Assembly (NCBI GenBank): GCA_031402515.1
Contig: JANNSK010000093.1
Span: 1 to 58,208, forward strand
Reading direction: 5' to 3'
DNA: 58,208 nucleotides
DNA from: Alphaproteobacteria bacterium
Lineage (GTDB): Bacteria > Pseudomonadota > Alphaproteobacteria > Rickettsiales > UBA3002
Positions 1 through 58,208 of the stretch are shown here, piece by piece. The translations under genes were made by a program, and so were the position numbers. Positions within the stretch are counted from its first letter, which is position 1; each line of letters opens with the position of its first letter. The notes beneath the pieces were generated by a model. That model was given only the letters and a program-made list of their open reading frames with translations. It ran no database searches and was not told the DNA's origin.

Positions 1-986
<986 letters not shown>

Positions 987-1292
987 GATTCATGATGATC
1001 GATTGCTCGATCATCGAAATTGATAGACTCACACAAACCATATCAAACATTCCTTGCCGTAAGGACTTACTGGAATGTCGATACTTACTTGCGTTCGTTA
1101 CGACGATGTTTCCATCATCGTAAAAAAATTACTTGCATGTACGCAGATATGGTTTGTGGATAAAATGTTCCGACACACCCACCTGCGCTTAAACGCTCTT
1201 CACGATATCATTCAGCAGAAAGTGCCAATCCGCCGTGGCGGCAGCAACATTCGATCCATCGATGGAGGGCGAACCCGCCATCGGGAGCACGG

Positions 1293-1321
1293 GGTTTAGA
1301 CGTAGCGGCCCCCCCTGTCAA
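1293..1321 (-). promoter_or_regulatory. sigma70 promoter of the rRNA gene
   Basis: TTGACA-17 nt-TAAACC followed by a GC-rich discriminator, about 300 nt upstream of 16S. The leader holds a 13-bp inverted repeat (CACAAACCATATC/GATATGGTTTGTG). Confidence 0.8.
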
Positions 1322-1391
1322 CAGGGAAAAATGACTTTTACGCAGAAACTTCATCCCCCTACACCCCACCCCATCAATGGGGCCACTTTCC

Positions 1392-2987
1392 CTACCGATG
1401 TGGCGGGCGGATGGGTGGGCGGATGGTGCCCTTGGGACGGCTCGCAGGCGTGGTTTTGCCGCCGGAAGATTCCGCTCCATCACCCGCAGGTTTAGTAGTT
1501 TCGGGCGTGGTGTGCGCCACTCTCGATCCCTGCAGCTGCCCGGAAACTTCTTGCTTTCTGGCTTCTTCAAGCGCCCGCGCCATATCCTCTCTCGACAGGT
1601 CGGGCGTGGTGGTGAGGGCCTCAAGTTTTTTTGCCAACGGATCGAATTCCTTTGGTAAGGTGGTGAGTGCGGGCTTCACTTCCGCGGGTTTACTGATAGG
1701 CCGCATCGGAACACCGATGGCGCGCAGCAGTGAAGGCTTCACCTCCACCTCCACCTTGCCGGCAAGTGATGGCAGCAGGCTGCCGGTAAAACTGGCGATG
1801 TCTGTGATTTGTTGTTTACGACCACCCGACCCCATAAGGAAGCCAGCCTCGGCTTTGCGCAGCATACGAATTGAATTGATCGCCTCCGGGAACTGATTAT
1901 GGAAGCGCATGAAATCAATGTTCGATTTTTCAATTTCCGCGACGCTATCGATGAGATTCATGACTGGATTAAAGTTATGATCGCCGCCCTGACGCTCACG
2001 AATTTCCCATAGCTCATGCGGCGTATGGCGCTTAAGCAAGTCGATCTCCGCTGTCATCTCGCGAAGCTGGTCTTCCATATCTTTATCATCAGTGATGAAG
2101 GAGCCTAAATCCAGCGGGCCTCCGCCCTCCTCAAGTTCCGCTTCAAATGCTTGATTAAAGCTATGCAGCAGCGGCGAATCATGTTCCTGCACGACTAGTT
2201 TCACTTCCTGACCCAACCTGCGATCAAGCTCCTCGAACGAGACAATATGATCGTGCTTGGCAACCGCATTACTCAGCATTTGCATCGTGGCAAAAACAAG
2301 CCGTTTGCTGTTGTCGCCGATATCATTCCCGAACAGCTGCCGAATCGATGACCTTTCCGGGCGGCCTTTATCCATATCATCAAGAAGGCCTTCGTAGTTT
2401 GTGCGCATGGTTTCCACCGCATCGACTTCTTTTTTAAGTTCGCGATATCGTTTGGCATCGCCTTGCCGTTCTTTGAGTTCCAGCTCTTTGGCAACCATGT
2501 CATGTTCGAGTGCGCGATATTCCTCTCTCAACGCATCTATTTGTTTTTTTAGCGTCGCGTATTTCGGCGCTAGTTCTTTATTGTTGGGGTGGCCGGAAAC
2601 TTTGCTCCAGTGGCTTAAAAGATGGTCAACATCCATCGGCGTCATTTTTTTGCGGTCGTAACCGGCATTGAGAATCATCTGAGGCTGCAAGCCGCTTATC
2701 TTGCCATGCAACGGATCGATTTGTTTATCGATGAGCTTTAGCCGTGCCTTGGCCGCGCGTATCTCAGCGGCCAGTTTCGGTGCCTCTGTGCCAATATCTC
2801 GCGTGGATTCCTTCATACGAGTGAGCAAAAGCACGCGCTCGATATCGTCGAATGGCCGCAGCGGCGTTAGTTTGCCGTGCTCATCGAAAGCCAGCAACGT
2901 GCTCTCGCCTTTCATCACGCGTGCGGCCTCCTCCCGTATAAATTCGGGATAACCGTCCATGGGTAATGTCGCCGCAAAGCTAGGCAT
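1392..2987 (-). CDS. orphan coiled-coil protein, 531 aa, Pro/Arg-rich C-tail (candidate effector)
   Basis: Long ORF with E/K/L-rich helical segments, no signal peptide, ends SRPKGTIRPPIRPPHR; box 34 nt upstream. Confidence 0.8.
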   Translation of the reverse strand: MPSFAATLPMDGYPEFIREEAARVMKGESTLLAFDEHGKLTPLRPFDDIERVLLLTRMKESTRDIGTEAPKLAAEIRAAKARLKLIDKQIDPLHGKISGLQPQMILNAGYDRKKMTPMDVDHLLSHWSKVSGHPNNKELAPKYATLKKQIDALREEYRALEHDMVAKELELKERQGDAKRYRELKKEVDAVETMRTNYEGLLDDMDKGRPERSSIRQLFGNDIGDNSKRLVFATMQMLSNAVAKHDHIVSFEELDRRLGQEVKLVVQEHDSPLLHSFNQAFEAELEEGGGPLDLGSFITDDKDMEDQLREMTAEIDLLKRHTPHELWEIRERQGGDHNFNPVMNLIDSVAEIEKSNIDFMRFHNQFPEAINSIRMLRKAEAGFLMGSGGRKQQITDIASFTGSLLPSLAGKVEVEVKPSLLRAIGVPMRPISKPAEVKPALTTLPKEFDPLAKKLEALTTTPDLSREDMARALEEARKQEVSGQLQGSRVAHTTPETTKPAGDGAESSGGKTTPASRPKGTIRPPIRPPHR

Positions 2988-3021
2988 ACGGCCCTTCTAA
3001 CAGCCATTTGGGCCGAGAAGT

Positions 3022-3039
3022 ATGACAATTTGATGAAGA
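3022..3039 (-). promoter_or_regulatory. PhoB/OmpR-type direct-repeat box TCTTCAT-CAAA-TTGTCAT
   Basis: 11-bp periodic half-sites, 34 nt before ATG 2987; 3018-3042 is identical to 4330-4354. Confidence 0.75.
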
Positions 3040-3073
3040 TTTTTGGTTAAACAATCGCCAAGCGGTGCTTCGT

Positions 3074-4300
3074 CTACCGATGCGGTGGGAGTTTTGGGGT
3101 AGGACGGTGGGTGCCGCGGGGGCGCGGGGGCTTGGTTTTTGGCACGGCCTCCTCGCCCTTGCCTTCTGGATGCTGCGTCACACCCCCTTCTTTTGCTGCT
3201 GCAGCAGCATCGATGGCAAGAGAATTCACATCGATATCTCGTCCAAGAACGGAGTTCTTTGTATCCCAGTTTCTGAAAACTCCATGATTCTGTGTCTGCT
3301 TGCCCTGCATGTCTTCCAGAACAGGCGTGGATCCCGGCTGTATGCGCAGCACTCGCTCCATTGATTGATGATTCTGATACAATACGAAAGAGTCGTTGGA
3401 ATCCGGTGATTTAAGGCCGACGGAAGTCGCGCCGATAGCACGAGCATAGCCCATGAACTGATCCATATAGCTACGTAAATTACCAGGTTTTGTAAACGAG
3501 ACGAAGCGGGCCACTTCAGGGAATGCAGCGATCATGTCCTCTGCGGTGGCGCCATTCAACGCCAACCGCCCTTCAGCATCCAGTAATTGTTTGAACCCTG
3601 AATCAGTGACAATAGCAATGCCATCGCGCTGGATGGTATTCACTTGCTTACGAATAGCAAACGGATCCCATTGTCCTTCCCCCATTTCCATGAAAACACG
3701 ATGGCCTTTGGGAGAGGGCGGCGGCCCCTTGATTACATCGTTATACGCCATCAATAGATTGCGCGGGAGATCGGATTGCTCGCGCCAGACAGGACCATCC
3801 GGCTTTGCTTTCAAACGCTGCGGCGCTACCGGGCTCATCGCGCCACTAAAGACAACATGAACCTTGGTTTTGTCGATACCGGTATTGGACAGCCCATTTT
3901 CCAGATAACGGGCGTTTTGTGCCATCGTATCCGTACCGTGGACGAAAATCACCCGTGCATATCCCTCCCGCTGAACTTTATCTTCAATCGCCGCCACACT
4001 GTTATTGAGATGATTGGGCGTAACACCCTTGCTGTCTTCCATAGCGATACCAAGGAATTCGACCTTATCACCCAAGCCAAGCTTTTTAAAAAGAGCCGGT
4101 ATGGCTGAGGCTTTTATGATGCGGTCAGACTGGGTAATGGGGCTGACCGCTTCCGGCGGATACAGACGCGGATCGACGATCGTGCCGTCCTTTAGCTGCC
4201 TCGGCAGTGGCACAATGTGAGGGGTGTCTTCGTGTTCCGGCGAATACAGGGAATCGCCTGTGCCACCGGTAATCACAACAAGTATTTTATTTTTCGACAT
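3074..4300 (-). CDS. asparaginase/glutaminase-like N-terminal domain fused to an unknown region and Pro/Arg tail, 408 aa
   Basis: KILVVITGGT, VHGTDTM and VVFSGAM motifs; ends PRPRGTHRPTPKLPPHR. Confidence 0.8.
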   Translation of the reverse strand: MSKNKILVVITGGTGDSLYSPEHEDTPHIVPLPRQLKDGTIVDPRLYPPEAVSPITQSDRIIKASAIPALFKKLGLGDKVEFLGIAMEDSKGVTPNHLNNSVAAIEDKVQREGYARVIFVHGTDTMAQNARYLENGLSNTGIDKTKVHVVFSGAMSPVAPQRLKAKPDGPVWREQSDLPRNLLMAYNDVIKGPPPSPKGHRVFMEMGEGQWDPFAIRKQVNTIQRDGIAIVTDSGFKQLLDAEGRLALNGATAEDMIAAFPEVARFVSFTKPGNLRSYMDQFMGYARAIGATSVGLKSPDSNDSFVLYQNHQSMERVLRIQPGSTPVLEDMQGKQTQNHGVFRNWDTKNSVLGRDIDVNSLAIDAAAAAKEGGVTQHPEGKGEEAVPKTKPPRPRGTHRPTPKLPPHR

Positions 4301-4333
4301 TCTCTTAGCTTAACGCACTGGATTATTAAAAGT

Positions 4334-4351
4334 ATGACAATTTGATGAAGA
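4334..4351 (-). promoter_or_regulatory. PhoB/OmpR-type box TCTTCAT-CAAA-TTGTCAT
   Basis: 33 nt before ATG 4300. Confidence 0.75.
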
Positions 4352-4385
4352 TTTCGCGGGCTCATGATTGAAAACCCACCATTTT

Positions 4386-6035
4386 TTAACGCACTTTGGG
4401 AGGTTTCAGCGGCGGGCGGCCGACCCCGTGCGGGCGGGTGCCGCGTGGGGTGTGGGATTCAATCGGCCCAGCGCCATGCTCAGGGAACGAACGCGGGCGT
4501 ATTTGGTTCCACTCGGCAAGATCCGGCATCGTCGCAATGGTCTCTTTCAGGGTCTCAAAAATTTTTGCTTCATCTGGTGGGCTGCCAAACCGGCGCTCAA
4601 TGGCCTGATTCATGAATACATCCAGCTTCGCTATCGAGGCCGATTCATAGCCCCGCATCAATTCTTCCGTCAATTTCAGATAGCCCTGGTCGCGCAGGCT
4701 TTGGAACGATGGCCAGTCTCGCGTTGCTGCCTGCCGTTTCATGGCAATCGACGATAATTCATTCGCATCCTGCCAGCGATTGCCTTTCATCAACGCATCC
4801 AGACGTTCTGGGATATTCCTGTACAGCAAAGTTTGCTTTGCCGCGTTTACTTCTTTGGAATCCCGCACAGCGCCTGCGGCTTGATAGGCAACTCCCGCAT
4901 CCTGTAATTTCTTGGCGGCATCCATTTGCGCGGCACCCTCCGCTGCCGCACTCAATGTTTCCGACGATAGGCCGGGAGTGCGGATCAAATCGTTCAGCGT
5001 GTCGAGGGATTTGCCGAAATGGCCCATCCGTCCTTTGGCCAGCCAGATACCATGGGTGACACTAAAATCCGGCATGGCGATGATATTTTCGCGAATGATT
5101 CCGAACAACGCATGGCTTGGCGTGGTTTCTGTTTGGCCTTCGTACTCCCACCCCCGCATCATGAGCGGTCTATGTTCAGCAAGGCGTTTGGCGACGAAAT
5201 CAGCGATACGCGTATCGGCGAAATGAGCCCGGGCGTCTTTGTCATCCGGCACCGATTCGTAGCCTTGCATCAAATCATGGATAAGCTGGAAATAGGCGTC
5301 CCGCCGCAGATTTTGAAAATCCGGATAGTGCTTGGCGCCGGAATTGCTATAGGCAACGTGCGAAAGCTCATTCCGTTCATCGAAATCCATCAGGCGGATG
5401 AGTTTATCTTCAAACATACGCCGCCATGCATCAACGCGGATGCTGTCGTTGAACCTGACCTGTGTTCGCGCCTCGGTCCGCACCGCATCCACCCGGTACT
5501 CCGCCGGATTCACAAACGGCTCTTTTGGTAGTGCGGATACGGTTTTTCTTACCGGCGCATCATCATCCGGATGGCTATGCGGAATGGCTGAGGGCCATGC
5601 ACGCCAACTGGCATCATGGGCCATCCATTGTGCCTTGCTCATCCGCCCGCCGCCGCTTTGCAACCCATCATGGACGTTTTTCTGCCAAAGCCGCGCACGC
5701 CCAACGTAAGCCTGCCATTCACTATTCAACTCCAGATAAGCAAGATATTTGGTGAATTTTGTATAATTGGGCCCGAAATCAGGGAAAATCCTTCCCGCTT
5801 CCATATCCTCGATCCATCCTCTGGTGATACCATCCAAGGGCGGGTTGGTTGGCGCATCCAAGGCTACCCGAATGGATTTCATCAATGCCCCGAAACGTCC
5901 GTCGAGTGGTTGATCCGCAATGATACCGTGGTTTGTCTGCCAGCGCGTTTTCGCCGCTGCATCGACATCCGGCAAAGGCGCCCTGCTTCTGCTTGCAGCA
6001 CTGCGATTGTTGATTGGTTTTGATTCTTCGCTCAT
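4386..6035 (-). CDS. orphan protein, 549 aa, with internal duplication and Pro/Arg tail
   Basis: NELS..PxFQxLR..YxxLxxxLMxGYES..IxxMPD occurs twice; ends TRPHGVGRPPLKPPKVR. Confidence 0.8.
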   Translation of the reverse strand: MSEESKPINNRSAASRSRAPLPDVDAAAKTRWQTNHGIIADQPLDGRFGALMKSIRVALDAPTNPPLDGITRGWIEDMEAGRIFPDFGPNYTKFTKYLAYLELNSEWQAYVGRARLWQKNVHDGLQSGGGRMSKAQWMAHDASWRAWPSAIPHSHPDDDAPVRKTVSALPKEPFVNPAEYRVDAVRTEARTQVRFNDSIRVDAWRRMFEDKLIRLMDFDERNELSHVAYSNSGAKHYPDFQNLRRDAYFQLIHDLMQGYESVPDDKDARAHFADTRIADFVAKRLAEHRPLMMRGWEYEGQTETTPSHALFGIIRENIIAMPDFSVTHGIWLAKGRMGHFGKSLDTLNDLIRTPGLSSETLSAAAEGAAQMDAAKKLQDAGVAYQAAGAVRDSKEVNAAKQTLLYRNIPERLDALMKGNRWQDANELSSIAMKRQAATRDWPSFQSLRDQGYLKLTEELMRGYESASIAKLDVFMNQAIERRFGSPPDEAKIFETLKETIATMPDLAEWNQIRPRSFPEHGAGPIESHTPRGTRPHGVGRPPLKPPKVR

Positions 6036-6069
6036 ATCCTATTCTTACTCGCCCCTTACACCGCTGTGT

Positions 6070-6087
6070 GTGACAATTTCATGACAA
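6070..6087 (-). promoter_or_regulatory. PhoB/OmpR-type box TTGTCAT-GAAA-TTGTCAC
   Basis: 34 nt before ATG 6035; possible third in-phase half-site at 6092. Confidence 0.75.
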
Positions 6088-6092
6088 ATGAG

Positions 6093-7556
6093 TTAACGGT
6101 GGGCACCGCCACGTATGGCGGTTGGGCGGCCGCGATGGCCATGCGGCCGTTCCGGGAGAGGCGGCTTTTGCTTTTCGGTAGTTTCAGGCAAAGTAGCGCC
6201 ATGCGGGACAACCGTTGCCGGAGCAATGGCTGTCTGGCCATTTCCCAAAGACTCGACCGGATATTTTTGTAAAGAGTCCAAAGTTGGGGTCAGAGAAAGA
6301 TCGCGTTTGGGCCATGGCGGAAGTAGCGATTCTGCCATTGCTGCTTTCGCATGCCAGCTATTGGGAGGAAGTTTATCGAATACCGCACGTTCAAAATAGC
6401 TTACTTTTGATGCTCCCTGTTTTATCTCTACGCGGTCGGCAATGCGAGAAAACAAGGCTTCTTCATTTTTGCTCAATGTCCGGTTATCCGGGGGCAGACT
6501 GCTTTCCCTGCTACCCGTATGCGCTACACCCGAAACCTGCAAAGTACCCAAAAAGTTTGCGATACTTATACCATCCCAGTATTCCCGTATGGCGTGGATG
6601 TATTTCATGCGTGTATCGATTGTTTCTACCAGATCCGCCCATAACCGATCCTCTGGGTTTGGCATCCAACGCTCGCCGCGTGCTTCCGTGTGTAGTTTAT
6701 CCAGCATCGCCTTCGCATAGCGTTTGGAAAACATGGCATGACGTGGGCGGACCAATGAACCAGTCTCCTCCCCCGTACGCCGGTAATGAATCATCAGATT
6801 TTCGTAATGCTCGAATTGTTTAGAATCACCGACAAAAATATGCTGCTTAATTTCATGCATTAATTCTATGGCTGGCAGCATATCACCGCTAAATATATGA
6901 CCATTTTTGTAAACGGAACCGGGTGATTTCTTGTAACGAAGTAATGCATAGGTGGTCAGAAATTCAGCGGGGTCCAGTGTTGCGTCACGCCATACCGTGA
7001 GCCTTTTGCGCCCATCTTCTGTTTGTATAAGTCTCCCGTAATCCAGCCCTTCTTGATTTTTCCGCGGAATGACTGTGCTAAGTTTTGTCTGACGATCGCG
7101 ATTTAACTCCAGGCGGCTCAAGCGTGCCTCCAATCCACCATGCGCCTTCAGTAAGGCCTCGCTCCGCACAGCATTGGCTTCCGGTTGATTCGTCCATTCA
7201 CCGGCCGTGTTGTGGAGACCTTCCATCGTCACCCGTTCGCGCGCAAGATCGCGCTCTGTACCACTTTTTGCCTGATCCATGATCGGCCAACTGAAGAGTC
7301 TCATGATCTGTTGATGCTGAAGCTTATCCGGCAATGTCTGACTGGCCGCATCAAACCATGCGGCGGTAGTCTCACGCGAAACACCCAGTTTCTCCGACAA
7401 GACGATGGACGAATGCGGCAATTTGATGGTCCCCGGCTTTTCTTTTGCCGCAATCGCGGCGAGTGGTTTGCTGATGGCATCGATCCAACGCTGTTTGGCG
7501 ATTTCGCGTGGACTTCGTACCACTTTTTTGGTGTTTGCTTCAGGCATAATTGTCAC
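6093..7556 (-). CDS. orphan protein, ~485 aa, possible N-terminal HTH, Pro/Arg/His tail
   Basis: LSEKLGVSRETTAAWF resembles an XRE-type HTH; AAGGAG RBS; 17 nt after the upstream stop (operon); start may be ATG 7547; ends ERPHGHRGRPTAIRGGAHR. Confidence 0.75.
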   Translation of the reverse strand: MTIMPEANTKKVVRSPREIAKQRWIDAISKPLAAIAAKEKPGTIKLPHSSIVLSEKLGVSRETTAAWFDAASQTLPDKLQHQQIMRLFSWPIMDQAKSGTERDLARERVTMEGLHNTAGEWTNQPEANAVRSEALLKAHGGLEARLSRLELNRDRQTKLSTVIPRKNQEGLDYGRLIQTEDGRKRLTVWRDATLDPAEFLTTYALLRYKKSPGSVYKNGHIFSGDMLPAIELMHEIKQHIFVGDSKQFEHYENLMIHYRRTGEETGSLVRPRHAMFSKRYAKAMLDKLHTEARGERWMPNPEDRLWADLVETIDTRMKYIHAIREYWDGISIANFLGTLQVSGVAHTGSRESSLPPDNRTLSKNEEALFSRIADRVEIKQGASKVSYFERAVFDKLPPNSWHAKAAMAESLLPPWPKRDLSLTPTLDSLQKYPVESLGNGQTAIAPATVVPHGATLPETTEKQKPPLPERPHGHRGRPTAIRGGAHR

Positions 7557-7573
7557 GCTCCTTCATCATGTTT

Positions 7574-8923
7574 TTAAGGTCTCAGCACTGGCCGCTGCAT
7601 ACGGCTGGTCGCCGGCCGCCCTTGTGGCGATGTGTGTGTTTGCGGTTTAGCCTCCACGCCATGCGGCTGGGGCGTCGGCAATGGAGTATGGGGTGCAGTT
7701 GATTCCATGGATTCAGAAGATGGCAAGGTAGAAAGAAAACTTGAACCACCGATGGCATCAAGTGCACGATGTTTTTCGAGTGCACGATGCAAGGTTTCAG
7801 TGCGCGCATAATCGTTCAAATCTTTCTGCGCTTTATCGAGCAGTGATTTGTAGTATTCGTAGCTTGGGGTTTTGCGCAACTCCAGTGACTGCATAAAAAG
7901 TATTTTCATGGATTCATTAAGTCTGAGCACTCCAGATTCAATTCCCGCAATGCTTCTCAAGTCGATAGGTTTACCACCCGACATGTCGCTCATTTTTTGT
8001 GCTAATTCACCTTGGGTGTGGATACCCTTAATGCGCCGCAATCCATTAAAAACATAAGCCAATCGTGTATTCGGCGTCTGTTTCTCAAGCCATGCAGGAT
8101 TCAATAACGTGGTGGCGAGCACGTTTTTTTGGTAGGCATCGCCCAGAATAAGGTTTTGTCGAGTCTCTGCTGCGGATGAGTCAAGGCCGGACTTTGGCTT
8201 TGCAGTGCTAGAAAACCCTGCGTTTTCTAAAGATCGCGGCTCTGCATCCGGATACGCGTAATACGCTTTTCGTAGCCATGGTCCATGCGCTTCATAAACT
8301 CCACCACGCTCCGCATTCAGCGCGCTTTCAAGTTCGTTAAACGGTAAACTTGTCGGCTTAATTCTAGATTGAGACTTCTCAATACCAAACACGTATGATC
8401 TGGAACGCCCGTCGTCACCAAGTAATTGACCGACCTCTTTCGCACTCATTCCCTGTGCTTTACGGAGACGCTCAAAATAGCGGCCGAACCATTCTTTTTG
8501 CGGATATTGACTGATTTCAGCCCATAACTTTTCGGGCGGCGGTAGCGGTGGCCGTGTATATTTCCCCGGATTTATTTCCCCATAATGTTCATAAGCCGTC
8601 TGAAATTGTGCTTTATATTGATTAAACGGGCTCTGATCTAAATTAAGCCCACGTACCCAAAGTTTAAATTCATAATTCGTGGGGTTATTGCCGGGCCTGA
8701 ACTTCTCGATCTGACTAACAAATGCCCCCGTTACCCCGAGTACTCTAGCAATATCGGTCTGCGGTAACGGCATGCCCACACGCGTGGAAGGCTGTAATTC
8801 CCGGATTCGTTTTAGCAGATACCCGAATTCTTTCCGCTTATCGCCTTGCGTAAAAGCAGCGACTTCTTTCGCCAGTTCTTCTGGCGCTGGCAGCGGTTTT
8901 GGTGGTGTATATTTTTCAGCCAT
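7574..8923 (-). CDS. triple XRE/Cro-type HTH repeat protein with Pro/Arg tail, 449 aa
   Basis: Three HTH-like units: QTDIARVLGVTGAFVSQIEK; MSAKEVGQLLG..SYVFGIEK; TQGELAQKM..SIAGIESG. Confidence 0.8.
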   Translation of the reverse strand: MAEKYTPPKPLPAPEELAKEVAAFTQGDKRKEFGYLLKRIRELQPSTRVGMPLPQTDIARVLGVTGAFVSQIEKFRPGNNPTNYEFKLWVRGLNLDQSPFNQYKAQFQTAYEHYGEINPGKYTRPPLPPPEKLWAEISQYPQKEWFGRYFERLRKAQGMSAKEVGQLLGDDGRSRSYVFGIEKSQSRIKPTSLPFNELESALNAERGGVYEAHGPWLRKAYYAYPDAEPRSLENAGFSSTAKPKSGLDSSAAETRQNLILGDAYQKNVLATTLLNPAWLEKQTPNTRLAYVFNGLRRIKGIHTQGELAQKMSDMSGGKPIDLRSIAGIESGVLRLNESMKILFMQSLELRKTPSYEYYKSLLDKAQKDLNDYARTETLHRALEKHRALDAIGGSSFLSTLPSSESMESTAPHTPLPTPQPHGVEAKPQTHTSPQGRPATSRMQRPVLRP

Positions 8924-8957
8924 CCCACCTGCATAGCTGAATCTGAAGGCGAGTTGT

Positions 8958-8975
8958 GTGACAGTTTTATGACAA
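8958..8975 (-). promoter_or_regulatory. PhoB/OmpR-type box TTGTCAT-AAAA-CTGTCAC
   Basis: Near-perfect match to the Pho-box consensus CTGTCAT-AWAW-CTGTCAY; 34 nt before ATG 8923. Confidence 0.8.
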
Positions 8976-9015
8976 TTAATATAGGAATTCGCGCATTATT
9001 GCGGCGCAAAATTTA

Positions 9016-9876
9016 CTACTGCGTGCTCTCCGCGGCGAAACTATTCAGGAAAAACAGGCCGCAGGAGGGGCTGGTATAATCCTTGTCATACTTGGCGGTG
9101 GAGGGAACGTTGGTGGTCGAGCAGTTCGCTTGCGCGGTGTTGTTCCAGCCGCGCATATCGCCTAATCCTGGCAACCCATCATCCGCTTTATTATCAAGGC
9201 TATAGGCTTGTTTACCGCTGATAGCCGCCGCAGTCGGGTAGCTGTTGGTCGTGGTGGTGCCGTAAACCAGTACATTGTCGTAATCGCCGTCGAAGCGCGA
9301 AGCGTCAGCACTCAATGTCCCAAAACTATCGAGGAAGAACGTCGTGTTCTTGACCGCGGTGAGCGGGCTGTTGGTGCCGGGTATGGCATAGCGGATGTTA
9401 CCGGTCGCATAGATACCGGTGAATTTCCCTATGACCATTTCGGCAGCGGCAAGCTGTTGCCATGCACGGAAACTCTCAAAGCTCGCCGCTTCGATAAGCC
9501 CGTCGCCATCGCCATTGCAGGTGGTTTTGCCGTCGCTGGCATCCGTCGCAGGAGCGGCGCAGTTCGTGGTGAGGTCGGCATTTCCGTCCGCTTTGCCCCA
9601 GACCCGCACGGCAGTCGAAAAATCGCCAGGCAGTTCACCGTATTTGCTTTTGAACAAGGTCAAAGCGTGGCGATAGCTTGTCGCGTCCGTCAGGATGCCA
9701 CGCACGCGTTGTTCCACAAGCAGGCTTTGGCCCATTAGCACCCCACCCGTCAAAAGGCCGATGATGGTGATGACGACGGCCATCTCGATAAAAGTAAAGC
9801 CTTGAGCCGACAGCCGACAGCCTTTAGCTTTTTTCTTTTTTAGCTGATGGCTGCTAGCTGTTGGCTGCCCACTCAT
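9016..9876 (-). CDS. type IV pilin/pseudopilin-like protein
   Basis: G|FTFIEMAVVITIIGLL prepilin cleavage/methylation motif after a basic leader; Cys pairs. Confidence 0.9.
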   Translation of the reverse strand: MSGQPTASSHQLKKKKAKGCRLSAQGFTFIEMAVVITIIGLLTGGVLMGQSLLVEQRVRGILTDATSYRHALTLFKSKYGELPGDFSTAVRVWGKADGNADLTTNCAAPATDASDGKTTCNGDGDGLIEAASFESFRAWQQLAAAEMVIGKFTGIYATGNIRYAIPGTNSPLTAVKNTTFFLDSFGTLSADASRFDGDYDNVLVYGTTTTNSYPTAAAISGKQAYSLDNKADDGLPGLGDMRGWNNTAQANCSTTNVPSTAKYDKDYTSPSCGLFFLNSFAAESTQ

Positions 9877-10415
9877 ATCGGTAACCCCAACAACTCATAG
9901 AGCTCGCGCTTGGTGTTGACGACTTGGTAAAACTGCCGGGTTTCCGGCCGGGCAAAGCCGACGGAAATCATTTGCTCCAGCAGCTCCACCAAGAGATCCC
10001 AGTAGCCATTATGATTGTAGATGACGACCTTCTTTTGGTGAATCTTGATTTGTCGCCAGGTGATGACTTCGAACATTTCGTCCAGCGTGCCGAAGCCACC
10101 GGGAAGGATGACGAACGTATCCGCGTTGTCGTACATGATTTGTTTGCGCTCGTGCATCGAGTCCACAAAATGCATTTTGGTGAGGCCTTTATGCTCGACC
10201 TCGATACGCCCCAGCGAGCGCGGGAATACGCCGATGACTTTGCCGCCTGCGGCGAGCGCGCCATTGGCCGTTTCACCCATGAGCCCGCAATCGCCGCCGC
10301 CATAGACAAGCTGGCGGCCAGCTTTCGCCAGGTCGTGCCCAAATTCGTGCGCCATGGTAAGATGTTCCGCTGGCACTTTTTGCTGGGCACCACAAAACAC
10401 ACAAATTGAACGCAT
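9873..10415 (-). CDS. LOG-family nucleotide phosphoribohydrolase (TIGR00730-like)
   Basis: ICVFCG, LVYGGG..GLMG, MHERK, PGGFGTLDE. Confidence 0.92.
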   Translation of the reverse strand: MRSICVFCGAQQKVPAEHLTMAHEFGHDLAKAGRQLVYGGGDCGLMGETANGALAAGGKVIGVFPRSLGRIEVEHKGLTKMHFVDSMHERKQIMYDNADTFVILPGGFGTLDEMFEVITWRQIKIHQKKVVIYNHNGYWDLLVELLEQMISVGFARPETRQFYQVVNTKRELYELLGLPI

Positions 10416-10499
10416 ATTCGATAAAGAATCACTCATAGAAGCGCGTGACCATAAGGATTCTGTAGAGCTTTGCAAGCGGCGCTGCGAAAAAAAACGCCG

Positions 10500-11030
10500 C
10501 TAGCGCTTCGATTCCGCCGAGAGCGTGGCTTCTTTCAGGGGTTCACCGCGAATCCGCCCCTCGGCGAGCACGGTCGTTGTGGGTGTATTGCGCCCCTCGA
10601 AAGCAATCTGCTGACGTAGTTGTTCGTTTTCGTGTGCGAGATAGCTGTTGGCAGATTCGTATTGCTTTAATCGTAGCACGCTTTTATCGACTGCGTTGAT
10701 GTCGTATTGCTTTTTTGTTTGCTCTTGCCAAAGATTAAAGGCCATCCAGAAGGTGCCGATTTTAAGGCCCCAGCCTTCGCCGTTGAGCAGCACCATTTGT
10801 CCAGTTTTCTCGGAGGCTTCAAGAAGCTTATCGCCCGCTTTTCTCAATCCAAAAAGTCCGTATGGCCGGGCGAACCAGCTGCCCTTCCACTGCCGCGCCA
10901 GCACGAAGCCACCGACAGTCGCCGCAATCGGCAGGATAATCTGCGAGGCGGTGGCCTTGAGATATTGGCCGACCGTCAGCGTGCCGCTTTCACGATCACG
11001 GTAAGCGCGGGTTTTTAGTATCTCGGACAT
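10500..11030 (-). CDS. orphan membrane/coiled-coil protein, 176 aa, paralog of the upstream gene
   Basis: Hydrophobic helix plus coiled coil; aligns by eye with 11035-11577. Confidence 0.75.
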   Translation of the reverse strand: MSEILKTRAYRDRESGTLTVGQYLKATASQIILPIAATVGGFVLARQWKGSWFARPYGLFGLRKAGDKLLEASEKTGQMVLLNGEGWGLKIGTFWMAFNLWQEQTKKQYDINAVDKSVLRLKQYESANSYLAHENEQLRQQIAFEGRNTPTTTVLAEGRIRGEPLKEATLSAESKR

Positions 11031-11034
11031 GGGG

Positions 11035-11577
11035 TTAATGAATAATACGATTTTCAGGAGTTTCGGAAGCGGCTATTTTTTCCCGCCACGATCCTGCGGG
11101 TTTGCTGCGTATTTTTGGCGCGACTTCTTTTTCCTTCAGCATCGCCCACAGGCGCTGGTTTTCTCGTTTGAGTTCGGGATCGGTTTTTTTGAACAGTTCG
11201 ATATCGGAAATATCTTTGGTAATTTCATCCACCTGCAACTGTGCTTGCTTTTCTTTTTTCCAATGGCCGTAGCCGAGGGTAAGTCCGCCGATGAGGCCGC
11301 CGAATGCCGCGCCGCCAATCGCCACCCACATGGCTTGCAAACTCGGTGCTTGTTTGAGCCCGGGCCATGTCGATAGACGGCCAATTAAATCCTTCCAGCC
11401 TTTTTCAGCCATCATTGGATTGTCGGGGAACCATTTATTTCCCAACGCAAGTCCGCCCCATACACCGGCGACCTGACTGCCAACGATAACGGCCATCTCA
11501 TACAGCTTCTTCACCATGTAGCTGCCGAAGCCCAGCTTAGCGTCGTAATCGCGATTCGTGTCCTGCCCTGATGGCAT
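11035..11577 (-). CDS. orphan Gly-zipper membrane/coiled-coil protein, 180 aa
   Basis: Two Gly-rich hydrophobic helices then a coiled coil; AAGGAG RBS. Confidence 0.78.
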   Translation of the reverse strand: MPSGQDTNRDYDAKLGFGSYMVKKLYEMAVIVGSQVAGVWGGLALGNKWFPDNPMMAEKGWKDLIGRLSTWPGLKQAPSLQAMWVAIGGAAFGGLIGGLTLGYGHWKKEKQAQLQVDEITKDISDIELFKKTDPELKRENQRLWAMLKEKEVAPKIRSKPAGSWREKIAASETPENRIIH

Positions 11578-11623
11578 AGAGACTCCTTCATGTTTAGAAT
11601 AGCTTATTTACCCGGTGAGTAGT

Positions 11624-11641
11624 GTGAACCTTTTGTGAAGA
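11624..11641 (-). promoter_or_regulatory. degenerate box TCTTCAC-AAAA-GGTTCAC
   Basis: Same 11-bp periodicity; 46 nt before ATG 11577. Confidence 0.6.
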
Positions 11642-11687
11642 TGGAACTGGTAATCCGCTGAATTCTATGTATTTATCGATAAAGTCT

Positions 11688-12368
11688 ATGAGCGACGAAC
11701 AACATTATCTCGGCCACCGGTCCCGCCTGCGCAGCCGATTTATCGAAGGCGGCAGCGCCGCCCTGCCGGATTATGAGCTGCTCGAACTTATTCTTTTTTC
11801 CGCCAAACCGCGCGGTGACGTCAAGCCGCTGGCCAAACGCCTGCTCAAGGAATTTGGTTCCTTCGACAAGGTGATCTACGCCGACGATAACGCCTTGCGC
11901 GCCGTCGATGCGGTGGGGGATGCGGTGGTTGCTGCCATTAAGACCATCCGCGCCGCGACGGAGCGATTGATCAGGCTGGAGGTGGAGGAGCGCCCGGTCA
12001 TCCAGTCATGGTCGGCACTGATGGATTATTGTCGGTTGATCATGGGCAAAAACAAGGTCGAGGAGCTGCGCGTTCTGTTCCTCAATAATCGCCACATGCT
12101 GATTGCCGACGAGCTCATGCAGAAAGGTACGGTAAACCATTCGCCGATTTATCCGCGTGAAATCGTTAAACGCGCGTTGGAGCTGGCGGCATCGGCAATC
12201 ATCCTGGTGCATAACCATCCGAGCGGCGACGCCACGCCATCGAAAGCCGATATCGACATCACTAAGAAAATCGTCGAGGCGGCAGCAACTATTGGCGTTG
12301 CCGTGCACGACCATGTCATCATCACCGAAGCCGGGCATTATTCGTTCAAGAGTTTTGGGCTGTTGTAA
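11688..12368 (+). CDS. radC: RadC/JAB-domain protein
   Basis: GHRSRLR, DYELLE, HNHPSGD, DHVII. Confidence 0.95.
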   Translation: MSDEQHYLGHRSRLRSRFIEGGSAALPDYELLELILFSAKPRGDVKPLAKRLLKEFGSFDKVIYADDNALRAVDAVGDAVVAAIKTIRAATERLIRLEVEERPVIQSWSALMDYCRLIMGKNKVEELRVLFLNNRHMLIADELMQKGTVNHSPIYPREIVKRALELAASAIILVHNHPSGDATPSKADIDITKKIVEAAATIGVAVHDHVIITEAGHYSFKSFGLL

Positions 12369-12375
12369 GAATCAA

Positions 12376-12446
12376 GTGCTAGTCGCTAGTGCTAGTGCTA
12401 AATATTAACCAAATTTTCTTAGCACTAGTGACTAGCACTAGCACTT
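12376..12446. repeat. inverted array of GCTAGT(C) units between convergent genes
   Basis: tgctagtcgctagtgctagtgcta ... tagcactagtgactagcactagca; could act as a bidirectional terminator. Confidence 0.75.
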
Positions 12447-13227
12447 ACTGCGCGGTCCAGCCACCATCGGCCGAAATATGGGTGCCGGTGATGTTGCTCG
12501 CCGCCTCCGAGCATAAAAACACTGCAATGCCGCCGATGTCGGATGCTTGGGTAAAACGTTGCGAGGGCTCTTTCTCCTTGAGCAGATCTTTCTTGGCCTG
12601 CTCCTTAGAGATATTTTCCTTCGTCGCACGGTCGTCGATCTGCTTCTCCACCAGTGGCGTATGGACCCAGCCGGGACAGATAGCATTGACGGTAATATTT
12701 TGCGATGCGACTTCAAGCGCGACGACTTTGGTAAGACCGACAAGCCCGTGCTTGGCTGCCACATAGGCTGATTTGTTGGGCGAAGCGACAAGCCCGTGCG
12801 CCGAGGCGACGTTGATGATGCGCCCGTAATTGCGTTTTTTCATCCCCGGCAGTGCGGCCTTGATAGCATGGAACGACGAACTTAAATTGATGGCGAGGAT
12901 GGCGTCCCACTTCTCTTCGGGGAATGCGTCGATGGGCGACGTGAACTGAATACCGGCGTTATTGACGAGAATATCGACCGCGCCGAAGTCTTTTTCCGCC
13001 TGTGCCACCATGGCTTTGATTTCAGCGGGCTTGCTCATATCGGCGGATGAATAGGCCGCCTTGATGGCGTATTGCTTGGCCATGCCCCCGACCAGTTTGT
13101 CGATTTCAGCCTTATCGCCAAAGCCATTAAAGAGTATGTTTACCCCCTGCCCCCCCAGCGCCTCGGCAATCGCCAGCCCAATGCCGGACGTTGAGCCGGT
13201 AACAATCGCGGTTTTGTTTTTGAGCAT
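12445..13227 (-). CDS. bdhA: 3-hydroxybutyrate dehydrogenase (SDR)
   Basis: TGSTSGIG, NNAGIQF, ASAHGLVAS..KSAYVAAKHG, ICPGWVHTPLV. Confidence 0.92.
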   Translation of the reverse strand: MLKNKTAIVTGSTSGIGLAIAEALGGQGVNILFNGFGDKAEIDKLVGGMAKQYAIKAAYSSADMSKPAEIKAMVAQAEKDFGAVDILVNNAGIQFTSPIDAFPEEKWDAILAINLSSSFHAIKAALPGMKKRNYGRIINVASAHGLVASPNKSAYVAAKHGLVGLTKVVALEVASQNITVNAICPGWVHTPLVEKQIDDRATKENISKEQAKKDLLKEKEPSQRFTQASDIGGIAVFLCSEAASNITGTHISADGGWTAQ

Positions 13228-13252
13228 AGCATCTCCTTTTCACATTCTCGGT

Positions 13253-13369
13253 CGTCACCCCCGCGTAGACGGGGGTCCAGCTTTACGCCGCGTCTGCGGC
13301 GAAAAGACCGCTGTCTTATCACGCCGGACGGCGCTTAACGTTGGATTCCCCGCCTGCGCGGGAATGACG
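13253..13369. repeat. REP/RPE-like bipartite palindrome
   Basis: CGTCACCCCCGCGTAGACGGGGGTCCA ... TGGATTCCCCGCCTGCGCGGGAATGACG. Confidence 0.75.
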
Positions 13370-13470
13370 GAACAAGAGGGAGTGGATAGCATCACATAAA
13401 GTATTTTAAAAGCATCGAATCGATTTTGAATTGCATTTCGCTGCACCATCTCCATGATGACGCGATGATC

Positions 13471-14799
13471 ATGTCCGATGAAAAACTGCTAGCTTCTTTC
13501 CACCGTGCTTTGCGCCATGTGGCGAAAACACTCGACATCCCCCTCACCGTCACACTGTGGGATGATTCAGAAATAGCGCTAGGCACGACGTCCGAAGGCG
13601 CACTATCCATTCGCAGCGCTGGCACTATCGCCTCGCTTCTAAAACGCCCGACATTCGAAAATCTCATCGGCCATTACGCCACGGGGAATATGGCCATTGA
13701 TGGCGATTTAATGACGCTCGGCCAAACCATGCGCGCCCGCGTCAAAAAGAAAGATTTTCGCCGCCTGAATAAAATGCTGCTGCTGCGTTCTTTGTGGCCA
13801 TTTTTGTTTGTACGCAGCGAGAAAGTCGTGGTCCGCCACGAGGACGAAGCCGGTGTGATGCATCGCAACGAACGCAATCAGGATTACATCCGCTTTCATT
13901 ACGATGTCGGTAATGATTTTTATCGCCTCTTCCTCGATCCCGAAATGCAGTATTCCTGCGGTTATTTTACCGATGCGGCGAATTCGTTAGAGCAAGCGCA
14001 GCAGGACAAGCTCGACATGATTTGCAAAAAACTACGCTTGCAAAAAGGCGAGCACATGCTCGATATCGGCTGCGGCTGGGGCGGCTTGATATGCCATGCG
14101 GCGAAGCATTACGGCGTCATCGCCCACGGCATCACCCTCTCCAACGAGCAATATGCATACACGAAAGAGAAAATCCGCGCGTTGGGATTGGAAAACCAGG
14201 TCACTGTCGAAATCCGTGATTACCTGACGCTCGATGGGCAGTACGATAAAATCTCCAGCATCGGCATGTTCGAGCATGTGGGCATCGCCAATTTCCCCAC
14301 CTATTTTCGCAAAGTGAATTCGCTGCTACGCGAGCGCGGTATTTTGCTCAACCACGCCATCGCGCGGCGGGCCAAGGCGAATGATCGTGACAGCGCCAAA
14401 AAAATTACGGCGGAGAAACGCCTGCTCCTCAAATATATTTTCCCCGGCTCCGAGCTTGCCCCCATCGGCCATACGGTAAGCAGCATGGAAACCTGTGGGT
14501 TCGAATTGCACGATGTCGAGGCCTGGCGCGAGCATTACGCACTGACCTGCAAACATTGGTGCGAGCGCCTCATCGCCAACAAGGACCGCGCCATTGCGTT
14601 GGTTGGTGTCGAGAAATACAATCTATGGGCGGCGTATCTGGCTGGCGTCTCGTTCGGATTCACTTCCGGCTCAATCCTCATATTTCAAGCCGTCGCCACC
14701 AAACGCGCCAAGCAGAAAGGCTTGTCCGGCATGAAGCTGACCCGGCAGGATTTGTATGAAGAAGCTGCGACATTAGAGAAATTGGTGGCTCGGGGGTGA
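13471..14799 (+). CDS. cfa: cyclopropane fatty-acyl phospholipid synthase family methyltransferase
   Basis: HYDVGNDFY, MQYSCGYF, LDIGCGWGG, SIGMFEHVG, YIFPG; start approximate. Confidence 0.9.
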   Translation: MSDEKLLASFHRALRHVAKTLDIPLTVTLWDDSEIALGTTSEGALSIRSAGTIASLLKRPTFENLIGHYATGNMAIDGDLMTLGQTMRARVKKKDFRRLNKMLLLRSLWPFLFVRSEKVVVRHEDEAGVMHRNERNQDYIRFHYDVGNDFYRLFLDPEMQYSCGYFTDAANSLEQAQQDKLDMICKKLRLQKGEHMLDIGCGWGGLICHAAKHYGVIAHGITLSNEQYAYTKEKIRALGLENQVTVEIRDYLTLDGQYDKISSIGMFEHVGIANFPTYFRKVNSLLRERGILLNHAIARRAKANDRDSAKKITAEKRLLLKYIFPGSELAPIGHTVSSMETCGFELHDVEAWREHYALTCKHWCERLIANKDRAIALVGVEKYNLWAAYLAGVSFGFTSGSILIFQAVATKRAKQKGLSGMKLTRQDLYEEAATLEKLVARG

Positions 14800-14857
14800 T
14801 TTGAACACCCGACCAAGGGATTATGATTCCCCTGCTCTACCGCTGAGCTACCGAGCC
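14783..14857 (-). tRNA. tRNA with CAT anticodon (probably elongator Met; Ile2 not excluded)
   Basis: GGCTCGGTAGCTCAGCGGTAGAGCAGGGGAATCATAATCCCTTGGTCGGGTGTTCAAATCACCCCCGAGCCACCA folds as a cloverleaf with paired G1-C72 and encoded CCA. Confidence 0.93.
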
Positions 14858-14898
14858 GCCCTGCGAGGTTGCGTAACCTAGCCAAAAAGCGGGGGGTG

Positions 14899-15324
14899 TC
14901 AAGTAAGCTGCAGCGAATCCAGCGCGGATTTGAGATCATAGATAAAGCGGCGGGATTCTTCTTCCGTATATTCCTCGGCATCTCCACCCCAGACGGGGTT
15001 CGGCCATGCAGCATCGCCCTTATAACGGGCAATCACATGCACATGCAGCTGATTCACCTGATTGCCCAAGGTCGCAATATTCAGTTTATCCGGTGTCACC
15101 AGTGCTTTCAGTATATGCGAGACAATGGCAATTTCATCGCTCAGCCGGTGTTGGTCCTCGCGCGATAAATCGACCCATTCGGTAAGGTCAGGATGGCGCG
15201 GCACCAACACTAGCCACGGAAATTTCTTGTTATTCATCAGCCGTACGTTACATAAAGGAAGGTTGGTCACGGGCAACGTGTCCCGGCTTAAACGGAGGTC
15301 TAACTCGAACCCGGATGGTTTCAT
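14899..15324 (-). CDS. HIT family protein
   Basis: FELDLRLSRDT, PWLVLVPR, KLNIATLGNQVNQLHVHVIAR. Confidence 0.92.
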   Translation of the reverse strand: MKPSGFELDLRLSRDTLPVTNLPLCNVRLMNNKKFPWLVLVPRHPDLTEWVDLSREDQHRLSDEIAIVSHILKALVTPDKLNIATLGNQVNQLHVHVIARYKGDAAWPNPVWGGDAEEYTEEESRRFIYDLKSALDSLQLT

Positions 15325-15832
15325 GAAACTGCCTCGCCTCTTCTGGACCTTCATCTATATGGGGCTCATTCCTCTGGTCAACTGGTCGTTCGCCCATACG
15401 CCCGTTGTGCCCATGCCGGATGGCGGCGCCTGGGCACCCTTCGCCATCGTCACTGGTCTTGTGCTGGTATTCCGCGATTTTGCCCAGCGCGAAGTCGGGC
15501 ACAAGATTTTTATCCCGTTGCTGATAGGCATCGCCGTTTCGTTTCTGATGGCTCCGCCCGCCATCGCGCTCGCCAGCGCCGCCGCTTTCGGCATCAGCGA
15601 GGCGGTGGATTGGTTGGTTTACAGCGTCAGCAAGCGCCCGCTTTCCCAACGCGTGTTGATTTCCTCTGGCTTTTCAGCGCCCATCGACTCTGCCGTATTC
15701 TGGCTGCTGGCCAGCCTGAGTCTGGCTGGAGTTTTCACTTGGTCGACGGTACTGACAGCGATCGCCAGCAAACTGGCGGGAGCGTATGTGGTGTATCTGA
15801 TTATACGCAAGCAAGAAAAATCACCTCTATAA
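15323..15832 (+). CDS. VUT-family (queuosine-precursor transporter-like) membrane protein
   Basis: Multiple TM helices; GLVLVFRDFAQ, SEAVDWLVYS, SAPIDSAVF. Confidence 0.75.
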   Translation: MKLPRLFWTFIYMGLIPLVNWSFAHTPVVPMPDGGAWAPFAIVTGLVLVFRDFAQREVGHKIFIPLLIGIAVSFLMAPPAIALASAAAFGISEAVDWLVYSVSKRPLSQRVLISSGFSAPIDSAVFWLLASLSLAGVFTWSTVLTAIASKLAGAYVVYLIIRKQEKSPL

Positions 15833-16609
15833 TGGTATAAACCCGCTGGGCAGTTTTGAGATTACACTGCGAAGTTTCTCTAAATCGAAACAGGGCGAAT
15901 AGCGTTCGTGCATAACAATGTGCCACTCATTACTCAATGGTCGATAGTGCATGGAATGATTGGCAAAGAGTAATTCCAAACTTTTTTTGGAGTAAATACT
16001 TACATGACCATTCCGCGGACTGATGTACCAATCCTTCGCTGGGTTATCAGCTGATTGGGCCTCGTAAAGCGTGGTAGAAAAAATAATAGCCCCATGAGGC
16101 ACCAGCAAATGTTGCCAATGCCCCGCAAGCTGGTTGGGAGCAGTGGCATGCTCAAGTACTTCGCTAGAAAATATGATGTTAAAACGCTGATTGGGTAATT
16201 CGGACATCTCGGTATTCAGTGGATCATAGCTAGTGATGGCAAAATCACTGGCCAATAATTGAGCGAACCTGCCACTTCCTGCCCCATAGTCCAGCACTAC
16301 GGGCATAGCTTCGCTCGTATATGCCTGTTTTATGGCACTCCTAAAAAAATTAGCGTTCGATGCGGGCCTGATCTCTGCATAAAGAGGATCCACCCGAATA
16401 TAGTCTTCATTATAAATAATCCGTTTCCACTCATCTTCGGTATAGGTATCAAAAAAACTCGTGAATACGAAACCACATTGCGAACAACAATAATAATCGA
16501 CGTTAACACCTGTTGCCGAAAAAACATGCCCGGCCTGCTCATTGCAATTCTTTGAAAGATCGAAGGTGCGAAACAGCCGTGCGCTATCTTTGCAAATTTT
16601 GCAAATCAC
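15827..16609 (-). CDS. class I SAM-dependent methyltransferase with N-terminal Cys pairs
   Basis: CKIC..CSQC, VLDYGAGSG, EVLEH, PRNGHVSIY; GTG start overlaps the purB stop; AT-richer than its neighbours. Confidence 0.82.
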   Translation of the reverse strand: MICKICKDSARLFRTFDLSKNCNEQAGHVFSATGVNVDYYCCSQCGFVFTSFFDTYTEDEWKRIIYNEDYIRVDPLYAEIRPASNANFFRSAIKQAYTSEAMPVVLDYGAGSGRFAQLLASDFAITSYDPLNTEMSELPNQRFNIIFSSEVLEHATAPNQLAGHWQHLLVPHGAIIFSTTLYEAQSADNPAKDWYISPRNGHVSIYSKKSLELLFANHSMHYRPLSNEWHIVMHERYSPCFDLEKLRSVISKLPSGFIPL

Positions 16610-17913
16610 CCAAACACCCGTTTGAAAATCGTATCGACATGCTTGGTGTGGTAAGTGGTGTCGAACAGAGCGCAAAGTTCGGCGGCGGAGAGATGTTTAC
16701 TGATCGCACTATTCTTTTTTAGTTCATGCAGGAAATTGGCGCCTTCCTGCCAGACTTTCATCGCTGCTGTTTGCACATGCGCATAGGCGTCCTCGCGGCT
16801 CATGCCTTTTTGCGTGAGGGTGAGCATGACGCGCTGCGAGAATACGAGCCCGCTCAAGCGGTCAAGGTTTTTTTGGATATGGTCGGGGTAAATGACGAGT
16901 TTATCAATGACTTCAGACAATCGATGCAGGGCGAAATCAAGGGTAATCGTCGCATCCGGCCCGATATAACGTTCGACCGACGAATGCGAAATATCCCGTT
17001 CGTGCCATAGGGCGACGTTTTCCATGGCAGGTGTGACGGCCGATCGCACCATGCGCGCCAGGCCGCAAAGATTCTCACTCAGCACCGGATTGCGCTTATG
17101 CGGCATGGCGGACGAGCCTTTCTGGCCCTTTGAGAAAAACTCCTCCGCCTCCAGTACTTCCGTACGTTGCAGATGGCGAATTTCAGTGGCGATATTTTCG
17201 ATGGAAGAAGCAATCACGCCGAGCGTGGCGAAAAACATCGCATGCCGGTCACGCGGAATCACTTGCGTAGAAATCGGCTCGACACTTAAGTTCATTTTAC
17301 GCGCGACATGCGCTTCGACCTTGGGGTCCACATTGGCAAACGTACCAACGGCGCCGGAAATCGCGCAGACGCTGATTTCTTTTTTCGCCGCTTCGAGCCG
17401 TACCCGGTTGCGCTTGAATTCGGCATAAAAACGCGCGAATTTGAGGCCCATCGTCACCGGTTCGGCATGGATGCCGTGGCTGCGGCCCATGGCGACGATG
17501 TCCTTCGTTTCCATCGCGCGATTTTTGAGCGCGTCTAAGACTTTATCGATACCGCCAAGCAATAAATCGGAAGCACGGCTGAGTTGCACGGATAAGCACG
17601 TGTCGAGCACGTCGGATGACGTCATGCCCTGATGGAGGAATCGTGCTTCCTCGCCTATCGTTTCAGAAACATAGGTGAGGAAGGCGATGACGTCGTGCTT
17701 CGTGGTGCGTTCGATTTCGTCGATGCGAGCAATGGCTTTCTCGTCGAAATGCGTGGGCGCTTTTTTCCAGATAGCTTTGGCGGCCTCTTTAGGAATCGTG
17801 CCAAGTTCGGCCATCGCGTCGGCCGCATGGGCTTCGATGTCGAACCAGATAGAAAATCGGGTGGCAGGCTGCCAGATGGCAACCATATCCGGGCGTGCAT
17901 AACGTGGGATCAT
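16606..17913 (-). CDS. purB: adenylosuccinate lyase
   Basis: MIPRY, HDVIAF, GRSHGIHAEP, GSSAMPHKRNP. Confidence 0.97.
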   Translation of the reverse strand: MIPRYARPDMVAIWQPATRFSIWFDIEAHAADAMAELGTIPKEAAKAIWKKAPTHFDEKAIARIDEIERTTKHDVIAFLTYVSETIGEEARFLHQGMTSSDVLDTCLSVQLSRASDLLLGGIDKVLDALKNRAMETKDIVAMGRSHGIHAEPVTMGLKFARFYAEFKRNRVRLEAAKKEISVCAISGAVGTFANVDPKVEAHVARKMNLSVEPISTQVIPRDRHAMFFATLGVIASSIENIATEIRHLQRTEVLEAEEFFSKGQKGSSAMPHKRNPVLSENLCGLARMVRSAVTPAMENVALWHERDISHSSVERYIGPDATITLDFALHRLSEVIDKLVIYPDHIQKNLDRLSGLVFSQRVMLTLTQKGMSREDAYAHVQTAAMKVWQEGANFLHELKKNSAISKHLSAAELCALFDTTYHTKHVDTIFKRVFG

Positions 17914-17960
17914 AGGTCTCGCATATTAACGAGCATTTGAAGCGCGGCAATGAAAAAGAC

Positions 17961-18944
17961 CTAACTATACGCAATCTGGCGGTTTTTTGGCCGCGCCGCA
18001 GCCAGATGCGACGGCAATCCGGAGTCGAACTCTTCACGCGGGGCCACCGCCTCGCCACCTGCCAGACGCTGCAGCGTGGACTGTGGGATATCCGCCTCGC
18101 TGAATAGCCATACCCAGAAATCGTCTGTTTTGCCTTTGGGGAGTTTGGCAATTTTTTTCACGATAGCATCGCGCGCGTCATGATTCTCTGCTCCGGCAAT
18201 GCCGAGAATATATCCGTTCCGTGTATAGCAGGAGATAGAACTGAACCCATCGTCCCCCCACACGCCCCTTGCTGTGCCGCCCTTGCCGGAAACACATTCG
18301 CGCCCTTTGCCGATGACGGCGGCAGTATTGGAGTGTTTTGTCAGTTTTGCTTCTTCAGCGAAGCGCGTCAGCAATAAATAATCCATTCGCGCCATGTCGT
18401 AGGCGGTACTGTAATGCTTTTCATGCGGCATACCGTCGGCCGTGACGAAATGCGACGCGACAAGTCCCTGCTGACGCGCGACGTAATTCATGCAGTACGC
18501 GAAATCCTTGAGGTTGTGTTCTTTGAAAAACTCTTTTATTTCGCGCGCATGCCGATTGCGGTTCTTATCGTAATCATTATGCTGTGGAAGCTCTTTGGTT
18601 AGCTTGCGGTCCAGCTTCTGATAGGCCTCACTATCTTTCCCCAACTGCCACTCCGCCGCCGCCAGCGCGCCGAGGTCGAGCGCGTAGACATTGTGTGAAT
18701 CATGGATCATCGCGCGGATTTTTTTATCGTTTCGTGTCAGGAATTCTTCGGAGATCGTGTCCTTATCGCGCATAGCGAGGATGGTATAGTAGGTCCAGAT
18801 CTTGCTGACGGAAGCCGTGTCCTGAGGTTTGTGGGGATCATGGCTCTCGCTCACGATGAGCTCGCCGTAACTATCCAATACAGCCCATGAACCAATTGGT
18901 TTTTTAGGGTTGTCGTCTTTGTTTTTTTTGTCCAGCGTACCCAT
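17961..18944 (-). CDS. divergent serine DD-carboxypeptidase (S11-like) lacking a signal peptide
   Basis: TASVSK (SxxK), SHN (SxN), HFVTADGM, STAYDMA; KGG in place of KTG. Confidence 0.75.
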   Translation of the reverse strand: MGTLDKKNKDDNPKKPIGSWAVLDSYGELIVSESHDPHKPQDTASVSKIWTYYTILAMRDKDTISEEFLTRNDKKIRAMIHDSHNVYALDLGALAAAEWQLGKDSEAYQKLDRKLTKELPQHNDYDKNRNRHAREIKEFFKEHNLKDFAYCMNYVARQQGLVASHFVTADGMPHEKHYSTAYDMARMDYLLLTRFAEEAKLTKHSNTAAVIGKGRECVSGKGGTARGVWGDDGFSSISCYTRNGYILGIAGAENHDARDAIVKKIAKLPKGKTDDFWVWLFSEADIPQSTLQRLAGGEAVAPREEFDSGLPSHLAAARPKNRQIAYS

Positions 18945-18968
18945 CGCTGCCCCCCATACCGTAGCTTC

Positions 18969-19002
18969 AGTATAGCAGGGAATTGTTACAGTTTGATGAC
19001 AG
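18969..19002 (-). promoter_or_regulatory. Pho-type promoter: box CTGTCAT-CAAA-CTGTAAC, 10 nt, then -10 TATACT
   Basis: Box at 18985-19002; canonical box-10 nt-(-10) geometry. Confidence 0.8.
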
Positions 19003-19023
19003 CGGGCAATTAATTAAGGTTAA

Positions 19024-19644
19024 TCAATAGGCCACCGGTTCCGGATCGAGCGCCCGCCAGAGATACCAGGTGGCCACGGTTCTATAAGGCTTCCAACGCT
19101 CGGAAATAGCGAGATAGGCCTTTTTATCCAACGGCTTGCCCTTGTTGTAATGGCGGCCGATGGCTTTGAGCAGGCCGAGGTCTTTCATCGGCAGCACATC
19201 CGGCCGGGTGAGGTGAAAAATGAGGAACATCTCCGCCGTCCAGGTGCCGATGCCTTTAATAGAAGTGAGTTCTTCGATGATTTCCTCGTCGGAGAACGTC
19301 TCCCAATAGCCTGGCCCGATGTCCCGTTCGGCAAAAAACCGCGCAACATTGCGTGCATAAGCGACTTTTTGTGCAGAAAATCCGCATTGGCGCAAGGTTG
19401 TTTCGCGTTTGCGTAATAGGCTCTCCGGTGTCAGCGGCACCACAGTTTTTTCGAGCTTGCGCCATACGGCATCGGCGGCTTTCACTGAAATCTGCTGCCC
19501 GGCAATGGCGCGAATGAGGGTATAAAATCCGTCACCACGTGCTTTTAACCCCTCCTCGCCTTTATATTGGATGATCAGCCTTCCCATCGTGGGGCAGGAC
19601 TTCGACAGATGCTTTTTTGCCGGTTGCCAGTAGTGAGGAGTCAT
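19024..19644 (-). CDS. alkA: DNA-3-methyladenine glycosylase II (HhH-GPD)
   Basis: IAGQQISVKAA, IKGIGTWTAEMFLIF, RWKPYRTVATWYLW. Confidence 0.9.
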   Translation of the reverse strand: MTPHYWQPAKKHLSKSCPTMGRLIIQYKGEEGLKARGDGFYTLIRAIAGQQISVKAADAVWRKLEKTVVPLTPESLLRKRETTLRQCGFSAQKVAYARNVARFFAERDIGPGYWETFSDEEIIEELTSIKGIGTWTAEMFLIFHLTRPDVLPMKDLGLLKAIGRHYNKGKPLDKKAYLAISERWKPYRTVATWYLWRALDPEPVAY

Positions 19645-19772
19645 AATGATTGCGCGTGTTTATGGTTATGGCTATTTAATGAAGCCGGTAGCTTACAGTC
19701 TATAGCTAGTAGCTACAAGCTGTAGGCTGTTGGCTATTTTGGTGACTATCAAATAGCTCGAGGAAGGGTATC

Positions 19773-21191
19773 ATGACCGCCATGCAAAAACAGAAATCAT
19801 CCGACATCCGCATCGAAACTGACAGCTTCGGCGAAATCGAAGTGCCCGTTGACCGTTACTGGGGTGCGCAAACATCCCGTTCGTTGATGAATTTTAAAAT
19901 CGGCGGCGAGAGGATGCCAAAGCCGCTCGTGCGCGCGCTGGGTGTGCTGAAACGTGCTGCGGCGGCAGTCAATGTCGAGCTCGGCGTGTTGGATAAAAAA
20001 CTAGGCGATGCCATTGTTAAAGCCGCAACGGAAGTGATGGACGGCACGCTCGATGATCACTTTCCGCTCGTTGTCTGGCAAACCGGCTCCGGCACACAGA
20101 CCAATATGAATGCCAACGAAGTCATCTCCAATCGCGCGATTGAAATACTGGGCGGCGTGATGGGCAGCAAAAAGCCCGTGCACCCGAACGACCATGTGAA
20201 TATGGGGCAATCCTCGAATGATTCGTTCCCGACCGCGATGCATATCGCTGCCTGCGAGCAAATTTCCTCGGCGCTGATTCCGGCGCTGGCGCTGCTGCAC
20301 AAGGAACTCGATAAAAAGGCCAAGGCGTTTAAGGACATCGTCAAAATCGGCCGCACCCATTTGCAGGATGCCACCCCCCTCACCCTCGGTCAGGAATTTT
20401 CCGCCTATGCGACGCAAATTGAATACGGCATCGCGCGCGTGAAAAATTGCCTGCCGCACCTCTATCAACTGGCGCAAGGCGGCACAGCGGTCGGTACCGG
20501 CCTTAATACCAAAGTCGGCTTCGATATAAAATTCGCGGCGGAAGTGGCGAAAATCACCAAGCTGCCATTTGTCACCGCGCCGAATAAATTCGAAGCGTTG
20601 GCCGCGCATGACGCGCTGGTCGAGCTATCGGGTGCCCTCAATACGCTCGCCGTTTCACTGATGAAAATCGCTAACGATATTCGCTTGCTCGGTTCCGGCC
20701 CGCGCTGCGGCTTTGGCGAAATCAGCCTGCCGGAGAACGAACCCGGCTCCTCCATTATGCCCGGCAAGGTGAATCCCACGCAGGCCGAGGCGATGACGAT
20801 GGTCGCCGCGCAAATCATGGGCAATCACGTGACGGTTACGATTGCAGGCTCCAACGGCCATTTTGAACTCAACGTGTTTAAGCCGGTGATTATTTTTAAC
20901 GTGCTGCAATCGATTCGTCTGATTGCCGATGCGTGCAATAGTTTTGCCGAGCATTGCGTGGCGGGGATTGAGGCCAATCAGGAACAAATCACCGAGCACC
21001 TCAATAACTCACTGATGCTGGTGACGGCGCTTAATCCGCATATCGGCTACGATAACGCCGCCAAAATCGCCAAAAAAGCGCATAAGGAAGGTACTACGCT
21101 CAAGGCTGCCGCCCTCGCCCTTGGCCTTGCTACCGAGAAACAATTCGATGAGTGGGTACGGCCCGAGGATATGATTGGGCCGAAAAAATAA
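19773..21191 (+). CDS. fumC: fumarate hydratase class II
   Basis: [34 protein letters not shown]. Confidence 0.98.
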
Positions 21192-21202
21192 GGCCTTAGC
21201 AA

Positions 21203-21220
21203 TTGTCATCAAATCTTCAC
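21203..21220 (+). promoter_or_regulatory. PhoB/OmpR-type box TTGTCAT-CAAA-TCTTCAC
   Basis: On the + strand, matching the orientation of the downstream + strand orphan (61 nt). Confidence 0.72.
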
Positions 21221-21281
21221 ATTCAACAGCCTAAATATATGTTAAATTGGGCCTCTTAGACTTGTAGATAGGAGACTCCCA

Positions 21282-21548
21282 ATGCCGGAAGCAGAGAACA
21301 AATTCAGTGATGAAGAAATCAAAAAAGCATGCGAGGCGTATGGCCAAGCCAGTTGGACGGCTGATATCAAACTTGGGCCACCAGGCCCCACTATTGAAGA
21401 CAATCAAAAGATCTACACTCAGAAATGTGTCTGGGCTAATCAGCGCCTAGATTCCGTAGACAAGAATTTAAGAATTCCCAATCTTATTACGGATGGGGTC
21501 ATCAGAAAAACCAAAGATGGCAATTACGAGCCAGTGCCTCGCCGCTAA
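21282..21548 (+). CDS. small orphan protein, 88 aa
   Basis: AGGAG RBS, upstream box, AT-rich. Confidence 0.65.
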   Translation: MPEAENKFSDEEIKKACEAYGQASWTADIKLGPPGPTIEDNQKIYTQKCVWANQRLDSVDKNLRIPNLITDGVIRKTKDGNYEPVPRR

Positions 21549-22276
21549 TACTCCAAATACGGCACGACGCTCGGCAGCACGATATCGATGACGCCAAAAT
21601 GGCCATCGGTTGGAGTCGCTGACAGTGGCTGCATATCAAGCATCACCCGCTGACGTGCTTCGATCGAGAGTTTCTTTAGCAACGGATCTTGGGAATTGCG
21701 ATTATCACCCGTGAAATAAAGCCGGGTGGAGAAGGCTGGCATATCCTCCGCGTTAATGCGAAGATTGAAATTCGGTGCGTGAATGATGGTGCGGATAATC
21801 TTGCCATGCTCATCGCGCACGTATGTTCTGGTTTCCGCCGGGAAGGCGGTGATAAAGGAAAAATTCCCCTCGTTATCGGTATAAGTGCGCCCAGCACCAG
21901 CAAAAACCGGATTGGGCGTGGCGATATCCTCCGGCATGGCGAGAATCCATTTCCCGTACGGATCAACTTGCCAGAGCTCGATAATCGCATTCGGCACCGG
22001 CATGCAATTTTTGTCGAACAAACGCCCCATGAGGATCACACGCTGGCCTTCCGCTTCGATGGATTTTCCAGTCGGCTTCAGGAGATGATTGGTCGTGGGA
22101 ATACGGTGAACACCGGGATAATTGATGGTTGCCAGTTTCGGTGTGGGCAAACAGGTTGGCTCCGCTAGCGCTGTTAACGGTATAGCCGTTAACAGAAACC
22201 ACGAAATTACGAATCCACGAATCCACGATTTCCTCATCGTGATTTCGTACATTCGCGATTTCGTACATTCGGTCAT
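21545..22276 (-). CDS. intradiol dioxygenase-fold (PcaH-like) exported protein, probably non-catalytic
   Basis: GRLFDKNCMPVPNAIIELWQ, GAGRTYTDNEGNFSFITAFP; signal-like segment; alternative start 22237. Confidence 0.8.
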   Translation of the reverse strand: MTECTKSRMYEITMRKSWIRGFVISWFLLTAIPLTALAEPTCLPTPKLATINYPGVHRIPTTNHLLKPTGKSIEAEGQRVILMGRLFDKNCMPVPNAIIELWQVDPYGKWILAMPEDIATPNPVFAGAGRTYTDNEGNFSFITAFPAETRTYVRDEHGKIIRTIIHAPNFNLRINAEDMPAFSTRLYFTGDNRNSQDPLLKKLSIEARQRVMLDMQPLSATPTDGHFGVIDIVLPSVVPYLEY

Positions 22277-23352
22277 GCCGCCTCACTAAGCTGTTTCAGT
22301 CGATCATCCAGCCGGGTGGTGTGTTCATGTAATAAATCAGCGGCCACCAAGGCTTGACGCGCTTCGGCAACCCACGCGGATTCATCCGGGTTGTTGGCGG
22401 CACCGCTGCGTTCGGCCTCAAGGGCGATTTCGCTCATGCGCTGGATCAGGCTGGCGATTTCATAGATAATTTTCATCGCTTCATGATTGGCCGTGCGTGT
22501 CTCGTCTACCGCGCGTGTGGCTTGTGCACTGGCAGCACGTGCATCATTGGCCAGGAGACGCATCGCCGAAACCGCGGGGGCGGCATTCACATCATTTTCG
22601 TCGTGGGCGGCGGAGATCGCTGTGTTTACTGCGACGAGATCGCTTTTGATGGCGAGCTGGTCGATCAACGTGGTGAGGGCACCGATCTTTTCTGACGCGT
22701 TATGCATATTTTTGATGGTGTATTGAAAAGTTTTTGCATGATCGAGTGCGTGGCGGATGGCAAGCAACAGGCGTTCCGAGCGCGCCCAGTTCGTGTGCGG
22801 CGGGGCCTGATCGGCGCGAGCGATAAGATCGCGCGACATCATCTGCATTTCCTGCGCGGTTTGGCGCAGGCTTTCCAGTTCGGTGACGAGTGGATTGATA
22901 TTCATTTGCGCCGGGATTTCGAGCACCGGCATCTCGGACTGCTGGCGCAACATACTGTAAAGCGGGCAAGAGGTGAGCTTATTCACATAGACTTCATCCT
23001 CGCCCGTATCAACGGCAGCTTCGCCTTTACGGATAATGAGGTCAACGATATCGAGAAGGTTGTTGAGCCGGTGTTGAAATTTGCCCCAACCATCCAGTGC
23101 GTTGATGCTGTTGACGCGGGCATCGAACGAACCACGAATGAAGGAGCCCACCGCATTGCTCGCTTGCTCGATACGTTGCTGCATGTGGCTGGCGCGCAGG
23201 ACAATCAAAAAGCCCGAAAGGCCTGTAATCACCAACGCGCTGATTTCCACATGTAACGGCCAGTGCATGGCCACAGCCAAAAGCGCCACGATACCGGCAA
23301 AACCCGTTATCATCCCCAGCTGGCGTATGCGTCGTAAATTCTCCGAACCCAT
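22273..23352 (-). CDS. degenerate methyl-accepting chemotaxis-like membrane protein
   Basis: Two TM helices, HAMP-like segment, IDQLAIKSDLVAVNTAISAA resembling the MCP tip; start inferred. Confidence 0.65.
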   Translation of the reverse strand: MGSENLRRIRQLGMITGFAGIVALLAVAMHWPLHVEISALVITGLSGFLIVLRASHMQQRIEQASNAVGSFIRGSFDARVNSINALDGWGKFQHRLNNLLDIVDLIIRKGEAAVDTGEDEVYVNKLTSCPLYSMLRQQSEMPVLEIPAQMNINPLVTELESLRQTAQEMQMMSRDLIARADQAPPHTNWARSERLLLAIRHALDHAKTFQYTIKNMHNASEKIGALTTLIDQLAIKSDLVAVNTAISAAHDENDVNAAPAVSAMRLLANDARAASAQATRAVDETRTANHEAMKIIYEIASLIQRMSEIALEAERSGAANNPDESAWVAEARQALVAADLLHEHTTRLDDRLKQLSEAA

Positions 23353-23446
23353 CCCGGCCCCGTTTCTGAACACAAGGCGACAGTAACCGAGCCTGCTCAA
23401 CCGGAGCAAGAGGAATCTCCCTATTACCCTCATTGCAAGTAGGAGG

Positions 23447-25543
23447 TTAATGAATCGTTGAATTGCCGGGAAGCTGGACATCCGCGTGTTTGCGATCGCC
23501 GACGCTATCGGCCCAGCCCTGATTCTGCGCCGTTTCTTCTGGTGTGGTATGACGCACATGCATCGGCGGCGGGCCGTTATATTGCACCGTGGTCGCCTGC
23601 ACTTTGGTGCTCGGTGTCATATCGATTTTTGGGTTGAGGACGATAGTGGTTTTGGGCGTGCCGGGCGCAGCGGCAGGTTTTTTCGGTTTGTCGTCATCCT
23701 CGTCCTTGACGATTTTGCGGCCCTCGAAATACTTCGCCGGTTTGCTTTGAAGGTCAATGGCAAGTCCGCCGATTTCTTTCACGGATTTGCCGGCTTTGCC
23801 TAACTGCCATGAAGAAAGATTGTCGATGAGCCCGTAGATGGCCTTGTCCATTCTACCGTTCTCACCGGTTGATGGGCTGTCGTTCACCCGCAGACCGAAT
23901 TCATCCTTGGCGATGAAGTAAGGCGTATAAGACATCGCGGCATCGACATAGGTGCGCAGGAAATCTTCGCGACGCCACAGTTCTGGTGTGCCGCCGGGGC
24001 CAGCCATAATTTTCGACAGGCGGCTGCCAACGGGCAGCACCGCATCGATGGCATGGTTAAGTCCAGAGCCCAAAGTGAAGCACATCCAACCGAAGGGGCT
24101 CAATAGCTTGGAGGTGAGTGATGGAGAGTTCTCCCAGGAGAATAACCCCTTCTCCTTTAATGATTTGGGAAACGGCACTTTTTGGTCGCTGAAATGGATA
24201 AAGTCCGGACGCGCCCCATTATGCAGCCCACCGGTAGGCCGCAGCCCACGATTTGTTTTCGAGACACTGCCATACGCCTGACTGCCCGCCGTGCCCCCCT
24301 GCAATAAACCTTTGGGATGCGAGTCCCATGTGCCGACAGAACTTTGTCCTGGCTGCGCATTCTCCAGAATAAACTCCGAACGCCACTTGCTTTGCGGTGT
24401 GCGGGTGATCCAGAAGAACGGTACCGATGGCTGCATGAACAGGTTGGCCTTGATCGTGCTTTTGATGAGGTAACGGCCGATGGTGCTTAACCCATCGATC
24501 ACGCTGGCGATCGGGTTGCTTGGGATGTGGAAATCAAACGATACGCCGTGTTTGTAGGCATGATAGAGCCTGCGGCCGATGCCATCGTAAATCTCGCGAT
24601 ACATCAGCGTGAAGACGTTGTAGCCGACGAACCTGCCCTGCAGGTCGAGAAGTCCAACGAGCTGATGGTCGCCGACGATATCGCCCTTATCGTTGACGAT
24701 GTAGGAGCCGCCGTTCCTGTTGCGATCCGAGCTATAAGCGAACGTCGGAACGAATTTTGACAGCATGTTGCGCTGCCACCTTAATTGATAGACATAAGGC
24801 AGCGCCGCAGCCCAGTCTTCACCAGCGTTTTTGGTGACGACGCGCCAGCTGGCACGACCCACCGCATGCGCCCATTTGCCGAAATCAAAATGGCCCTTAT
24901 CGCGCGTGGTTGCATTACCATTTTTATCAATCCACCATGGTTGCGGCAGGTTGGGATCGAAGGCCTGAATCATGTTGCGTACCGCGCCGTCGCCCAGCGA
25001 CATCGCCGCGAAGTCATACGTCACCGCAACCACTTCTGCACCGAGGCTGCGCCCCATCTGCATGCCTGCAACATTATGATAATAATTCGTTGGGCGGAAT
25101 CGCGTGACCGTTTTCGCCCATTCGGGATTCATCCATTTGGCAACAGTTTCGATCGGCTTTCCGGCAACATGGTCGAAGACATTCGCAACATATTGCAGTG
25201 GCTTACTGCCTTTGCCGATGAATTTTTCTTTGCCCCAGATGAAGGTCGATGGGTCGTAACCGAATAGCTGATTGCTGGCGTAGCGCGTCGCGAAGGCAAA
25301 CGATAGCGCACCGAAGATGCCGCGCGAAATGGTGCGAATCGCCATCCGCCCCTGTGTGCTCGACGCCCAGTTTGGTTTGGCGTTATAGTCGGATAACACA
25401 TTGCGCCCGTAGAGATATTCCTCCTGCGCGCTCGGACCATCGACGCCGAAATACGGCTCGGCCTCATCCGCAGGTGCAGTCGTCTCATCCAGCGGCGGAA
25501 CGTCGCTTGGCGATTTCTTTTTCTCTGTGTCGTCGTCTGACAT
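23447..25543 (-). CDS. large orphan protein, 698 aa
   Basis: Long ORF; acidic N-terminus, aromatic/Gly-rich core, P/T-rich tail. Confidence 0.8.
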   Translation of the reverse strand: MSDDDTEKKKSPSDVPPLDETTAPADEAEPYFGVDGPSAQEEYLYGRNVLSDYNAKPNWASSTQGRMAIRTISRGIFGALSFAFATRYASNQLFGYDPSTFIWGKEKFIGKGSKPLQYVANVFDHVAGKPIETVAKWMNPEWAKTVTRFRPTNYYHNVAGMQMGRSLGAEVVAVTYDFAAMSLGDGAVRNMIQAFDPNLPQPWWIDKNGNATTRDKGHFDFGKWAHAVGRASWRVVTKNAGEDWAAALPYVYQLRWQRNMLSKFVPTFAYSSDRNRNGGSYIVNDKGDIVGDHQLVGLLDLQGRFVGYNVFTLMYREIYDGIGRRLYHAYKHGVSFDFHIPSNPIASVIDGLSTIGRYLIKSTIKANLFMQPSVPFFWITRTPQSKWRSEFILENAQPGQSSVGTWDSHPKGLLQGGTAGSQAYGSVSKTNRGLRPTGGLHNGARPDFIHFSDQKVPFPKSLKEKGLFSWENSPSLTSKLLSPFGWMCFTLGSGLNHAIDAVLPVGSRLSKIMAGPGGTPELWRREDFLRTYVDAAMSYTPYFIAKDEFGLRVNDSPSTGENGRMDKAIYGLIDNLSSWQLGKAGKSVKEIGGLAIDLQSKPAKYFEGRKIVKDEDDDKPKKPAAAPGTPKTTIVLNPKIDMTPSTKVQATTVQYNGPPPMHVRHTTPEETAQNQGWADSVGDRKHADVQLPGNSTIH

Positions 25544-25596
25544 TAAAAACTCACACTATTACAGGTTAATAGTACCACAAATCAGGTGATTCTGAT

Positions 25597-25698
25597 GTGA
25601 AGGTTTTGTGACAATAAGGAGAGTTTTGTGACGGTTTGATGACCAACTAAACCTCTGAACAGCCGAAATATTTCAGTTGTGTGAAGTTTGCATGACAG
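25597..25698 (-). promoter_or_regulatory. three boxes in the divergent intergenic region
   Basis: 25597-25614 TTGTCAC-AAAA-CCTTCAC; 25628-25645 TGGTCAT-CAAA-CCGTCAC; 25681-25698 CTGTCAT-GCAA-ACTTCAC. Confidence 0.72.
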
Positions 25699-25777
25699 CG
25701 GCTGTTTTTACTCGGGGATGTGGGCGATTTCCTGTAAAATCAGAACAGAGAAATTGCTAAGGAGACACCATAGCGAA

Positions 25778-28351
25778 ATGACAGGTCCTGCACCACCAGT
25801 TTCAACCGTCGTAAAACCCGGTAGCCGAGCGCTGCCGATTGTCGAATGGTTTTCAGAGACGGCCTATACGCCGCCCGGTGCGCATCGCTTGTTGACGGCA
25901 GCAGGACTCACCGCTGGACTGCTCATCGGCCGCGGCCTGATGGATGTGGTGACTGCGCGCAGTTCAAATAAAGAAAAACCACTCGAACGCGATCAAGTGC
26001 TGGCGCCGTTTACACCACTGCACGGGTTGATGCGCTACAATCCTTATTCCGATCGCACGCCGGATCGCTGGAAATCAGTTGTGGATAATCTGGCGCCGGT
26101 GATGCTGGGTGGTGTCGGCGCCTATCTCGGTAGTCGTCACTATTTTTATGGCAATGAATTGAAACTATGGGGAAATGGTGCGGCAAAAGCCTTTAACGCC
26201 ACGACAAAATCGGTCAGCGCGAAATTTAAAACTGGCACACTCGCGCTCGATGAAGCCGACCACATGACGGGACTTGTCCAATCGGAAACCATGAACAAAC
26301 CGGCTGCATTTTCGTTCATCTGGGGAAGTGACACGGGCTTCCATTTGCCCGGTGCCTGGTGGGTATTTGGTACCGGCATGAGCGCCGAGCGTTTCGCCAC
26401 CGGTGTCGGCCGCAAACCGTGGATTCCGTTCGCCGGCTGGTTTAACCGGCTGATGGGCAATCATTCCTCCGGTATGCTGTCGTTGCATGGCGCGATGCGC
26501 GATACGGCAAAATGGATGGAAGCGAACGTCATGAAATTTAGCCATCCGGAGAAATGGCTAACGTCGGAAGCGCTGATGAAGCGCGTCGAAGCGGGCTTAC
26601 AAGTATTCCGCAAAGTGACGCCGGAACAGAAGCAAAAACTGATGAAGGCATTCGAGGAGCATCTGCAGAAAGCGCATGCGCTCAGGGAAAAGTTAAAAGC
26701 CGCAGGAAAATCCGAAGAAGAAATTTCTAAAAAAGTGTATGAGTTTATCGGCGGCACTGGCGAATATAAAGATGGTGTTGGCCTGTTCGGCGTGGCCTAC
26801 GAACGCATGCTGATTCAAAACGGCTTCGATCTCACCAAAGTGAAGCTCGGCGATTTCGGTCCATTCACCTTCGTCGCGCGATTGCTCGGTGGCGGTAAAG
26901 GTCCGCGTGCGGTCGAGGCTGCTTATGCCAAACACCTCAAGGAAGCGCACGGGATTGAATATGGCGAGAGCTACCTGCATGATGTCACGCTGAAGAAAAC
27001 CGCCTACTATACGGGATTCGCCGGACTTACTGCCGCAGGTATTTACGCCGGTGATAAAATCGTTACCCAGTTGAATAAAAAAGTCGATGCGGCGGGCAAT
27101 CCGGATACGCAAAATGCCGAACCGGAAAAACAAAAGGGCAAAGGCATCAACGGATGGGTAAACGGCAAACCGCTCGATACGCTGCAATGGGCCAGCCGCA
27201 TGTTGATTACACCGCCTTCTATGCATCGATTCATGAACGCGGCATTTCTCTCTGGTACGTTATACGGCAGTGCTAAATTTGCTAACGTGCTTGCCGGTCG
27301 CAAACTGCAATTGCTGCGCAGCGGCGCGCTACCGAATTCGCTCGTCTCCAAGGAACAGGTATGGGGCATATTCAAGCCGCTGCACGGTATTCTTGAATAT
27401 ACCCCAGGCAGCAGCCTTTTAAAGGACCGCTGGCGGCAGGCGGCGCATGCGTTGTTTCCAGTGAGTGTGGGTATGTTCGGTACGTTCACCGGTAGCCACA
27501 TGTTCTTCCGCGACCGCATCAACTCACTCAAAAAACCGGAAACGCTGGAAGACTACGTCGATAAAATTTCACTCGAGCAGTCGAAATTCTACGCGGGCGC
27601 GACGGCATTCACCTCGATTTTCAATACCGGCTCCGGCATTCATTTGCTGCCGATTTTCAGCTATACCGGCAACCTCAATAACCGCTATCTTGCCGCAAGC
27701 GGCCAGCAGGTGGCGTTACCGGGGCTTGGTAAATGGTGGTCGGGCAATCCAGGATTGCATCCGTGGGGCGTGAAACAGACTTTAGGCCATTTATGTAGCT
27801 ATCTCACCTATAATCCCGATAAAAATCCGCATGAAGTGCCGCTACTGGTACATTCGGTGATCGCCAAACTCTATCCCGATTTGCCGGAAGACAAGCTACT
27901 TGTCGCCAAACGTAAAATCATCGATCGCCTGATGGGCATTCGGAACGAATATTTCGAAGGCGATACGATCCCTGAAAAAAATCACAAAGTCCTGCACGAG
28001 CGCATCCATCAACTCACGGGCGGCCAGGGTTTTGAAGAATTGCTGATGCATGCGGGGCTGAATCCTGCTGAGGCCAACCTTGCCCATAATGGGATGCAAG
28101 GCAAAATCGCCAACTGGACCGGCTCTGGCCGTACAGTTGATCGTTTGCAAAATGAATATCGCAGCAAATTTGCCGAGCGCATGGGCCATCGCGGACGCCC
28201 TTTCACTGCCCAGCACGCAACTCCGTTCGCTTCAGGCAAGAAAGCTGAAATTCCGCGCGGTATGTCTGGCAACGGTGTACCTGGTAATAAAGTCAGCGTC
28301 GTCGCCGCCGATCGCCTACAACCATCGCCTGGGCAGTTCCAAACGCATTAG
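25778..28351 (+). CDS. large orphan protein (~857 aa) of two homologous halves with Gly-rich hydrophobic helices
   Basis: PPxxHR..FxPLHGxxxYxPxS..DRW occurs twice; AAGGAG before ATG 25778. Confidence 0.82.
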   Translation: MTGPAPPVSTVVKPGSRALPIVEWFSETAYTPPGAHRLLTAAGLTAGLLIGRGLMDVVTARSSNKEKPLERDQVLAPFTPLHGLMRYNPYSDRTPDRWKSVVDNLAPVMLGGVGAYLGSRHYFYGNELKLWGNGAAKAFNATTKSVSAKFKTGTLALDEADHMTGLVQSETMNKPAAFSFIWGSDTGFHLPGAWWVFGTGMSAERFATGVGRKPWIPFAGWFNRLMGNHSSGMLSLHGAMRDTAKWMEANVMKFSHPEKWLTSEALMKRVEAGLQVFRKVTPEQKQKLMKAFEEHLQKAHALREKLKAAGKSEEEISKKVYEFIGGTGEYKDGVGLFGVAYERMLIQNGFDLTKVKLGDFGPFTFVARLLGGGKGPRAVEAAYAKHLKEAHGIEYGESYLHDVTLKKTAYYTGFAGLTAAGIYAGDKIVTQLNKKVDAAGNPDTQNAEPEKQKGKGINGWVNGKPLDTLQWASRMLITPPSMHRFMNAAFLSGTLYGSAKFANVLAGRKLQLLRSGALPNSLVSKEQVWGIFKPLHGILEYTPGSSLLKDRWRQAAHALFPVSVGMFGTFTGSHMFFRDRINSLKKPETLEDYVDKISLEQSKFYAGATAFTSIFNTGSGIHLLPIFSYTGNLNNRYLAASGQQVALPGLGKWWSGNPGLHPWGVKQTLGHLCSYLTYNPDKNPHEVPLLVHSVIAKLYPDLPEDKLLVAKRKIIDRLMGIRNEYFEGDTIPEKNHKVLHERIHQLTGGQGFEELLMHAGLNPAEANLAHNGMQGKIANWTGSGRTVDRLQNEYRSKFAERMGHRGRPFTAQHATPFASGKKAEIPRGMSGNGVPGNKVSVVAADRLQPSPGQFQTH

Positions 28352-28366
28352 CCTTCATTTATTTTA

Positions 28367-28440
28367 TCATTCTGGCGAAAGCAGGAATCTCCTGCAATAA
28401 TGGTTTTTTTAAGGAGATCCCTGCTTTCGCAGGGATGACA
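28367..28440. repeat. REP/RPE-like palindrome between convergent orphans
   Basis: TCATTCTGGCGAAAGCAGGAATCTCC ... GGAGATCCCTGCTTTCGCAGGGATGACA. Confidence 0.75.
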
Positions 28441-28448
28441 AATGTAAG

Positions 28449-29721
28449 TTACATCAACGCATTCACCGACATCTGCTTACCTTGCGGCAAACCAGCTTGT
28501 GCCTGCACCGTCTTCACCGAAGCGACTGCTAGTCGATGATTCGGAATATCCGAATCAATCAACGAAGCGAAGCTGGTGCTTGCTTCGATGGGCGAGGCAT
28601 CGGTGCGGCCAGCTCGCACTCGGGTCTGCCGGTCGATGTCGTCGAGTACCTGCTCATTTGTATAGTGTGACTTTATGCCAACAACGCCATAGTCGATATG
28701 GGTGCCGCCCGCTTTTGCGAATTTGGTCAACGCATCGATTAATTTAATGGCCGCCTTCTCTGATTCTTTTGCTGTATCCCAAGAATGAATGGTAAATGGC
28801 ACGGTGAGTTGCACCATTTCACTCCCCCTTACCGGTATTTCGGCAGTCATTTCGAGATGTTTATCCGCATACTGGCGGAAATACCATCGTACTTGCCGTT
28901 CGTTGGTTTTTACCGGCCCAATGATTGTACCAAGCGGCTCTTCAAGCGCTTTCCACAACGCCCAGATAATTTGCCCAGCGTCCTGCTTATTGCTTTCCAG
29001 TTTGGGTACAGGATCGACTTTCGGTTTTTTATGCAGTCTACCAATCAGGACGGCGATGGTGTTACGCTCGCTGGGGGTTAGTCGTTCTGAAGGACGAATA
29101 AAACTAGTGTTATGGTCAGACGATACACTGAGTTGACTGGTACCTTCATAATGCATCCAGACTCCCTCAGACTTAATCTCATCCATGGGTATCATTTGCC
29201 CGGGCCCTTTTGGATGATGCACGAGACTGACCGGATTTCCCCATTGCTTCATCAACTCTTCGACTTTTCGCTGCTGTGGCGACGCGATATGGTGCTCACG
29301 TAATGCGTTATATTTTTCCCTGAGATACACAATGACGGGTTCCGTGCCGTCCGATGATGCGGAAACGAAAGGAACAAAATTGTAATCGGGCTGGATCGCA
29401 CGAATGTCCGCAATGAGTTGTCCGATTTTTTCGGCATACATGCGGGCGGGATATTCAGCGCCCACTTTAACCGTCACCGCCTCTCCCAACCCTTCGGATA
29501 GGCTAACGGTAAAAAAATAGTCCGTCGTTTTTCCCAATCCGGAATGTCCCTCAATCGGGCTTAACGTGTCCCTCAATCGGGCTTAACGTAAAGGCAGGCC
29601 CGTTGGTTTTAGCAGAAGTCGACCCTTTCGGCAGCGCGTCTTTTGCAGATTTGCTGCCCGATTCTCTTCCTTTCGCGCCTGCCGCTGGCCTAACACCGAC
29701 TCTGCTAACACTTCCAACCAT
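28449..29721 (-). pseudogene. orphan gene (416 aa if repaired) frameshifted by a 22-bp tandem duplication
   Basis: AGGAG-ATG at 29721 opens MVGSVSRVGVRP..AFTLSPIEGH; removing one copy of 29545-29588 joins it in frame to the 375-aa ORF. Confidence 0.8.
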
Positions 29722-29734
29722 GATATTCTCCTGA

Positions 29735-30484
29735 TTATGCTTTTGCGGTTACTGTTGTTGGCATTCGCTGCGGCACATTGGCCTGAGCCTGCGACGTTTC
29801 CACCGAGGCCACCGTCAATTGATAATTCGAGATATTCGAATCTATCAGAGCAGCAAAATTCTTTTTTTGTTCGGTAGGTGAAGCATCCAAAGATTGCCCG
29901 TGTTTTTCGCGCCATGCTTTCAGTTCAGGTGAAATTCTACCTAAGCGAATTTCTTCGACAGTTTCATCGAGTATCCACATGACCTCAAAACCATCTTCGC
30001 CGCTAAAGGATGGAACGCGGATATGTTCGCCGCCCGGTTTGCGCTGGGCATCACGAATATACTCAACGTTTTCAGCAATAACTTGTGCCATGGCATTGGT
30101 TATTGGTCCACCCACGCGCACGAGGCTGGGTGTCAATGAAGGTTCAGAGCGTATATCAGCACGTGGCGTCACCGTCACCATACCACCCATGGGGCGAAAC
30201 GCGAAGTTTGGTCCGCCCACGACATTGACATCGGCGTGCATGATTCCTGCTGCATCTTCACCATAAAATGTGGCCGGAAAGCGCTTGGCGCTTTCGAGCA
30301 TAAACGCCACATCGTGTTTTTGGTTGGCATCTAAATTAGACGATGTATCAAGCAACTTCTGTTCGATGGCCGTTAGCCCGCGATTGTTACCTACCTGTTT
30401 CAACGCATCCATGTTCGAGGCGCCGCGTCTGCCTGCTTTTGCAACGGGACCTCGTCCACCCATTTTGCCAATGCCACCACCCAT
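29735..30484 (-). CDS. orphan protein, 249 aa, sharing N- and C-terminal modules with the downstream gene
   Basis: AAGGA RBS; C-terminal DASP..FAALIDSNISNYQLTVASVETSQAQA. Confidence 0.78.
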   Translation of the reverse strand: MGGGIGKMGGRGPVAKAGRRGASNMDALKQVGNNRGLTAIEQKLLDTSSNLDANQKHDVAFMLESAKRFPATFYGEDAAGIMHADVNVVGGPNFAFRPMGGMVTVTPRADIRSEPSLTPSLVRVGGPITNAMAQVIAENVEYIRDAQRKPGGEHIRVPSFSGEDGFEVMWILDETVEEIRLGRISPELKAWREKHGQSLDASPTEQKKNFAALIDSNISNYQLTVASVETSQAQANVPQRMPTTVTAKA

Positions 30485-30555
30485 GTTGATTCCTTAATAA
30501 TATGAAGGTTGGTTCCTAATGGAACCCGCTTTAGCAGACTCTTTTATTAATGTGT

Positions 30556-30573
30556 ATGAAGATTTTATGACAA
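30556..30573 (-). promoter_or_regulatory. PhoB/OmpR-type box TTGTCAT-AAAA-TCTTCAT
   Basis: 71 nt before ATG 30484. Confidence 0.72.
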
Positions 30574-30656
30574 TTGAGGGGAGATATAGGGTTTAGAGAA
30601 TTAAGACCGCAGGCCACTATACCCTACCCCCCTAAATCCTATACCCTTAATTTCAC

Positions 30657-30810
30657 TTGCCTTCCACGCTAAAAACCCCTAGATACCCGGTCCCCGCCAT
30701 AAGGTGGGGATCGCACGCAGATTAAGGGCTACTGGGGAGTTCCCAGTTACCCGCCGGTGTGGGGCGAAGCCCCACTATCATCTGCGGAGGTTTAACCGGA
30801 CTTAAGGAGT
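30657..30810 (+). promoter_or_regulatory. rpsB promoter and structured 5' leader
   Basis: TTGCCT-17-TAGATA; leader CGCAGAT...ATCTGCG-GAGG-TTTAACC with internal hairpins, like S2 autoregulatory leaders. Confidence 0.65.
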
Positions 30811-30817
30811 TTATACC

Positions 30818-31843
30818 ATGACGTCAGCACTTCCTGACTTTTCAATGCGCGAGCTGATTGATGCTGGCGTTCATTTCGGCCACAAAACCAAACGTTGGAA
30901 CCCGCGCATGGCGCCGTTTATCTACGGCACGCGCAATGACATCCATATCATCGACCTCCAGCAAACCGTACCCATGCTGCACCGCGCCTTGACCGCCGTG
31001 CGCAATACGGTGGCTAAAAACGGTCGTATCCTGTTCGTCGGTACCAAACGCCAAGCGTCGGACGAAATCGCCGAGTCGGCAAAACGTTGCGGACAATATT
31101 ATGTCAACAACCGTTGGCTGGGCGGGATGCTCACCAACTGGTCAACGATCCAAAACTCGATCCGCCAGTTACGCAAATACGAGGAAATCATCGCCGAAGG
31201 CGAAACCGGCCTCAAAAAGAAAGAGTTGCTGAAAATCCAGCGCTATCGCGATAAGCTCGACCGTTCACTCGGCGGGATCAGGGATATGGGTGGCAAGCCG
31301 GACTTGCTGTTCGTCATCGACACCAACCGCGAGGACATCGCGGTGAAGGAAGCCCGCAAGTTGGGAATCCCCATCGTCGCCATCATCGACACCAACTGCA
31401 CGGTGGATGGCATCGATTTCCCAATTCCGGGTAACGACGACGCCACCCGCGCCATCAAGCTCTATTGCAAACTGATTTCCGACGCGGCGCTTTCCGGCCT
31501 GCGCGAAAATCTCAACGTGTCCGAGAAGGATTTCGCCAAGGACAAACCTGCTGAGCACGTCGAAGGCGAAACCGCAGAAGGTATGACTGAGCGCCAGAAG
31601 GAAGAAGAATTGGCCCGCCAATCGCGTCGTGCGGCACCTTCGGATAAACGTCCAGGCCGTGGCGGCAGCAGACAGGCAAGACCAGCTAAAGCCGCGCCTG
31701 CAACTTCGACCAAAAAAGAAGCTTTTGCCGAGGAAGCTAAAAAGGCTGCCAAGGCGAAGCAGGACGAGGAAGCTGCCGAGCCCACAACAGATGCCGAGGG
31801 CGAAAGCAAAGAAAAGAAGCCCCGCGCTAAAAAGACAGCTTAA
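30818..31843 (+). CDS. rpsB: 30S ribosomal protein S2 with long charged C-terminal extension
   Basis: [23 protein letters not shown]. Confidence 0.98.
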
Positions 31844-31852
31844 TTAGGGATT

Positions 31853-31910
31853 AGTTGTTGGTTGTTAGTTGTTGGTTCTCCAACAACCAATACCCAACAA
31901 CCAACAACGA
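31853..31910. repeat. inverted heptamer array (GTTGTTG/CAACAAC)
   Basis: agttgttggttgttagttgttggtt ... caacaaccaatacccaacaaccaacaac. Confidence 0.75.
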
Positions 31911-31924
31911 ATAGGAGAGTCTTA

Positions 31925-32845
31925 ATGTCCGCGAATCTCATTAAAGAACTACGCGAGCGCTCCGGCGCCGGGATGATGGATTGCAAAAAAGCCATCGACG
32001 AAGCCAAGGGCGATATGGAAGCCGCCATCGACTGGTTGCGTAAAAAAGGCCTGGCCTCGGCGGCGAAAAAAGCCGGCCGCACGGCGGCGGAAGGCCTCGT
32101 TGCCGTTTACCAGAAAGGCAAAGAAGCCGCGATCGTCGAGTTCAACTCGGAGACGGATTTCGTCGCGCGCAATGAAAAGTTCCAGCAACTTTCTGCAGCG
32201 TTCGCTGAATATGCGCTGAAAGCCGAAGGCGAAATCGACAAGCTGAAAGCCTTCACCTGCAGCATCTTCAAAAAGCCGGTGTCGGAAGTGGTGACGGAAG
32301 CCATCGCCACCATCGGCGAAAACCTGCATCTGCGCCGTTCGGCCAAACTGTCGGTAAAAGAAGGTGTCGTTGCGACGTATGTGCATAGCGCGATTGCGCC
32401 CGGCCTCGGTAAAATAGGCGTGCTTGTTGCGCTGGAATCGACCGGCAAAGCGGAAGTGCTCGAAGCGCTGGGCAAACAAATCGCCATGCATGTCGCCGCC
32501 GCCAAACCAGAAGCGATCAGCCGCGAAACGGTGGATGCCACCAAGCTCGAACGTGAACGCAAAGTATTGGTCGATCAGGCCATCGCCTCGGGCAAACCGC
32601 CGGAAGTCGCCGAGAAAATGGTCGAAGGCCGCATCCGCAAATTCTACGAAGAAGTCGTATTGCCGGAGCAGCTCTTCGTCATGGACGGCAAAACCAAAAT
32701 TTCCGATGTGATTAAAGCCGCGGAAAAAGACGCCGGTGCGCCGATTAAACTCGTCGCCTTCGAGCGTTTCGCCCTCGGCGAAGGCATCGAAAAAGAGGAA
32801 ACCGACTTCGCCGCCGAAGTCGCCAAAACGGCAGGCGCCGCTTAG
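31925..32845 (+). CDS. tsf: elongation factor Ts
   Basis: KELRERSGAGMMDCKKA, NSETDFVA; AGGAG RBS. Confidence 0.98.
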   Translation: MSANLIKELRERSGAGMMDCKKAIDEAKGDMEAAIDWLRKKGLASAAKKAGRTAAEGLVAVYQKGKEAAIVEFNSETDFVARNEKFQQLSAAFAEYALKAEGEIDKLKAFTCSIFKKPVSEVVTEAIATIGENLHLRRSAKLSVKEGVVATYVHSAIAPGLGKIGVLVALESTGKAEVLEALGKQIAMHVAAAKPEAISRETVDATKLERERKVLVDQAIASGKPPEVAEKMVEGRIRKFYEEVVLPEQLFVMDGKTKISDVIKAAEKDAGAPIKLVAFERFALGEGIEKEETDFAAEVAKTAGAA

Positions 32846-32897
32846 GTTAGCGTCATTGCGGGGACACTTATAGGCGTAAGCAGGCCAGCCCCAGATG

Positions 32898-32967
32898 CCG
32901 TCATGCTCGCATTTATTGCGAGCATCCACTCCGAGCTGGATCCTCGCGACGAGCGCGAGGATGACGG
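32898..32967. repeat. REP/RPE-like palindrome downstream of tsf
   Basis: CCGTCATGCTCGC..GCGAGCATCCA ... TGGATCCTCGCG..CGCGAGGATGACGG. Confidence 0.7.
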
Positions 32968-33006
32968 AGTTCTGTTTATGCCTGAAGGCTTGCAATGACG
33001 GTATCT

Positions 33007-33393
33007 ATGTTGAAGCATTTTTTACTTACATTGACATTCCTCTCCCTCGCGGCCTGCGCGACGGTGACGGCGGAGCCGGATCAGGAGATTTCGGTGATAA
33101 CAACGCCGCCGGGCGCCACCTGTGCCTTGCAGAATAACGACGGCACATGGACCATCAACCCTACGCCCGGCTCAGTACGGGTGAAACGTAGTTTCAGCAC
33201 CTTGGCGATTTATTGCAGCGCGTCGGATGGCGGTTCGGGCAGCGCGATGCTGGAGCCGCAAACCCGCGCACGCGCCTTCGGTAATCTGCTGATGCTCGGC
33301 CTGCCCGCCACCGTCGATGCCGCGACCGGCGATGGTTATGAGTATAAGCCCGCCGCAGCCACTATCGCCCTCGAAGGCAAATCGGCGTTTTAG
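33007..33393 (+). CDS. putative lipoprotein (PEGA-like)
   Basis: Lipobox LAAC; TPPGATC, GNLL, VDAATG. Confidence 0.8.
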   Translation: MLKHFLLTLTFLSLAACATVTAEPDQEISVITTPPGATCALQNNDGTWTINPTPGSVRVKRSFSTLAIYCSASDGGSGSAMLEPQTRARAFGNLLMLGLPATVDAATGDGYEYKPAAATIALEGKSAF

Positions 33394-33398
33394 GAGAC

Positions 33399-33470
33399 GT
33401 GACAGGTGACAGGTGACAGGTGACAAGTGGCAGACATTCTTTGTCACTTGCCATCTGTCACCTGTCACCA
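33399..33470. repeat. inverted heptamer array (GTGACAG)n/(CTGTCAC)n
   Basis: gtgacaggtgacaggtgacaggtgacaagtggcag ... ttgtcacttgccatctgtcacctgtcacc. Confidence 0.85.
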
Positions 33471-33585
33471 CTTAATTCTTAAAAACCCCTTGTATTTTCG
33501 TACGGTAGAAGTAGTTATGGCCTGCCCTCCGAAGCGAAGCTTTTTAGCTTCGCGTAGGACGGGCGAAACCAGCTAGGAATACGCC

Positions 33586-34335
33586 ATGGTCACCAAACTC
33601 GCCGCTAAACCCCACGCCAAGCCCAAGTATAAACGGGTATTAATCAAGGTTTCCGGCGAGGCGCTGATGGGGAGTCATCCTTACGGGCAGGACCTCGAGA
33701 CCATCCAGCGCATTTGCGAGGACATCAAGCAAGTCAATGAAATGGGCGTGGAGCTGTGCGTCGTTGTCGGCGGCGGAAATATCTTCCGCGGCATCCAGGG
33801 CGCCGCGGCCGGTATGGAGCGCTCCAGCGCCGATTATATGGGCATGCTGGCGACAATTTTGAACGCGCTGGCCATCCAGAACATCCTCGAGCAACTGAAC
33901 GTGCAGACGCGTGTAGTTTCCGCCATCGAAATGCAGCAGGTATGCGAGCCGTATATCCGCCGCCGCGCCATCCGCCATCTCGAGAAGGGCCGCGTGGTGA
34001 TTTTTGCCGGCGGCATCGGCAATCCGTATTTCACCACCGACACCACGGCGGCGCTACGTGCTTCGGAAATGCATTGCGACGCGCTGCTCAAAGGCACGCA
34101 GGTGGATGGTGTTTACGATTCCGACCCCAAGAAAAATCCGAAGGCTGCGCGCTTCGAGACGCTCAGCTACCACGATGTGCTCAGCAAGGATTTAAAGGTG
34201 ATGGACGCGGCGGCGATTTCACTCGCGCGCGAAAACCATATCCCGATTCTGGTCTTCTCCATCGCCGAGGACGGCGCATTTGCTCGCGTTCTGGCCGGAG
34301 AAGGAAAATTTACGGTTATTACTGACAAAACGTGA
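33586..34335 (+). CDS. pyrH: uridylate kinase
   Basis: [24 protein letters not shown]. Confidence 0.98.
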
Positions 34336-34360
34336 CAGGTGTCACCGCTTAGGAGTTTTT

Positions 34361-34897
34361 ATGGCATTCGAAGACCTCACCAAAAGAATGGATGGTGCCA
34401 CCGCCACGCTGCAGAAGGAATTCTCCAGCCTGCGCACCGGCCGGGCTTCGCCCAATATGCTCGATAACGTGCAGATTGAGGCGTATGGCAGCATGATGCA
34501 TATGAATCAGGTCGGTAACGTAACCGTGCCCGAGCCGCGCCTGCTCAACGTGAACGTGTGGGATAAATCGATGATTAAAGCCGTGGAAAAAGCCATCCGT
34601 GAATATGATGCGTCGCTGAACCCGATGGCGGACGGACAAATTATCCGCGTATCGATTCCAGCACCGTCGGAGGAGCGCCGCAAAGAAATGGTTAAAACCG
34701 CGCATAAATATGCGGAAGGCGCCAAAGTCGCCGTACGCAATGTGCGCCGCGATGGCATGGACGCGCTGAAAGCTGGCAAGCTGCCAGAAGATGAGCAACG
34801 CAAACAATCCGACCAGATCCAGAAATTCACCGACGACCATATCAAAAGAATTGACGATCTGCTCGCGTCCAAAGAAAAAGACATCATGAGCGTGTGA
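34361..34897 (+). CDS. frr: ribosome recycling factor
   Basis: LRTGRASP, EERRKE, VRNVRRD; AGGAG RBS. Confidence 0.97.
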   Translation: MAFEDLTKRMDGATATLQKEFSSLRTGRASPNMLDNVQIEAYGSMMHMNQVGNVTVPEPRLLNVNVWDKSMIKAVEKAIREYDASLNPMADGQIIRVSIPAPSEERRKEMVKTAHKYAEGAKVAVRNVRRDGMDALKAGKLPEDEQRKQSDQIQKFTDDHIKRIDDLLASKEKDIMSV

Positions 34898-35646
34898 TGT
34901 CCCTTGCCGTACAGGCAATTTCCGATAGCGAAGCGGCCCCATTGCCCGCCCATATTGCCATTATCATGGACGGTAACGGCCGCTGGGCAACGGAACGCGG
35001 CGTGGCGCGGCTGCGTGGTCATAATGAAGGGGCGGAAACGCTCCGCACATTGCTGGAATGCTGTCAGGATCGCCCGTTCATTCGTTATCTCACGCTCTAT
35101 GCATTCTCGACGGAAAACTGGAATCGCTCACCCGATGAAGTGAGTGATTTGATGAATCTTCTGCGCCATTATGTGAAACGCGAAGCAAAAAATCTTCACG
35201 AAAAAGGCATCCGCTTGCGTTTTATCGGCCAGCGAACAACGCTGGCAACAGATATCCAGCGCGACCTTGCTGACGTCGAAACGATGACTAAAGGCAATAC
35301 GCGCCTCACCGTAACAATCGCGCTATCTTATGGCGCGCGGCAGGAATTGGTCGAAGCGCTACGGACGATCGCTGAGAAGGTGAAATCAGGATTGCTCGAT
35401 TCCAGTAGCATCAACGAATCACTCATCGAACAACATTTGAACACGGCGGGCCTGCCTGACCCAGACTTGCTCATCCGTACTGGCGGCGATGAGCGACTGT
35501 CGAATTTTTTGCTCTGGCAATCCGCCTACACGGAACTTTATTTCACTGAAACTCTCTGGCCAGATTTTGCATCGCAACATCTTGATGAAGCCATCAGTTG
35601 CTACCAAAGCCGCGAACGCCGTTTCGGCAGAAGGAAGGAAGTATGA
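34897..35646 (+). CDS. uppS: undecaprenyl diphosphate synthase
   Basis: HIAIIMDGNGRWA, YAFSTENW, RLSNFLLWQ. Confidence 0.97.
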   Translation: MSLAVQAISDSEAAPLPAHIAIIMDGNGRWATERGVARLRGHNEGAETLRTLLECCQDRPFIRYLTLYAFSTENWNRSPDEVSDLMNLLRHYVKREAKNLHEKGIRLRFIGQRTTLATDIQRDLADVETMTKGNTRLTVTIALSYGARQELVEALRTIAEKVKSGLLDSSSINESLIEQHLNTAGLPDPDLLIRTGGDERLSNFLLWQSAYTELYFTETLWPDFASQHLDEAISCYQSRERRFGRRKEV

Positions 35647-36287
35647 ATCAAGCACTCGTCTGGCAGGATCTGCCCAAACGCACCATCAGCGCCACGGTAC
35701 TCGGCATAGCGGTGCTGTTCATCACCTGGTGGGACCCGGTGAGTTTCGACATCCTGCTGCTGCTTGGCGCGTTTCTACTGCTTTGCGAATGGATGGTGCT
35801 GACGCGCACGCGCCACACGCTTTTTATTCCAATTGGTGTGTTTTATATCGGATTTGCCTGCTACAGCCTCGCCCTCATCCGCCATATTTATGGCTGGGAG
35901 GCAACGTTTCTACTGTTTGCATTGGTATGGGTGGGCGATATAGCCGCCTATCTCGTGGGCAAACGTTTCGGTAAACGCAAACTAACCCCCACCCTTAGTC
36001 CCGGAAAAACATGGGAAGGGTTGATAGCCAGTATCGTGGCAACGGCCACACTCAGTGTCTGGGCGTTTTCGATCAACCTGCATTTTGAAACCGTCTTCGA
36101 CAGCATCCTTATCGGCGTGATGTTCGCGCTGGTCGGATTGGCAGGCGATTTGTTCGAGTCATCACTGAAGCGCAAAGCGGGCGTTAAAAATAGTGGCGAC
36201 CTCATTCCCGGTCATGGCGGATTGTTCGACCGGGTCGATGCACTATTACCCTGCACCATCCTCGCCGCCCTCATACTGTTTTACTGA
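35643..36287 (+). CDS. cdsA: phosphatidate cytidylyltransferase
   Basis: SPGKTWEG, GDLFESSLKR, PGHGGLFDRVD. Confidence 0.96.
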   Translation: MNQALVWQDLPKRTISATVLGIAVLFITWWDPVSFDILLLLGAFLLLCEWMVLTRTRHTLFIPIGVFYIGFACYSLALIRHIYGWEATFLLFALVWVGDIAAYLVGKRFGKRKLTPTLSPGKTWEGLIASIVATATLSVWAFSINLHFETVFDSILIGVMFALVGLAGDLFESSLKRKAGVKNSGDLIPGHGGLFDRVDALLPCTILAALILFY

Positions 36288-36288
36288 G

Positions 36289-37479
36289 ATGCCACGTACT
36301 GCACGCCCCACACCTGTTCCCGCGACAAAGCGCCGCCGCATCACCGTCCTCGGCGCGACAGGATCGATTGGCGACAGCACGCTGAACGTACTCGACCAGC
36401 ATCTTGAGCAATTTGAAATCGTTGCACTCACCGCACAGGACAATGCAGAAAAACTCATTACCCTGGCCCGTAAATACCACCCCCAACTGGTGGCAATCGG
36501 CAATGAAACACATTTTCGTACCGTGAAGACTGCGTTGGCCAATACAAACATCCATGTAGTGGCTGGCAGTACAGGTATTGAGGAAGCGGCCAGCCTTGCC
36601 GCCGATCTCTCCGTTTGCGCTATCGTCGGTGCGGCGGGACTGTTACCCACACTCCGCGCCATCGAACAAGGCAATGCCGTTGCCATCGCCAATAAAGAAA
36701 CACTGGTTTGCGCCGGTGAGTTGGTGATGCAGGCCCGCATGAAAAGTGGCGCCAAGCTGCTGCCGATTGATTCCGAGCATAACGCTATTTTTCAGGTATT
36801 CGCCAGCGAGCATCGCGTGGCGGTCGAGAAAATAACCCTTACCGCTTCCGGCGGACCGTTTTTGACACGATCACTTGATACGCTCCACACGGTAACCCCG
36901 GAAGAAGCCACCGCGCATCCACGTTGGAATATGGGACAAAAAGTCTCGGTTGATTCGGCGACGATGATGAATAAAGGCCTTGAACTCATCGAGGCGCATT
37001 ATTTATTTGCGATGGCGCCGGAGCAACTCGACGTGCTGGTTCACCCAGAATCCATCGTCCATTCGCTGGTGCATTATGCCGACGGTTCCGTCCTCGCTCA
37101 ACTCGGCATGCCGGATATGCGCATTCCGATTGGCTACGTATTGAGTTGGCCAAACCGCCTGAAGCTCGACACGCCACGACTGAACCTCGCCAAATTGGGC
37201 GCGTTGCATTTTGCGCAACCCGACACACAACGCTTCCCGGCCCTGCGCTTGGCCCGCGAAGCATTAATGGCGGGACCTGCTCATATGATTGCGCTGAACG
37301 CGGCGAACGAGGTGGCCGTCGCGCGGTTTCTGAAAAAAGAAATCCCCTTTCCTGCCATCGCCGCCAAGGTCGCCCGCGTGCTTGAAGCAACACACACTAT
37401 TTCCATTCATTCCATTGCCGATGTGCTAGAAGCGGATAAAGTAGCGCGCGAACTAGCTAAGAACGGAGCAAGCTCATAG
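36289..37479 (+). CDS. dxr: 1-deoxy-D-xylulose 5-phosphate reductoisomerase
   Basis: LGATGSIG, ANKETLV, PIDSEH, TASGGPF. Confidence 0.97.
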   Translation: MPRTARPTPVPATKRRRITVLGATGSIGDSTLNVLDQHLEQFEIVALTAQDNAEKLITLARKYHPQLVAIGNETHFRTVKTALANTNIHVVAGSTGIEEAASLAADLSVCAIVGAAGLLPTLRAIEQGNAVAIANKETLVCAGELVMQARMKSGAKLLPIDSEHNAIFQVFASEHRVAVEKITLTASGGPFLTRSLDTLHTVTPEEATAHPRWNMGQKVSVDSATMMNKGLELIEAHYLFAMAPEQLDVLVHPESIVHSLVHYADGSVLAQLGMPDMRIPIGYVLSWPNRLKLDTPRLNLAKLGALHFAQPDTQRFPALRLAREALMAGPAHMIALNAANEVAVARFLKKEIPFPAIAAKVARVLEATHTISIHSIADVLEADKVARELAKNGASS

Positions 37480-37481
37480 TT

Positions 37482-38606
37482 ATGGATCAAATTTTATCTC
37501 TCCTCCACACGGTGCTATCGTTTGCACTAGTTATCAGTGTCATCGTGTTTGTGCACGAATTCGGGCATTATTTTGTGGCGCGGCTATGCGGCGTACGTGT
37601 CGAGGTGTTTTCTATTGGTTTCGGGCGCGAATTATTCGGCTTCACCGACAAAGCCGGAACACGTTGGAAAATCGCTGTGCTGCCGCTCGGTGGCTATGTC
37701 AAAATGTTTGGCGATGCGGGAGCCGCCAGTACGCCAGATGCCGACCGGCTCAAATCCATGACGAAAGCTGAAAAGAAAGTGAGCTTCCACTTCAAGCCGT
37801 TATGGGCGAAGTCGGCCATCGTGGTAGCTGGACCGGCGTTCAATTTTCTGCTGGCGATTGTTGTTTTCACCTGGTTTGTCATGACGATAGGAATTACATC
37901 AACCGAGCCCGTCATCGGCAAAATACTGCCTGATACGCCTGCCGCATGGGCTGGCCTTAAGCCCGGCGACCGCATCCTTGCGGTTGAGGGAAAAGAGATA
38001 AAAACATTCACTGACATCACCAATCAGGTGATTATTAATCTCGGTACCCCCCTCGCCTTTGAAATCGAGCGCAATGGCAGAACCATCACCCGCCGCATCA
38101 CGCCAACGATGGTGACGGAGAAGGATGAATTCGGCAATACCATCAAGCGTCCGCTCATCGGCATGAAAAGTAACAAAATTGTCTACGAAGAAGCCGACCT
38201 CGCCTCCGCTGTATGGTTCGCCACCGCGCGCACTTACGATATGTGCCGCACCTCGCTTCAAGTGCTTGGGCAAATGATTGCAGGCGATCGCAGTACCGAA
38301 GGTTTAAAAGGCCCGCTCGGCATCGCCAAGCTGTCCGGTGAAGTCACCGAACAGGGCGACACATTCAGCGAAACCTTGCGGCTATTTTTCTGGTTCGTCG
38401 CGCTGCTGTCGGTGAATCTCGGCATGGTGAACCTGTTTCCCATCCCTATGCTGGATGGTGGGCATTTGATGTTCTACGTGCTCGAAGCTCTGCGCGGCCG
38501 CCCGCTGGCCGAACGATTCCAGGAATATAGCTACCGCTTCGGGCTGGTCTTCATCGTCGGGCTGATGGCGTTCAGTTTGTTTAATGACGTGAAGCAGATG
38601 TTTTAA
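37482..38606 (+). CDS. rseP: RIP metalloprotease
   Basis: HEFGH, PDZ domain, NLFPIPMLDGG. Confidence 0.96.
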   Translation: MDQILSLLHTVLSFALVISVIVFVHEFGHYFVARLCGVRVEVFSIGFGRELFGFTDKAGTRWKIAVLPLGGYVKMFGDAGAASTPDADRLKSMTKAEKKVSFHFKPLWAKSAIVVAGPAFNFLLAIVVFTWFVMTIGITSTEPVIGKILPDTPAAWAGLKPGDRILAVEGKEIKTFTDITNQVIINLGTPLAFEIERNGRTITRRITPTMVTEKDEFGNTIKRPLIGMKSNKIVYEEADLASAVWFATARTYDMCRTSLQVLGQMIAGDRSTEGLKGPLGIAKLSGEVTEQGDTFSETLRLFFWFVALLSVNLGMVNLFPIPMLDGGHLMFYVLEALRGRPLAERFQEYSYRFGLVFIVGLMAFSLFNDVKQMF

Positions 38607-38609
38607 ATA

Positions 38610-38691
38610 AAGTGACAGGTGGCAGGTGACAAGTGACAGGTGTCACGGCTGTTTTTTTACTTGTCACCTGCCACCTGTCACTTGCCACTTT
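38610..38691. repeat. inverted heptamer array (GTGACAG family)
   Basis: Same unit as 33399-33470; minimal copy at 34332-34346. Confidence 0.85.
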
Positions 38692-38732
38692 ATTCTTGAT
38701 TTTCCTCCCGATTTAGCGCTACTTGGCCGGTT

Positions 38733-41132
38733 ATGAAGGTGTGTGTGCGTTTTCGCTATCTGGCCGTCGCGGCGGGGCTGTTTCTGGCCATGCCTGCGGC
38801 TTCCTATGCCACCTTTTTACCCAAGTTCGATGCGGACGCGCCAGATGTAGAAAAAGCCTCTACCGAACCATCGCCAGATTTTATCAACCTTAACAGTGTG
38901 GTGGGTGACGCTGCCGCCCGCGAACCGGATGGCGAAGTGGTGAATGAAATCCGCGTTGAGGGCACCCAACGCATCGACAATTCAGCGGTAGAAACTTATC
39001 TCGACATCAGCCATGGGCAGAAAGTCAGCCGTTACGAGCTGGACGCAGGCTTAAAGAAACTCTATGACACCGGATTTTTTGCGGATGTCGGAGTGGATTT
39101 TGAACGCGGCGTACTCACCGTACGCGTGGTGGAGAATCCCAGCATCAACACGGTGATTTTCGAGGGAAACGACCAAATCGAGAAAGAAGACCTTGAGGCA
39201 GAAATCTCGCTGCGTTCTCGTTCAATTTACACCCGCACCAAGGTGCAAAACGACTTAAAGCGCCTACTTGATGTGTATCGCAGGAACGGCCGTTACTCGG
39301 CACAGATTACCCCGCAAGTCATTCCGCTCGAACAAAATCGCGTGAACCTTGTTTACAACATCACCGAGGGACCGAAAGCCTTTATCGAAAAAATTACCTT
39401 TATCGGCAACGAATCCTACAGTTCGAACACGCTGCAAAATCTGGTCAGTTCGTCGCAAAATCGCTGGTATAGTTTCCTTAACGATTCGGACAAGTACGAC
39501 CCGGACCGGCTGCAATACGATCAGGAATTGCTGCGCCGCTTCTATTTCGAAAACGGCTATGCCGATTTCAAGGTCAAGTCCGCCATCGCGGAATTATCGC
39601 CGCAACGTGATGCGTTCTACCTCACTTTCACCATTGAGGAGGGCGGTAGGTATCGCTTCGGCAAAATCGATGTGGAATCGAAACTGCCCAAAGATAAAAT
39701 TCCGGACTTCGGAAAGGCCATCACCACCGTCACTGGTGATACATACAACGCAACAGAGGTCGAACATTCAATCGACCAAATGGTCGATATATTAGGCGAT
39801 AACGGTTTTGCTTTCGTCGATATTTCTCCTGACGTAAAACGCCGCACCGAAGGTAAAAAGAAAATTATCGACCTTACCTATGACATCAAGGAAGGCCCGC
39901 GCGTGTATGTTGAGCGCATTAACATTTTCGGCAATCACCGTACGCTGGATGAGGTGATTCGCCGTGAATTTCGCCTGTCGGAAGGTGACGCCTACTCCTC
40001 CAGCAAAATCAAACGCACGCAACAGCGCCTGAATAATCTTGGTTATTTCGGTAAAGCGACCATTCAGAATACAACGGGAAGTGCGGCGGACCGCACGCAA
40101 CTTGACGTCGAGGTTGAGGAAAAATCCACCGGTGAGCTTTCTTTCGGCGCAGGATTTTCCACCAACGACGGTCCGTTGCTCAATGCGGGTGTCACCGAGC
40201 GCAATTTCCTTGGCCGCGGTCAGGAACTTCGCCTAAGTGGATTGTTTGCGGGCAGACGCCAACAATTCGATATCGGCTTTACCGAGCCTTATTTTCTTGG
40301 TCGCGAGCTCGATGCCGGGATTGATGTCTACAAAACTACTCAGGATTTTTCGAGCGAATCCTCGTTCGACCGCGAAGCGCTGGGTGTCGTGCTCCGCCTC
40401 GGCTACAGCCTCTCCGAACATACACGCCATCAGATACGCTACACGTATGAAGATACTGAAATCAGCAACGTTTCGGCTACAGCCTCCACCTATATTAGAG
40501 ATCAAGAGGGCACCACCGTCACCTCGATGATCGGCCACTCGATTATCAATGACGAGCGCGACAGTAAAATCGCTCCAACTTCAGGCTATTACTGGCGTTT
40601 GAATCAGGATTTTGCGGGATTTGGCGGTGATAACAGGTTTATTCGCCATGAAGTCGAAGGGAGTTACTATTATCCCATTGCCAAAAAATGGACCTTCATC
40701 ACCTCCGGTGCGGCGGGCAATATCACCGGCGTCGGCGAGGATGTCCCCATCAGTCAACGCTTCTTCATCGGCAGTCGGGAAATCCGTGGTTTCACCAATT
40801 CCGGTATCGGCCCACGTGATGTCGCGACCGATGACGCGTTGGGCGGCAACAACTATTACGCGGCGACCATGGAAGTGCAGTTTCCGCTTGGGCTGCCGGA
40901 GGATCTCGGCGTTACCGGCGCCGCCTTCACCGATATCGGTAGCGAGTGGGGATTGGATAAGGATGGCGCAGGTATTGCCGCCGACTCCAGTAATCCACGG
41001 GCATCTGCTGGGGTAGGCATCGCCTGGACCTCGCCCTTTGGCCCCATCCGTATCGATTTCGCCAAAGCCTTCCTGAGTGAAGAGGAAGACGAAACAGAGT
41101 TAATACGGTTTAATTTCGGAACGCGGTTTTAG
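38733..41132 (+). CDS. bamA: outer membrane protein assembly factor
   Basis: POTRA repeats, IRGF, WTSPFGPIRID, terminal F. Confidence 0.97.
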   Translation: MKVCVRFRYLAVAAGLFLAMPAASYATFLPKFDADAPDVEKASTEPSPDFINLNSVVGDAAAREPDGEVVNEIRVEGTQRIDNSAVETYLDISHGQKVSRYELDAGLKKLYDTGFFADVGVDFERGVLTVRVVENPSINTVIFEGNDQIEKEDLEAEISLRSRSIYTRTKVQNDLKRLLDVYRRNGRYSAQITPQVIPLEQNRVNLVYNITEGPKAFIEKITFIGNESYSSNTLQNLVSSSQNRWYSFLNDSDKYDPDRLQYDQELLRRFYFENGYADFKVKSAIAELSPQRDAFYLTFTIEEGGRYRFGKIDVESKLPKDKIPDFGKAITTVTGDTYNATEVEHSIDQMVDILGDNGFAFVDISPDVKRRTEGKKKIIDLTYDIKEGPRVYVERINIFGNHRTLDEVIRREFRLSEGDAYSSSKIKRTQQRLNNLGYFGKATIQNTTGSAADRTQLDVEVEEKSTGELSFGAGFSTNDGPLLNAGVTERNFLGRGQELRLSGLFAGRRQQFDIGFTEPYFLGRELDAGIDVYKTTQDFSSESSFDREALGVVLRLGYSLSEHTRHQIRYTYEDTEISNVSATASTYIRDQEGTTVTSMIGHSIINDERDSKIAPTSGYYWRLNQDFAGFGGDNRFIRHEVEGSYYYPIAKKWTFITSGAAGNITGVGEDVPISQRFFIGSREIRGFTNSGIGPRDVATDDALGGNNYYAATMEVQFPLGLPEDLGVTGAAFTDIGSEWGLDKDGAGIAADSSNPRASAGVGIAWTSPFGPIRIDFAKAFLSEEEDETELIRFNFGTRF

Positions 41133-41287
41133 TCTTAATTTCAATAGCTTGTAGACTATCACCAATAATAACGATTTATATCGTAGTCAGCGCCATTTTG
41201 GCACTGGATTTCCTACAGAAAATGGTGCAAATTCCCGCTCCCTGGGCGCGTTTCGCCTGGTATTGTGTCATTAGGAAAGGGTTTATT

Positions 41288-41830
41288 ATGAAACAGTCCA
41301 TCACCCACGTTGTGCTCGCTGTAACTATGCTGACGCTCGTAAGCGTTGCCACTCCCGCTGCTGCCGATACGACCATCGGCGTTGTGAATGTTCAGAAAAT
41401 CATGCGTGAATCGAAAGCTGCCGTCTCGGTACGTTCGCAGCTCGAGTCCAAACAAAAAAGCTTCCAAGCTGATCTCGACGCCAAGGAAAAAGCGCTCTTG
41501 AGCGAAGATCAGGCGCTCGCCAAAGAACAGGCCACCACCAAGGACAAGGCAGCTTTCGAGAAAAAAGTAAAGGATTTCCAGGCCAAAGCGAAAGCGACCC
41601 AGCGTGATGTGCAGACCAAAAAAACCCAGCTATTTAAAGCAGTGGGCGCAGCGGAAGACCAGATCCAAAGCACACTTGCCGCTATCGTGAAGGATGTCGC
41701 GTCAGAAAAGAAGATGAACGCCGTCGTCTCCTCGTCACAGGTGCTGTATTCGGATAGCACGCTGGATGTCACGCCGGTCGTGTTGCAGCGCCTTGATGCC
41801 AAGCTGCCCAACGTCGCGGTAAAATTCTAA
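41288..41830 (+). CDS. skp: OmpH/Skp periplasmic chaperone
   Basis: Signal peptide, IGVVNVQKI, coiled coil, DVT; synteny. Confidence 0.92.
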   Translation: MKQSITHVVLAVTMLTLVSVATPAAADTTIGVVNVQKIMRESKAAVSVRSQLESKQKSFQADLDAKEKALLSEDQALAKEQATTKDKAAFEKKVKDFQAKAKATQRDVQTKKTQLFKAVGAAEDQIQSTLAAIVKDVASEKKMNAVVSSSQVLYSDSTLDVTPVVLQRLDAKLPNVAVKF

Positions 41831-41852
41831 CGCCGCACACAGGTGCTGACCC

Positions 41853-42884
41853 ATGGTCGACCGCCGATTCTTTGCCAATCGCGGACCGTTTACGGTGGCT
41901 GAGCTAGCCACGGTTACCGGTGCTGCCGTATTGCGTATAGAAGATGGTGGCCGGACCCTGAAAGATGTGGCTCCGCTTGACCGCGCCACGGAAAGCGATG
42001 CTAGTTTTTTTGATAATACGAAATACATCGAGCAATTCCTGAACAGCAAGGCGGGTGTCTGCTTCACCCGAACCAAATTCTCCGAGCAAGCGCCCAAGGG
42101 TATGGCCTTGCTGATTACCGAAGATCCTTATCGCTGCTACGCGCTGGCTGCCCAGCGGTTTTACCCAACCTTCGAGCCTGCGACGGACATCGCCTCTTCT
42201 GCCACTATCAGCCCTTCGGCAACACTGGGAAAAAACGTAGCCGTTGCTCCGGGTGCGGTAATTGGGGAAAATGTCATGATCGGCGATCATAGCACCATCG
42301 GCGCCAATGCAGTGATTGAGGCAAATGTCATGATTGGCGACCATACACGTATTGGTGCGTGCAGTACGATAAGCCATGCCATCATCGGCAACCGGGTGAT
42401 TATCCATCGCGGCGTCCATATCGGGCAGGATGGCTTTGGCTTTGCGCTGGGGCGCGATGGCCATGTGAAAGTGCCGCAGCTCGGGCGCGTGGTGATCGAG
42501 GACGATGTCGAAATCGGCTCCGGCACTACCATCGATCGCGGCACCGGGCCGGATACGCTTATTGGCGAAGGCAGCAAAATTGATAATCTCGTGATGATTG
42601 GCCATAATGTGCAAATCGGCAAACGGGCGATTATCATTGCACAAGTAGGTATTTCCGGTTCGACCCGTATCGGCGATGGTGCCGTACTTGCCGGACAAGT
42701 CGGTGTCGCCGGTCACTTAAAAATTGGTGCAGGGGCTAAGCTGGCCGCCAAAGCCGGCGTCATGAGCGATATCCCCGCTGGTGCTTCTTACGGTGGATTC
42801 CCCGCGATCGCGATTACCGATTGGCATCGTCAGACCATTGCCGTATCCAGACTCATTAAATCAAAACGAGGTGGAAATGAGTAG
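41853..42884 (+). CDS. lpxD: UDP-3-O-acylglucosamine N-acyltransferase
   Basis: GQDGFGF, KIDNLVMIGHNV, hexapeptide repeats. Confidence 0.97.
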   Translation: MVDRRFFANRGPFTVAELATVTGAAVLRIEDGGRTLKDVAPLDRATESDASFFDNTKYIEQFLNSKAGVCFTRTKFSEQAPKGMALLITEDPYRCYALAAQRFYPTFEPATDIASSATISPSATLGKNVAVAPGAVIGENVMIGDHSTIGANAVIEANVMIGDHTRIGACSTISHAIIGNRVIIHRGVHIGQDGFGFALGRDGHVKVPQLGRVVIEDDVEIGSGTTIDRGTGPDTLIGEGSKIDNLVMIGHNVQIGKRAIIIAQVGISGSTRIGDGAVLAGQVGVAGHLKIGAGAKLAAKAGVMSDIPAGASYGGFPAIAITDWHRQTIAVSRLIKSKRGGNE

Positions 42885-43356
42885 CGCCCTTGCCATTAAG
42901 CCTGAACTTCCCAGCTACGATACGGACGGCATCAAGACACTTATTCCCCATCGTTATCCGATGCTGATGATCGATCGTGTAGTGAATATTGTCGAAGGGC
43001 AATCCATCGTTGGCATTAAGCGCGTGACAGCGGACGAGCCTTATTTCCCCGGCCATTTTCCCAACCATCCGGTTATGCCTGGCGTACTGATTGTCGAGGC
43101 CATGGCACAGTCGGCAGCCGCACTCGTCGTCCATACGATGGGTAAGGAAGCGCATGGCAAAGTCGTGTATTTCATGTCGGTAGAAGAAGCGAAGTTTCGT
43201 AAACCCGTCATACCCGGCGATACATTAGAGCTTCATTGTGAAGTGCAGCAGAGTCGCAAGAGTGTGTGGAAGTTTACCGGCACCGCCTATGTCAATGGTG
43301 CCCGTGTGGCAGATGCCGTCTACACGGCCATGATCATGGATGAAAAGGGCGCGTGA
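42877..43356 (+). CDS. fabZ: 3-hydroxyacyl-ACP dehydratase
   Basis: PHRYPML, GHFP..PVMPGVLIVEAMAQ. Confidence 0.97.
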   Translation: MSSALAIKPELPSYDTDGIKTLIPHRYPMLMIDRVVNIVEGQSIVGIKRVTADEPYFPGHFPNHPVMPGVLIVEAMAQSAAALVVHTMGKEAHGKVVYFMSVEEAKFRKPVIPGDTLELHCEVQQSRKSVWKFTGTAYVNGARVADAVYTAMIMDEKGA

Positions 43357-44180
43357 TGATAGGTAGTATCCATCCGACCGCTGTCATCGCCAAAGGGGCG
43401 AAGATGGGCAGTCATGTAACTATCGGCCCCTACTGTGTGGTGGGTGAGCATGTGACGCTCGGCGATCGCGTGATACTGCATAGCCATGTTGTCATCGACG
43501 GTACGACAGAAATCGGCGAAGGCACCGAGATTTTTCCCTTCGCATCGATTGGACATTGTCCGCAGGATAAAAAATTTAAAGGCGAGCAATCGCGACTTGT
43601 CATCGGCCACAACAACATTATCCGCGAACATGTGACCATGAACCCCGGTACCGAGGGCGGCGGACTTGTTACTAGTGTTGGCGATGATTGCTTATTCATG
43701 GCTTCCGCCCATGTGGCGCATGACTGCACGGTCGGCAATAACGTCATCCTCGCCAACAACGCGACACTGGCCGGACATGTATCCGTCGGCAATGGTGTGA
43801 TCATCGGCGGACTTTCTGCCGTACACCAATTCGTGCGCATCGGCGATTACGCCTTTATCGGCGGCATGTCGGGCGTTGAAAAAGATGTCATTCCTTTCGG
43901 CACCGTCAAGGGCGAACGCGCCTCGCTTGATGGGTTGAATCTCGTCGGCCTCAAACGTCGTAATATCGGACGCGACCATATTCATGCGCTACGCCACCTG
44001 TTCAAAGCATTGTTTTATGGTAATGGCGGTACCCTCACCGAACGCGCTGAAAAACTCAAATCTGATTATCCACAACAAGAAGCAGCTGCTCTCCTTGAAT
44101 TCATATTAACCGATTCATCCCGTGCTTTCTGCACCCCTGGTAGCAAACTTGAAAAACGCGAACTTGAAACAAGTATCTAG
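43356..44180 (+). CDS. lpxA: UDP-N-acetylglucosamine acyltransferase
   Basis: IHPTAVI, PQDKKF, HVAHDC, VHQFVRIG. Confidence 0.97.
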   Translation: MIGSIHPTAVIAKGAKMGSHVTIGPYCVVGEHVTLGDRVILHSHVVIDGTTEIGEGTEIFPFASIGHCPQDKKFKGEQSRLVIGHNNIIREHVTMNPGTEGGGLVTSVGDDCLFMASAHVAHDCTVGNNVILANNATLAGHVSVGNGVIIGGLSAVHQFVRIGDYAFIGGMSGVEKDVIPFGTVKGERASLDGLNLVGLKRRNIGRDHIHALRHLFKALFYGNGGTLTERAEKLKSDYPQQEAAALLEFILTDSSRAFCTPGSKLEKRELETSI

Positions 44181-44181
44181 T

Positions 44182-45030
44182 ATGGCTGAGTCTGGCCTTG
44201 CGCTGCCCAAGCTCGGTATCATCGCCGGTGCGGGCGAGCTGCCGCGCACCATTATCCAAACCTGTCAATCTGTTGACAGGCCATATTTTGTCATTGCCCT
44301 CGAAGAAGCAGCAGATGCGGCAACGGCAGATCTTGCAGGGCTTGACCATGCGTGGATTCGCCTCGGCGCCACCGGAAAAATTATCGACACGTTGCGCGCG
44401 CATGGCGTCCAAGAAGTGGTAATGGCGGGTAAAGTTACTCGCCCCAAACTTGCTACGCTGCGTCCGGATCTCAAAGGTACCAAACTTCTTGCTCGCTTGG
44501 GATCGCAACTCATTAGTGGCGATAATGAACTGCTCTCAACTATCGTACGTTTTCTGGAAGAAGAAGGATTCAATGTTGTCGGGGCCGATGAGGTGGTACG
44601 GGATTTGATTGCACCGGAAGGGCTCATTGGCTCGATTTACCCTGACCATCGCGCTCAGCGCGACATCGAATTCGGCGCACGCATTGCTCGCACCATTGGC
44701 TCGCTCGATATTGGTCAGGCGGTTATCGTCCATAATCAACAGGTTTTGGGAGTTGAAGCCGTGGAGGGCACGGACGCACTCATCACCCGTTGCGCCGACT
44801 TGCGCGCGGAAGAAAAAGGAGGTGTGCTGGTAAAGGCTAAAAAACCACAGCAAGACCGCCGTGCTGATTTACCAACCATCGGCATCCCTACCATCAATCG
44901 TCTTGCCGAAAGTGGGTTCACCGGCGTTGCCATCGAAGCTGGATCAGCACTCATCGTCGACCGCCTTGAAGTCGCACGTTTGGCCGACCAACTCGGGCTG
45001 TTCGTCGTTGGATTTAGTGTTTTAGAATAA
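44182..45030 (+). CDS. lpxI: UDP-2,3-diacylglucosamine pyrophosphatase
   Basis: GIIAGAGELP, DIGQAV, EAVEGTD, QDRRADLPTIG. Confidence 0.93.
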   Translation: MAESGLALPKLGIIAGAGELPRTIIQTCQSVDRPYFVIALEEAADAATADLAGLDHAWIRLGATGKIIDTLRAHGVQEVVMAGKVTRPKLATLRPDLKGTKLLARLGSQLISGDNELLSTIVRFLEEEGFNVVGADEVVRDLIAPEGLIGSIYPDHRAQRDIEFGARIARTIGSLDIGQAVIVHNQQVLGVEAVEGTDALITRCADLRAEEKGGVLVKAKKPQQDRRADLPTIGIPTINRLAESGFTGVAIEAGSALIVDRLEVARLADQLGLFVVGFSVLE

Positions 45031-45031
45031 T

Positions 45032-46189
45032 ATGAAAATCGCGCTGATTGCAGGCGAAACCTCCGGCGACCAACTTGGCGGGTGGCTCATGGAGTCCATC
45101 ATAAACGCTCCACGCTCCACGCTCCACGCTCCCCATTTCATCGGCATCGGCAGTGAGCGTATGCAGAAACAGGGGCTCATCAGCCTATTTCCCATGCATG
45201 AGATTTCGCTATTCGGTATTTTCGAGATCATTCCGCATATTTTTAATCTCAAACGACGGATGCGCGAGACCATCGAATTCATCGAACATGAAAATCCAGA
45301 TGTGCTGGTCACCATTGATTGTCCAGGATTCGTACTGCGTATCATAAAAATCCTGCGTGCGCGCAATTTGGTACGCCCGCGCCTCATTCACTACGTTGCC
45401 CCCACCGTTTGGGCTTATCGCGCCTGGCGCGCCAAGGTGATGGCGGAACGATTCGACCATCTGTTGGCCCTGTTTCCCTTCGAGCCGCCCTATTTCGAGA
45501 AAGAAGGACTAAAAACTACCTATGTCGGCCATCAGATCGCATGGGAATGGAAAACCAAAGGTGACGGCGCTTCATTCCGTATCCGTCACGGCATCGCGGA
45601 AGATGCACCCATACTCGCCATTTTTCCCGGCAGCCGCAAAGGGGAAATCAAACGATTGCTTCCGGTGATTGCCGAGACAGTAAGAAAACTTCATGCACAA
45701 TTACCAAAACTGCGCACGATCATTCAAGTGCCCGACTCACTGAAAACACCAATCACCGAACAGACTTCTAGCTGGCTCGTTCGCCCTCTGATCTTAAGCA
45801 ATCAGGAAGAAAAGAAAGATTTCTTTGCGGCGGCAACGGCAGCGCTTGCTAAATCCGGCACGATTGCGCTGGAATGTTCGCTCGCCGGGTTGCCGTTAGT
45901 TGTCACCTACAAACTAAACCCACTCAGTTACTGGATGGTGCGCCGGACAATTAAAGTCGACTATGTCCATATCGCCAACTTGATAAAAAACCGCGAAATC
46001 ATCCCCGAACTGATTCAGGAGAAATGCACCAGTCATGCATTAAGTGTCGCCCTGATCCCACTGCTTACGGATGAGTCTGCGCGCAATACCCAACGCGGCG
46101 AACTCACAGAATTTGCCGCGGTGCTGGGTGCCGAAGATACGCAATCACCTAGCGACAAAGCAGCGCAAGTAATTTTAGACGGGTTTTAA
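45032..46189 (+). CDS. lpxB: lipid-A-disaccharide synthase
   Basis: AGETSGD, YVAPTVWA, PGSR, SGT. Confidence 0.96.
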   Translation: MKIALIAGETSGDQLGGWLMESIINAPRSTLHAPHFIGIGSERMQKQGLISLFPMHEISLFGIFEIIPHIFNLKRRMRETIEFIEHENPDVLVTIDCPGFVLRIIKILRARNLVRPRLIHYVAPTVWAYRAWRAKVMAERFDHLLALFPFEPPYFEKEGLKTTYVGHQIAWEWKTKGDGASFRIRHGIAEDAPILAIFPGSRKGEIKRLLPVIAETVRKLHAQLPKLRTIIQVPDSLKTPITEQTSSWLVRPLILSNQEEKKDFFAAATAALAKSGTIALECSLAGLPLVVTYKLNPLSYWMVRRTIKVDYVHIANLIKNREIIPELIQEKCTSHALSVALIPLLTDESARNTQRGELTEFAAVLGAEDTQSPSDKAAQVILDGF

Positions 46190-48364
46190 TTGCCCCATTG
46201 CCACGTCGTACTCAAAGAGGGCAAGCAACAGACGTAAGGCACGACCGCGTGGAGAAAGCAACTCAGGATCGGTCGATAGAATGTGGCGCGCATCGTCATG
46301 GGCCAAGCGAATCAGCCCGAGATGCTGACTCATATCGGCAAGTTTGAATTCAGGTAATCCCGTTTGGCGGGTGCCAAGCACGTCACCTGCCCCCCGCAGT
46401 TTTAAATCTTCTTCAGCGATGACGAATCCGTCATTGGTTTCGCGCAGCGTGGTCAGGCGACGCCTTGCCACTTCCGTCAGTGGGTCATGATAGAGGAGAA
46501 TACAACGCGATGCTTTGTTGGAGCGCCCAACTCGCCCCCGCAGCTGGTGAAGCTGTGCCAAACCAAATCGTTCAGCATGTTCAACAACCATGACGGTTGC
46601 CGAGGTGACGTTAACGCCTACCTCGACCACCGTCGTTGCCACAAGTAATTGCAAATCGCCACAAGCAAAATCTTGCATCACTCGCTCGCGCTCCGCAAGT
46701 TTCATGCGGCCATGGATGATGCCAACTTTTTTAGGAAATATTTTGGAGAGTTGCGCATAACGTTCTTCGGCGGCGGCGAGGTCAAGTTTTCCATCATCTT
46801 CTGTGTTTTCTTCGATGATCGGGCAGACCCAGTATATTTTCTCTCCCGCATTAAGAACACGACCCAACCCTTCGATGACCTCCTTGATGCGCGCGAAGGG
46901 TATCGCTCTCGTATCGATTTCCTTGCGGCCCGGCGGGCGTTCGGTCAACGCCGAGATGTCCATATCGCCAACCATCGTCATGGTCAGGCTGCGCGGGATG
47001 GGGGTCGCCGTCATTTGCAGTAAATGCGGTGTGCGGCCCTTGCCGGTGAGCTTCATACGCTGCGCGACACCAAACCTATGTTGTTCGTCCACCACTACCA
47101 ATCCAAGTTTGAAGAATTTGACATCATCTTGGAACAAGGCATGGGTGCCGACGGCGATTTTTATTTCTCCTACCGCTAGCGCGGCTTGAATATCCTCGCG
47201 CTCACCTTTTCTCATTTTACCGGAAAGCAGTGCCAGAGGGATTTTTAACGCTTCTGCCAAGGGTTGGAGTGTTTCAAGATGTTGACGGGCGAGTAAATCC
47301 GTTGGAGCCATGAAGGCGGATTGCAGCCCGGCTGCAGCCGCCTGCGCCATCGCCGCGAAGGCAAGCACAGTTTTTCCGGAACCGACATCACCCTGCAGCA
47401 AACGCACCATACGTTCGCCCGAAGTAATGTCTTTAAGAATATCGGCCAGCACCTGTTCCTGCCCCTTGGTCAGGGAAAATGGCAGAACTTTCATGAGAAG
47501 TTGTATCACCGCTTCGTTATGCGGAATGGTGAAGGATTGCTGGCGGCGCTCGATGCGCCGTAACAGCCCGAGCGCTAGCTGGTTCGCCAGAAGCTCGTCA
47601 TAGGCCAAGCGCGCGCGAGGGGCAGAGTCAGCTAAAATATCGGCAGCCTCATTGGGCATATGCAGTGCTTTGAGTGCTCCGGTGAAGGAAGGCCAGCTTT
47701 TTTCTTTTAGCAACTCGGAAGAATGCCACTCGGCAAGCGGTGCCATTTTTTCGACGACTTGCGTCGTTGCTTTGGCGACGGTTTTTTGCGAAATCCCCAG
47801 CGTCAGCGCATAGACGGGGCTTAAGCGAATCACTTCACTCGCTTTCTCGGGTGCTGCAATCACATCCGGATGCGCCATGGTGGCCATGCCGTTATACCAC
47901 TCCATAACCCCGCAAATGATGCGCTTTTCTCCTACGGGAAGTTGGTGCGATAAATAATCCCCTTTCACATGGAAGAAAGTGAGCATCAAGGTACCGGTCG
48001 CATCCTCCGTCGCCACTTTATAGGGCACGCGCGGACGGTTGGGTGGTGGTGGCGCATGCTCGGTGACGGTAACTTCGACCGTTGCATATTCGCTTTTCTT
48101 GAGCGCTGAGACGGCAGTCATGTTCCTGCGATCGATGACGCCGATAGGCAAATGAAACAGCAGGTCGCGCAAGGCGGGCGTATGATGCGGATGTTCTTCC
48201 AGCATGTGGGAATTCGCGAGCAGGCGGCGCAATCCCTGCAATACCGATGGGCCGACGCCTTTGAGCGTTGTCACCGGCGCAAACCACGGATACAGCACCG
48301 CCGGTCGCAGTGACAGGGCGGATGCGCTAGTTGCCAAGCTCGATGAGGATGCTGCGTTCGTCAT
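46175..48364 (-). CDS. recG: ATP-dependent DNA helicase RecG
   Basis: LLQGDVGSGKT, DEQHRFGV, MTATPIPR, QLRGRVGR; start inferred. Confidence 0.96.
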   Translation of the reverse strand: MTNAASSSSLATSASALSLRPAVLYPWFAPVTTLKGVGPSVLQGLRRLLANSHMLEEHPHHTPALRDLLFHLPIGVIDRRNMTAVSALKKSEYATVEVTVTEHAPPPPNRPRVPYKVATEDATGTLMLTFFHVKGDYLSHQLPVGEKRIICGVMEWYNGMATMAHPDVIAAPEKASEVIRLSPVYALTLGISQKTVAKATTQVVEKMAPLAEWHSSELLKEKSWPSFTGALKALHMPNEAADILADSAPRARLAYDELLANQLALGLLRRIERRQQSFTIPHNEAVIQLLMKVLPFSLTKGQEQVLADILKDITSGERMVRLLQGDVGSGKTVLAFAAMAQAAAAGLQSAFMAPTDLLARQHLETLQPLAEALKIPLALLSGKMRKGEREDIQAALAVGEIKIAVGTHALFQDDVKFFKLGLVVVDEQHRFGVAQRMKLTGKGRTPHLLQMTATPIPRSLTMTMVGDMDISALTERPPGRKEIDTRAIPFARIKEVIEGLGRVLNAGEKIYWVCPIIEENTEDDGKLDLAAAEERYAQLSKIFPKKVGIIHGRMKLAERERVMQDFACGDLQLLVATTVVEVGVNVTSATVMVVEHAERFGLAQLHQLRGRVGRSNKASRCILLYHDPLTEVARRRLTTLRETNDGFVIAEEDLKLRGAGDVLGTRQTGLPEFKLADMSQHLGLIRLAHDDARHILSTDPELLSPRGRALRLLLALFEYDVAMGQLKPV

Positions 48365-49298
48365 TATCGAGTTCTTCCATAGCCGCCTCACAATTGCTCA
48401 GGAGGTCTGCGTTGTCGATATCGCCCATCATATCGAACGCGACGCTGATGGTGACAGAGAAATCTGCTTTGCCACCGAAAGCAAGCCGGTGTTCGCGTAC
48501 ATTCCCGCGCAGGCGATTGAGCACCACCCGCGCCGATTCGCGCGAAATATCGAATAGCACTAGCGCCAGCGTTGATTCAGAAAGCACGCCGATAACATCC
48601 TCGGTACGGAAGGTACTGCGACAGCAATTGGCGACATGCTTAAGCAAAGCATTGCAGCCATCCGCGTCGTAGCGCTCCATACTGCGATTGTGGCGATCGA
48701 GCCGAAGTACAGCGAAACTCACCGATACCGTATTCGTAGCGCGGTAGCTTTTCAGCAGTTTTAGATAATTTTCCGTAGTCTCGCGATTCGGTAAACCCGT
48801 AATGGGGTCCACCTCAAGCCTTCCGTCGAGGCTAGTTTTTAGAAAATCGCGCAGTTGTTGTTTTGCCAGTTTTTCGTGTTCGTCGGGGAGTACCATTTGA
48901 AAGCGCGGATTGCGGTCCTCGGCCATGATGCGCAGCACCGTGCAGGGCAGCGCGATTTCCTCACCCAGCCGATGGCGCATACGCACCGTATGTTGACGGG
49001 AAAAGATATCGCCGAAATCGGGCGCATCATCCCTATATTCCAGTTCTTCGGAGAGCAGCTTGGCGGTGCGCACGCCTAGTATTTCATCCAATGTATGGTC
49101 GGTAAGGTCACCCGCCGCATAGCCCAGAAGATTCGTCAGCGTTTCGTTGGCGGCGTTGATGGTAAGTGCACGTTTTGTGTTATCCTGCATCAGCAGCAGA
49201 ACACCGTCGCCTTTACGGCCTTCGGCGGGCTTTTCCATCAGTTCTGCCATACATCCACGCTTGCGAAATATTGAAGATTCAGTATGTTCCATGCTCAT
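48327..49298 (-). CDS. PAS plus degenerate GGDEF-domain protein
   Basis: NLLGY PAS segment; DPITGLPNR, FRTEDVIG, VTISV; GGDEF replaced by SESTL. Confidence 0.8.
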   Translation of the reverse strand: MSMEHTESSIFRKRGCMAELMEKPAEGRKGDGVLLLMQDNTKRALTINAANETLTNLLGYAAGDLTDHTLDEILGVRTAKLLSEELEYRDDAPDFGDIFSRQHTVRMRHRLGEEIALPCTVLRIMAEDRNPRFQMVLPDEHEKLAKQQLRDFLKTSLDGRLEVDPITGLPNRETTENYLKLLKSYRATNTVSVSFAVLRLDRHNRSMERYDADGCNALLKHVANCCRSTFRTEDVIGVLSESTLALVLFDISRESARVVLNRLRGNVREHRLAFGGKADFSVTISVAFDMMGDIDNADLLSNCEAAMEELDNDERSILIELGN

Positions 49299-49311
49299 AA
49301 AGAGTCAAGCT

Positions 49312-49599
49312 ATGGTTGAAATCCATCAGGCAAATCCAGTACTGCAGCGCGATTTGTGGCTGAAACGCCTGCGCTATCGTAGCTGGCACCGCGGCTGTAA
49401 GGAAACCGACCTTGTACTCGGCACCTTCTGCGACCAGCATATCGAGCGCTTAACCGACGCCGACTTGCGCCGATATGAGGCCTTGCTGGATGAAGAAGAC
49501 GCCGATATATGGAGCTGGATCACCGGAAAATCTTCCTGCCCCAAGCCAGAATTTTTGCCCTTGCTGGATGAATTGAAAACGCTTCAGCTGCACGCGTAA
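49312..49599 (+). CDS. sdhE: succinate dehydrogenase assembly factor 2
   Basis: RLRYRSWHRGCKETDLVLG. Confidence 0.93.
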   Translation: MVEIHQANPVLQRDLWLKRLRYRSWHRGCKETDLVLGTFCDQHIERLTDADLRRYEALLDEEDADIWSWITGKSSCPKPEFLPLLDELKTLQLHA

Positions 49600-52500
49600 T
49601 GAAAATTCCTCCACAGATTGCAGGGCTAAGGCCCGGCACCCACACACACATGACACATGTGCCGTTCACGGCGCAGGCCTATGCACTGGCTGAGCTCACA
49701 ACAACAAGCCTTCGCTCCATCGTTCATATCGTCCCACAAGATAAGGACATCGTAGCGCTTGCTGAGTTAATCCGGTTTTTAGCACCAGATATTTCGGTGC
49801 TTCATCTGCCCGCATGGGATACGCTACCTTACGACCGTATCTCGCCCGCGAGTTCTATACTTTCGCAGCGGCTGTCAACTTTAGGGTTATTAGCAAGCGA
49901 CGCGCGCCCAAAAACTTACATCCTATTAACTACACTCAATGCTGCCAGCCAGAAACTACCGCCGCGCGTGATGCTGGCCACGGCGAATTTCTCTATTACT
50001 AAAGGCAAAAAACTAAATCGCGATGCGCTCATTAGCTTCCTTGAGGGCAACGGCTATCATCGTGCATCGAAAGTCATGGAAGCGGGTGAATATGCCGTGC
50101 GCGGTTCACTGATTGACCTTTATCCGGCAGGTTCGGATGAAGCCGTGCGTATCGATTTATTCAGCGATGAGGTGGAATCGCTGAAAAACGTCGATCCCCT
50201 GACTCAACTTTCCGGCACATCCGTCGCCTCGTTAACGCTGCGGCCGGTGAGCGAGGCGCTACTTAACCCCGAAACCATCGCCCAATTTCGTACACGTTAT
50301 CGTGAGTTATTCGGCGCGATAACGAAGGAAGACCCGCTCTATGAATCCATTTCCGCCGGACGCACTTATGCGGGGATGGAACATTGGCTTCCCCTCTTCT
50401 ATTCACATCTCGACACGCTCGCCGATTATACGCCGGAGGCACTGCTCACAACCGATTATCGTATCGACGCGCTATATAAAGAACGGGCCACCGATATCGC
50501 CGACTATTACGATGCGCGGGTGAAGCATCAACACGCGAAAGATGCCGCATACCACCCTGTGCCGCCAGAGCAGCTGTTTTTATCGCCCAAAAGTTTTGCC
50601 GCGATATGGAATGACCACGTACAAATCACGTTCACGCCATTCGCCGGCGACGGGGTGTCGCTCGATATCCGCAGCAGCCCACAATTGTTTCATCGCGGCA
50701 AGGATGAGCATCCGGCGCAAATCGCTACTAATTTTATCGCGCAGGCGACCAAACCGGTGATACTTGCTGCTGCCTCGCTGGGCAGCGCCGAACGTATCCG
50801 CAAAATGCTGCATCTGGGCGATATTGAACCAAGCGCCTATTTCGCCGATGCGTTAAAAAACAAGGTGTCGCTTGCCATTCTTCCCATCGAACAAGGATTC
50901 GAAACGGATGCGTTTTTACTCCTCACCGAGCAGGATATGTTCGGTGAACGCATCATCCGCACCGCAAAGAAAAAACGCAAATCCGAAGCGTTTTTGCAGG
51001 AGGCCGCGAGTTTCCTTGAGGGCGAACTCATCGTCCACCGCGAGCATGGTATCGGTAAGTTCGAAGGCCTCATCACCCTTGATGTGAACAACACGCGGCA
51101 TGATTGCCTGAAACTCATCTATGACGGCGGCGATAAGTTATTCCTGCCCGTTGAGAATATCGACCTGGTCAGCCGCTATGGCGCGGCGGAAGAACACGTG
51201 CCGCTCGATAAATTGGGCGGCGTGGCGTGGCAAAAACGCAAATCATCCCTCAAAAAACGCCTCAAGATGGCGGCCGAGGCGCTACTCAAAGTTGCCGCTG
51301 AACGCGCGGCCAGAATAGCGCCAATTATGCACGCCGAGTCAGGTGCTTATGATGAGTTCTGCGCCCGCTTCCCCTATACGGAAACCGACGATCAAATGCA
51401 GGCCATTGAGGATGTGAAGGCCGACCTTGCCAGCGGTCATGTGATGGATAGGCTCATTTGCGGTGACGTAGGCTTCGGCAAAACCGAAGTCGCCATGCGC
51501 GCCGCGTTCATCGCCGCCGCTGCCGGGCATCAAGTCGCCATCATTGCACCGACCACCCTCCTCGCCCGCCAGCATTTCCACACCTTTTCCGCGCGCTTCA
51601 CCGGATTAAACTTTACTGTGCGTATGCTCTCGCGCCTGACTTTGTCGAAAGACGCCGACGATACCAAAAAACGCCTGCCGGAGGGTAAGGTCGATATCGT
51701 CATCGGCACCCATGCGTTGCTCGCTGCCGGCGTGCAATACAAACAACTCGGACTGCTGATTGTCGATGAAGAATAGCATTTTGGCGTGGCGCAGAAGGAA
51801 AAATTAAAACAACTCAAAAGCGATGTACATGTGCTGACGTTATCGGCCACGCCGATTCCGCGCACCTTGCAATTGTCGCTTTCCGGCGTGCGCGAATTAT
51901 CGCTCATTACCACGCCGCCCATCGACCGCCTTGCGGTCCGCACCTACATCATGCCTTACGATCCGGTGATTATCCGCGAGGCGATTTTGCGCGAGCACCA
52001 TCGCGGCGGAAAAACTTTCTTCGTCACCCCGCGCGTAAAATACATGGCAGAAATCCAAAGCAAAATCGCCGAACTTGTACCCGAAGTTAAAATCGCCGTC
52101 GCCCACGGGCAAATGGCCGCCGGCACGCTCGATAAAACCATGAATGCGTTTTACGACGGGAAATATGATGTGCTGCTATCGACCGCCATCATCGAATCCG
52201 GCATCGACATTCCCACCGCCAACACGATTGTTATCGACCGGCCGCAGCTTTTCGGCCTTGCCCAATTATACCAGTTGCGCGGGCGCGTTGGCCGCAGCAA
52301 GACGCGCGCCTATGCCTATTTCACCCTGCCCCATCACAAACTACTGAGTCGCGATGCCGAACGACGGCTGGAAGTCATGCAACAACTCGATAGTTTGGGC
52401 GCCGGATTCCAACTCGCCAGCCACGATATGGACATTCGCGGCTTCGGCAACCTGCTGGGCGAAGAGCAATCCGGCCACATCAAGGAAGTCGGCATCGAAT

Positions 52501-53051
52501 TGTATCAAACCATGCTGGAGGAAGCGATTGCCGACCTCAAACAGCGCAAAGCTATTGGCAATGCGGCCGAATCCGCCGAGAGCTGGAGCCCCCAAATCAA
52601 CCTCGGCATGTCGGTGCTCATCCCCGAATCCTATATCGAGGATTTACCGCTGCGCCTGAGCCTCTATCGCCGCGCCGCCGGGCTTGAACATGAACAAGAC
52701 ATCGAGAGTTTTGCCGCCGAACTGACCGACCGTTTCGGTACCCCTCCGGTCGAGGTCGAGCACCTGCTTTCCGTATTAAATATCAAAATTCTCTGCAAAC
52801 GCGCAGGCATTGCCCGTATGGATGTCGGGCCGAAAGGCGTCGTATTATCCTTCCGTGACAATAAGTTCGCCGCCCCAGATGCCCTGATTGCCTATATTTC
52901 CCGCCATCCGGCCCGTATCAAGCTCCGCGCCGACCAGACATTATTCATCGCTGCCGAAACCGAGGCGGATGAGGCCCGGTTAAAGACCGTCACTACGGTG
53001 GCCAACGAAATCGCAGGCCTCATCCCCCCATCACGATCGCAAGCTGCTTAA
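49599..53051 (+). pseudogene. mfd: transcription-repair coupling factor interrupted by one in-frame TAG
   Basis: Both ORFs are in one frame; DEE*HFGV at 51774-51776 where DEEQ is expected. Confidence 0.88.
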
Positions 53052-53998
53052 AAACGCACGCTTATGCCGCTGACAGCCGACCAGTCGGCCGTCAACTGGA
53101 CACCGTTGACATACTGATGGATCGGCTTCTCCAATAAGCCATAGAGCTGCACGGTTTCACTAAGCCCATAACTGATACCTGGACTAATCGAAATGCTGTA
53201 ACCGCCGCTATCCTCGGCTTCGGCCTCCAATCCGCTATCGCGCCATTTATATTGGCCGTTCATCTGCAGCAGGAGACTGAGCCGCTCGGTGGCATCATAG
53301 CGATAGCCGAGGTCAGCCGATAGTTTCTCACCCGGCTTGTACCCATCATGCTCGTAAAGTGGCAGTTGCGTAAGCACCTGTGCAAAGACCGATGAGTGGC
53401 TGGCAGACAAATTTCGGCGTGTATAAAAACCCAGCAGGGCATCAGTGGTACCCGTTCCCGGCTGCAGGCTGCGCTCGGCAAGATCGCCGTCACTGTTGCT
53501 GACATCCAACCTGCCGGTGGGCAGTTTGGCACCCAAATAAATACCAAACACATACGGATGATTCCAGTTCTGGAACTGGTAGCGCCCCAGCAGTTGCGCA
53601 TCGCCGATTTCGGTGAAATCCCACTGCTCGCGTATCGGCGATCCCATATGATTGTGGATATGGCGATGATAGCGACCCACCAGCGGCAGCGAGGCACTCA
53701 CTCCCCAGCCATCGGCAGCACCGTAATCCAGCGTCGCCAGCAGGTTACGGTTAAAAGTCTCAACTTCATCGTGATGATGCGGAATCTGCCCCACCCCGAT
53801 CTCCTTGGCACCGGCGCGCGGCTGGGCTTGAGGAACGTACTCGTAACGCAAATCCGCGCGCCGACCAGATTCGGTCCACACACCCTGCGTATTCCATTGC
53901 GTATTGACCGAACAAAATGCCGCGCCACAACTAGCCTGCGCGGTATAGGCATAGAACATCACAAGCGCACCGGCGCTTACGAACAAAACATTTCGCAT
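53048..53998 (-). CDS. putative outer-membrane beta-barrel (metal-uptake-like)
   Basis: Signal peptide then CGAAFC; His clusters; LPTG..LQPGTGTTD; terminal F. Confidence 0.75.
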   Translation of the reverse strand: MRNVLFVSAGALVMFYAYTAQASCGAAFCSVNTQWNTQGVWTESGRRADLRYEYVPQAQPRAGAKEIGVGQIPHHHDEVETFNRNLLATLDYGAADGWGVSASLPLVGRYHRHIHNHMGSPIREQWDFTEIGDAQLLGRYQFQNWNHPYVFGIYLGAKLPTGRLDVSNSDGDLAERSLQPGTGTTDALLGFYTRRNLSASHSSVFAQVLTQLPLYEHDGYKPGEKLSADLGYRYDATERLSLLLQMNGQYKWRDSGLEAEAEDSGGYSISISPGISYGLSETVQLYGLLEKPIHQYVNGVQLTADWSAVSGISVRF

Positions 53999-54035
53999 AA
54001 CAATTCCTTCACTGAATTAGATTAAATGAAACGAT

Positions 54036-54455
54036 CTATGAGCCAGTGAAGGCGTAAGGCGGAGAACGGGTGAGCAGTTTTCGCCAATCATGCTCGGCAA
54101 AGAAAGAGACGTCAGACGTGATGAGAAAAAACGGGGCGACGACCAGTAAAACAGTGGCGATGCCAACCGACGGAAGTGGTACGATGCCCTGCCCGTGCGC
54201 AGCCACATAGCATATCGCACACTGGTATTGCCGGTGCGGCTTGGGCAGTTCGACTTTGCCATTTTTTAGCTCTTCGCTACTGATGAAGCGAAAGCCATTC
54301 TCTGCACAGATCAGTATCTTGTCGCCAAACAGCGTATCCGTATTTTTTAGATGCTGGAACGACTGGTAGGTCGCGTAGAAAGGCAGCAGGGTATGCAATA
54401 ACAGTGCAACTGCGGCAAAAATCGGGATAAACGGGTTTCTCATCGGCTGCTGCAT
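54036..54455 (-). CDS. DUF2946-like protein
   Basis: N-terminal TM, ICAENG, CAIC, C-terminal RSPP; start inferred. Confidence 0.75.
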   Translation of the reverse strand: MQQPMRNPFIPIFAAVALLLHTLLPFYATYQSFQHLKNTDTLFGDKILICAENGFRFISSEELKNGKVELPKPHRQYQCAICYVAAHGQGIVPLPSVGIATVLLVVAPFFLITSDVSFFAEHDWRKLLTRSPPYAFTGS

Positions 54456-54573
54456 AACGGCACCATACCGGCGAAAAAAGAACATACAACTGCAGTTTTT
54501 TGCTACTTTCTTATGGCTTTCCGGCACCTGAAACCCTTGCAAAGCTGCGGATTACCGCTATATTCGCGCGCCT

Positions 54574-56574
54574 ATGAGCGACCTTTTCAGTAAGTCATCC
54601 GCAGCCCGCAAATCCGAAGCCAGCGGCTATTCGGCCAAGCATATCGAAGTCCTCGAGGGGCTGGAGCCGGTGCGCCGCCGCCCCGGCATGTATATCGGCG
54701 GTAACGACGAAAACGCCATGCACCACCTCATCCATGAGGTGTTCGATAACGCGATGGACGAGGCTGTTGCAGGGCATGCCAGCTTCATCGAGGTCGAGCT
54801 TGCCGGCAGCAACACCGTCACTGTGCGCGATAACGGACGCGGCATTCCCATCGACCCCCATCCAAAATTTCCTAAAAAATCAGCGCTTGAAGTGATTATG
54901 ACCACGCTGCATGCGGGCGGAAAATTCAACGATAAAGTCTATCACACGGCGGGCGGCCTTCACGGGGTTGGGATTTCCGTAGTCAATGCGTTGGCCGAGC
55001 ATCTCGAAGTCGAAGTCGCCCGCGACCAGCAGCTTTACAAACAAAACTACTCGCGTGGACTTCCGCAAGATAAGCTCAAAAAAATCGGCAGCGTCAAAAA
55101 CCGTCGCGGCACCTCAGTCACCTTCCGCCCGGATATCGAAATTTTCGGCAACAAAGCCAAATTTCGTCCGGAAAAAGTTTACAAACTCATCCGTGCCAAG
55201 GCGTATCTTTTCCGTGGCGTCGAAATCCGCTGGAAGTGCGACCCAGATTTATTGCCCGAAGGCGCGCTGACGCCTGCATCTGAGACCATCCATTTCCCCG
55301 GCGGACTGGCGGATTTCCTCATCATGGAAATCGGTGCGCGTCCACTCGCCACCACGCAAAATTTCAGTGGTGTGGCCGATATTGGTGAAAACCGTGGTCG
55401 CGTCGAGTGGGCAGTCGCCTGGCCGCGCGACGAGGAAGACGGGCATTATTCACTGTTCTGCAATACCATTCCGACGCCGGATGGTGGTACGCACGAGCAG
55501 GGTCTGCGCGCCGCGTTGACCAAAGGATTGCGCGCGTTCGGCGAGATGTCCAAAAACAAAAAAGCTGCCGCCATCACCGCCGACGATGTGATGGAAGGCG
55601 CCGTAGTAATTCTCTCACTATTCCTCAAAGACCCGCAATTCCAGGGCCAAACAAAAGACAGGCTGATGTCGAGTGAGGCGGTACGCCTCGTCGAAAATGC
55701 GCTGCGCGATCCGTTCGATCATTTTCTTTCTGGCGATATGGAATTGGGTAACTCGCTGCTCAACCACATCATTTACCGCGCGGAAGAACGGCTGCGTCGC
55801 CGACAGGAAAAAAATACGAAGCGCCAGAATGTTACCTCGCGCCTACGCCTGCCCGGCAAGCTCGCCGATTGCACGCGCAGCACGCCGGAGGGCACCGAGC
55901 TGTTCCTCGTCGAAGGCGATTCGGCGGGCGGTTCAGCCAAGCAGGCGCGCATCCGCGAAACGCAGGCGGTGCTGCCACTGCGCGGAAAAATCCTCAATGT
56001 CGCCTCCGCTTCGCTCGATAAAATACGCGCCAACCAAGAGATTTCCGATCTCATGCAGGCGATGGGCGTCTCGACCGGCAGCCAGTTCGATATCAAAAAC
56101 CTGCGCTATGAGAAAATCGTGATTATGACCGACGCTGACGTGGACGGCGCCCATATCGCCTCACTGCTCATGACGTTCTTCTATCAGGAAATGCCGGACC
56201 TCATCCGCAAAGGCCATTTATACTTGGCCCAGCCACCCCTCTTCCGGATCACCGCCGGTAACGTCACCTATTACGCGCAAACGGATGTCGAAAAGAACGC
56301 GCTGGTCGAGCAGCTCTCGGGCAAGCATAAAAGCCGCATCGATATCGGGCGCTTTAAAGGCTTGGGCGAAATGACGGCGCCGCAGCTTAAAGAAACCACG
56401 ATGGACCCCAAAAAACGCACCTTGCTCAGGGTGGAGATTGGCGAATCGGAAATCGACGAAACCGCCGAGCGCGTCCATCAGCTAATGGGTAAAAAGCCTG
56501 AATTACGATTCAAATTCATCCGCGAACAGACCGAACTTTACGGTGAAAAATTTAGGGAAGCGCTGGATGTTTAA
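54574..56574 (+). CDS. parE: DNA topoisomerase IV subunit B
   Basis: LEPVRRRPGMYIG, DNAMDEAVAG, EGDSAGGSAKQAR, RFKGLGEM; no GyrB insert. Confidence 0.93.
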   Translation: MSDLFSKSSAARKSEASGYSAKHIEVLEGLEPVRRRPGMYIGGNDENAMHHLIHEVFDNAMDEAVAGHASFIEVELAGSNTVTVRDNGRGIPIDPHPKFPKKSALEVIMTTLHAGGKFNDKVYHTAGGLHGVGISVVNALAEHLEVEVARDQQLYKQNYSRGLPQDKLKKIGSVKNRRGTSVTFRPDIEIFGNKAKFRPEKVYKLIRAKAYLFRGVEIRWKCDPDLLPEGALTPASETIHFPGGLADFLIMEIGARPLATTQNFSGVADIGENRGRVEWAVAWPRDEEDGHYSLFCNTIPTPDGGTHEQGLRAALTKGLRAFGEMSKNKKAAAITADDVMEGAVVILSLFLKDPQFQGQTKDRLMSSEAVRLVENALRDPFDHFLSGDMELGNSLLNHIIYRAEERLRRRQEKNTKRQNVTSRLRLPGKLADCTRSTPEGTELFLVEGDSAGGSAKQARIRETQAVLPLRGKILNVASASLDKIRANQEISDLMQAMGVSTGSQFDIKNLRYEKIVIMTDADVDGAHIASLLMTFFYQEMPDLIRKGHLYLAQPPLFRITAGNVTYYAQTDVEKNALVEQLSGKHKSRIDIGRFKGLGEMTAPQLKETTMDPKKRTLLRVEIGESEIDETAERVHQLMGKKPELRFKFIREQTELYGEKFREALDV

Positions 56575-57620
56575 TTATTCCCCATCGGAATAAGTCCCGC
56601 CGCCGTTTTTTTCATTTGCTTATGCTCGTCCTCCGGCAAAGGCAGCAGACCCTTCATGGCGAGATAACCGTCTTCACCGGTAGTGGAATCCGCCGTCAAC
56701 ATTACTCCGAATTCGCGGATACCGGGTACCAATTTTGCGTGCGCACGCTTGATATACACAAAAAGGCTGCGCGCTACCGGATAACTGCCATCGACGATAT
56801 GTTCAAAATCTGGCATCACCCCATCAATCGGATTGGCTTTAACTTTTCCGACATTCTGCTCGAGGAAACTATAGCCAAAAATACCGAGCGTTTCGCGATT
56901 GGCGTCGAGTTTCTGCACGATGATATTGTCATCCTCGCCCGCTTCGATAAATGCGCCATCCTCACGAATCGCAGTACATTGTTTCTTACGCGTTTCCTCA
57001 TCCGGATACGTCGTGGTGTATTCCTTTATTTCCTTACACGCTTCGCCCATGACGAGTTCGACAAACGCATCGCGTGTGCCGGAGGTCGGTGGCGGGCCGT
57101 ACAAGGAAATGGGTAAATCCGGCAAAGTTTCGTCAATTTCTTTCCAGCGTTTGTATGGATTTTGAACCAGCTTGCCGTCTTTAGGCACTTCGCGGGCAAG
57201 CGCCATGAACAAGATGCGCCTGCTCAACGAAAAAACCGGCGCCTGCCAGGCATTGGCAAGCACGATGCCATCATAGCCGATCTTGAGTTCGACGATCTCG
57301 TTGATGCCGTTGCTTGCACAACGTTCGACTTCAGATTTTTTAATGGGGCGTGAGGCATTCACCATATCGGGATAAGATTCGCCAATACCATCACAGAAGA
57401 GCTTGATACCGCCGCCGGTACCAGTTGCTTCCACGATAGGCGTACGAAATTGTTCATCCCGGCCAAACTGCTCTGCGGCCGCCGCGACAAAGGGAAATAC
57501 CGTAGAAGAACCAACGATACGAATCGCTTCGCGCGCCTCCACTGAGAGTGGCAGTAGCAAACAGAACAGTACGGTTAAGCAACGCATACGGCAGCATAGG
57601 GGTTGAAAAAACGAAGTCAA
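56571..57620 (-). CDS. pstS: phosphate ABC transporter substrate-binding protein
   Basis: IRIVGSSTVFP, TGTGGGIKLFC, GPPPTSGTRDAF; start may be ATG 57587. Confidence 0.92.
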   Translation of the reverse strand: MTSFFQPLCCRMRCLTVLFCLLLPLSVEAREAIRIVGSSTVFPFVAAAAEQFGRDEQFRTPIVEATGTGGGIKLFCDGIGESYPDMVNASRPIKKSEVERCASNGINEIVELKIGYDGIVLANAWQAPVFSLSRRILFMALAREVPKDGKLVQNPYKRWKEIDETLPDLPISLYGPPPTSGTRDAFVELVMGEACKEIKEYTTTYPDEETRKKQCTAIREDGAFIEAGEDDNIIVQKLDANRETLGIFGYSFLEQNVGKVKANPIDGVMPDFEHIVDGSYPVARSLFVYIKRAHAKLVPGIREFGVMLTADSTTGEDGYLAMKGLLPLPEDEHKQMKKTAAGLIPMGNN

Positions 57621-57621
57621 T

Positions 57622-58208
57622 TCAGCTTTTAAGCAGTGTGTCGACTTCTTCTTTACTCAAAACGTCACTGTCGCTGACAGGAACTTTGGCCGCGGCTTTT
57701 TCTTCCATGACAGGCGGAAGTGATGGCGCAGGCTCTTCTATTTTCACTTCGGGAGGAGCGGCAGGTGGCATAGCTGCCTGTTTTTGCTTGGCGTCGATCA
57801 GTTGATTCAGAATTTGATGCGGAATAATAAAGTCACTGAATGGCTGTTTCTTACTGATATCACGAATCTTCAGCGGCACGAATCGTTCGGCGGCAGTGGG
57901 TCGCACCACCGTCGCCACCTTAAACGACGATTTTGACTCACGCGGTGTCGTCGGCAGCGATACGCTCTCGATGGCCTCCGCTTTGGCAATTTTATGCGCT
58001 TCAATGGCAATCTCGACCGTTGGTAAATCACGCACGATACGATGTGGTTCGGGGATGCCTGCGACTTTGACCGCCATCAATGCACTTTCGGCTATCACGG
58101 CGACAAATTCCGTCGGCGTGCTATAGACGCGGTAACGCACCTTACTCTCATCGTCGATTTTGGCACGACGGACAGCGATGGCCTCAATCCCATTGGCAGT
58201 AACAGACG
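57622..58208 (-). CDS. hypothetical protein, 5'-truncated by the window edge
   Basis: Frame stays open to the edge (SVTANGIEAIAVRRAKIDDESKVRYRVY..); ends DVLSKEEVDTLLKS. Confidence 0.7.
   Translation of the reverse strand, partial: SVTANGIEAIAVRRAKIDDESKVRYRVYSTPTEFVAVIAESALMAVKVAGIPEPHRIVRDLPTVEIAIEAHKIAKAEAIESVSLPTTPRESKSSFKVATVVRPTAAERFVPLKIRDISKKQPFSDFIIPHQILNQLIDAKQKQAAMPPAAPPEVKIEEPAPSLPPVMEEKAAAKVPVSDSDVLSKEEVDTLLKS

Follow-up and report, generated by a model that had tools for sequence, protein, structure and literature searches.

The eleven tandem repeats in the window, a 58,208-nt stretch of a Rickettsiales genome, are probably operators of an OmpR/PhoB-family regulator set within sigma-70 promoters, and the regulator is predicted most likely to be the genome's PhoB. 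The repeated box is a real, non-chance part of these promoters. Because the same box stands before about 165 unrelated genes, close to a tenth of the genes of this small, uncultured organism probably answer to a single switch.

Boxes and target units in the window

The 11 direct repeats with an 11-bp period that the original prediction had reported were all located where it placed them (Table 1), ten on the minus strand and one, 21203, on the plus strand; the motif does flip for the plus-strand gene, which begins at 21282. Read in the direction of transcription, the box is A-T-(T/C)-(G/T)-TCA-(T/C)-(A/C)AAA-(T/C)-(T/C)-(G/T)-TCA-(C/T)-A-(C/T) and consists of two 7-mers with an invariant TCA-N8-TCA core. 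The window sites score 22.4-33.0 bits on their own 21-nt matrix, and the highest-scoring (8956..8976) has a textbook Pho box sequence. The box stops 21-23 nt short of the -10 element in class A promoters and 9-11 nt short of it in class B promoters. The direct repeats and their fixed distances from the -10 agree with the winged-helix OmpR/PhoB operator geometry first proposed.

Table 1. Boxes and target units of the window (boxes named by the position of the reported repeat; class and matrix score in the first column).
Feature	Position	Strand	Details
Box 3022, class A, 30.0 bits	3020..3040	-	-10 TAGAAG 2994-2999, 22 nt downstream; ATG 2987
Box 4334, class A, 30.0 bits	4332..4352	-	-10 TAAGCT 4307-4312 (by eye), 21 nt downstream; ATG 4300
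Box 6070, class A, 30.7 bits	6068..6088	-	-10 AAGAAT 6041-6046, 23 nt downstream; ATG 6035
Box 8958, class A, 33.0 bits	8956..8976	-	-10-like TATGCA 8930-8935, 22 nt downstream; ATG 8923
Box 11624, class A, 24.1 bits	11622..11642	-	-10 TATTCT 11596-11601, 22 nt downstream; ATG 11577
Box 18985, class B, 24.5 bits	18983..19003	-	-10 TATACT 18969-18974, 10 nt downstream; ATG 18944
Box 21203, class A, 31.9 bits	21202..21222	+	Sole + box; -10 TAAATT 21243-21248, 22 nt downstream; ATG 21282
Box 25597, class A, 29.0 bits	25595..25615	-	Main box of 698-aa gene; -10 TACTAT 25569-25574, 22 nt downstream; ATG 25543
Box 25628, 26.7 bits	25626..25646	-	Second box of 698-aa gene, upstream
Box 25681, 22.4 bits	25679..25699	-	Third box of 698-aa gene, upstream
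Box 30556, class A, 32.3 bits	30554..30574	-	TGc-TAAAGC, -10-like hexamer 30528-30533, 22 nt downstream; ATG 30484
Target, 531 aa	1392..2987	-	No Pfam hit; Pro/Arg tail, terminal Arg
Target, 408 aa	3074..4300	-	Partial asparaginase N-terminal match only; Pro/Arg tail, terminal Arg
Target, 549 aa	4386..6035	-	No Pfam hit; Pro/Arg tail, terminal Arg
Two-gene target unit	6093..8923	-	7574-8923 (449 aa, HTH_31 domain); 6093-7556 (487 aa, no Pfam hit, last residue Arg)
Target unit	9016..11577	-	11035-11577 and 10500-11030 (no Pfam hit); 9873-10475 (LOG/lysine-decarboxylase-like); 9016-9876 (N-methylation motif)
Target, 327 aa	17961..18944	-	Partial Peptidase_S11 match only
Target, 88 aa	21282..21548	+	No Pfam hit; C-terminus Pro-Arg-Arg
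Target unit, putative operon	21545..25543	-	23447-25543 (698 aa); 22273-23559 (no Pfam hit); 21545-22276 (dioxygenase-like)
Target unit, putative operon	28449..30484	-	29735-30484 (249 aa) and 28449-29576 (375 aa), both without Pfam hit

Three of the boxes (25597, 25628 and 25681) face one gene, 23447-25543, so that the 11 boxes correspond to nine transcription units. The short intergenic gaps suggest that 9016..11577 forms a single operon. Sites 3022, 4334, 6070 and 8958 lie 33-34 nt from the ATG, as had been noted, and the first two share the 25 identical bases also described. Only 6 nt separate the -10 from the ATG at site 3022, so a leaderless mRNA is predicted; at the other three sites the ATG begins 6 nt (4300), 5 nt (6035) and 6 nt (8923) past the -10 or -10-like element. 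Among the products, the 531-aa protein has no homologue in 40 relatives, and the 698-aa protein is a family-wide orphan with a confidently predicted all-helical model that matches no PDB structure.

The reported absence of boxes before housekeeping genes was confirmed: nothing reaches 14 bits in the housekeeping half of the window (30,600-58,208), and the flanks of its best match (13.9 bits at 43193) show no box/-10 arrangement. The claim that every orphan unit is marked proved too broad, since no box points toward the 887-aa ORF at 25688-28351 (plus strand, no Pfam hit); the highest plus-strand score in its vicinity is 8.5 bits, at 25536.

Genome-wide occurrence and conservation

At a threshold of 18 bits, the 21-nt matrix built from the 11 window sites finds 173 sites in the 1.97-Mb genome, including those in the window. 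Ten block shuffles yield 0-4 sites at this threshold and 20 column-permuted matrices 0-5. Nearly all sites (164) fall outside confident coding DNA and only nine inside it, though such DNA makes up 78.8% of the genome. The spacing from box end to -10 is 21-23 nt at 77 of the 173 sites, 9-11 nt at 27 (window site 18985 among them) and 32-34 nt at 10. Downstream of most boxes the -10 element reads TGnTAnnnT, and the -10, of sigma-70 type, carries the TGn extension in 41 of the 71 promoters of class A and in 16 of the 21 of class B. An ORF of at least 40 aa lies within 300 nt downstream of 180 of 181 promoters, at a median of 31 nt past the -10.

The targets thus marked, about 165 genes, nearly all lack a Pfam family, paralogues or a signal peptide. 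A Pfam scan of 127 of them matched only 24 families, each with one member; just 9 of 153 target proteins group as paralogues, in four small sets; and the class B targets with any Pfam hit (6 of 26 scanned) include no Pho gene. A large, dispersed, lineage-specific set marked by sites at fixed distances from the -10 is present, as proposed, and the motif does serve to mine such genes across the genome and, given its abundance in all 24 family genomes, beyond it.

The exact box pattern is found 17-107 times in each of these 24 genomes; for 16 further families of the order the count is 0-21, and the reversed control gives 0-3. The main box of the 698-aa gene (25597) has a counterpart before the orthologue at all 23 family loci having upstream DNA, although the encoded proteins are just 37-54% identical. 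In 22 sequences from upstream of this gene the box carries 1.69 bits of information per column and its flanks carry 0.26-0.30, and a distal box at a distance similar to that of 25679..25699 recurs in about nine orthologous loci. Judged from sequence comparison, the box is under selection.

PhoB as the likeliest regulator

At the level of consensus the box matches published PhoB sites and is more than merely "Pho-box-like". As summarized in one study, PhoB ChIP-seq in Caulobacter yielded, at 98 sites, a pair of YGTCAYR repeats around an A-rich 4-nt spacer, and in the E. coli Pho box a spacer of 4 nt separates two CTGTCAT repeats (bioRxiv 10.1101/741363). The published 7-4-7 layout fits all 11 window sites and all 173 genome sites; about half of the class A half-sites, however, are CTTCA and not the published YGTCA. 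A single PhoB exceeds the TIGR02154 cut-off in this genome (330 bits vs 296), and its recognition-helix stretch differs from that of E. coli PhoB (PDB 1GXP) at 2 of 17 residues, both changes being conservative. The genome encodes a genuine PhoB, with a recognition helix resembling the E. coli one, and this protein is therefore the likeliest regulator. PhoB is found in all 24 family genomes, and four genomes without it contain 0, 0, 2 and 10 exact-pattern matches; at most one of these 12 looks promoter-like by eye.

Of the earlier proposal that one OmpR-family response regulator acts on the boxes, the family assignment stands; the consensus match and the helix favor PhoB over an unknown or PmrA/CpxR-type protein. 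The genome's only PmrA/CopR-like regulator (C12:25037-25699) is a weaker candidate: in none of 40 relatives does an orthologue exceed 44% identity, while the box is present throughout the family. CtrA, identified as such in the genome, is also a weaker candidate and is expected to bind a different motif.

In the proposed mechanism, the PhoR kinase would drive PhoB in response to phosphate limitation, the presumed cue, or to whatever the PhoR of this lineage senses. The phosphorylated dimer would bind the two 7-mers head-to-tail and recruit RNA polymerase from either of two positions that differ by a turn of the helix (class A and class B) to sigma-70 promoters with an extended -10 (TGnTAnnnT) and no recognisable -35. 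About 165 fast-evolving orphan genes would be switched on together, the nine window units being part of a greatly expanded Pho regulon. No RNA run was found to contain this DNA.

It counts against PhoB that its classical targets lack the box. Boxes at phoBR had been suggested as a check, and no site of at least 8 bits is found on the whole 10.4-kb phoB contig; no site of at least 10 bits lies within 1.5 kb of pstC at any of 18 family loci, and none of at least 9 bits near a PstS-like gene in four relatives. Since neither pstC nor the phoB contig carries the box, PhoB is named by inference, as the most likely regulator, and we likewise infer activation rather than repression and the nature of the signal.

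Further findings count against PhoB, namely the CTTCA half-sites, the mixing of half-sites within class A boxes, which a simple homodimer does not predict, and a second conserved OmpR-type regulator (C97:11991-12695, on contig C97). This protein, which may be a CenR orthologue, could bind the boxes instead, an unlikely alternative. Orthologues 62-74% identical to it occur in 23 of the 24 family genomes, others occur across the order, and the pst and phoB loci without boxes would fit it better. CenR sites, TGA-N8-TGA, read TCA-N8-TCA on the other strand, which is the invariant core of the box, and those that activate lie upstream of the -35, according to the Rhodobacter study (PMC9275681). However, the CenR consensus fixes only six bases, which any Pho box would meet, whereas the present box has the full 7-4-7 pattern in common with PhoB sites. 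The best model for the C97 protein is OmpR (218.8 bits, below cut-off), and its helix region differs from that of PhoB. The Rhodobacter CenR regulon comprises envelope and division genes and not orphans (PMC9275681); such conserved envelope, division and stress targets are not matched by the present set, with its 24 one-member Pfam families among 127 targets, nor in the window, where most targets have no family at all. Finally, three PhoB-less genomes that keep a C97-like protein (39-45% identity) have no clear boxes.

The half-sites could also reflect two regulators, with PhoB acting at the TGTCA-rich class B boxes and another protein, or a mixed pair, at class A boxes that combine TGTCA and CTTCA. 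The classes do differ: CTTCA(C/T) accounts for 66 of 142 half-sites in class A and 3 of 42 in class B, the proximal half-site is TGTAAC at 7 of the 21 class B sites and at none of the 71 in class A, and 51 of 71 class A sites pair one TGTCA with one CTTCA in either order. This division of labor is nevertheless improbable, since both classes drive the same sort of orphan gene and show the same bias toward a final Arg (18 of the 62 targets in class A, 7 of the 24 in class B), and since all four half-site combinations look common by eye among the matches listed for a sister species (G010). A single regulator with two distances and architecture-linked submotifs also has a precedent in PhoP (PMC3335776). 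A third reading, in which the repeat is no regulator site, is very improbable. The repeat would then serve an alternative sigma factor as its upstream element, or be a short sequence that duplication had spread along with the genes. In favor of this reading are nine sites identical over all 21 nt, seven others identical to each other and moderate clustering (variance 1.57 vs mean 0.94 per 10 kb). Against it, the flanks of identical copies are unrelated, the targets have almost no paralogues, the -10 is of sigma-70 type, and an 11-bp-period direct repeat that occupies two registers offset by one turn of the helix is characteristic of a tandem winged-helix dimer and not of a -35 element.

Predicted secretion and comparison with known systems

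The description of the targets as probably secreted is not borne out in the Sec sense, as a signal-peptide-like N-terminus is present in just 3% of targets vs 20% of other proteins. Many of their C-termini form Pro/Arg-rich tails: 37 of 136 targets (27%) terminate in Arg vs 116 of 1432 other proteins (8%), and the last 20 residues carry a net charge of +1.46 vs +0.65. The genome encodes two VirB4 homologues (contigs C108 and C94) and one VirD4 (C106), and in type IV substrates a few positively charged residues at the C-terminus are reported to form the signal (PMC8714903). The Arg-ending Pro/Arg tails of the targets, a candidate signal of this kind, alongside a VirB4/VirD4 type IV system are new here, and together they lend indirect support to a predicted type IV translocation of the targets. 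Boxes before virB and virD4 had also been proposed as a check; none of at least 18 bits faces these clusters within their own contigs.

Tentatively, the box may mark a VirB/VirD4 (rvh-like) effector repertoire, with PhoR-PhoB, uncoupled from phosphate transport, as an attack or host-contact switch. Some 150 fast-evolving, mutually unrelated proteins that lack signal peptides would make up this repertoire and be induced as one set; in many of them an Arg-ending Pro/Arg tail would act as translocation signal. The switch would be placed in early-branching relatives of the Rickettsiales. Basal relatives of the order carry a type IV secretion system, for which one published proposal is the killing of other microbes (PMC11077975).

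With PhoB, one concrete regulator is named as a candidate. Close to a tenth of a small genome, made up almost entirely of orphans, seems to have come under the control of a housekeeping two-component system whose classical targets carry no site; this bears on how new genes are wired into regulation. A 46-nt promoter signature combined with a C-terminal Arg tail would allow candidate substrates to be listed from sequence alone in every genome of the family.

The E. coli Pho box lies about 10 bp upstream of the -10 and replaces the -35. The present system resembles the PhoB regulons of E. coli and Caulobacter in its paired 7-bp repeats (CTGTCAT/YGTCAYR) with an A-rich 4-nt spacer, in the position of the box, at the 27 sites with 9-11-nt spacing, in the -35 region of sigma-70 promoters lacking a -35, and in a PhoB orthologue with a near-identical recognition helix; about 100 sites are precedented in Caulobacter (bioRxiv 10.1101/741363). 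By contrast, its targets are about 165 orphans and not phosphate-acquisition genes, the pstC and phoB loci carry no box, most boxes stand one helical turn further upstream (21-23 nt), half of the class A half-sites are CTTCA, and the regulon takes up close to a tenth of a 2-Mb genome.

The CenK-CenR system of Rhodobacter sphaeroides shares an 11-bp-phased direct repeat with a TGA/TCA core and activating sites upstream of the -35, but has a far less informative consensus and conserved envelope/division targets (PMC9275681). In Salmonella, the boxes from which PhoP acts as an activator lie 12 nt or 21-23 nt ahead of the -10, and its submotifs correlate with promoter architecture, which differs between ancestral and acquired genes (PMC3335776). 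The likeness to PhoP lies in an OmpR-family activator with two box-to--10 distances and submotifs tied to architecture, whereas the regulator, box sequence and organism are others.

The PmrA regulons of Legionella and Coxiella are marked by a tandem-repeat box with a constant spacing to the -10; this box precedes unrelated, lineage-specific Dot/Icm effector genes and can be used to mine them. The box sequence here is different, the PmrA/CopR-like regulator is not conserved in relatives, and the secretion system is of the VirB4/VirD4 type, with translocation only predicted. What the two have in common is a tandem box at a fixed -10 distance before many unrelated lineage-specific genes.

The box and its promoter

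The 11 Pho-box-like repeats of the window belong to one promoter class with about 170-210 sites in the genome, which confirms and extends the original prediction. All were found where that prediction had placed them, and each, read towards its gene, consists of two (T/C)(T/C)(G/T)TCA(C/T) 7-mers that repeat every 11 bp across an A-rich spacer. A matrix of 21 nt was trained on these sites, which themselves score 22.4-33.0 bits; it finds 173 genomic sites of at least 18 bits, against 0-4 in ten 5-mer-block shuffles and 0-5 with 20 column-permuted matrices. Although confident coding DNA makes up 78.8% of the genome, nine of the 173 strong sites fall within it. One set of nine boxes agrees at all 21 nt, and a second set of seven likewise shares a single sequence; the flanks are unrelated in every case.

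Several details of the prediction are borne out: at four sites the ATG is 33-34 nt away, two sites have 25 identical bases in common, and the + strand site is located upstream of a + strand gene. The claim that housekeeping genes lack the box also stands, since nothing of at least 14 bits occurs in the housekeeping half of the window (30.6-58.2 kb). The 11 boxes mark nine units, because sites 25597, 25628 and 25681 all serve one gene. The statement that every orphan unit is marked was too broad, as an 887-aa orphan lacks a box oriented towards it.

In the column counts, taken over 214 sites, a conserved G 3' of the box is followed by T-A-n-n-n-T, and the two together form an extended -10; an excess of A appears about 7 nt after it, at the expected transcription start. 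A -10-like hexamer is present at 196 of the 214 sites scoring at least 14 bits. Measured from the box end, the hexamer lies most often 22 nt away (66 sites), with further peaks at 10 nt (28 sites) and 33 nt (12 sites), so that the peaks are separated by steps of one helical turn. Counted from the hexamer, half-sites begin at -51, -40, -29/-28 and -17. Class A denotes the 71 promoters with half-sites at -40/-29, and class B the 21 with half-sites at -28/-17, to which some promoters with three or four half-sites are added. Of the strong sites, 77 fall at 21-23 nt; the 9-11 nt range has 27, the 32-34 nt range 10 and other spacings 45, the remaining 14 being without a good -10.

An ORF of at least 40 aa lies within 300 nt after 180 of 181 promoters, at a median of 31 nt from the -10. 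The target set comprises 165 genes, each the first ORF after a promoter by a crude rule of our own, and in 25 of them the start codon lies 0-9 nt past the -10. The window starts at 2987, 4300, 6035 and 8923 are 5-6 nt past the hexamer, and leaderless mRNAs are therefore predicted for these genes.

Boxes, genes and OmpR-type proteins considered in the analysis (C numbers denote contigs of this assembly)
Feature	Location	Observation
Boxes with class A spacing (21-23 nt)	window 3022, 4334, 6070, 8958, 11624, 21203, 25597, 30556	-10 assigned by eye at 4334, 8958 and 30556; second half-site of 11624 below the half-site threshold
Class B box	window 18985	
Extra upstream boxes	window 25628, 25681	
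531-aa target	window 1392-2987	
698-aa target	window 23447-25543	
887-aa ORF	window 25688-28351	no Pfam match; divergent from the triple-box promoter
PBP_like_2 (PstS-like) gene	window 56571-58208, at the window's end	only one in the genome; starts 1 nt past an upstream ORF that has no Pfam match and exits the contig
phoR-pstCAB locus	C30:17401-24041	box and two orphans (184 and 151 aa, no Pfam match) between phoR and pstCAB
PhoB		330 bits, over cut-off
CtrA		413 bits, over cut-off
OmpR-like protein	C97	
KdpE-like protein		OmpR-type winged-helix
PmrA/CopR-like protein		OmpR-type winged-helix
179-aa winged-helix protein	C71:2122-2661	OmpR-type winged-helix as sole domain, N-terminal part degenerate; adjoins large rpoB/rpoC-sized genes

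Target genes and their C-termini

Among the window's nine first genes, six have no Pfam match; two of the others match an asparaginase and an S11 peptidase in part, and the third has an HTH domain. Genome-wide, the 127 class A and unclassed targets match only 24 Pfam families with one member each (one ankyrin, one RTX, an aquaporin and others), whereas 127 random non-target genes from the same loci match 239. The class B scan covered 26 targets, leaving out two short ORFs (58 and 41 aa), and gave a match for six of them (EF-hand, PG_binding_1, a weak match to Menorin, TPS, Peptidase_C93 and Peptidase_S11). No phosphate gene is among these six, and class B was rejected as the 'true' Pho regulon.

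Paralogy is limited to 9 of 153 targets, in four small groups. GC3 is 57.4% in targets vs 66.3% in other genes, and many targets were overlooked by a codon-usage-based gene caller, both of which fit young, fast-evolving or acquired genes. Signal-peptide-like N-termini occur in 3% of targets and 20% of other proteins; membrane helices are likewise rarer in targets, and disorder-promoting residues commoner. The model of the 698-aa target is confident and all-helical (pLDDT 79.5, pTM 0.80). A Foldseek search of the PDB with the whole model returned nothing at E ≤0.001 (best E 0.39), and the ESM Atlas gave no usable match. The best result of the wide VIA-align comparison, UCP1 (Z 7.2, rmsd 4.8 over 215 residues), lies within the noise given for helical models, and no fold is assigned. 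The 116 homologues of this protein are all unnamed and without Pfam domains.

Tails that are rich in Pro and Arg and end in Arg are common to unrelated targets, a new finding of this analysis. The last residue is Arg in 37 of 136 complete targets of at least 100 aa (27%) vs 116 of 1432 other proteins (8%), figures that are approximate because the control proteins come from a crude gene caller of our own. Arg makes up 5.9% of target residues, and the terminal excess over this content is significant (binomial p = 3e-15). Pro is enriched two- to four-fold across most of the last 12 positions, and a P-x(0-3)-R-x(0-1)-end tail is found in 24 of the 136 targets vs 35 of the 1432 other proteins. The net charge of the last 20 residues is +1.46 in targets vs +0.65 in others (Mann-Whitney p = 3e-5), while whole-protein charge is the same. 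Terminal Arg occurs in both promoter classes (class A, 18 of 62 targets; class B, 7 of 24). Arg codons and stop codons at the tails are mixed, and the tail is therefore a feature of the protein and not of the DNA. Among window proteins, those ending at 1392, 3074, 4386, 6093 and 21548 have Arg as the last residue after such tails; at 7574 a tail of this type ends in Pro instead.

Conservation and the candidate regulators

The window is contig C93 in its entirety; the assembly comprises 121 contigs and 1.97 Mb, with 55.6% G+C and 98.9% completeness. Its DNA is contained in four sequencing runs, all of them DNA runs from freshwater sediment metagenomes of a single study, with no RNA run among those listed; homologues of one window protein come from metagenome bins labelled 'Rickettsiales bacterium' or 'Alphaproteobacteria bacterium' at NCBI. 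The exact pattern KTCAYNAAANYKTCAY has 98 copies in this genome and 17-107 in each of 24 other genomes of the same family, where the backward pattern has 0-1. Sixteen genomes from other families of the order have 0-21 copies (controls 0-3).

The 698-aa target has homologues at 37-54% identity in 24 of 24 family genomes, and a box of at least 16 bits lies upstream of the orthologue in 23 of 23 loci with upstream DNA, two loci being cut off by contig ends. In an ungapped alignment of 22 sequences (G004 was excluded, its best match being the distal box), information content is 1.69 bits per column in the box and 1.07 in the extended -10, with 0.26 in the upstream flank, 0.30 in the box-to-(-10) spacer and 0.29 in the first coding bases. 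Such a conservation profile is the footprint of a functional site. The 5' leader of the gene, about 25 nt past the -10, is also conserved family-wide. The 531-aa target has no homologue among 40 relatives, so the regulon mixes family-wide and species-specific genes.

Six OmpR-type winged-helix domains were found in the genome; the neighbours of the 179-aa protein gene, ORFs of 1392 and 1368 aa, are taken by their size to be rpoC and rpoB. On balance, PhoB is the probable activator. The box is the PhoB consensus of Caulobacter ChIP-seq and of E. coli, as set out in bioRxiv 10.1101/741363, and the recognition-helix stretch is near-identical to that of E. coli PhoB (PDB 1GXP). PhoB is present in 24 of 24 family genomes, and the use of two distances by one activator has a precedent in PhoP (PMC3335776). 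Sister families with PhoB fall within the 0-21 range of matches, and the family therefore looks like an expanded ordinary Pho regulon. Four genomes without PhoB have 0, 0, 2 and 10 pattern matches, of which at most one of 12 is promoter-like by eye. The genome with ten (G038) was considered as a counter-example and set aside, since its matches look by eye like chance occurrences in coding DNA that is AT-rich; one of them, 20 nt from TAGAAA, may be an exception.

The loci of the Pho system itself count against PhoB. A box within 1.5 kb of pstC occurs in none of 18 family loci, the phoB contig is without any box of at least 8 bits, and none is found at four PstS-like loci. In this genome a box, the two orphans and a BrnT/BrnA-like pair stand, in that order, between phoR and pstCAB. 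The class A boxes also fit PhoB less well: half of their half-sites read CTTCA, and 51 of 71 boxes pair a TGTCA half-site with a CTTCA one, whichever comes first. The main rival holds that the boxes are bound by the OmpR-like protein of C97, a possible CenR orthologue, rather than by PhoB. This protein is conserved across the order. The CenR motif that it possibly shares is only TGA-N8-TGA (PMC9275681). Autoregulation was rejected, since no box of at least 14 bits lies closer than 5 kb to the gene of any of five OmpR-type regulators. For the PmrA/CopR-like protein, relatives have no orthologue above 44% identity, and it was excluded on this ground.

The phosphate genes show further peculiarities. 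The small ORF pair between phoR and pstCAB appears toxin-antitoxin-like from its translations; in two relatives (G002, G014) the gap between phoR and pstC is shorter and contains one ORF of about 210 aa. The PstS-like gene lies apart from pstCAB and has no box nearby in this genome or in four relatives. No pstC was found at E ≤1e-40 in 6 of 24 family genomes (G004, G005, G009, G016, G019 and G020; completeness 88-100%), and in G019 (100% complete) no PstS-like protein was found either. PhoB is kept in all six and a PhoR-like kinase (278-295 bits) in five, and the PhoR-PhoB pair may function there without the Pst transporter.

Secretion genes and relation to known regulons

A search of the genome found two VirB4 homologues, one VirD4 and no TssC of the type VI system. 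Boxes before virB and virD4, suggested as a check of the original prediction, did not materialize: on the contigs that carry these operons, no strong box points towards them. The type IV contig C108 has no box of at least 8 bits. On C94 the only facing match is one of 8.6 bits on the + strand before a virB3-like gene, a 23.4-bit box pointing away, and on C106 a 23.5-bit box points away from virD4, the operon starts on C106 lying beyond the contig end. The rvh system of basal Rickettsiales families has unknown substrates, according to PMC11077975. The Arg tails, the shared promoter and the absence of Sec signals are consistent with a candidate set of type IV substrates, whose translocation is putative.

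No paper describing this regulon was found in the literature on Pho box/PhoB regulons, Rickettsiales, effectors and Mitibacteraceae/Athabascaceae promoters, the last search being poorly selective and supplementary files lying outside its reach. The regulon is unfamiliar in its size, its content and its missing classical targets. Its type of mechanism is familiar, and the predicted operator geometry is upheld as that of an OmpR/PhoB-type activator working at extended -10 promoters.

Follow-up and report, generated by a model that had tools for sequence, protein, structure and literature searches.

An uncultured freshwater bacterium related to the Rickettsiales has five adjacent genes whose proteins have unrelated bodies and one manner of ending: each closes on an acid-free tail of Arg/Lys/His-Pro. 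What is such a tail for, and why should it recur on these proteins? The first-pass annotation had answered that the genes form an effector island with a new translocation signal. We analyzed the 58,208-nt stretch of DNA that holds them (the window), together with the rest of the genome and related genomes, and find that this answer stands in part. [quoted passage not shown] The 5′ part of a 16S rRNA gene (1–985; Rfam RF00177, 980.7 bits, model positions 1–1030), cut by the contig end, reads on the same strand from 985 to 1, so the array is indeed directly upstream of rRNA. Nearest to it lies gene A (1392–2987), an open reading frame (ORF) for a coiled-coil-like orphan of 531 aa whose tail comprises the last 15 residues (1395–1439); no significant Pfam family was found for it, and its coiled-coil matches are all subthreshold. 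An activator box stands 28 nt 5′ of its start codon (3016–3041; PWM score 42.4 bits). Gene B (3074–4300; 408 aa) has an asparaginase-like N-terminal domain (PF00710, E 1.3e-9) and a 16-residue tail (3077–3124), with a box 27 nt 5′ of its start codon (4328–4353; 39.5 bits). Gene C (4386–6035; 549 aa) is an orphan without a Pfam family, in which a short helix motif 58 residues before the protein end precedes a 16-residue tail (4389–4436). Its box is a more divergent copy (6064–6089; 25.8 bits), placed 28 nt before the start of C and 4 nt past the stop of D. Gene D (6093–7556; 487 aa) has no box of its own; its start lies 17 nt past the stop codon of gene E, with which it is probably cotranscribed, and its tail is the last 18 residues (6096–6149). 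Finally, gene E (7574–8923; 449 aa) joins an Xre-type helix-turn-helix (PF13560, E 2e-7; PF01381, E 5e-6) to an 18-residue tail (7577–7630), and the box 28 nt before its start (8952–8977; 38.6 bits) probably serves D too. Scans of the array for sigma-70 promoters and for terminators gave nothing exceeding shuffled sequence.

As a description of these genes, the first-pass annotation was accurate. The ORF list gives exactly the five C-termini that it named. The bodies of A–E are mutually unrelated, as it said: in BLASTP against all ORFs of the genome, no pair reached an E value below 7, and pairing was over the tails only. Nor do the five proteins have signal peptides, as judged by the absence of N-terminal hydrophobic and membrane-like segments (a hydropathy proxy, not SignalP). 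Protein D is related to a four-gene family on another contig, C79 (BLASTP, E 6e-8). Contigs from another two samples in the same study span the array and all five tails with 0 to 1 differences; thus, the array is no assembly artefact. A run of a second study yielded only two short pieces, neither over a tail. Because the two additional same-study samples carry the same sequence, there is no population variation to analyze. A PDB sequence search with B gave no match at E ≤ 0.01, a search of the protein atlas with C gave a top score of 0.81 and no convincing look-alike, and the AlphaFold2 model of B, built without an alignment, had a mean pLDDT of 39 and was unusable.

The term "island" proved too narrow. 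The genome encodes 19 tail proteins, the five of the array and 14 on nine other contigs, and their genes form three tandem arrays, that at 1392–8923 among them, plus seven single genes. The strict RPxG..RP motif proposed earlier matched only the five array proteins in this genome; the 19 make up a looser class. Such tails are beyond chance. Under a strict rule (within the last 16 residues, at least four P, at least five R/K/H, and no D/E, in proteins of at least 200 aa), 13 of 1210 C-termini qualified, against 0.19 expected from internal windows, a C-terminal enrichment of ∼70-fold, and none of the 1210 N-termini did. By a second rule, which asks for at least two [RKH]P dipeptides within the final 20 residues and forbids D/E in the final 12, 27 of 1532 proteins qualified, against 3.6 expected. 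The bodies in the set are varied, with asparaginase-like, NUDIX, NTPase_I-T, and helix-turn-helix families recognized by Pfam, the last as DNA-binding domains in three proteins. By the same hydropathy proxy, which is not SignalP, none of the 19 has an N-terminal hydrophobic or membrane-like segment. In 11 of them, a six-residue helix motif, in a pattern picked after seeing the data, lies 54–71 residues before the C-terminus.

The likeness among the tails resides in protein rather than in DNA. We compared the last 90 coding nucleotides plus 80 nt downstream of each tail gene by sensitive BLASTN and found that the tail-coding DNA of different loci is not alike, the C79 paralogs excepted. Apart from one 13-nt match (E 0.006), the other matches between loci were confined to downstream boxes. 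Since the tail DNA differs between loci, the tail pattern has been kept at the protein level. A mobile cassette of tail plus box, or an in-frame repeat of the Rickettsia palindromic element type, was rejected on the same grounds. Of the seven tail genes that stand singly, only C104 has a box past its stop codon, 168 nt away. The four C79 paralogs of the C79/D family are 57%–82% identical in the C-terminal module, compared with 15%–34% in their bodies.

A profile of the last 70 residues recovered all 20 of its training sequences, among them an M48 peptidase on contig C3 that we later dropped as a doubtful member. When each locus was left out in turn, few members were recovered; therefore, the tail likeness is one of short motif and composition rather than of a domain, and absences that depend on the profile are weak. 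Searched against 1.84 billion representative proteins, the profile matched one protein, C98 of this same genome. This result says little about novelty, because the other training members also fell below threshold. A word-based search of 5.8 billion proteins with D, B, and the C79 module returned proteins of this genome only.

What the tail genes share besides the tail is the box. It is a 26-nt direct repeat of two TCA-containing half-sites with an 11-nt period, and its end often lies 27–29 nt upstream of the start codon. At PWM scores of at least 20 bits, it defines a regulon of ∼91 genes, almost all of them orphans. Seventeen of the 19 tail genes stand behind a box, so that tails occur in 17 of 91 box genes compared with two of 1843 others (odds ratio 211, p = 9e-22). 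The enrichment among box-controlled genes that the first-pass annotation had anticipated is thus present. The converse does not hold: 74 of the 91 box genes have no tail. Among the 65 of these that encode at least 140 aa, a C-terminal net charge of at least +2 is reached by 17, the same share as in non-box proteins (425 of 1448). Tail-less box proteins do have C-termini of low hydrophobicity, rich in Pro/Ser/Thr, and their final residue is basic in 43%, compared with 21% elsewhere. An N-terminal hydrophobic segment was found in none of the 91 box proteins, compared with 344 of the 1694 others. No Pfam family was assigned to 36 of the 40 box proteins without a tail that were scanned, the four exceptions being an ankyrin-repeat protein, a PcfJ-like protein, a BTLCP protease, and an EF-hand protein. 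The regulon turns over between species of one genus. No recurring neighbor gene, such as a chaperone or an immunity protein, was found beside the tail genes, and the lack of an adjoining immunity-like partner argues against classic antibacterial toxins.

Which regulator would bind the box? The genome encodes six OmpR-family regulators, with PhoB and CtrA recognized among them; scans of three others gave no assignment. The TCA half-site arrangement fits the Pho boxes of PhoB, and no box of at least 20 bits was listed for the single pstS gene (56,706–57,536 of the window). It also fits CenR: the box, TCA-N8-TCA, is the reverse complement of the CenR site TGA-N8-TGA, as given in a portion of PMC9275681. 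In its architecture, the regulon resembles that of PmrA in Legionella, where an OmpR-family direct repeat likewise precedes many unrelated, fast-evolving effector genes; here too, a conserved direct repeat stands at a fixed short distance from many unrelated orphan genes. PmrA commands an effector regulon in Coxiella as well. The Legionella box differs in sequence, and the secretion system there is Dot/Icm, whereas that of the present genome is P-type. According to passages of PMC3814349, PmrA and CpxR control numerous type IV effectors in Legionella.

Such cargo would need a machine, and the secretion system on which the first-pass annotation depended does exist. Genes for VirB2, VirB3, two VirB4, three VirB6-like proteins, VirB8, VirB9, VirB10, VirB11, and the coupling protein VirD4, spread over three islets, make up a complete P-type, rvh-like T4SS. 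The S4TE rules for alphaproteobacterial type IV effectors, as set out in part of PMC3814349, include three or more H/R/K within the last 25 residues, a net charge there of +2 or more, and a hydrophilic C-terminus. Both charge rules hold for all 19 tails, whose mean C-terminal hydropathy is −1.43, and global hydropathy lies below −200 in 17 of the 19 tail proteins compared with 101 of 1448 non-box proteins. The T4SS genes themselves carry no clear box, and a single weak box-like match of 9.8 bits was found among them.

Related genomes separate the machine from the tail. Across the order, 41 of 41 genomes have VirD4, which is 78%–93% identical in the relatives fetched; the VirD4 C-terminus here shows no visible difference from theirs and no lineage-specific change. 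The box occurs in 24 of 24 genomes of the family. The tail profile, which is insensitive by the leave-one-locus-out test, matched none of 23 same-genus genomes. A rule-based count points the same way: none of 46 box-driven proteins of relatives qualified under the tail rule, compared with 12 of 40 here, the sample in each case being genes downstream of boxes. Weak homologs of A occur in two of the 23 same-genus genomes and have no tail, and the homologs of D and of the C114 protein found in relatives are tail-less too. Judged from these sequence comparisons, the tail is confined to one lineage. The tail was therefore rejected as a signal common to the cargo of all species that share this VirD4, having been found in none of the relatives searched.

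These observations divide the original proposal. In its favor are the complete T4SS, the link of tail to box, and the charge rules. As the signal of the system, the tail fails on three counts: most box genes have none, the relatives searched showed none, and the T4SS genes have no clear box. Because most box proteins end without a tail, and because the tail was not found in relatives despite a conserved VirD4 and a conserved box, it cannot be the general signal of the T4SS. We tentatively favor a narrower reading, in which the tail marks some of the candidate effectors and is a tag, specific to this lineage, for secretion or targeting. Here we infer three things: that the proteins are secreted, that the T4SS is their route, and that the tail is the element recognized. 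Since unrelated proteins share one tail and one promoter element, no better candidates than the tail proteins have so far emerged for the cargo of the T4SS in this group.

The favored reading can be put as a mechanism. The 19 hydrophilic, lineage-specific proteins, devoid of a Sec signal, share one kind of C-terminal module: often the helix motif, followed by a linker rich in Pro/Thr/Glu/Gly/His and presumably disordered, and then the tail proper, 12–18 residues of Arg/Lys/His-Pro repeats without an acidic residue. A putative OmpR-family response regulator, bound at the box upstream of each gene, would activate the set together with ∼70 other orphan genes. The tail proteins would most likely be exported as substrates, that is, effectors, of the rvh-type T4SS, and the basic tail may be read by VirD4 or by an adaptor peculiar to the lineage. 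A more specific history would have the module grafted, within one species lineage, onto about one-fifth of a preexisting regulon of candidate effectors, with sister species keeping tail-less homologs and a lineage-specific adaptor reading the tag. In a bolder variant of this history, the Pro/Arg end could pause termination in cis on the ribosome, allowing the chain to be handed over to the secretion machine; proline-rich antimicrobial peptides act on the ribosome in trans. So detailed a scenario is quite unlikely to be right as it stands.

The strongest competitor accepts export and moves the tail's role to the destination. The tail would then be a polycationic, polyproline-type docking element in or on the target cell, binding anionic partners such as nucleic acid, acidic membrane lipids, or tubulin-like acidic tails, or else a proline-recognition domain, and the export signal, shared with the tail-less box proteins, would be located in another part of the protein. 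We regard this as possible, though doubtful. The Pro/Ser/Thr-rich, basic-ending C-termini that the tail-less majority share could be that general signal, and a tail peculiar to one lineage despite a conserved T4SS is what adaptation to a particular target should look like. Also in its favor are the DNA-binding helix-turn-helix domains of three tail proteins, and the regulon's ankyrin-repeat member is a hint of eukaryotic targets. However, no one known motif runs through all tails. As an SH3 ligand, class I [RK]xxPxxP occurs in six of 19 and class II PxxPx[RK] in nine of 19; the Gly-Arg-Pro core of an AT-hook, counted by eye, occurs in six of 19, and the full Arg-Gly-Arg-Pro core is present in the tail of D. 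Both were set aside as the shared motif. The strictly terminal position, with no N-terminal case and few internal ones, is also more typical of a recognition tag.

Alternatively, the proteins may never leave the cell. The box would then mark a stress or envelope regulon of cytoplasmic proteins, and the tail would serve an internal purpose, such as nucleoid, ribosome, or polyphosphate binding, a mark for proteolysis, or slowed translation termination at a Pro-rich end. A missing signal peptide is equally true of cytoplasmic proteins, several of the bodies belong to enzymes that handle nucleotides or to helix-turn-helix proteins, the T4SS genes lack a clear box, and neither CenR nor the Pho regulator, whose sites the box fits, is necessarily a virulence regulator. 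We nevertheless consider this unlikely, since it leaves unexplained an almost wholly orphan regulon that turns over within one genus, the ankyrin-repeat protein within it, and the tail-less homologs in sister species.

Could the tail have no function at all? With a genomic G+C content of 56%, disordered C-termini might drift in composition, for example through stop-codon loss and read-through into G+C-rich spacers, and spread by duplication. Codons for Pro, Arg, and Gly are G+C-rich, the tail likeness is one of short motif and composition, and the four C79 genes reflect recent paralogy or gene conversion. Drift of this kind is improbable all the same. It should neither confine a ∼70-fold enrichment to C-termini nor tie the tails almost exclusively to one promoter element, and it does not account for the absence of acidic residues, for independent tail DNA at ten contigs, or for a helix motif at a fixed distance from the end. 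Moreover, the tail-less congeners have the same base composition. Very improbable, last, is a role as C-terminal signal for export in one step by some other route, TolC-dependent type I secretion for example. The genome does have one TolC-family gene, and in type I systems the signal is C-terminal and is not cleaved. As to other such routes, no type VI sheath gene was found in the genome, and the sole FHIPEP gene, a single copy split over two contigs, looks flagellar. Typical type I substrates, though, are acidic and carry Gly-rich repeats, whereas the tails are strongly basic and Pro-rich; nor does any neighbor family recur beside the tail genes.

If the tail does mark T4SS cargo, it would join a family of signals with which it is instructive to compare it. 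The Bartonella Bep signal consists of a BID domain, which is helical and ∼100 residues long, followed by a positively charged tail. By analogy, both systems would place a structured element and then a basic C-terminal tail behind varied N-terminal bodies, although the element here is a six-residue helix motif recognizable in 11 of the 19 proteins. The Agrobacterium effectors VirF, VirE2, and VirE3 carry an Arg-rich C-terminal transport signal (Vergunst et al. 2005, as cited in a passage of PMC4653730). That VirB/D4 signal is uncleaved, hydrophilic, positive, and Arg-rich, and it sits at the extreme C-terminus of functionally unrelated proteins, as do the tails described here. In contrast to it, the present tails consist of [RKH]P repeats, exclude acidic residues, are preceded by a helix motif and a linker, and are found in one lineage only, on about one-fifth of the candidate cargo. 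The Rickettsia rvh system, in the portion of PMC11077975 that describes it, has the duplicated VirB4, several VirB6, and scattered islets seen in our genome, and the C-terminal tails of RalF and RARP-2 are reported there to bind RvhD4. A C-terminal tail read by VirD4 is the same idea that we propose; the likeness is one of concept. In the general searches made, none of the 19 proteins turned up as a homolog of a known rickettsial effector.

The candidates matter for the question of what such systems carry. Environmental, deep-branching relatives of the Rickettsiales have the rvh T4SS; passages of Schön et al. (2022, PMC9352585) describe no verified effector assignable to it, and they propose bacterial killing or defence against protists as its role. 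Box and tail together supply a concrete candidate list of ∼90 proteins, 19 of them with a discrete tag. If our reading is true, a lineage-limited tail, set upon a machine and a regulon that are both conserved, would offer a rare view of how a signal for secretion or targeting originates and spreads.

The array upstream of the 16S rRNA gene consists of five open reading frames arranged head to tail on the minus strand, A (1392–2987), B (3074–4300), C (4386–6035), D (6093–7556) and E (7574–8923), followed on the same strand by the 16S gene, whose 5′ end is at 985. Their translated C-termini are identical to those in the first-pass annotation, and its view that the bodies are unrelated also holds, since they lack mutual similarity beyond the tails. 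In Pfam, A yields only sub-threshold coiled-coil matches, C and D have no family, and E carries an Xre-type helix-turn-helix domain. B contains an asparaginase N-terminal domain (E = 1.3e-9) and keeps two asparaginase signatures, Thr-Gly-Gly-Thr near residue 12 and His-Gly-Thr-Asp-Thr near residue 122; because both are kept, B may be an active amidohydrolase bearing a tail. The window is an entire contig, C93, of a 1.97-Mb assembly (121 contigs, 98.9% complete, 55.6% G+C), and the array, tails included, recurs with 0 to 1 differences in contigs of two more samples from the source study. Two short pieces in a wetland run of a second study match 4004–4365 and 5168–5518 at 97–99% identity; thus, a close relative is present outside the source study. 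Directly upstream of the array lies a gene whose 286-aa product has a prepilin-type N-terminal methylation motif (PF07963; 9016–9876, minus strand).

The tail, an acid-free end rich in proline and basic residues, forms a genome-wide class. Ranking all C-termini of the genome on proline plus basic content gave 19 tail proteins: A–E, four encoded in tandem on contig C79, three on C98 and seven singles (C11, C15, C51, C90, C104, C113 and C114). A strict rule for proteins of at least 200 aa (the last 16 residues have P ≥ 4 and R/K/H ≥ 5 and lack D/E) is satisfied by 13 of 1210 C-termini, with 0.19 expected from internal windows, and by none of the 1210 N-termini. A second rule, untuned on single members, asks that the last 20 residues hold at least two [RKH]P dipeptides and that the last 12 be free of D/E. 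It selects 27 of 1532 proteins vs 3.6 expected; 16 belong to the tail set, and the other 11 are mostly Lys/Ala-rich or short ORFs. Most tail proteins outside the window lack a Pfam family; bodies with one include NUDIX (C51), NTPase_I-T (C114) and helix-turn-helix (two C79 genes). None of the 19 proteins has an N-terminal hydrophobic segment, in line with the lack of signal peptides in the first-pass annotation, or a membrane-like segment.

This C-terminal region appears to be a motif rather than a domain. A profile built on the final 70 residues retrieves its own members, leave-one-locus-out tests mostly fail, and tail DNA differs from locus to locus, the C79 paralogs excepted. The likeness nevertheless goes beyond composition. 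Those four tandem genes (6270–14070 of C79), to whose family D distantly belongs, have last ∼80 residues that are 57–82% identical vs 15–34% for the bodies, and each following gene's box starts 7–8 nt past the stop codon. Such conservation points to gene conversion or strong constraint. In 11/19 tail proteins vs 53/1513 others, a six-residue helix-like motif is located 54–71 residues from the end; the pattern was picked post hoc from the data, so that its p-value is inflated. We therefore regard the module as bipartite: the helix motif, a Pro/Thr/Glu/Gly/His linker and then the basic tail.

Most tail genes share a promoter element. A repeat search of the array found a 25- to 26-nt box ahead of A, B, C and E; D, which starts 17 nt past E, has none. 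By identity to a reference copy, the box precedes 16/19 tail genes, often ending 27–29 nt before the start codon. Site coordinates were used to build a weight matrix, which finds ∼115 sites of at least 20 bits and 91 downstream genes. Tails occur in 17 of these 91 vs 2 of 1843 non-box genes (odds ratio 211, p = 9e-22), a comparison somewhat biased toward tail genes because the matrix was trained on them. The box consists of two half-sites, each containing TCA, at an 11-nt period, as would be expected for an OmpR-family regulator, of which the genome encodes six, including PhoB and CtrA. It is also compatible with Pho boxes. However, the only pstS gene of the genome (56706–57536, minus strand) has no box among the listed matches of at least 20 bits, which weighs against a plain Pho box. 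Read on the opposite strand, the box is compatible with the published CenR site (PMC9275681).

Most box genes lack the tail. In the window, boxes at 11618–11643 (−), 21201–21226 (+), 25622–25647 (−) and 30550–30575 (−) precede tail-less genes at 11035–11577 (180 aa), 21282–21548 (88 aa), 23447–25543 (698 aa) and 29735–30484 (249 aa), respectively. No Pfam family was found in 36 of 40 tail-less box proteins scanned; the remaining four are ankyrin-repeat, PcfJ-like, BTLCP protease-like and EF-hand proteins. An N-terminal hydrophobic segment occurs in 0/91 box proteins vs 344/1694 others. Box-protein C-termini have fewer hydrophobic residues, more Pro/Ser/Thr/Gln/Asn and more often a basic last residue (43% vs 21%), with no increase in positive charge. 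By these features the regulon looks like secretion cargo. On C104, a full-score box (2564–2589, minus strand) lies 168 nt downstream of the tail gene with no ORF of at least 80 aa behind it; this may represent an orphan promoter, a small gene or an RNA.

The box is shared by the family, being found in 24/24 of its genomes, with 7–102 matches per genome, and almost absent from the order's other families. The tail, by these comparisons, seems restricted to the lineage of the source genome. Its profile matched 0/23 same-genus genomes, and among 46 distinct complete ORFs of at least 140 aa behind strong boxes in relatives (17 from G014, 13 from G001 and 16 others) none satisfied the tail rule vs 12/40 in the source genome (10 of the top 20). 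Homologues of A (G009, G016), of the D/C79 family (G024, G019, G011) and of the C114 protein (G030) all end without it. In the sister species G014 and G001, some box-driven proteins (L193, L196, L215) end His-rich or His/Arg/Glu-rich rather than Pro/Arg; other lineages may have separate tail classes.

The genome does encode a type IV secretion system, split over three islets. One holds VirB8-B9-B10-B11-VirD4, another VirB3-VirB4 plus two VirB6-like genes, and the third VirB2, the other VirB4 copy and one more VirB6-like gene. This resembles the rvh arrangement described for Rickettsiales (PMC9352585, PMC11077975). VirD4, the coupling protein, occurs in 41/41 searched genomes of the order; the closest relatives in public data are uncultured MAGs that carry a Rickettsiales or Alphaproteobacteria label. 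Its C-terminus (L014, C106, 1816–3672, minus strand; relatives L045–L069) has a Lys-rich stretch, a proline run and a variable tail, unusual for a coupling protein and not visibly different between the genome and its relatives. A HicB-family antitoxin gene adjoins virD4 (1149–1511 of C106, minus strand). Among secretion genes, the only hint of the box is one weak palindromic match that lies ∼55 nt ahead of the gene for the VirB2 pilin (C94, 9204–9253; 17.7 bits with the weight matrix described above, 9.8 with model R1). TolC and flagellar FlhA are encoded as well, and type VI sheath genes were not detected in the genome.

The reading we rate highest, held tentatively, is that the tail would serve the type IV system as a secretion or targeting tag, because 19/19 tails fit the charge and hydrophilicity rules derived from known alphaproteobacterial type IV effectors (PMC3814349) and RalF and RARP-2 reportedly bind RvhD4 through their C-terminal tails (PMC11077975). 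The translocation signal proposed earlier gains from the secretion system and the tail–box link; as a general signal of the machine it fails, since most box proteins and the sister species lack the tail. A tail that docks the protein in a target cell is a serious but unlikely alternative. An intracellular role is doubtful, neutral drift is improbable, and service to another export route is very improbable. Tail genes have no recurring immunity-like neighbour, which speaks against classic antibacterial toxins.

Positively charged C-terminal signals are established in Agrobacterium, Bartonella and Rickettsia, and regulator-marked effector regulons in Legionella (PmrA). What seems new is a discrete [RKH]P-repeat tail preceded by a helix motif and linker, the link between that tail and a box-marked regulon in an environmental Rickettsiales relative, and the tail's recent spread within one lineage. 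Schön et al. (PMC9352585) were unable to match any verified effector with the rvh system that deep-branching environmental Rickettsiales carry. Overall, the observations agree with a box-marked regulon of fast-evolving exported proteins, a fifth of which would have gained a common basic C-terminal module in this lineage only.

Follow-up and report, generated by a model that had tools for sequence, protein, structure and literature searches.

The locus studied here raises the question of whether two neighbouring genes, A and B, whose products end alike and look different in between, carry a C-terminal export tag on exchangeable cargo or are plain paralogs whose ends have changed more slowly than their middles. 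The genes lie in a window of 58,208 nt (the whole stretch of DNA that was analysed), and the features of the locus are collected in Table 1. The genome appears to belong to a basal, Mitibacteraceae-like member of Rickettsiales, a family placement inferred from relatives of the left flanking protein p887; seven of these relatives are named, among them UBA6189 and a 'Rickettsiales bacterium'. UBA6189 is listed under Mitibacteraceae in 10.1101/2021.08.31.458344, in which the family is described as basal, equipped both with a type IV secretion system (T4SS) of the rvh kind and with flagella, and lacking known effectors.

Table 1. Features of the A/B locus (positions in the window).
Feature	Position	Strand	Description
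p887	25688..28351	+	left flank; orphan conserved across the family, immediately precedes rpsB in relatives
Hairpin	28352..28448	.	inverted repeated elements between convergent B and p887
Gene B, main open frame	28449..29576	-	375 codons; ORFan
Gene B, C-tail	28458..28601	-	48 aa, B-ORF residues 326-373; common to A and B
22-nt tandem duplication	29545..29589	.	exact; shifts the gene B frame; polymorphic between runs
Gene B, 5' piece	29551..29721	-	true ATG (29721) and basic N-terminus; stop after 56 codons
Gene A	29735..30484	-	249 aa; intact ORFan; no cysteine, signal peptide or membrane helix
Gene A, C-tail	29744..29887	-	48 aa, residues 200-247; common to A and B
-10-like element	30530..30536	-	GCTA; starts 20 nt past the box
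PhoB-type box	30556..30573	-	direct repeat; two 7-nt half sites and a 4-nt A-rich spacer
rpsB	30818..31843	+	right flank

The gene pair and its frameshift

The distance between p887 and rpsB is 2466 nt in this genome vs. 165-1003 nt in relatives (10 of the 10 with both genes in the locus, 20 loci having been fetched), and neither A nor B was present in any of the 20 fetched loci. The pair is an insertion before rpsB. Homolog searches limited to subjects of 0.55-1.75 times the query length returned each protein itself only, and no convincing homolog was seen in 40 relatives, where the best outside matches reached E values of 0.006 and 0.09. A search of 1.84 billion representatives with B as query returned B, A and one protein of 69-aa repeats (P0003), which was rejected as an artefact of its repeats; an Atlas search for the two proteins gave no usable match, and no Pfam (E 0.1), NCBIfam, PHROG or PDB match was found for either. 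Judged by these searches, A and B are both ORFans.

Between the box and the hairpin, A and B are the sole genes. The stop codon of A is followed after 13 nt, within which a ribosome-binding site lies, by the ATG of B, and the box stands 89 nt from the ATG of A, in agreement with an earlier sequence-only reading of this DNA, which had proposed that the two genes form an operon behind a box. The hairpin (-40.5 kcal/mol, z -7.7) is likely the terminator; a part of it (28408-28442) is found again in many unrelated contigs.

The same reading had treated B as one intact gene, overlooking a frameshift. The ATG of B and its main open frame are out of register with each other; between them lies a 22-nt unit duplicated exactly in tandem, and the ATG frame ends after 56 residues, so that gene B is broken in this assembly. 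The four sequencing runs all come from freshwater sediment and from one study, with X1 possibly the source. Contigs from runs X1 and X2 contain both copies of the 22-nt unit, and one X3 contig (depth 4.3) lacks 22 nt and is otherwise identical; part of the population thus carries a broken B. A sequencing artefact as the cause of the duplication was rejected because two runs contain it, although all runs belong to one study and X1 may be the source. By itself, the pair is a modest object: two ORFans, one of them broken.

Several other features of the window were recorded. To the left, p698 and p887 (23447-28351) are divergent conserved orphans, with boxes between both in most of the relatives' loci, and many of their orthologs carry a terminal ANDN motif together with an SF/SW..R motif. 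The transcription-repair coupling factor mfd (49599-53051) is present as two adjoining ORFs of 725 and 421 aa, either a split gene or an assembly error. Short tandem repeats with a 7-nt unit, in inverted pairs, occur between housekeeping genes at 31851-31908, 33399-33469 and 38612-38690.

A shared tail and dissimilar middles

The resemblance of the two C-termini was confirmed: the tails are identical at 27 of 48 residues (E 1e-12, pairwise), and their alignment score of 125 was reached by 0 of 3000 shuffles (shuffle mean 22). Between the tails, dN is 0.29 and dS about 3, and the same codon is used at 11 of the 27 identical residues, which marks the tail as an old element whose constraint acts on the protein, and not as a recent copy. 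By these substitution rates, the tail is under purifying selection, and it offers a short, selected element that is directly testable.

The N-termini present a fainter picture. Both peptides cited in the sequence-only reading are present in the DNA, and they resemble each other weakly (local p 0.054, global p 0.006) yet specifically, since the A-B score of 33 exceeds the maximum of 29 for A against 1539 other N-termini of the genome, in comparison windows that were the analyst's choice and were set to end at a shared DAL. The architecture of conserved ends proposed earlier thus holds for the ends, with purifying selection acting on them, and fails for B as a continuous protein, its N-terminus and main ORF being in different frames.

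For the middles, the earlier statement that the cores are not visibly similar survived with a reservation: no significant similarity was found (local p 0.11; global p 0.02-0.08 by residue shuffles and 0.12-0.20 by block shuffles, with the N-termini removed), and faint collinear patches remain between A 60-99 and B-ORF 33-70 and between A 149-180 and B-ORF 288-318. The tail similarity begins abruptly at a DASP motif; an alignment anchored upstream of the tail gave p 0.30, and the body comparison of A and B, part of a finer test of six tail-sharing pairs, gave p 0.17. The two proteins differ in length by about 170 residues, and single-sequence AlphaFold models of A and B were unusable (pLDDT 36 and 34).

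A family of tails was sought well beyond the pair. The sequence-only reading had inferred a polymorphic effector family with a third type of C-terminal delivery module, and had named among its checks a profile of that module run against the genome and its relatives, with occurrence nowhere else as one refuting outcome. The tail search of the genome itself matched A and B alone, and the profile run against 300 genomes of the order gave 11 matches at E 0.01-0.05, about the number expected by chance. Four of the 11 were inspected: one (L089) lies near a C-terminus and was unconvincing, and the others are internal or cut by a stop. A metagenome scan returned a single match (50% over 24 residues), which was rejected on account of its position in the N-terminal part of a protein. 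With no convincing carrier beyond A and B in the genome, in the 300 genomes of the order or in the metagenomes, the tail is a two-gene tail and not a widespread third module, which is the outcome that the sequence-only reading had set as refuting its family.

Searches for a broader tail motif within the genome either failed or left A and B out. Motif discovery by EM drifted to Pro/Ala composition, a seeded matrix collapsed to three members, and scanning every tail for gapped patterns yielded no specific one. Gibbs sampling of the tails of a tandem orphan array on contig C102 reached a score of 139 vs. up to 124 in shuffles, A and B not being included, and motifs learned from other orphans placed A and B at ranks 950 and 523, then 949 and 969, of 1541. 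The pattern [RHK][FYL]A is present in 14 of 33 tails of one class vs. 111 of 1506 others (p 6e-8; best of 8 shuffles 4e-7), its residue groups having been picked after the tails were seen and the class of 33 having been defined by N-terminal composition; it occurs in B and not in A. Among openly accessible papers, none was found that deals with tails of this kind or, for this group, with a set of orphans behind a PhoB box.

A rival to the modular account makes A and B plain tandem paralogs: their middles would have diverged past recognition and undergone one large indel while the ends changed slowly, any export route being compatible with it. Homology is seen at either end, with the order kept, the collinear patches and the lower global p values fit such a history, and the saturation of synonymous sites in the tail implies that the split is old; against this stand the abrupt start at DASP, the length gap and the fact that no test of the middles is clearly significant. 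The remainder of the genome contains examples of both processes. Among 158 box-led or orphan proteins compared (box-led meaning preceded by a box of the type found before A), 26 pairs align and three share a tail alone according to BLAST. In the clearest graft, two box-led genes on different contigs, C114:40286-41404 (L048, with a DUF84/NTPase body) and C51:4152-5645 (L100, a NUDIX protein), share a 65-aa tail (58%) on unrelated bodies (p 0.68). Because this tail sits on two different enzyme folds, tail grafting does occur in the genome, which speaks against the paralog account. Of the five tail-sharing pairs tested besides A/B, however, four pairs of neighbours, from C79 and C102, have homologous, alignable bodies (0 of 300 shuffles), and plain divergence therefore stays a live account of A and B. 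By these alignments, paralogs that diverge fast while their tails change slowly are no rarer than grafts. Overall, we regard the paralog account as a serious one, a shade short of even odds. The idea of swappable cargo is thus borne out in one case elsewhere in the genome, by a tail on different folds; a tail family was not found, and the middles of A and B themselves are only unrelated-looking.

The PhoB-type box and its cohort

The box upstream of A is an 18-nt direct repeat that scores 27.4 bits with a matrix trained without the site of A. By the analyst's own gene calls, the matrix finds 175 loci, 168 of them intergenic, and it gave 0 matches in three shuffles of intergenic DNA. In Caulobacter, the PhoB ChIP motif is described as a pair of YGTCAYR-type repeats set apart by a 4-nt spacer rich in A (10.1101/741363), and the layout of the box here is the same. 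The 20-nt spacing from the box to GCTA is the modal one, with 43 GCTA/GGTA/GTTA matches at this distance among 111 box-led genes and 10 more at 19 nt; a fixed spacing to a -10-like element places the box in overlap with the -35 position, as is the case for a Pho box. A scan for the sigma-70 consensus gave nothing above chance.

Exact sites number 12-112 in all 36 genomes of the family, where control patterns occur 0-2 times, and the genomes that lack PhoB (9 of 61) have 0-4 sites each; eight PhoB-positive genomes of the order, however, also have four sites or fewer. A true PhoB scores above the cut-off in this genome, a PhoR-like kinase gene is present below the cut-off, and pstCAB is present. 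A weak site of 13.4 bits stands after phoR; from there to pstC is about 1.85 kb, a stretch that includes small genes. For pstS, the upstream region extends past the contig end. PhoB likely activates the A-B operon by way of the box before A. In the window (56571-58208) and in C30:17437-24041, pstS was seen apart from phoR-pstCAB, and the small genes that separate phoR from pstC follow the weak box as an insertion.

The genes led by this box have properties in common. In loci that were hand-picked for their orphans, a box stands before 39 of the 83 genes without a Pfam family and before 7 of the 62 with one; of 20 box genes drawn randomly from the 72 remaining, 17 are Pfam-less, one encodes ankyrin repeats and two are housekeeping genes, and among the window genes without a box (not a random sample) 4 of 26 have no Pfam family. 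By crude thresholds, 1 of the 86 box-led proteins has a signal-peptide-like stretch and 4 have a membrane helix; among the 1273 others, the numbers are 313 and 275. Box-led proteins are hydrophilic with disordered ends, and many are encoded in tandem arrays. Judged by such sequence traits, the box thus marks a cohort of some 170 promoters of mostly Pfam-less, signal-peptide-free proteins with features of secreted proteins, to which the A/B pair belongs.

Several members of the cohort and their surroundings were noted individually. The array at C102:3-29808 (L041, L042) consists of 22 consecutive genes on the same strand, 20 of which were scanned and have no Pfam family; most have a basic Pro/Gly/Thr-rich N-terminus, 7 of the 22 have a box of their own, and neighbours share different segments in a mosaic fashion. 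Tandem orphans with a basic Pro-rich tail, mostly boxed, are found in the window at 1392-8923 (-) and at C79:21356-29069 and C98:9866-13423, and their bodies include asparaginase-like and HTH domains. A box-led ankyrin-repeat protein (C18:3354-4241, L071) is of a kind typical of effectors directed at eukaryotes; the lineage is described as having few such proteins.

The cohort bears on a further alternative, that A and B are not secreted at all and serve as cytoplasmic phosphate-starvation proteins, with the tail as a docking site or a degradation tag. The match of the box to the PhoB motif agrees with such a role, as does the position of A and B outside a T4SS substrate filter (see below), and the vir genes that were inspected have no same-strand box. 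A phosphate-starvation role leaves unexplained why more than 100 unrelated, lineage-specific proteins are arranged in tandem arrays with rapid gain and loss, and why enzyme folds acquired disordered tails; we therefore consider it unlikely. On contig C94, a strong box at 9227 (-) separates a RidA-like gene from a divergent run and is oriented away from the vir genes; the run next to it was read as virB2-virB4-virB6-virB8, of which VirB6 alone was confirmed by search.

Export route and known systems

We favour the reading that A and B are substrates of the rvh T4SS with the C-tail as a predicted export tag, at a probability of about 0.5. The genome contains rvh-type genes for VirD4, four VirB6, VirB8 and VirB9, and A and B have neither a signal peptide nor a membrane helix (maximum 19-residue hydropathy 0.83 and 0.92). 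In Rickettsia, the effectors RalF and RARP-2 are reported to bind RvhD4 by their C-tails (PMC11077975), and most T4SS signals are characterized in a general account as short and hard to predict (PMC5675462). A filter presented for Anaplasma effectors asks that the total hydropathy lie below -200 and that the final 25 residues be hydrophilic (PMC3225360); A and the B ORF did not pass it, with totals of -93 and -137 on a measure that depends on length, and their last 25 residues have a hydropathy of -5.8 (A) and +5.4 (B) and a charge of +1 and +2, respectively. A T6SS sheath gene was not found in the genome.

Export by a type I secretion system (T1SS), with the 48-aa tail as its signal, would draw on the HlyD-type gene of the genome, on the absence of cysteine and on LDAVTSIF contents of 60% and 64% in the last 50 residues. 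T1SS signals are described as comprising about 60 C-terminal residues and as being used without a consensus by the Ank proteins of Orientia, in an account that also treats composition by itself as insufficient (PMC4315096). A and B, however, have no RTX repeats, a pI of 6.9 and basic rather than acidic tails (8.4, 10.8); the eight RTX proteins of the genome have 64-74% LDAVTSIF and 2-10% KHPMWC vs. 14-16% KHPMWC in A/B, and the box cohort has a median LDAVTSIF content of 50%, below the 54% of other genes. T1SS export thus agrees with the composition in part, and we consider it improbable. Least probable of all is flagellar export by the basic Gly/Pro-rich N-terminus, with the C-tail serving another job: a single flagellar FlhA (split over two contigs) is present, and the N-terminal composition signal trained on the C102 array is strong and ranks A 60 and B 191 of 1541, but conservation is much stronger in the C-tail than at the N-terminus, an N-terminus of this type is missing from most box-led orphans, and neither a second FlhA/SctV nor an injectisome export gate was found in the genome.

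Under the rvh reading, a tandem duplication would have given rise to the two genes, with the tail and N-terminus kept and the middle replaced or altered past recognition. Phosphorylated PhoB would bind the box and activate the A-B operon along with well over 100 other promoters; the proteins would fold in the cytoplasm, where RvhD4 or an adaptor may read the tail, and the middles would act in a neighbouring cell, either a prey bacterium or a protist. Some cells would be losing or silencing B, which is expected of a weapon that turns over fast. More tentatively still, and with rather less than even likelihood, Mitibacteraceae-like Rickettsiales may hold a hidden arsenal of at least 100 rvh substrates per genome, with several families of short C-terminal export tags grafted on new cargo under PhoB control, that attacks neighbours at phosphate depletion, A and B being one recent cassette pair and B being toggled by the 22-nt repeat. 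Cargo of the rvh system in basal, apparently free-living Rickettsiales would bear on the way in which dependence on hosts arose within the order, and the combined box and tail signature yields a list of about 100 candidates here, with similar lists to be drawn in 36 relatives.

Polymorphic toxins combine a variable C-terminal toxin domain with a conserved N-terminal carrier. Compared with this layout, as outlined in PMC3482391, the conserved part of A and B is the C-terminus, no toxin domain was matched, and the locus has no adjacent immunity gene and no orphan tip cassettes between the box and the hairpin. Because neither a toxin domain nor an immunity gene was found, A and B form no polymorphic toxin system.

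Closer likenesses exist in systems with a portable terminal module on varied cargo, as described for terminal reassortment (Stavrinides, Ma, Guttman 2006, as described in PMC5675462) and the Bartonella Beps; the NUDIX/DUF84 pair behaves in this way and A/B may do so. Unlike in those systems, A and B have no BID domain (no Pfam at E 0.1) and a charge of only +1 and +2 in the last 25 residues, their 48-aa tail is private to two genes, several tail families coexist in the genome, and both ends are kept. X-Tfe proteins, as presented in PMC8740702, resemble A and B in pairing a variable body with a conserved C-terminal part in a genome with VirD4, and an antibacterial use of rvh has been proposed for basal Rickettsiales (10.1101/2021.08.31.458344). 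The XVIPCD is about 120 aa in length vs. 48 aa for the A/B tail, and it was matched neither in A or B nor in the genome at E 0.1; the pair has no recognisable toxin domain and no upstream immunity gene, A lying directly behind the promoter and having itself neither a signal peptide nor a lipobox-like stretch. RalF and RARP-2 belong to the same secretion system family, with the C-tail as the proposed RvhD4 contact (PMC11077975), but no sequence similarity to them was found and A and B come from a free-living-type lineage.

In its regulation, the cohort is similar to the Legionella PmrA and CpxR regulons, in which, as summarised in PMC6989116, a winged-helix response regulator acts before many scattered, unrelated effector-like genes. 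Those regulons comprise about 40 and 30 genes vs. about 170 sites here, the regulator here resembles PhoB itself and, unlike in Legionella, the inspected vir genes lack a same-strand box. The Caulobacter Pho regulon (10.1101/741363) has the same repeat pattern, and PhoB, a PhoR-like kinase and pstCAB are encoded here too; its targets differ from those of this genome, which are mostly orphans and not phosphate uptake genes, with a weak site before pstC. Finally, the lpl clusters of Staphylococcus are described as tandem paralogs reshuffled by recombination, with parts of different histories (PMC2568036); in those clusters, conservation lies in the middle and variation at the ends, the reverse of A and B.
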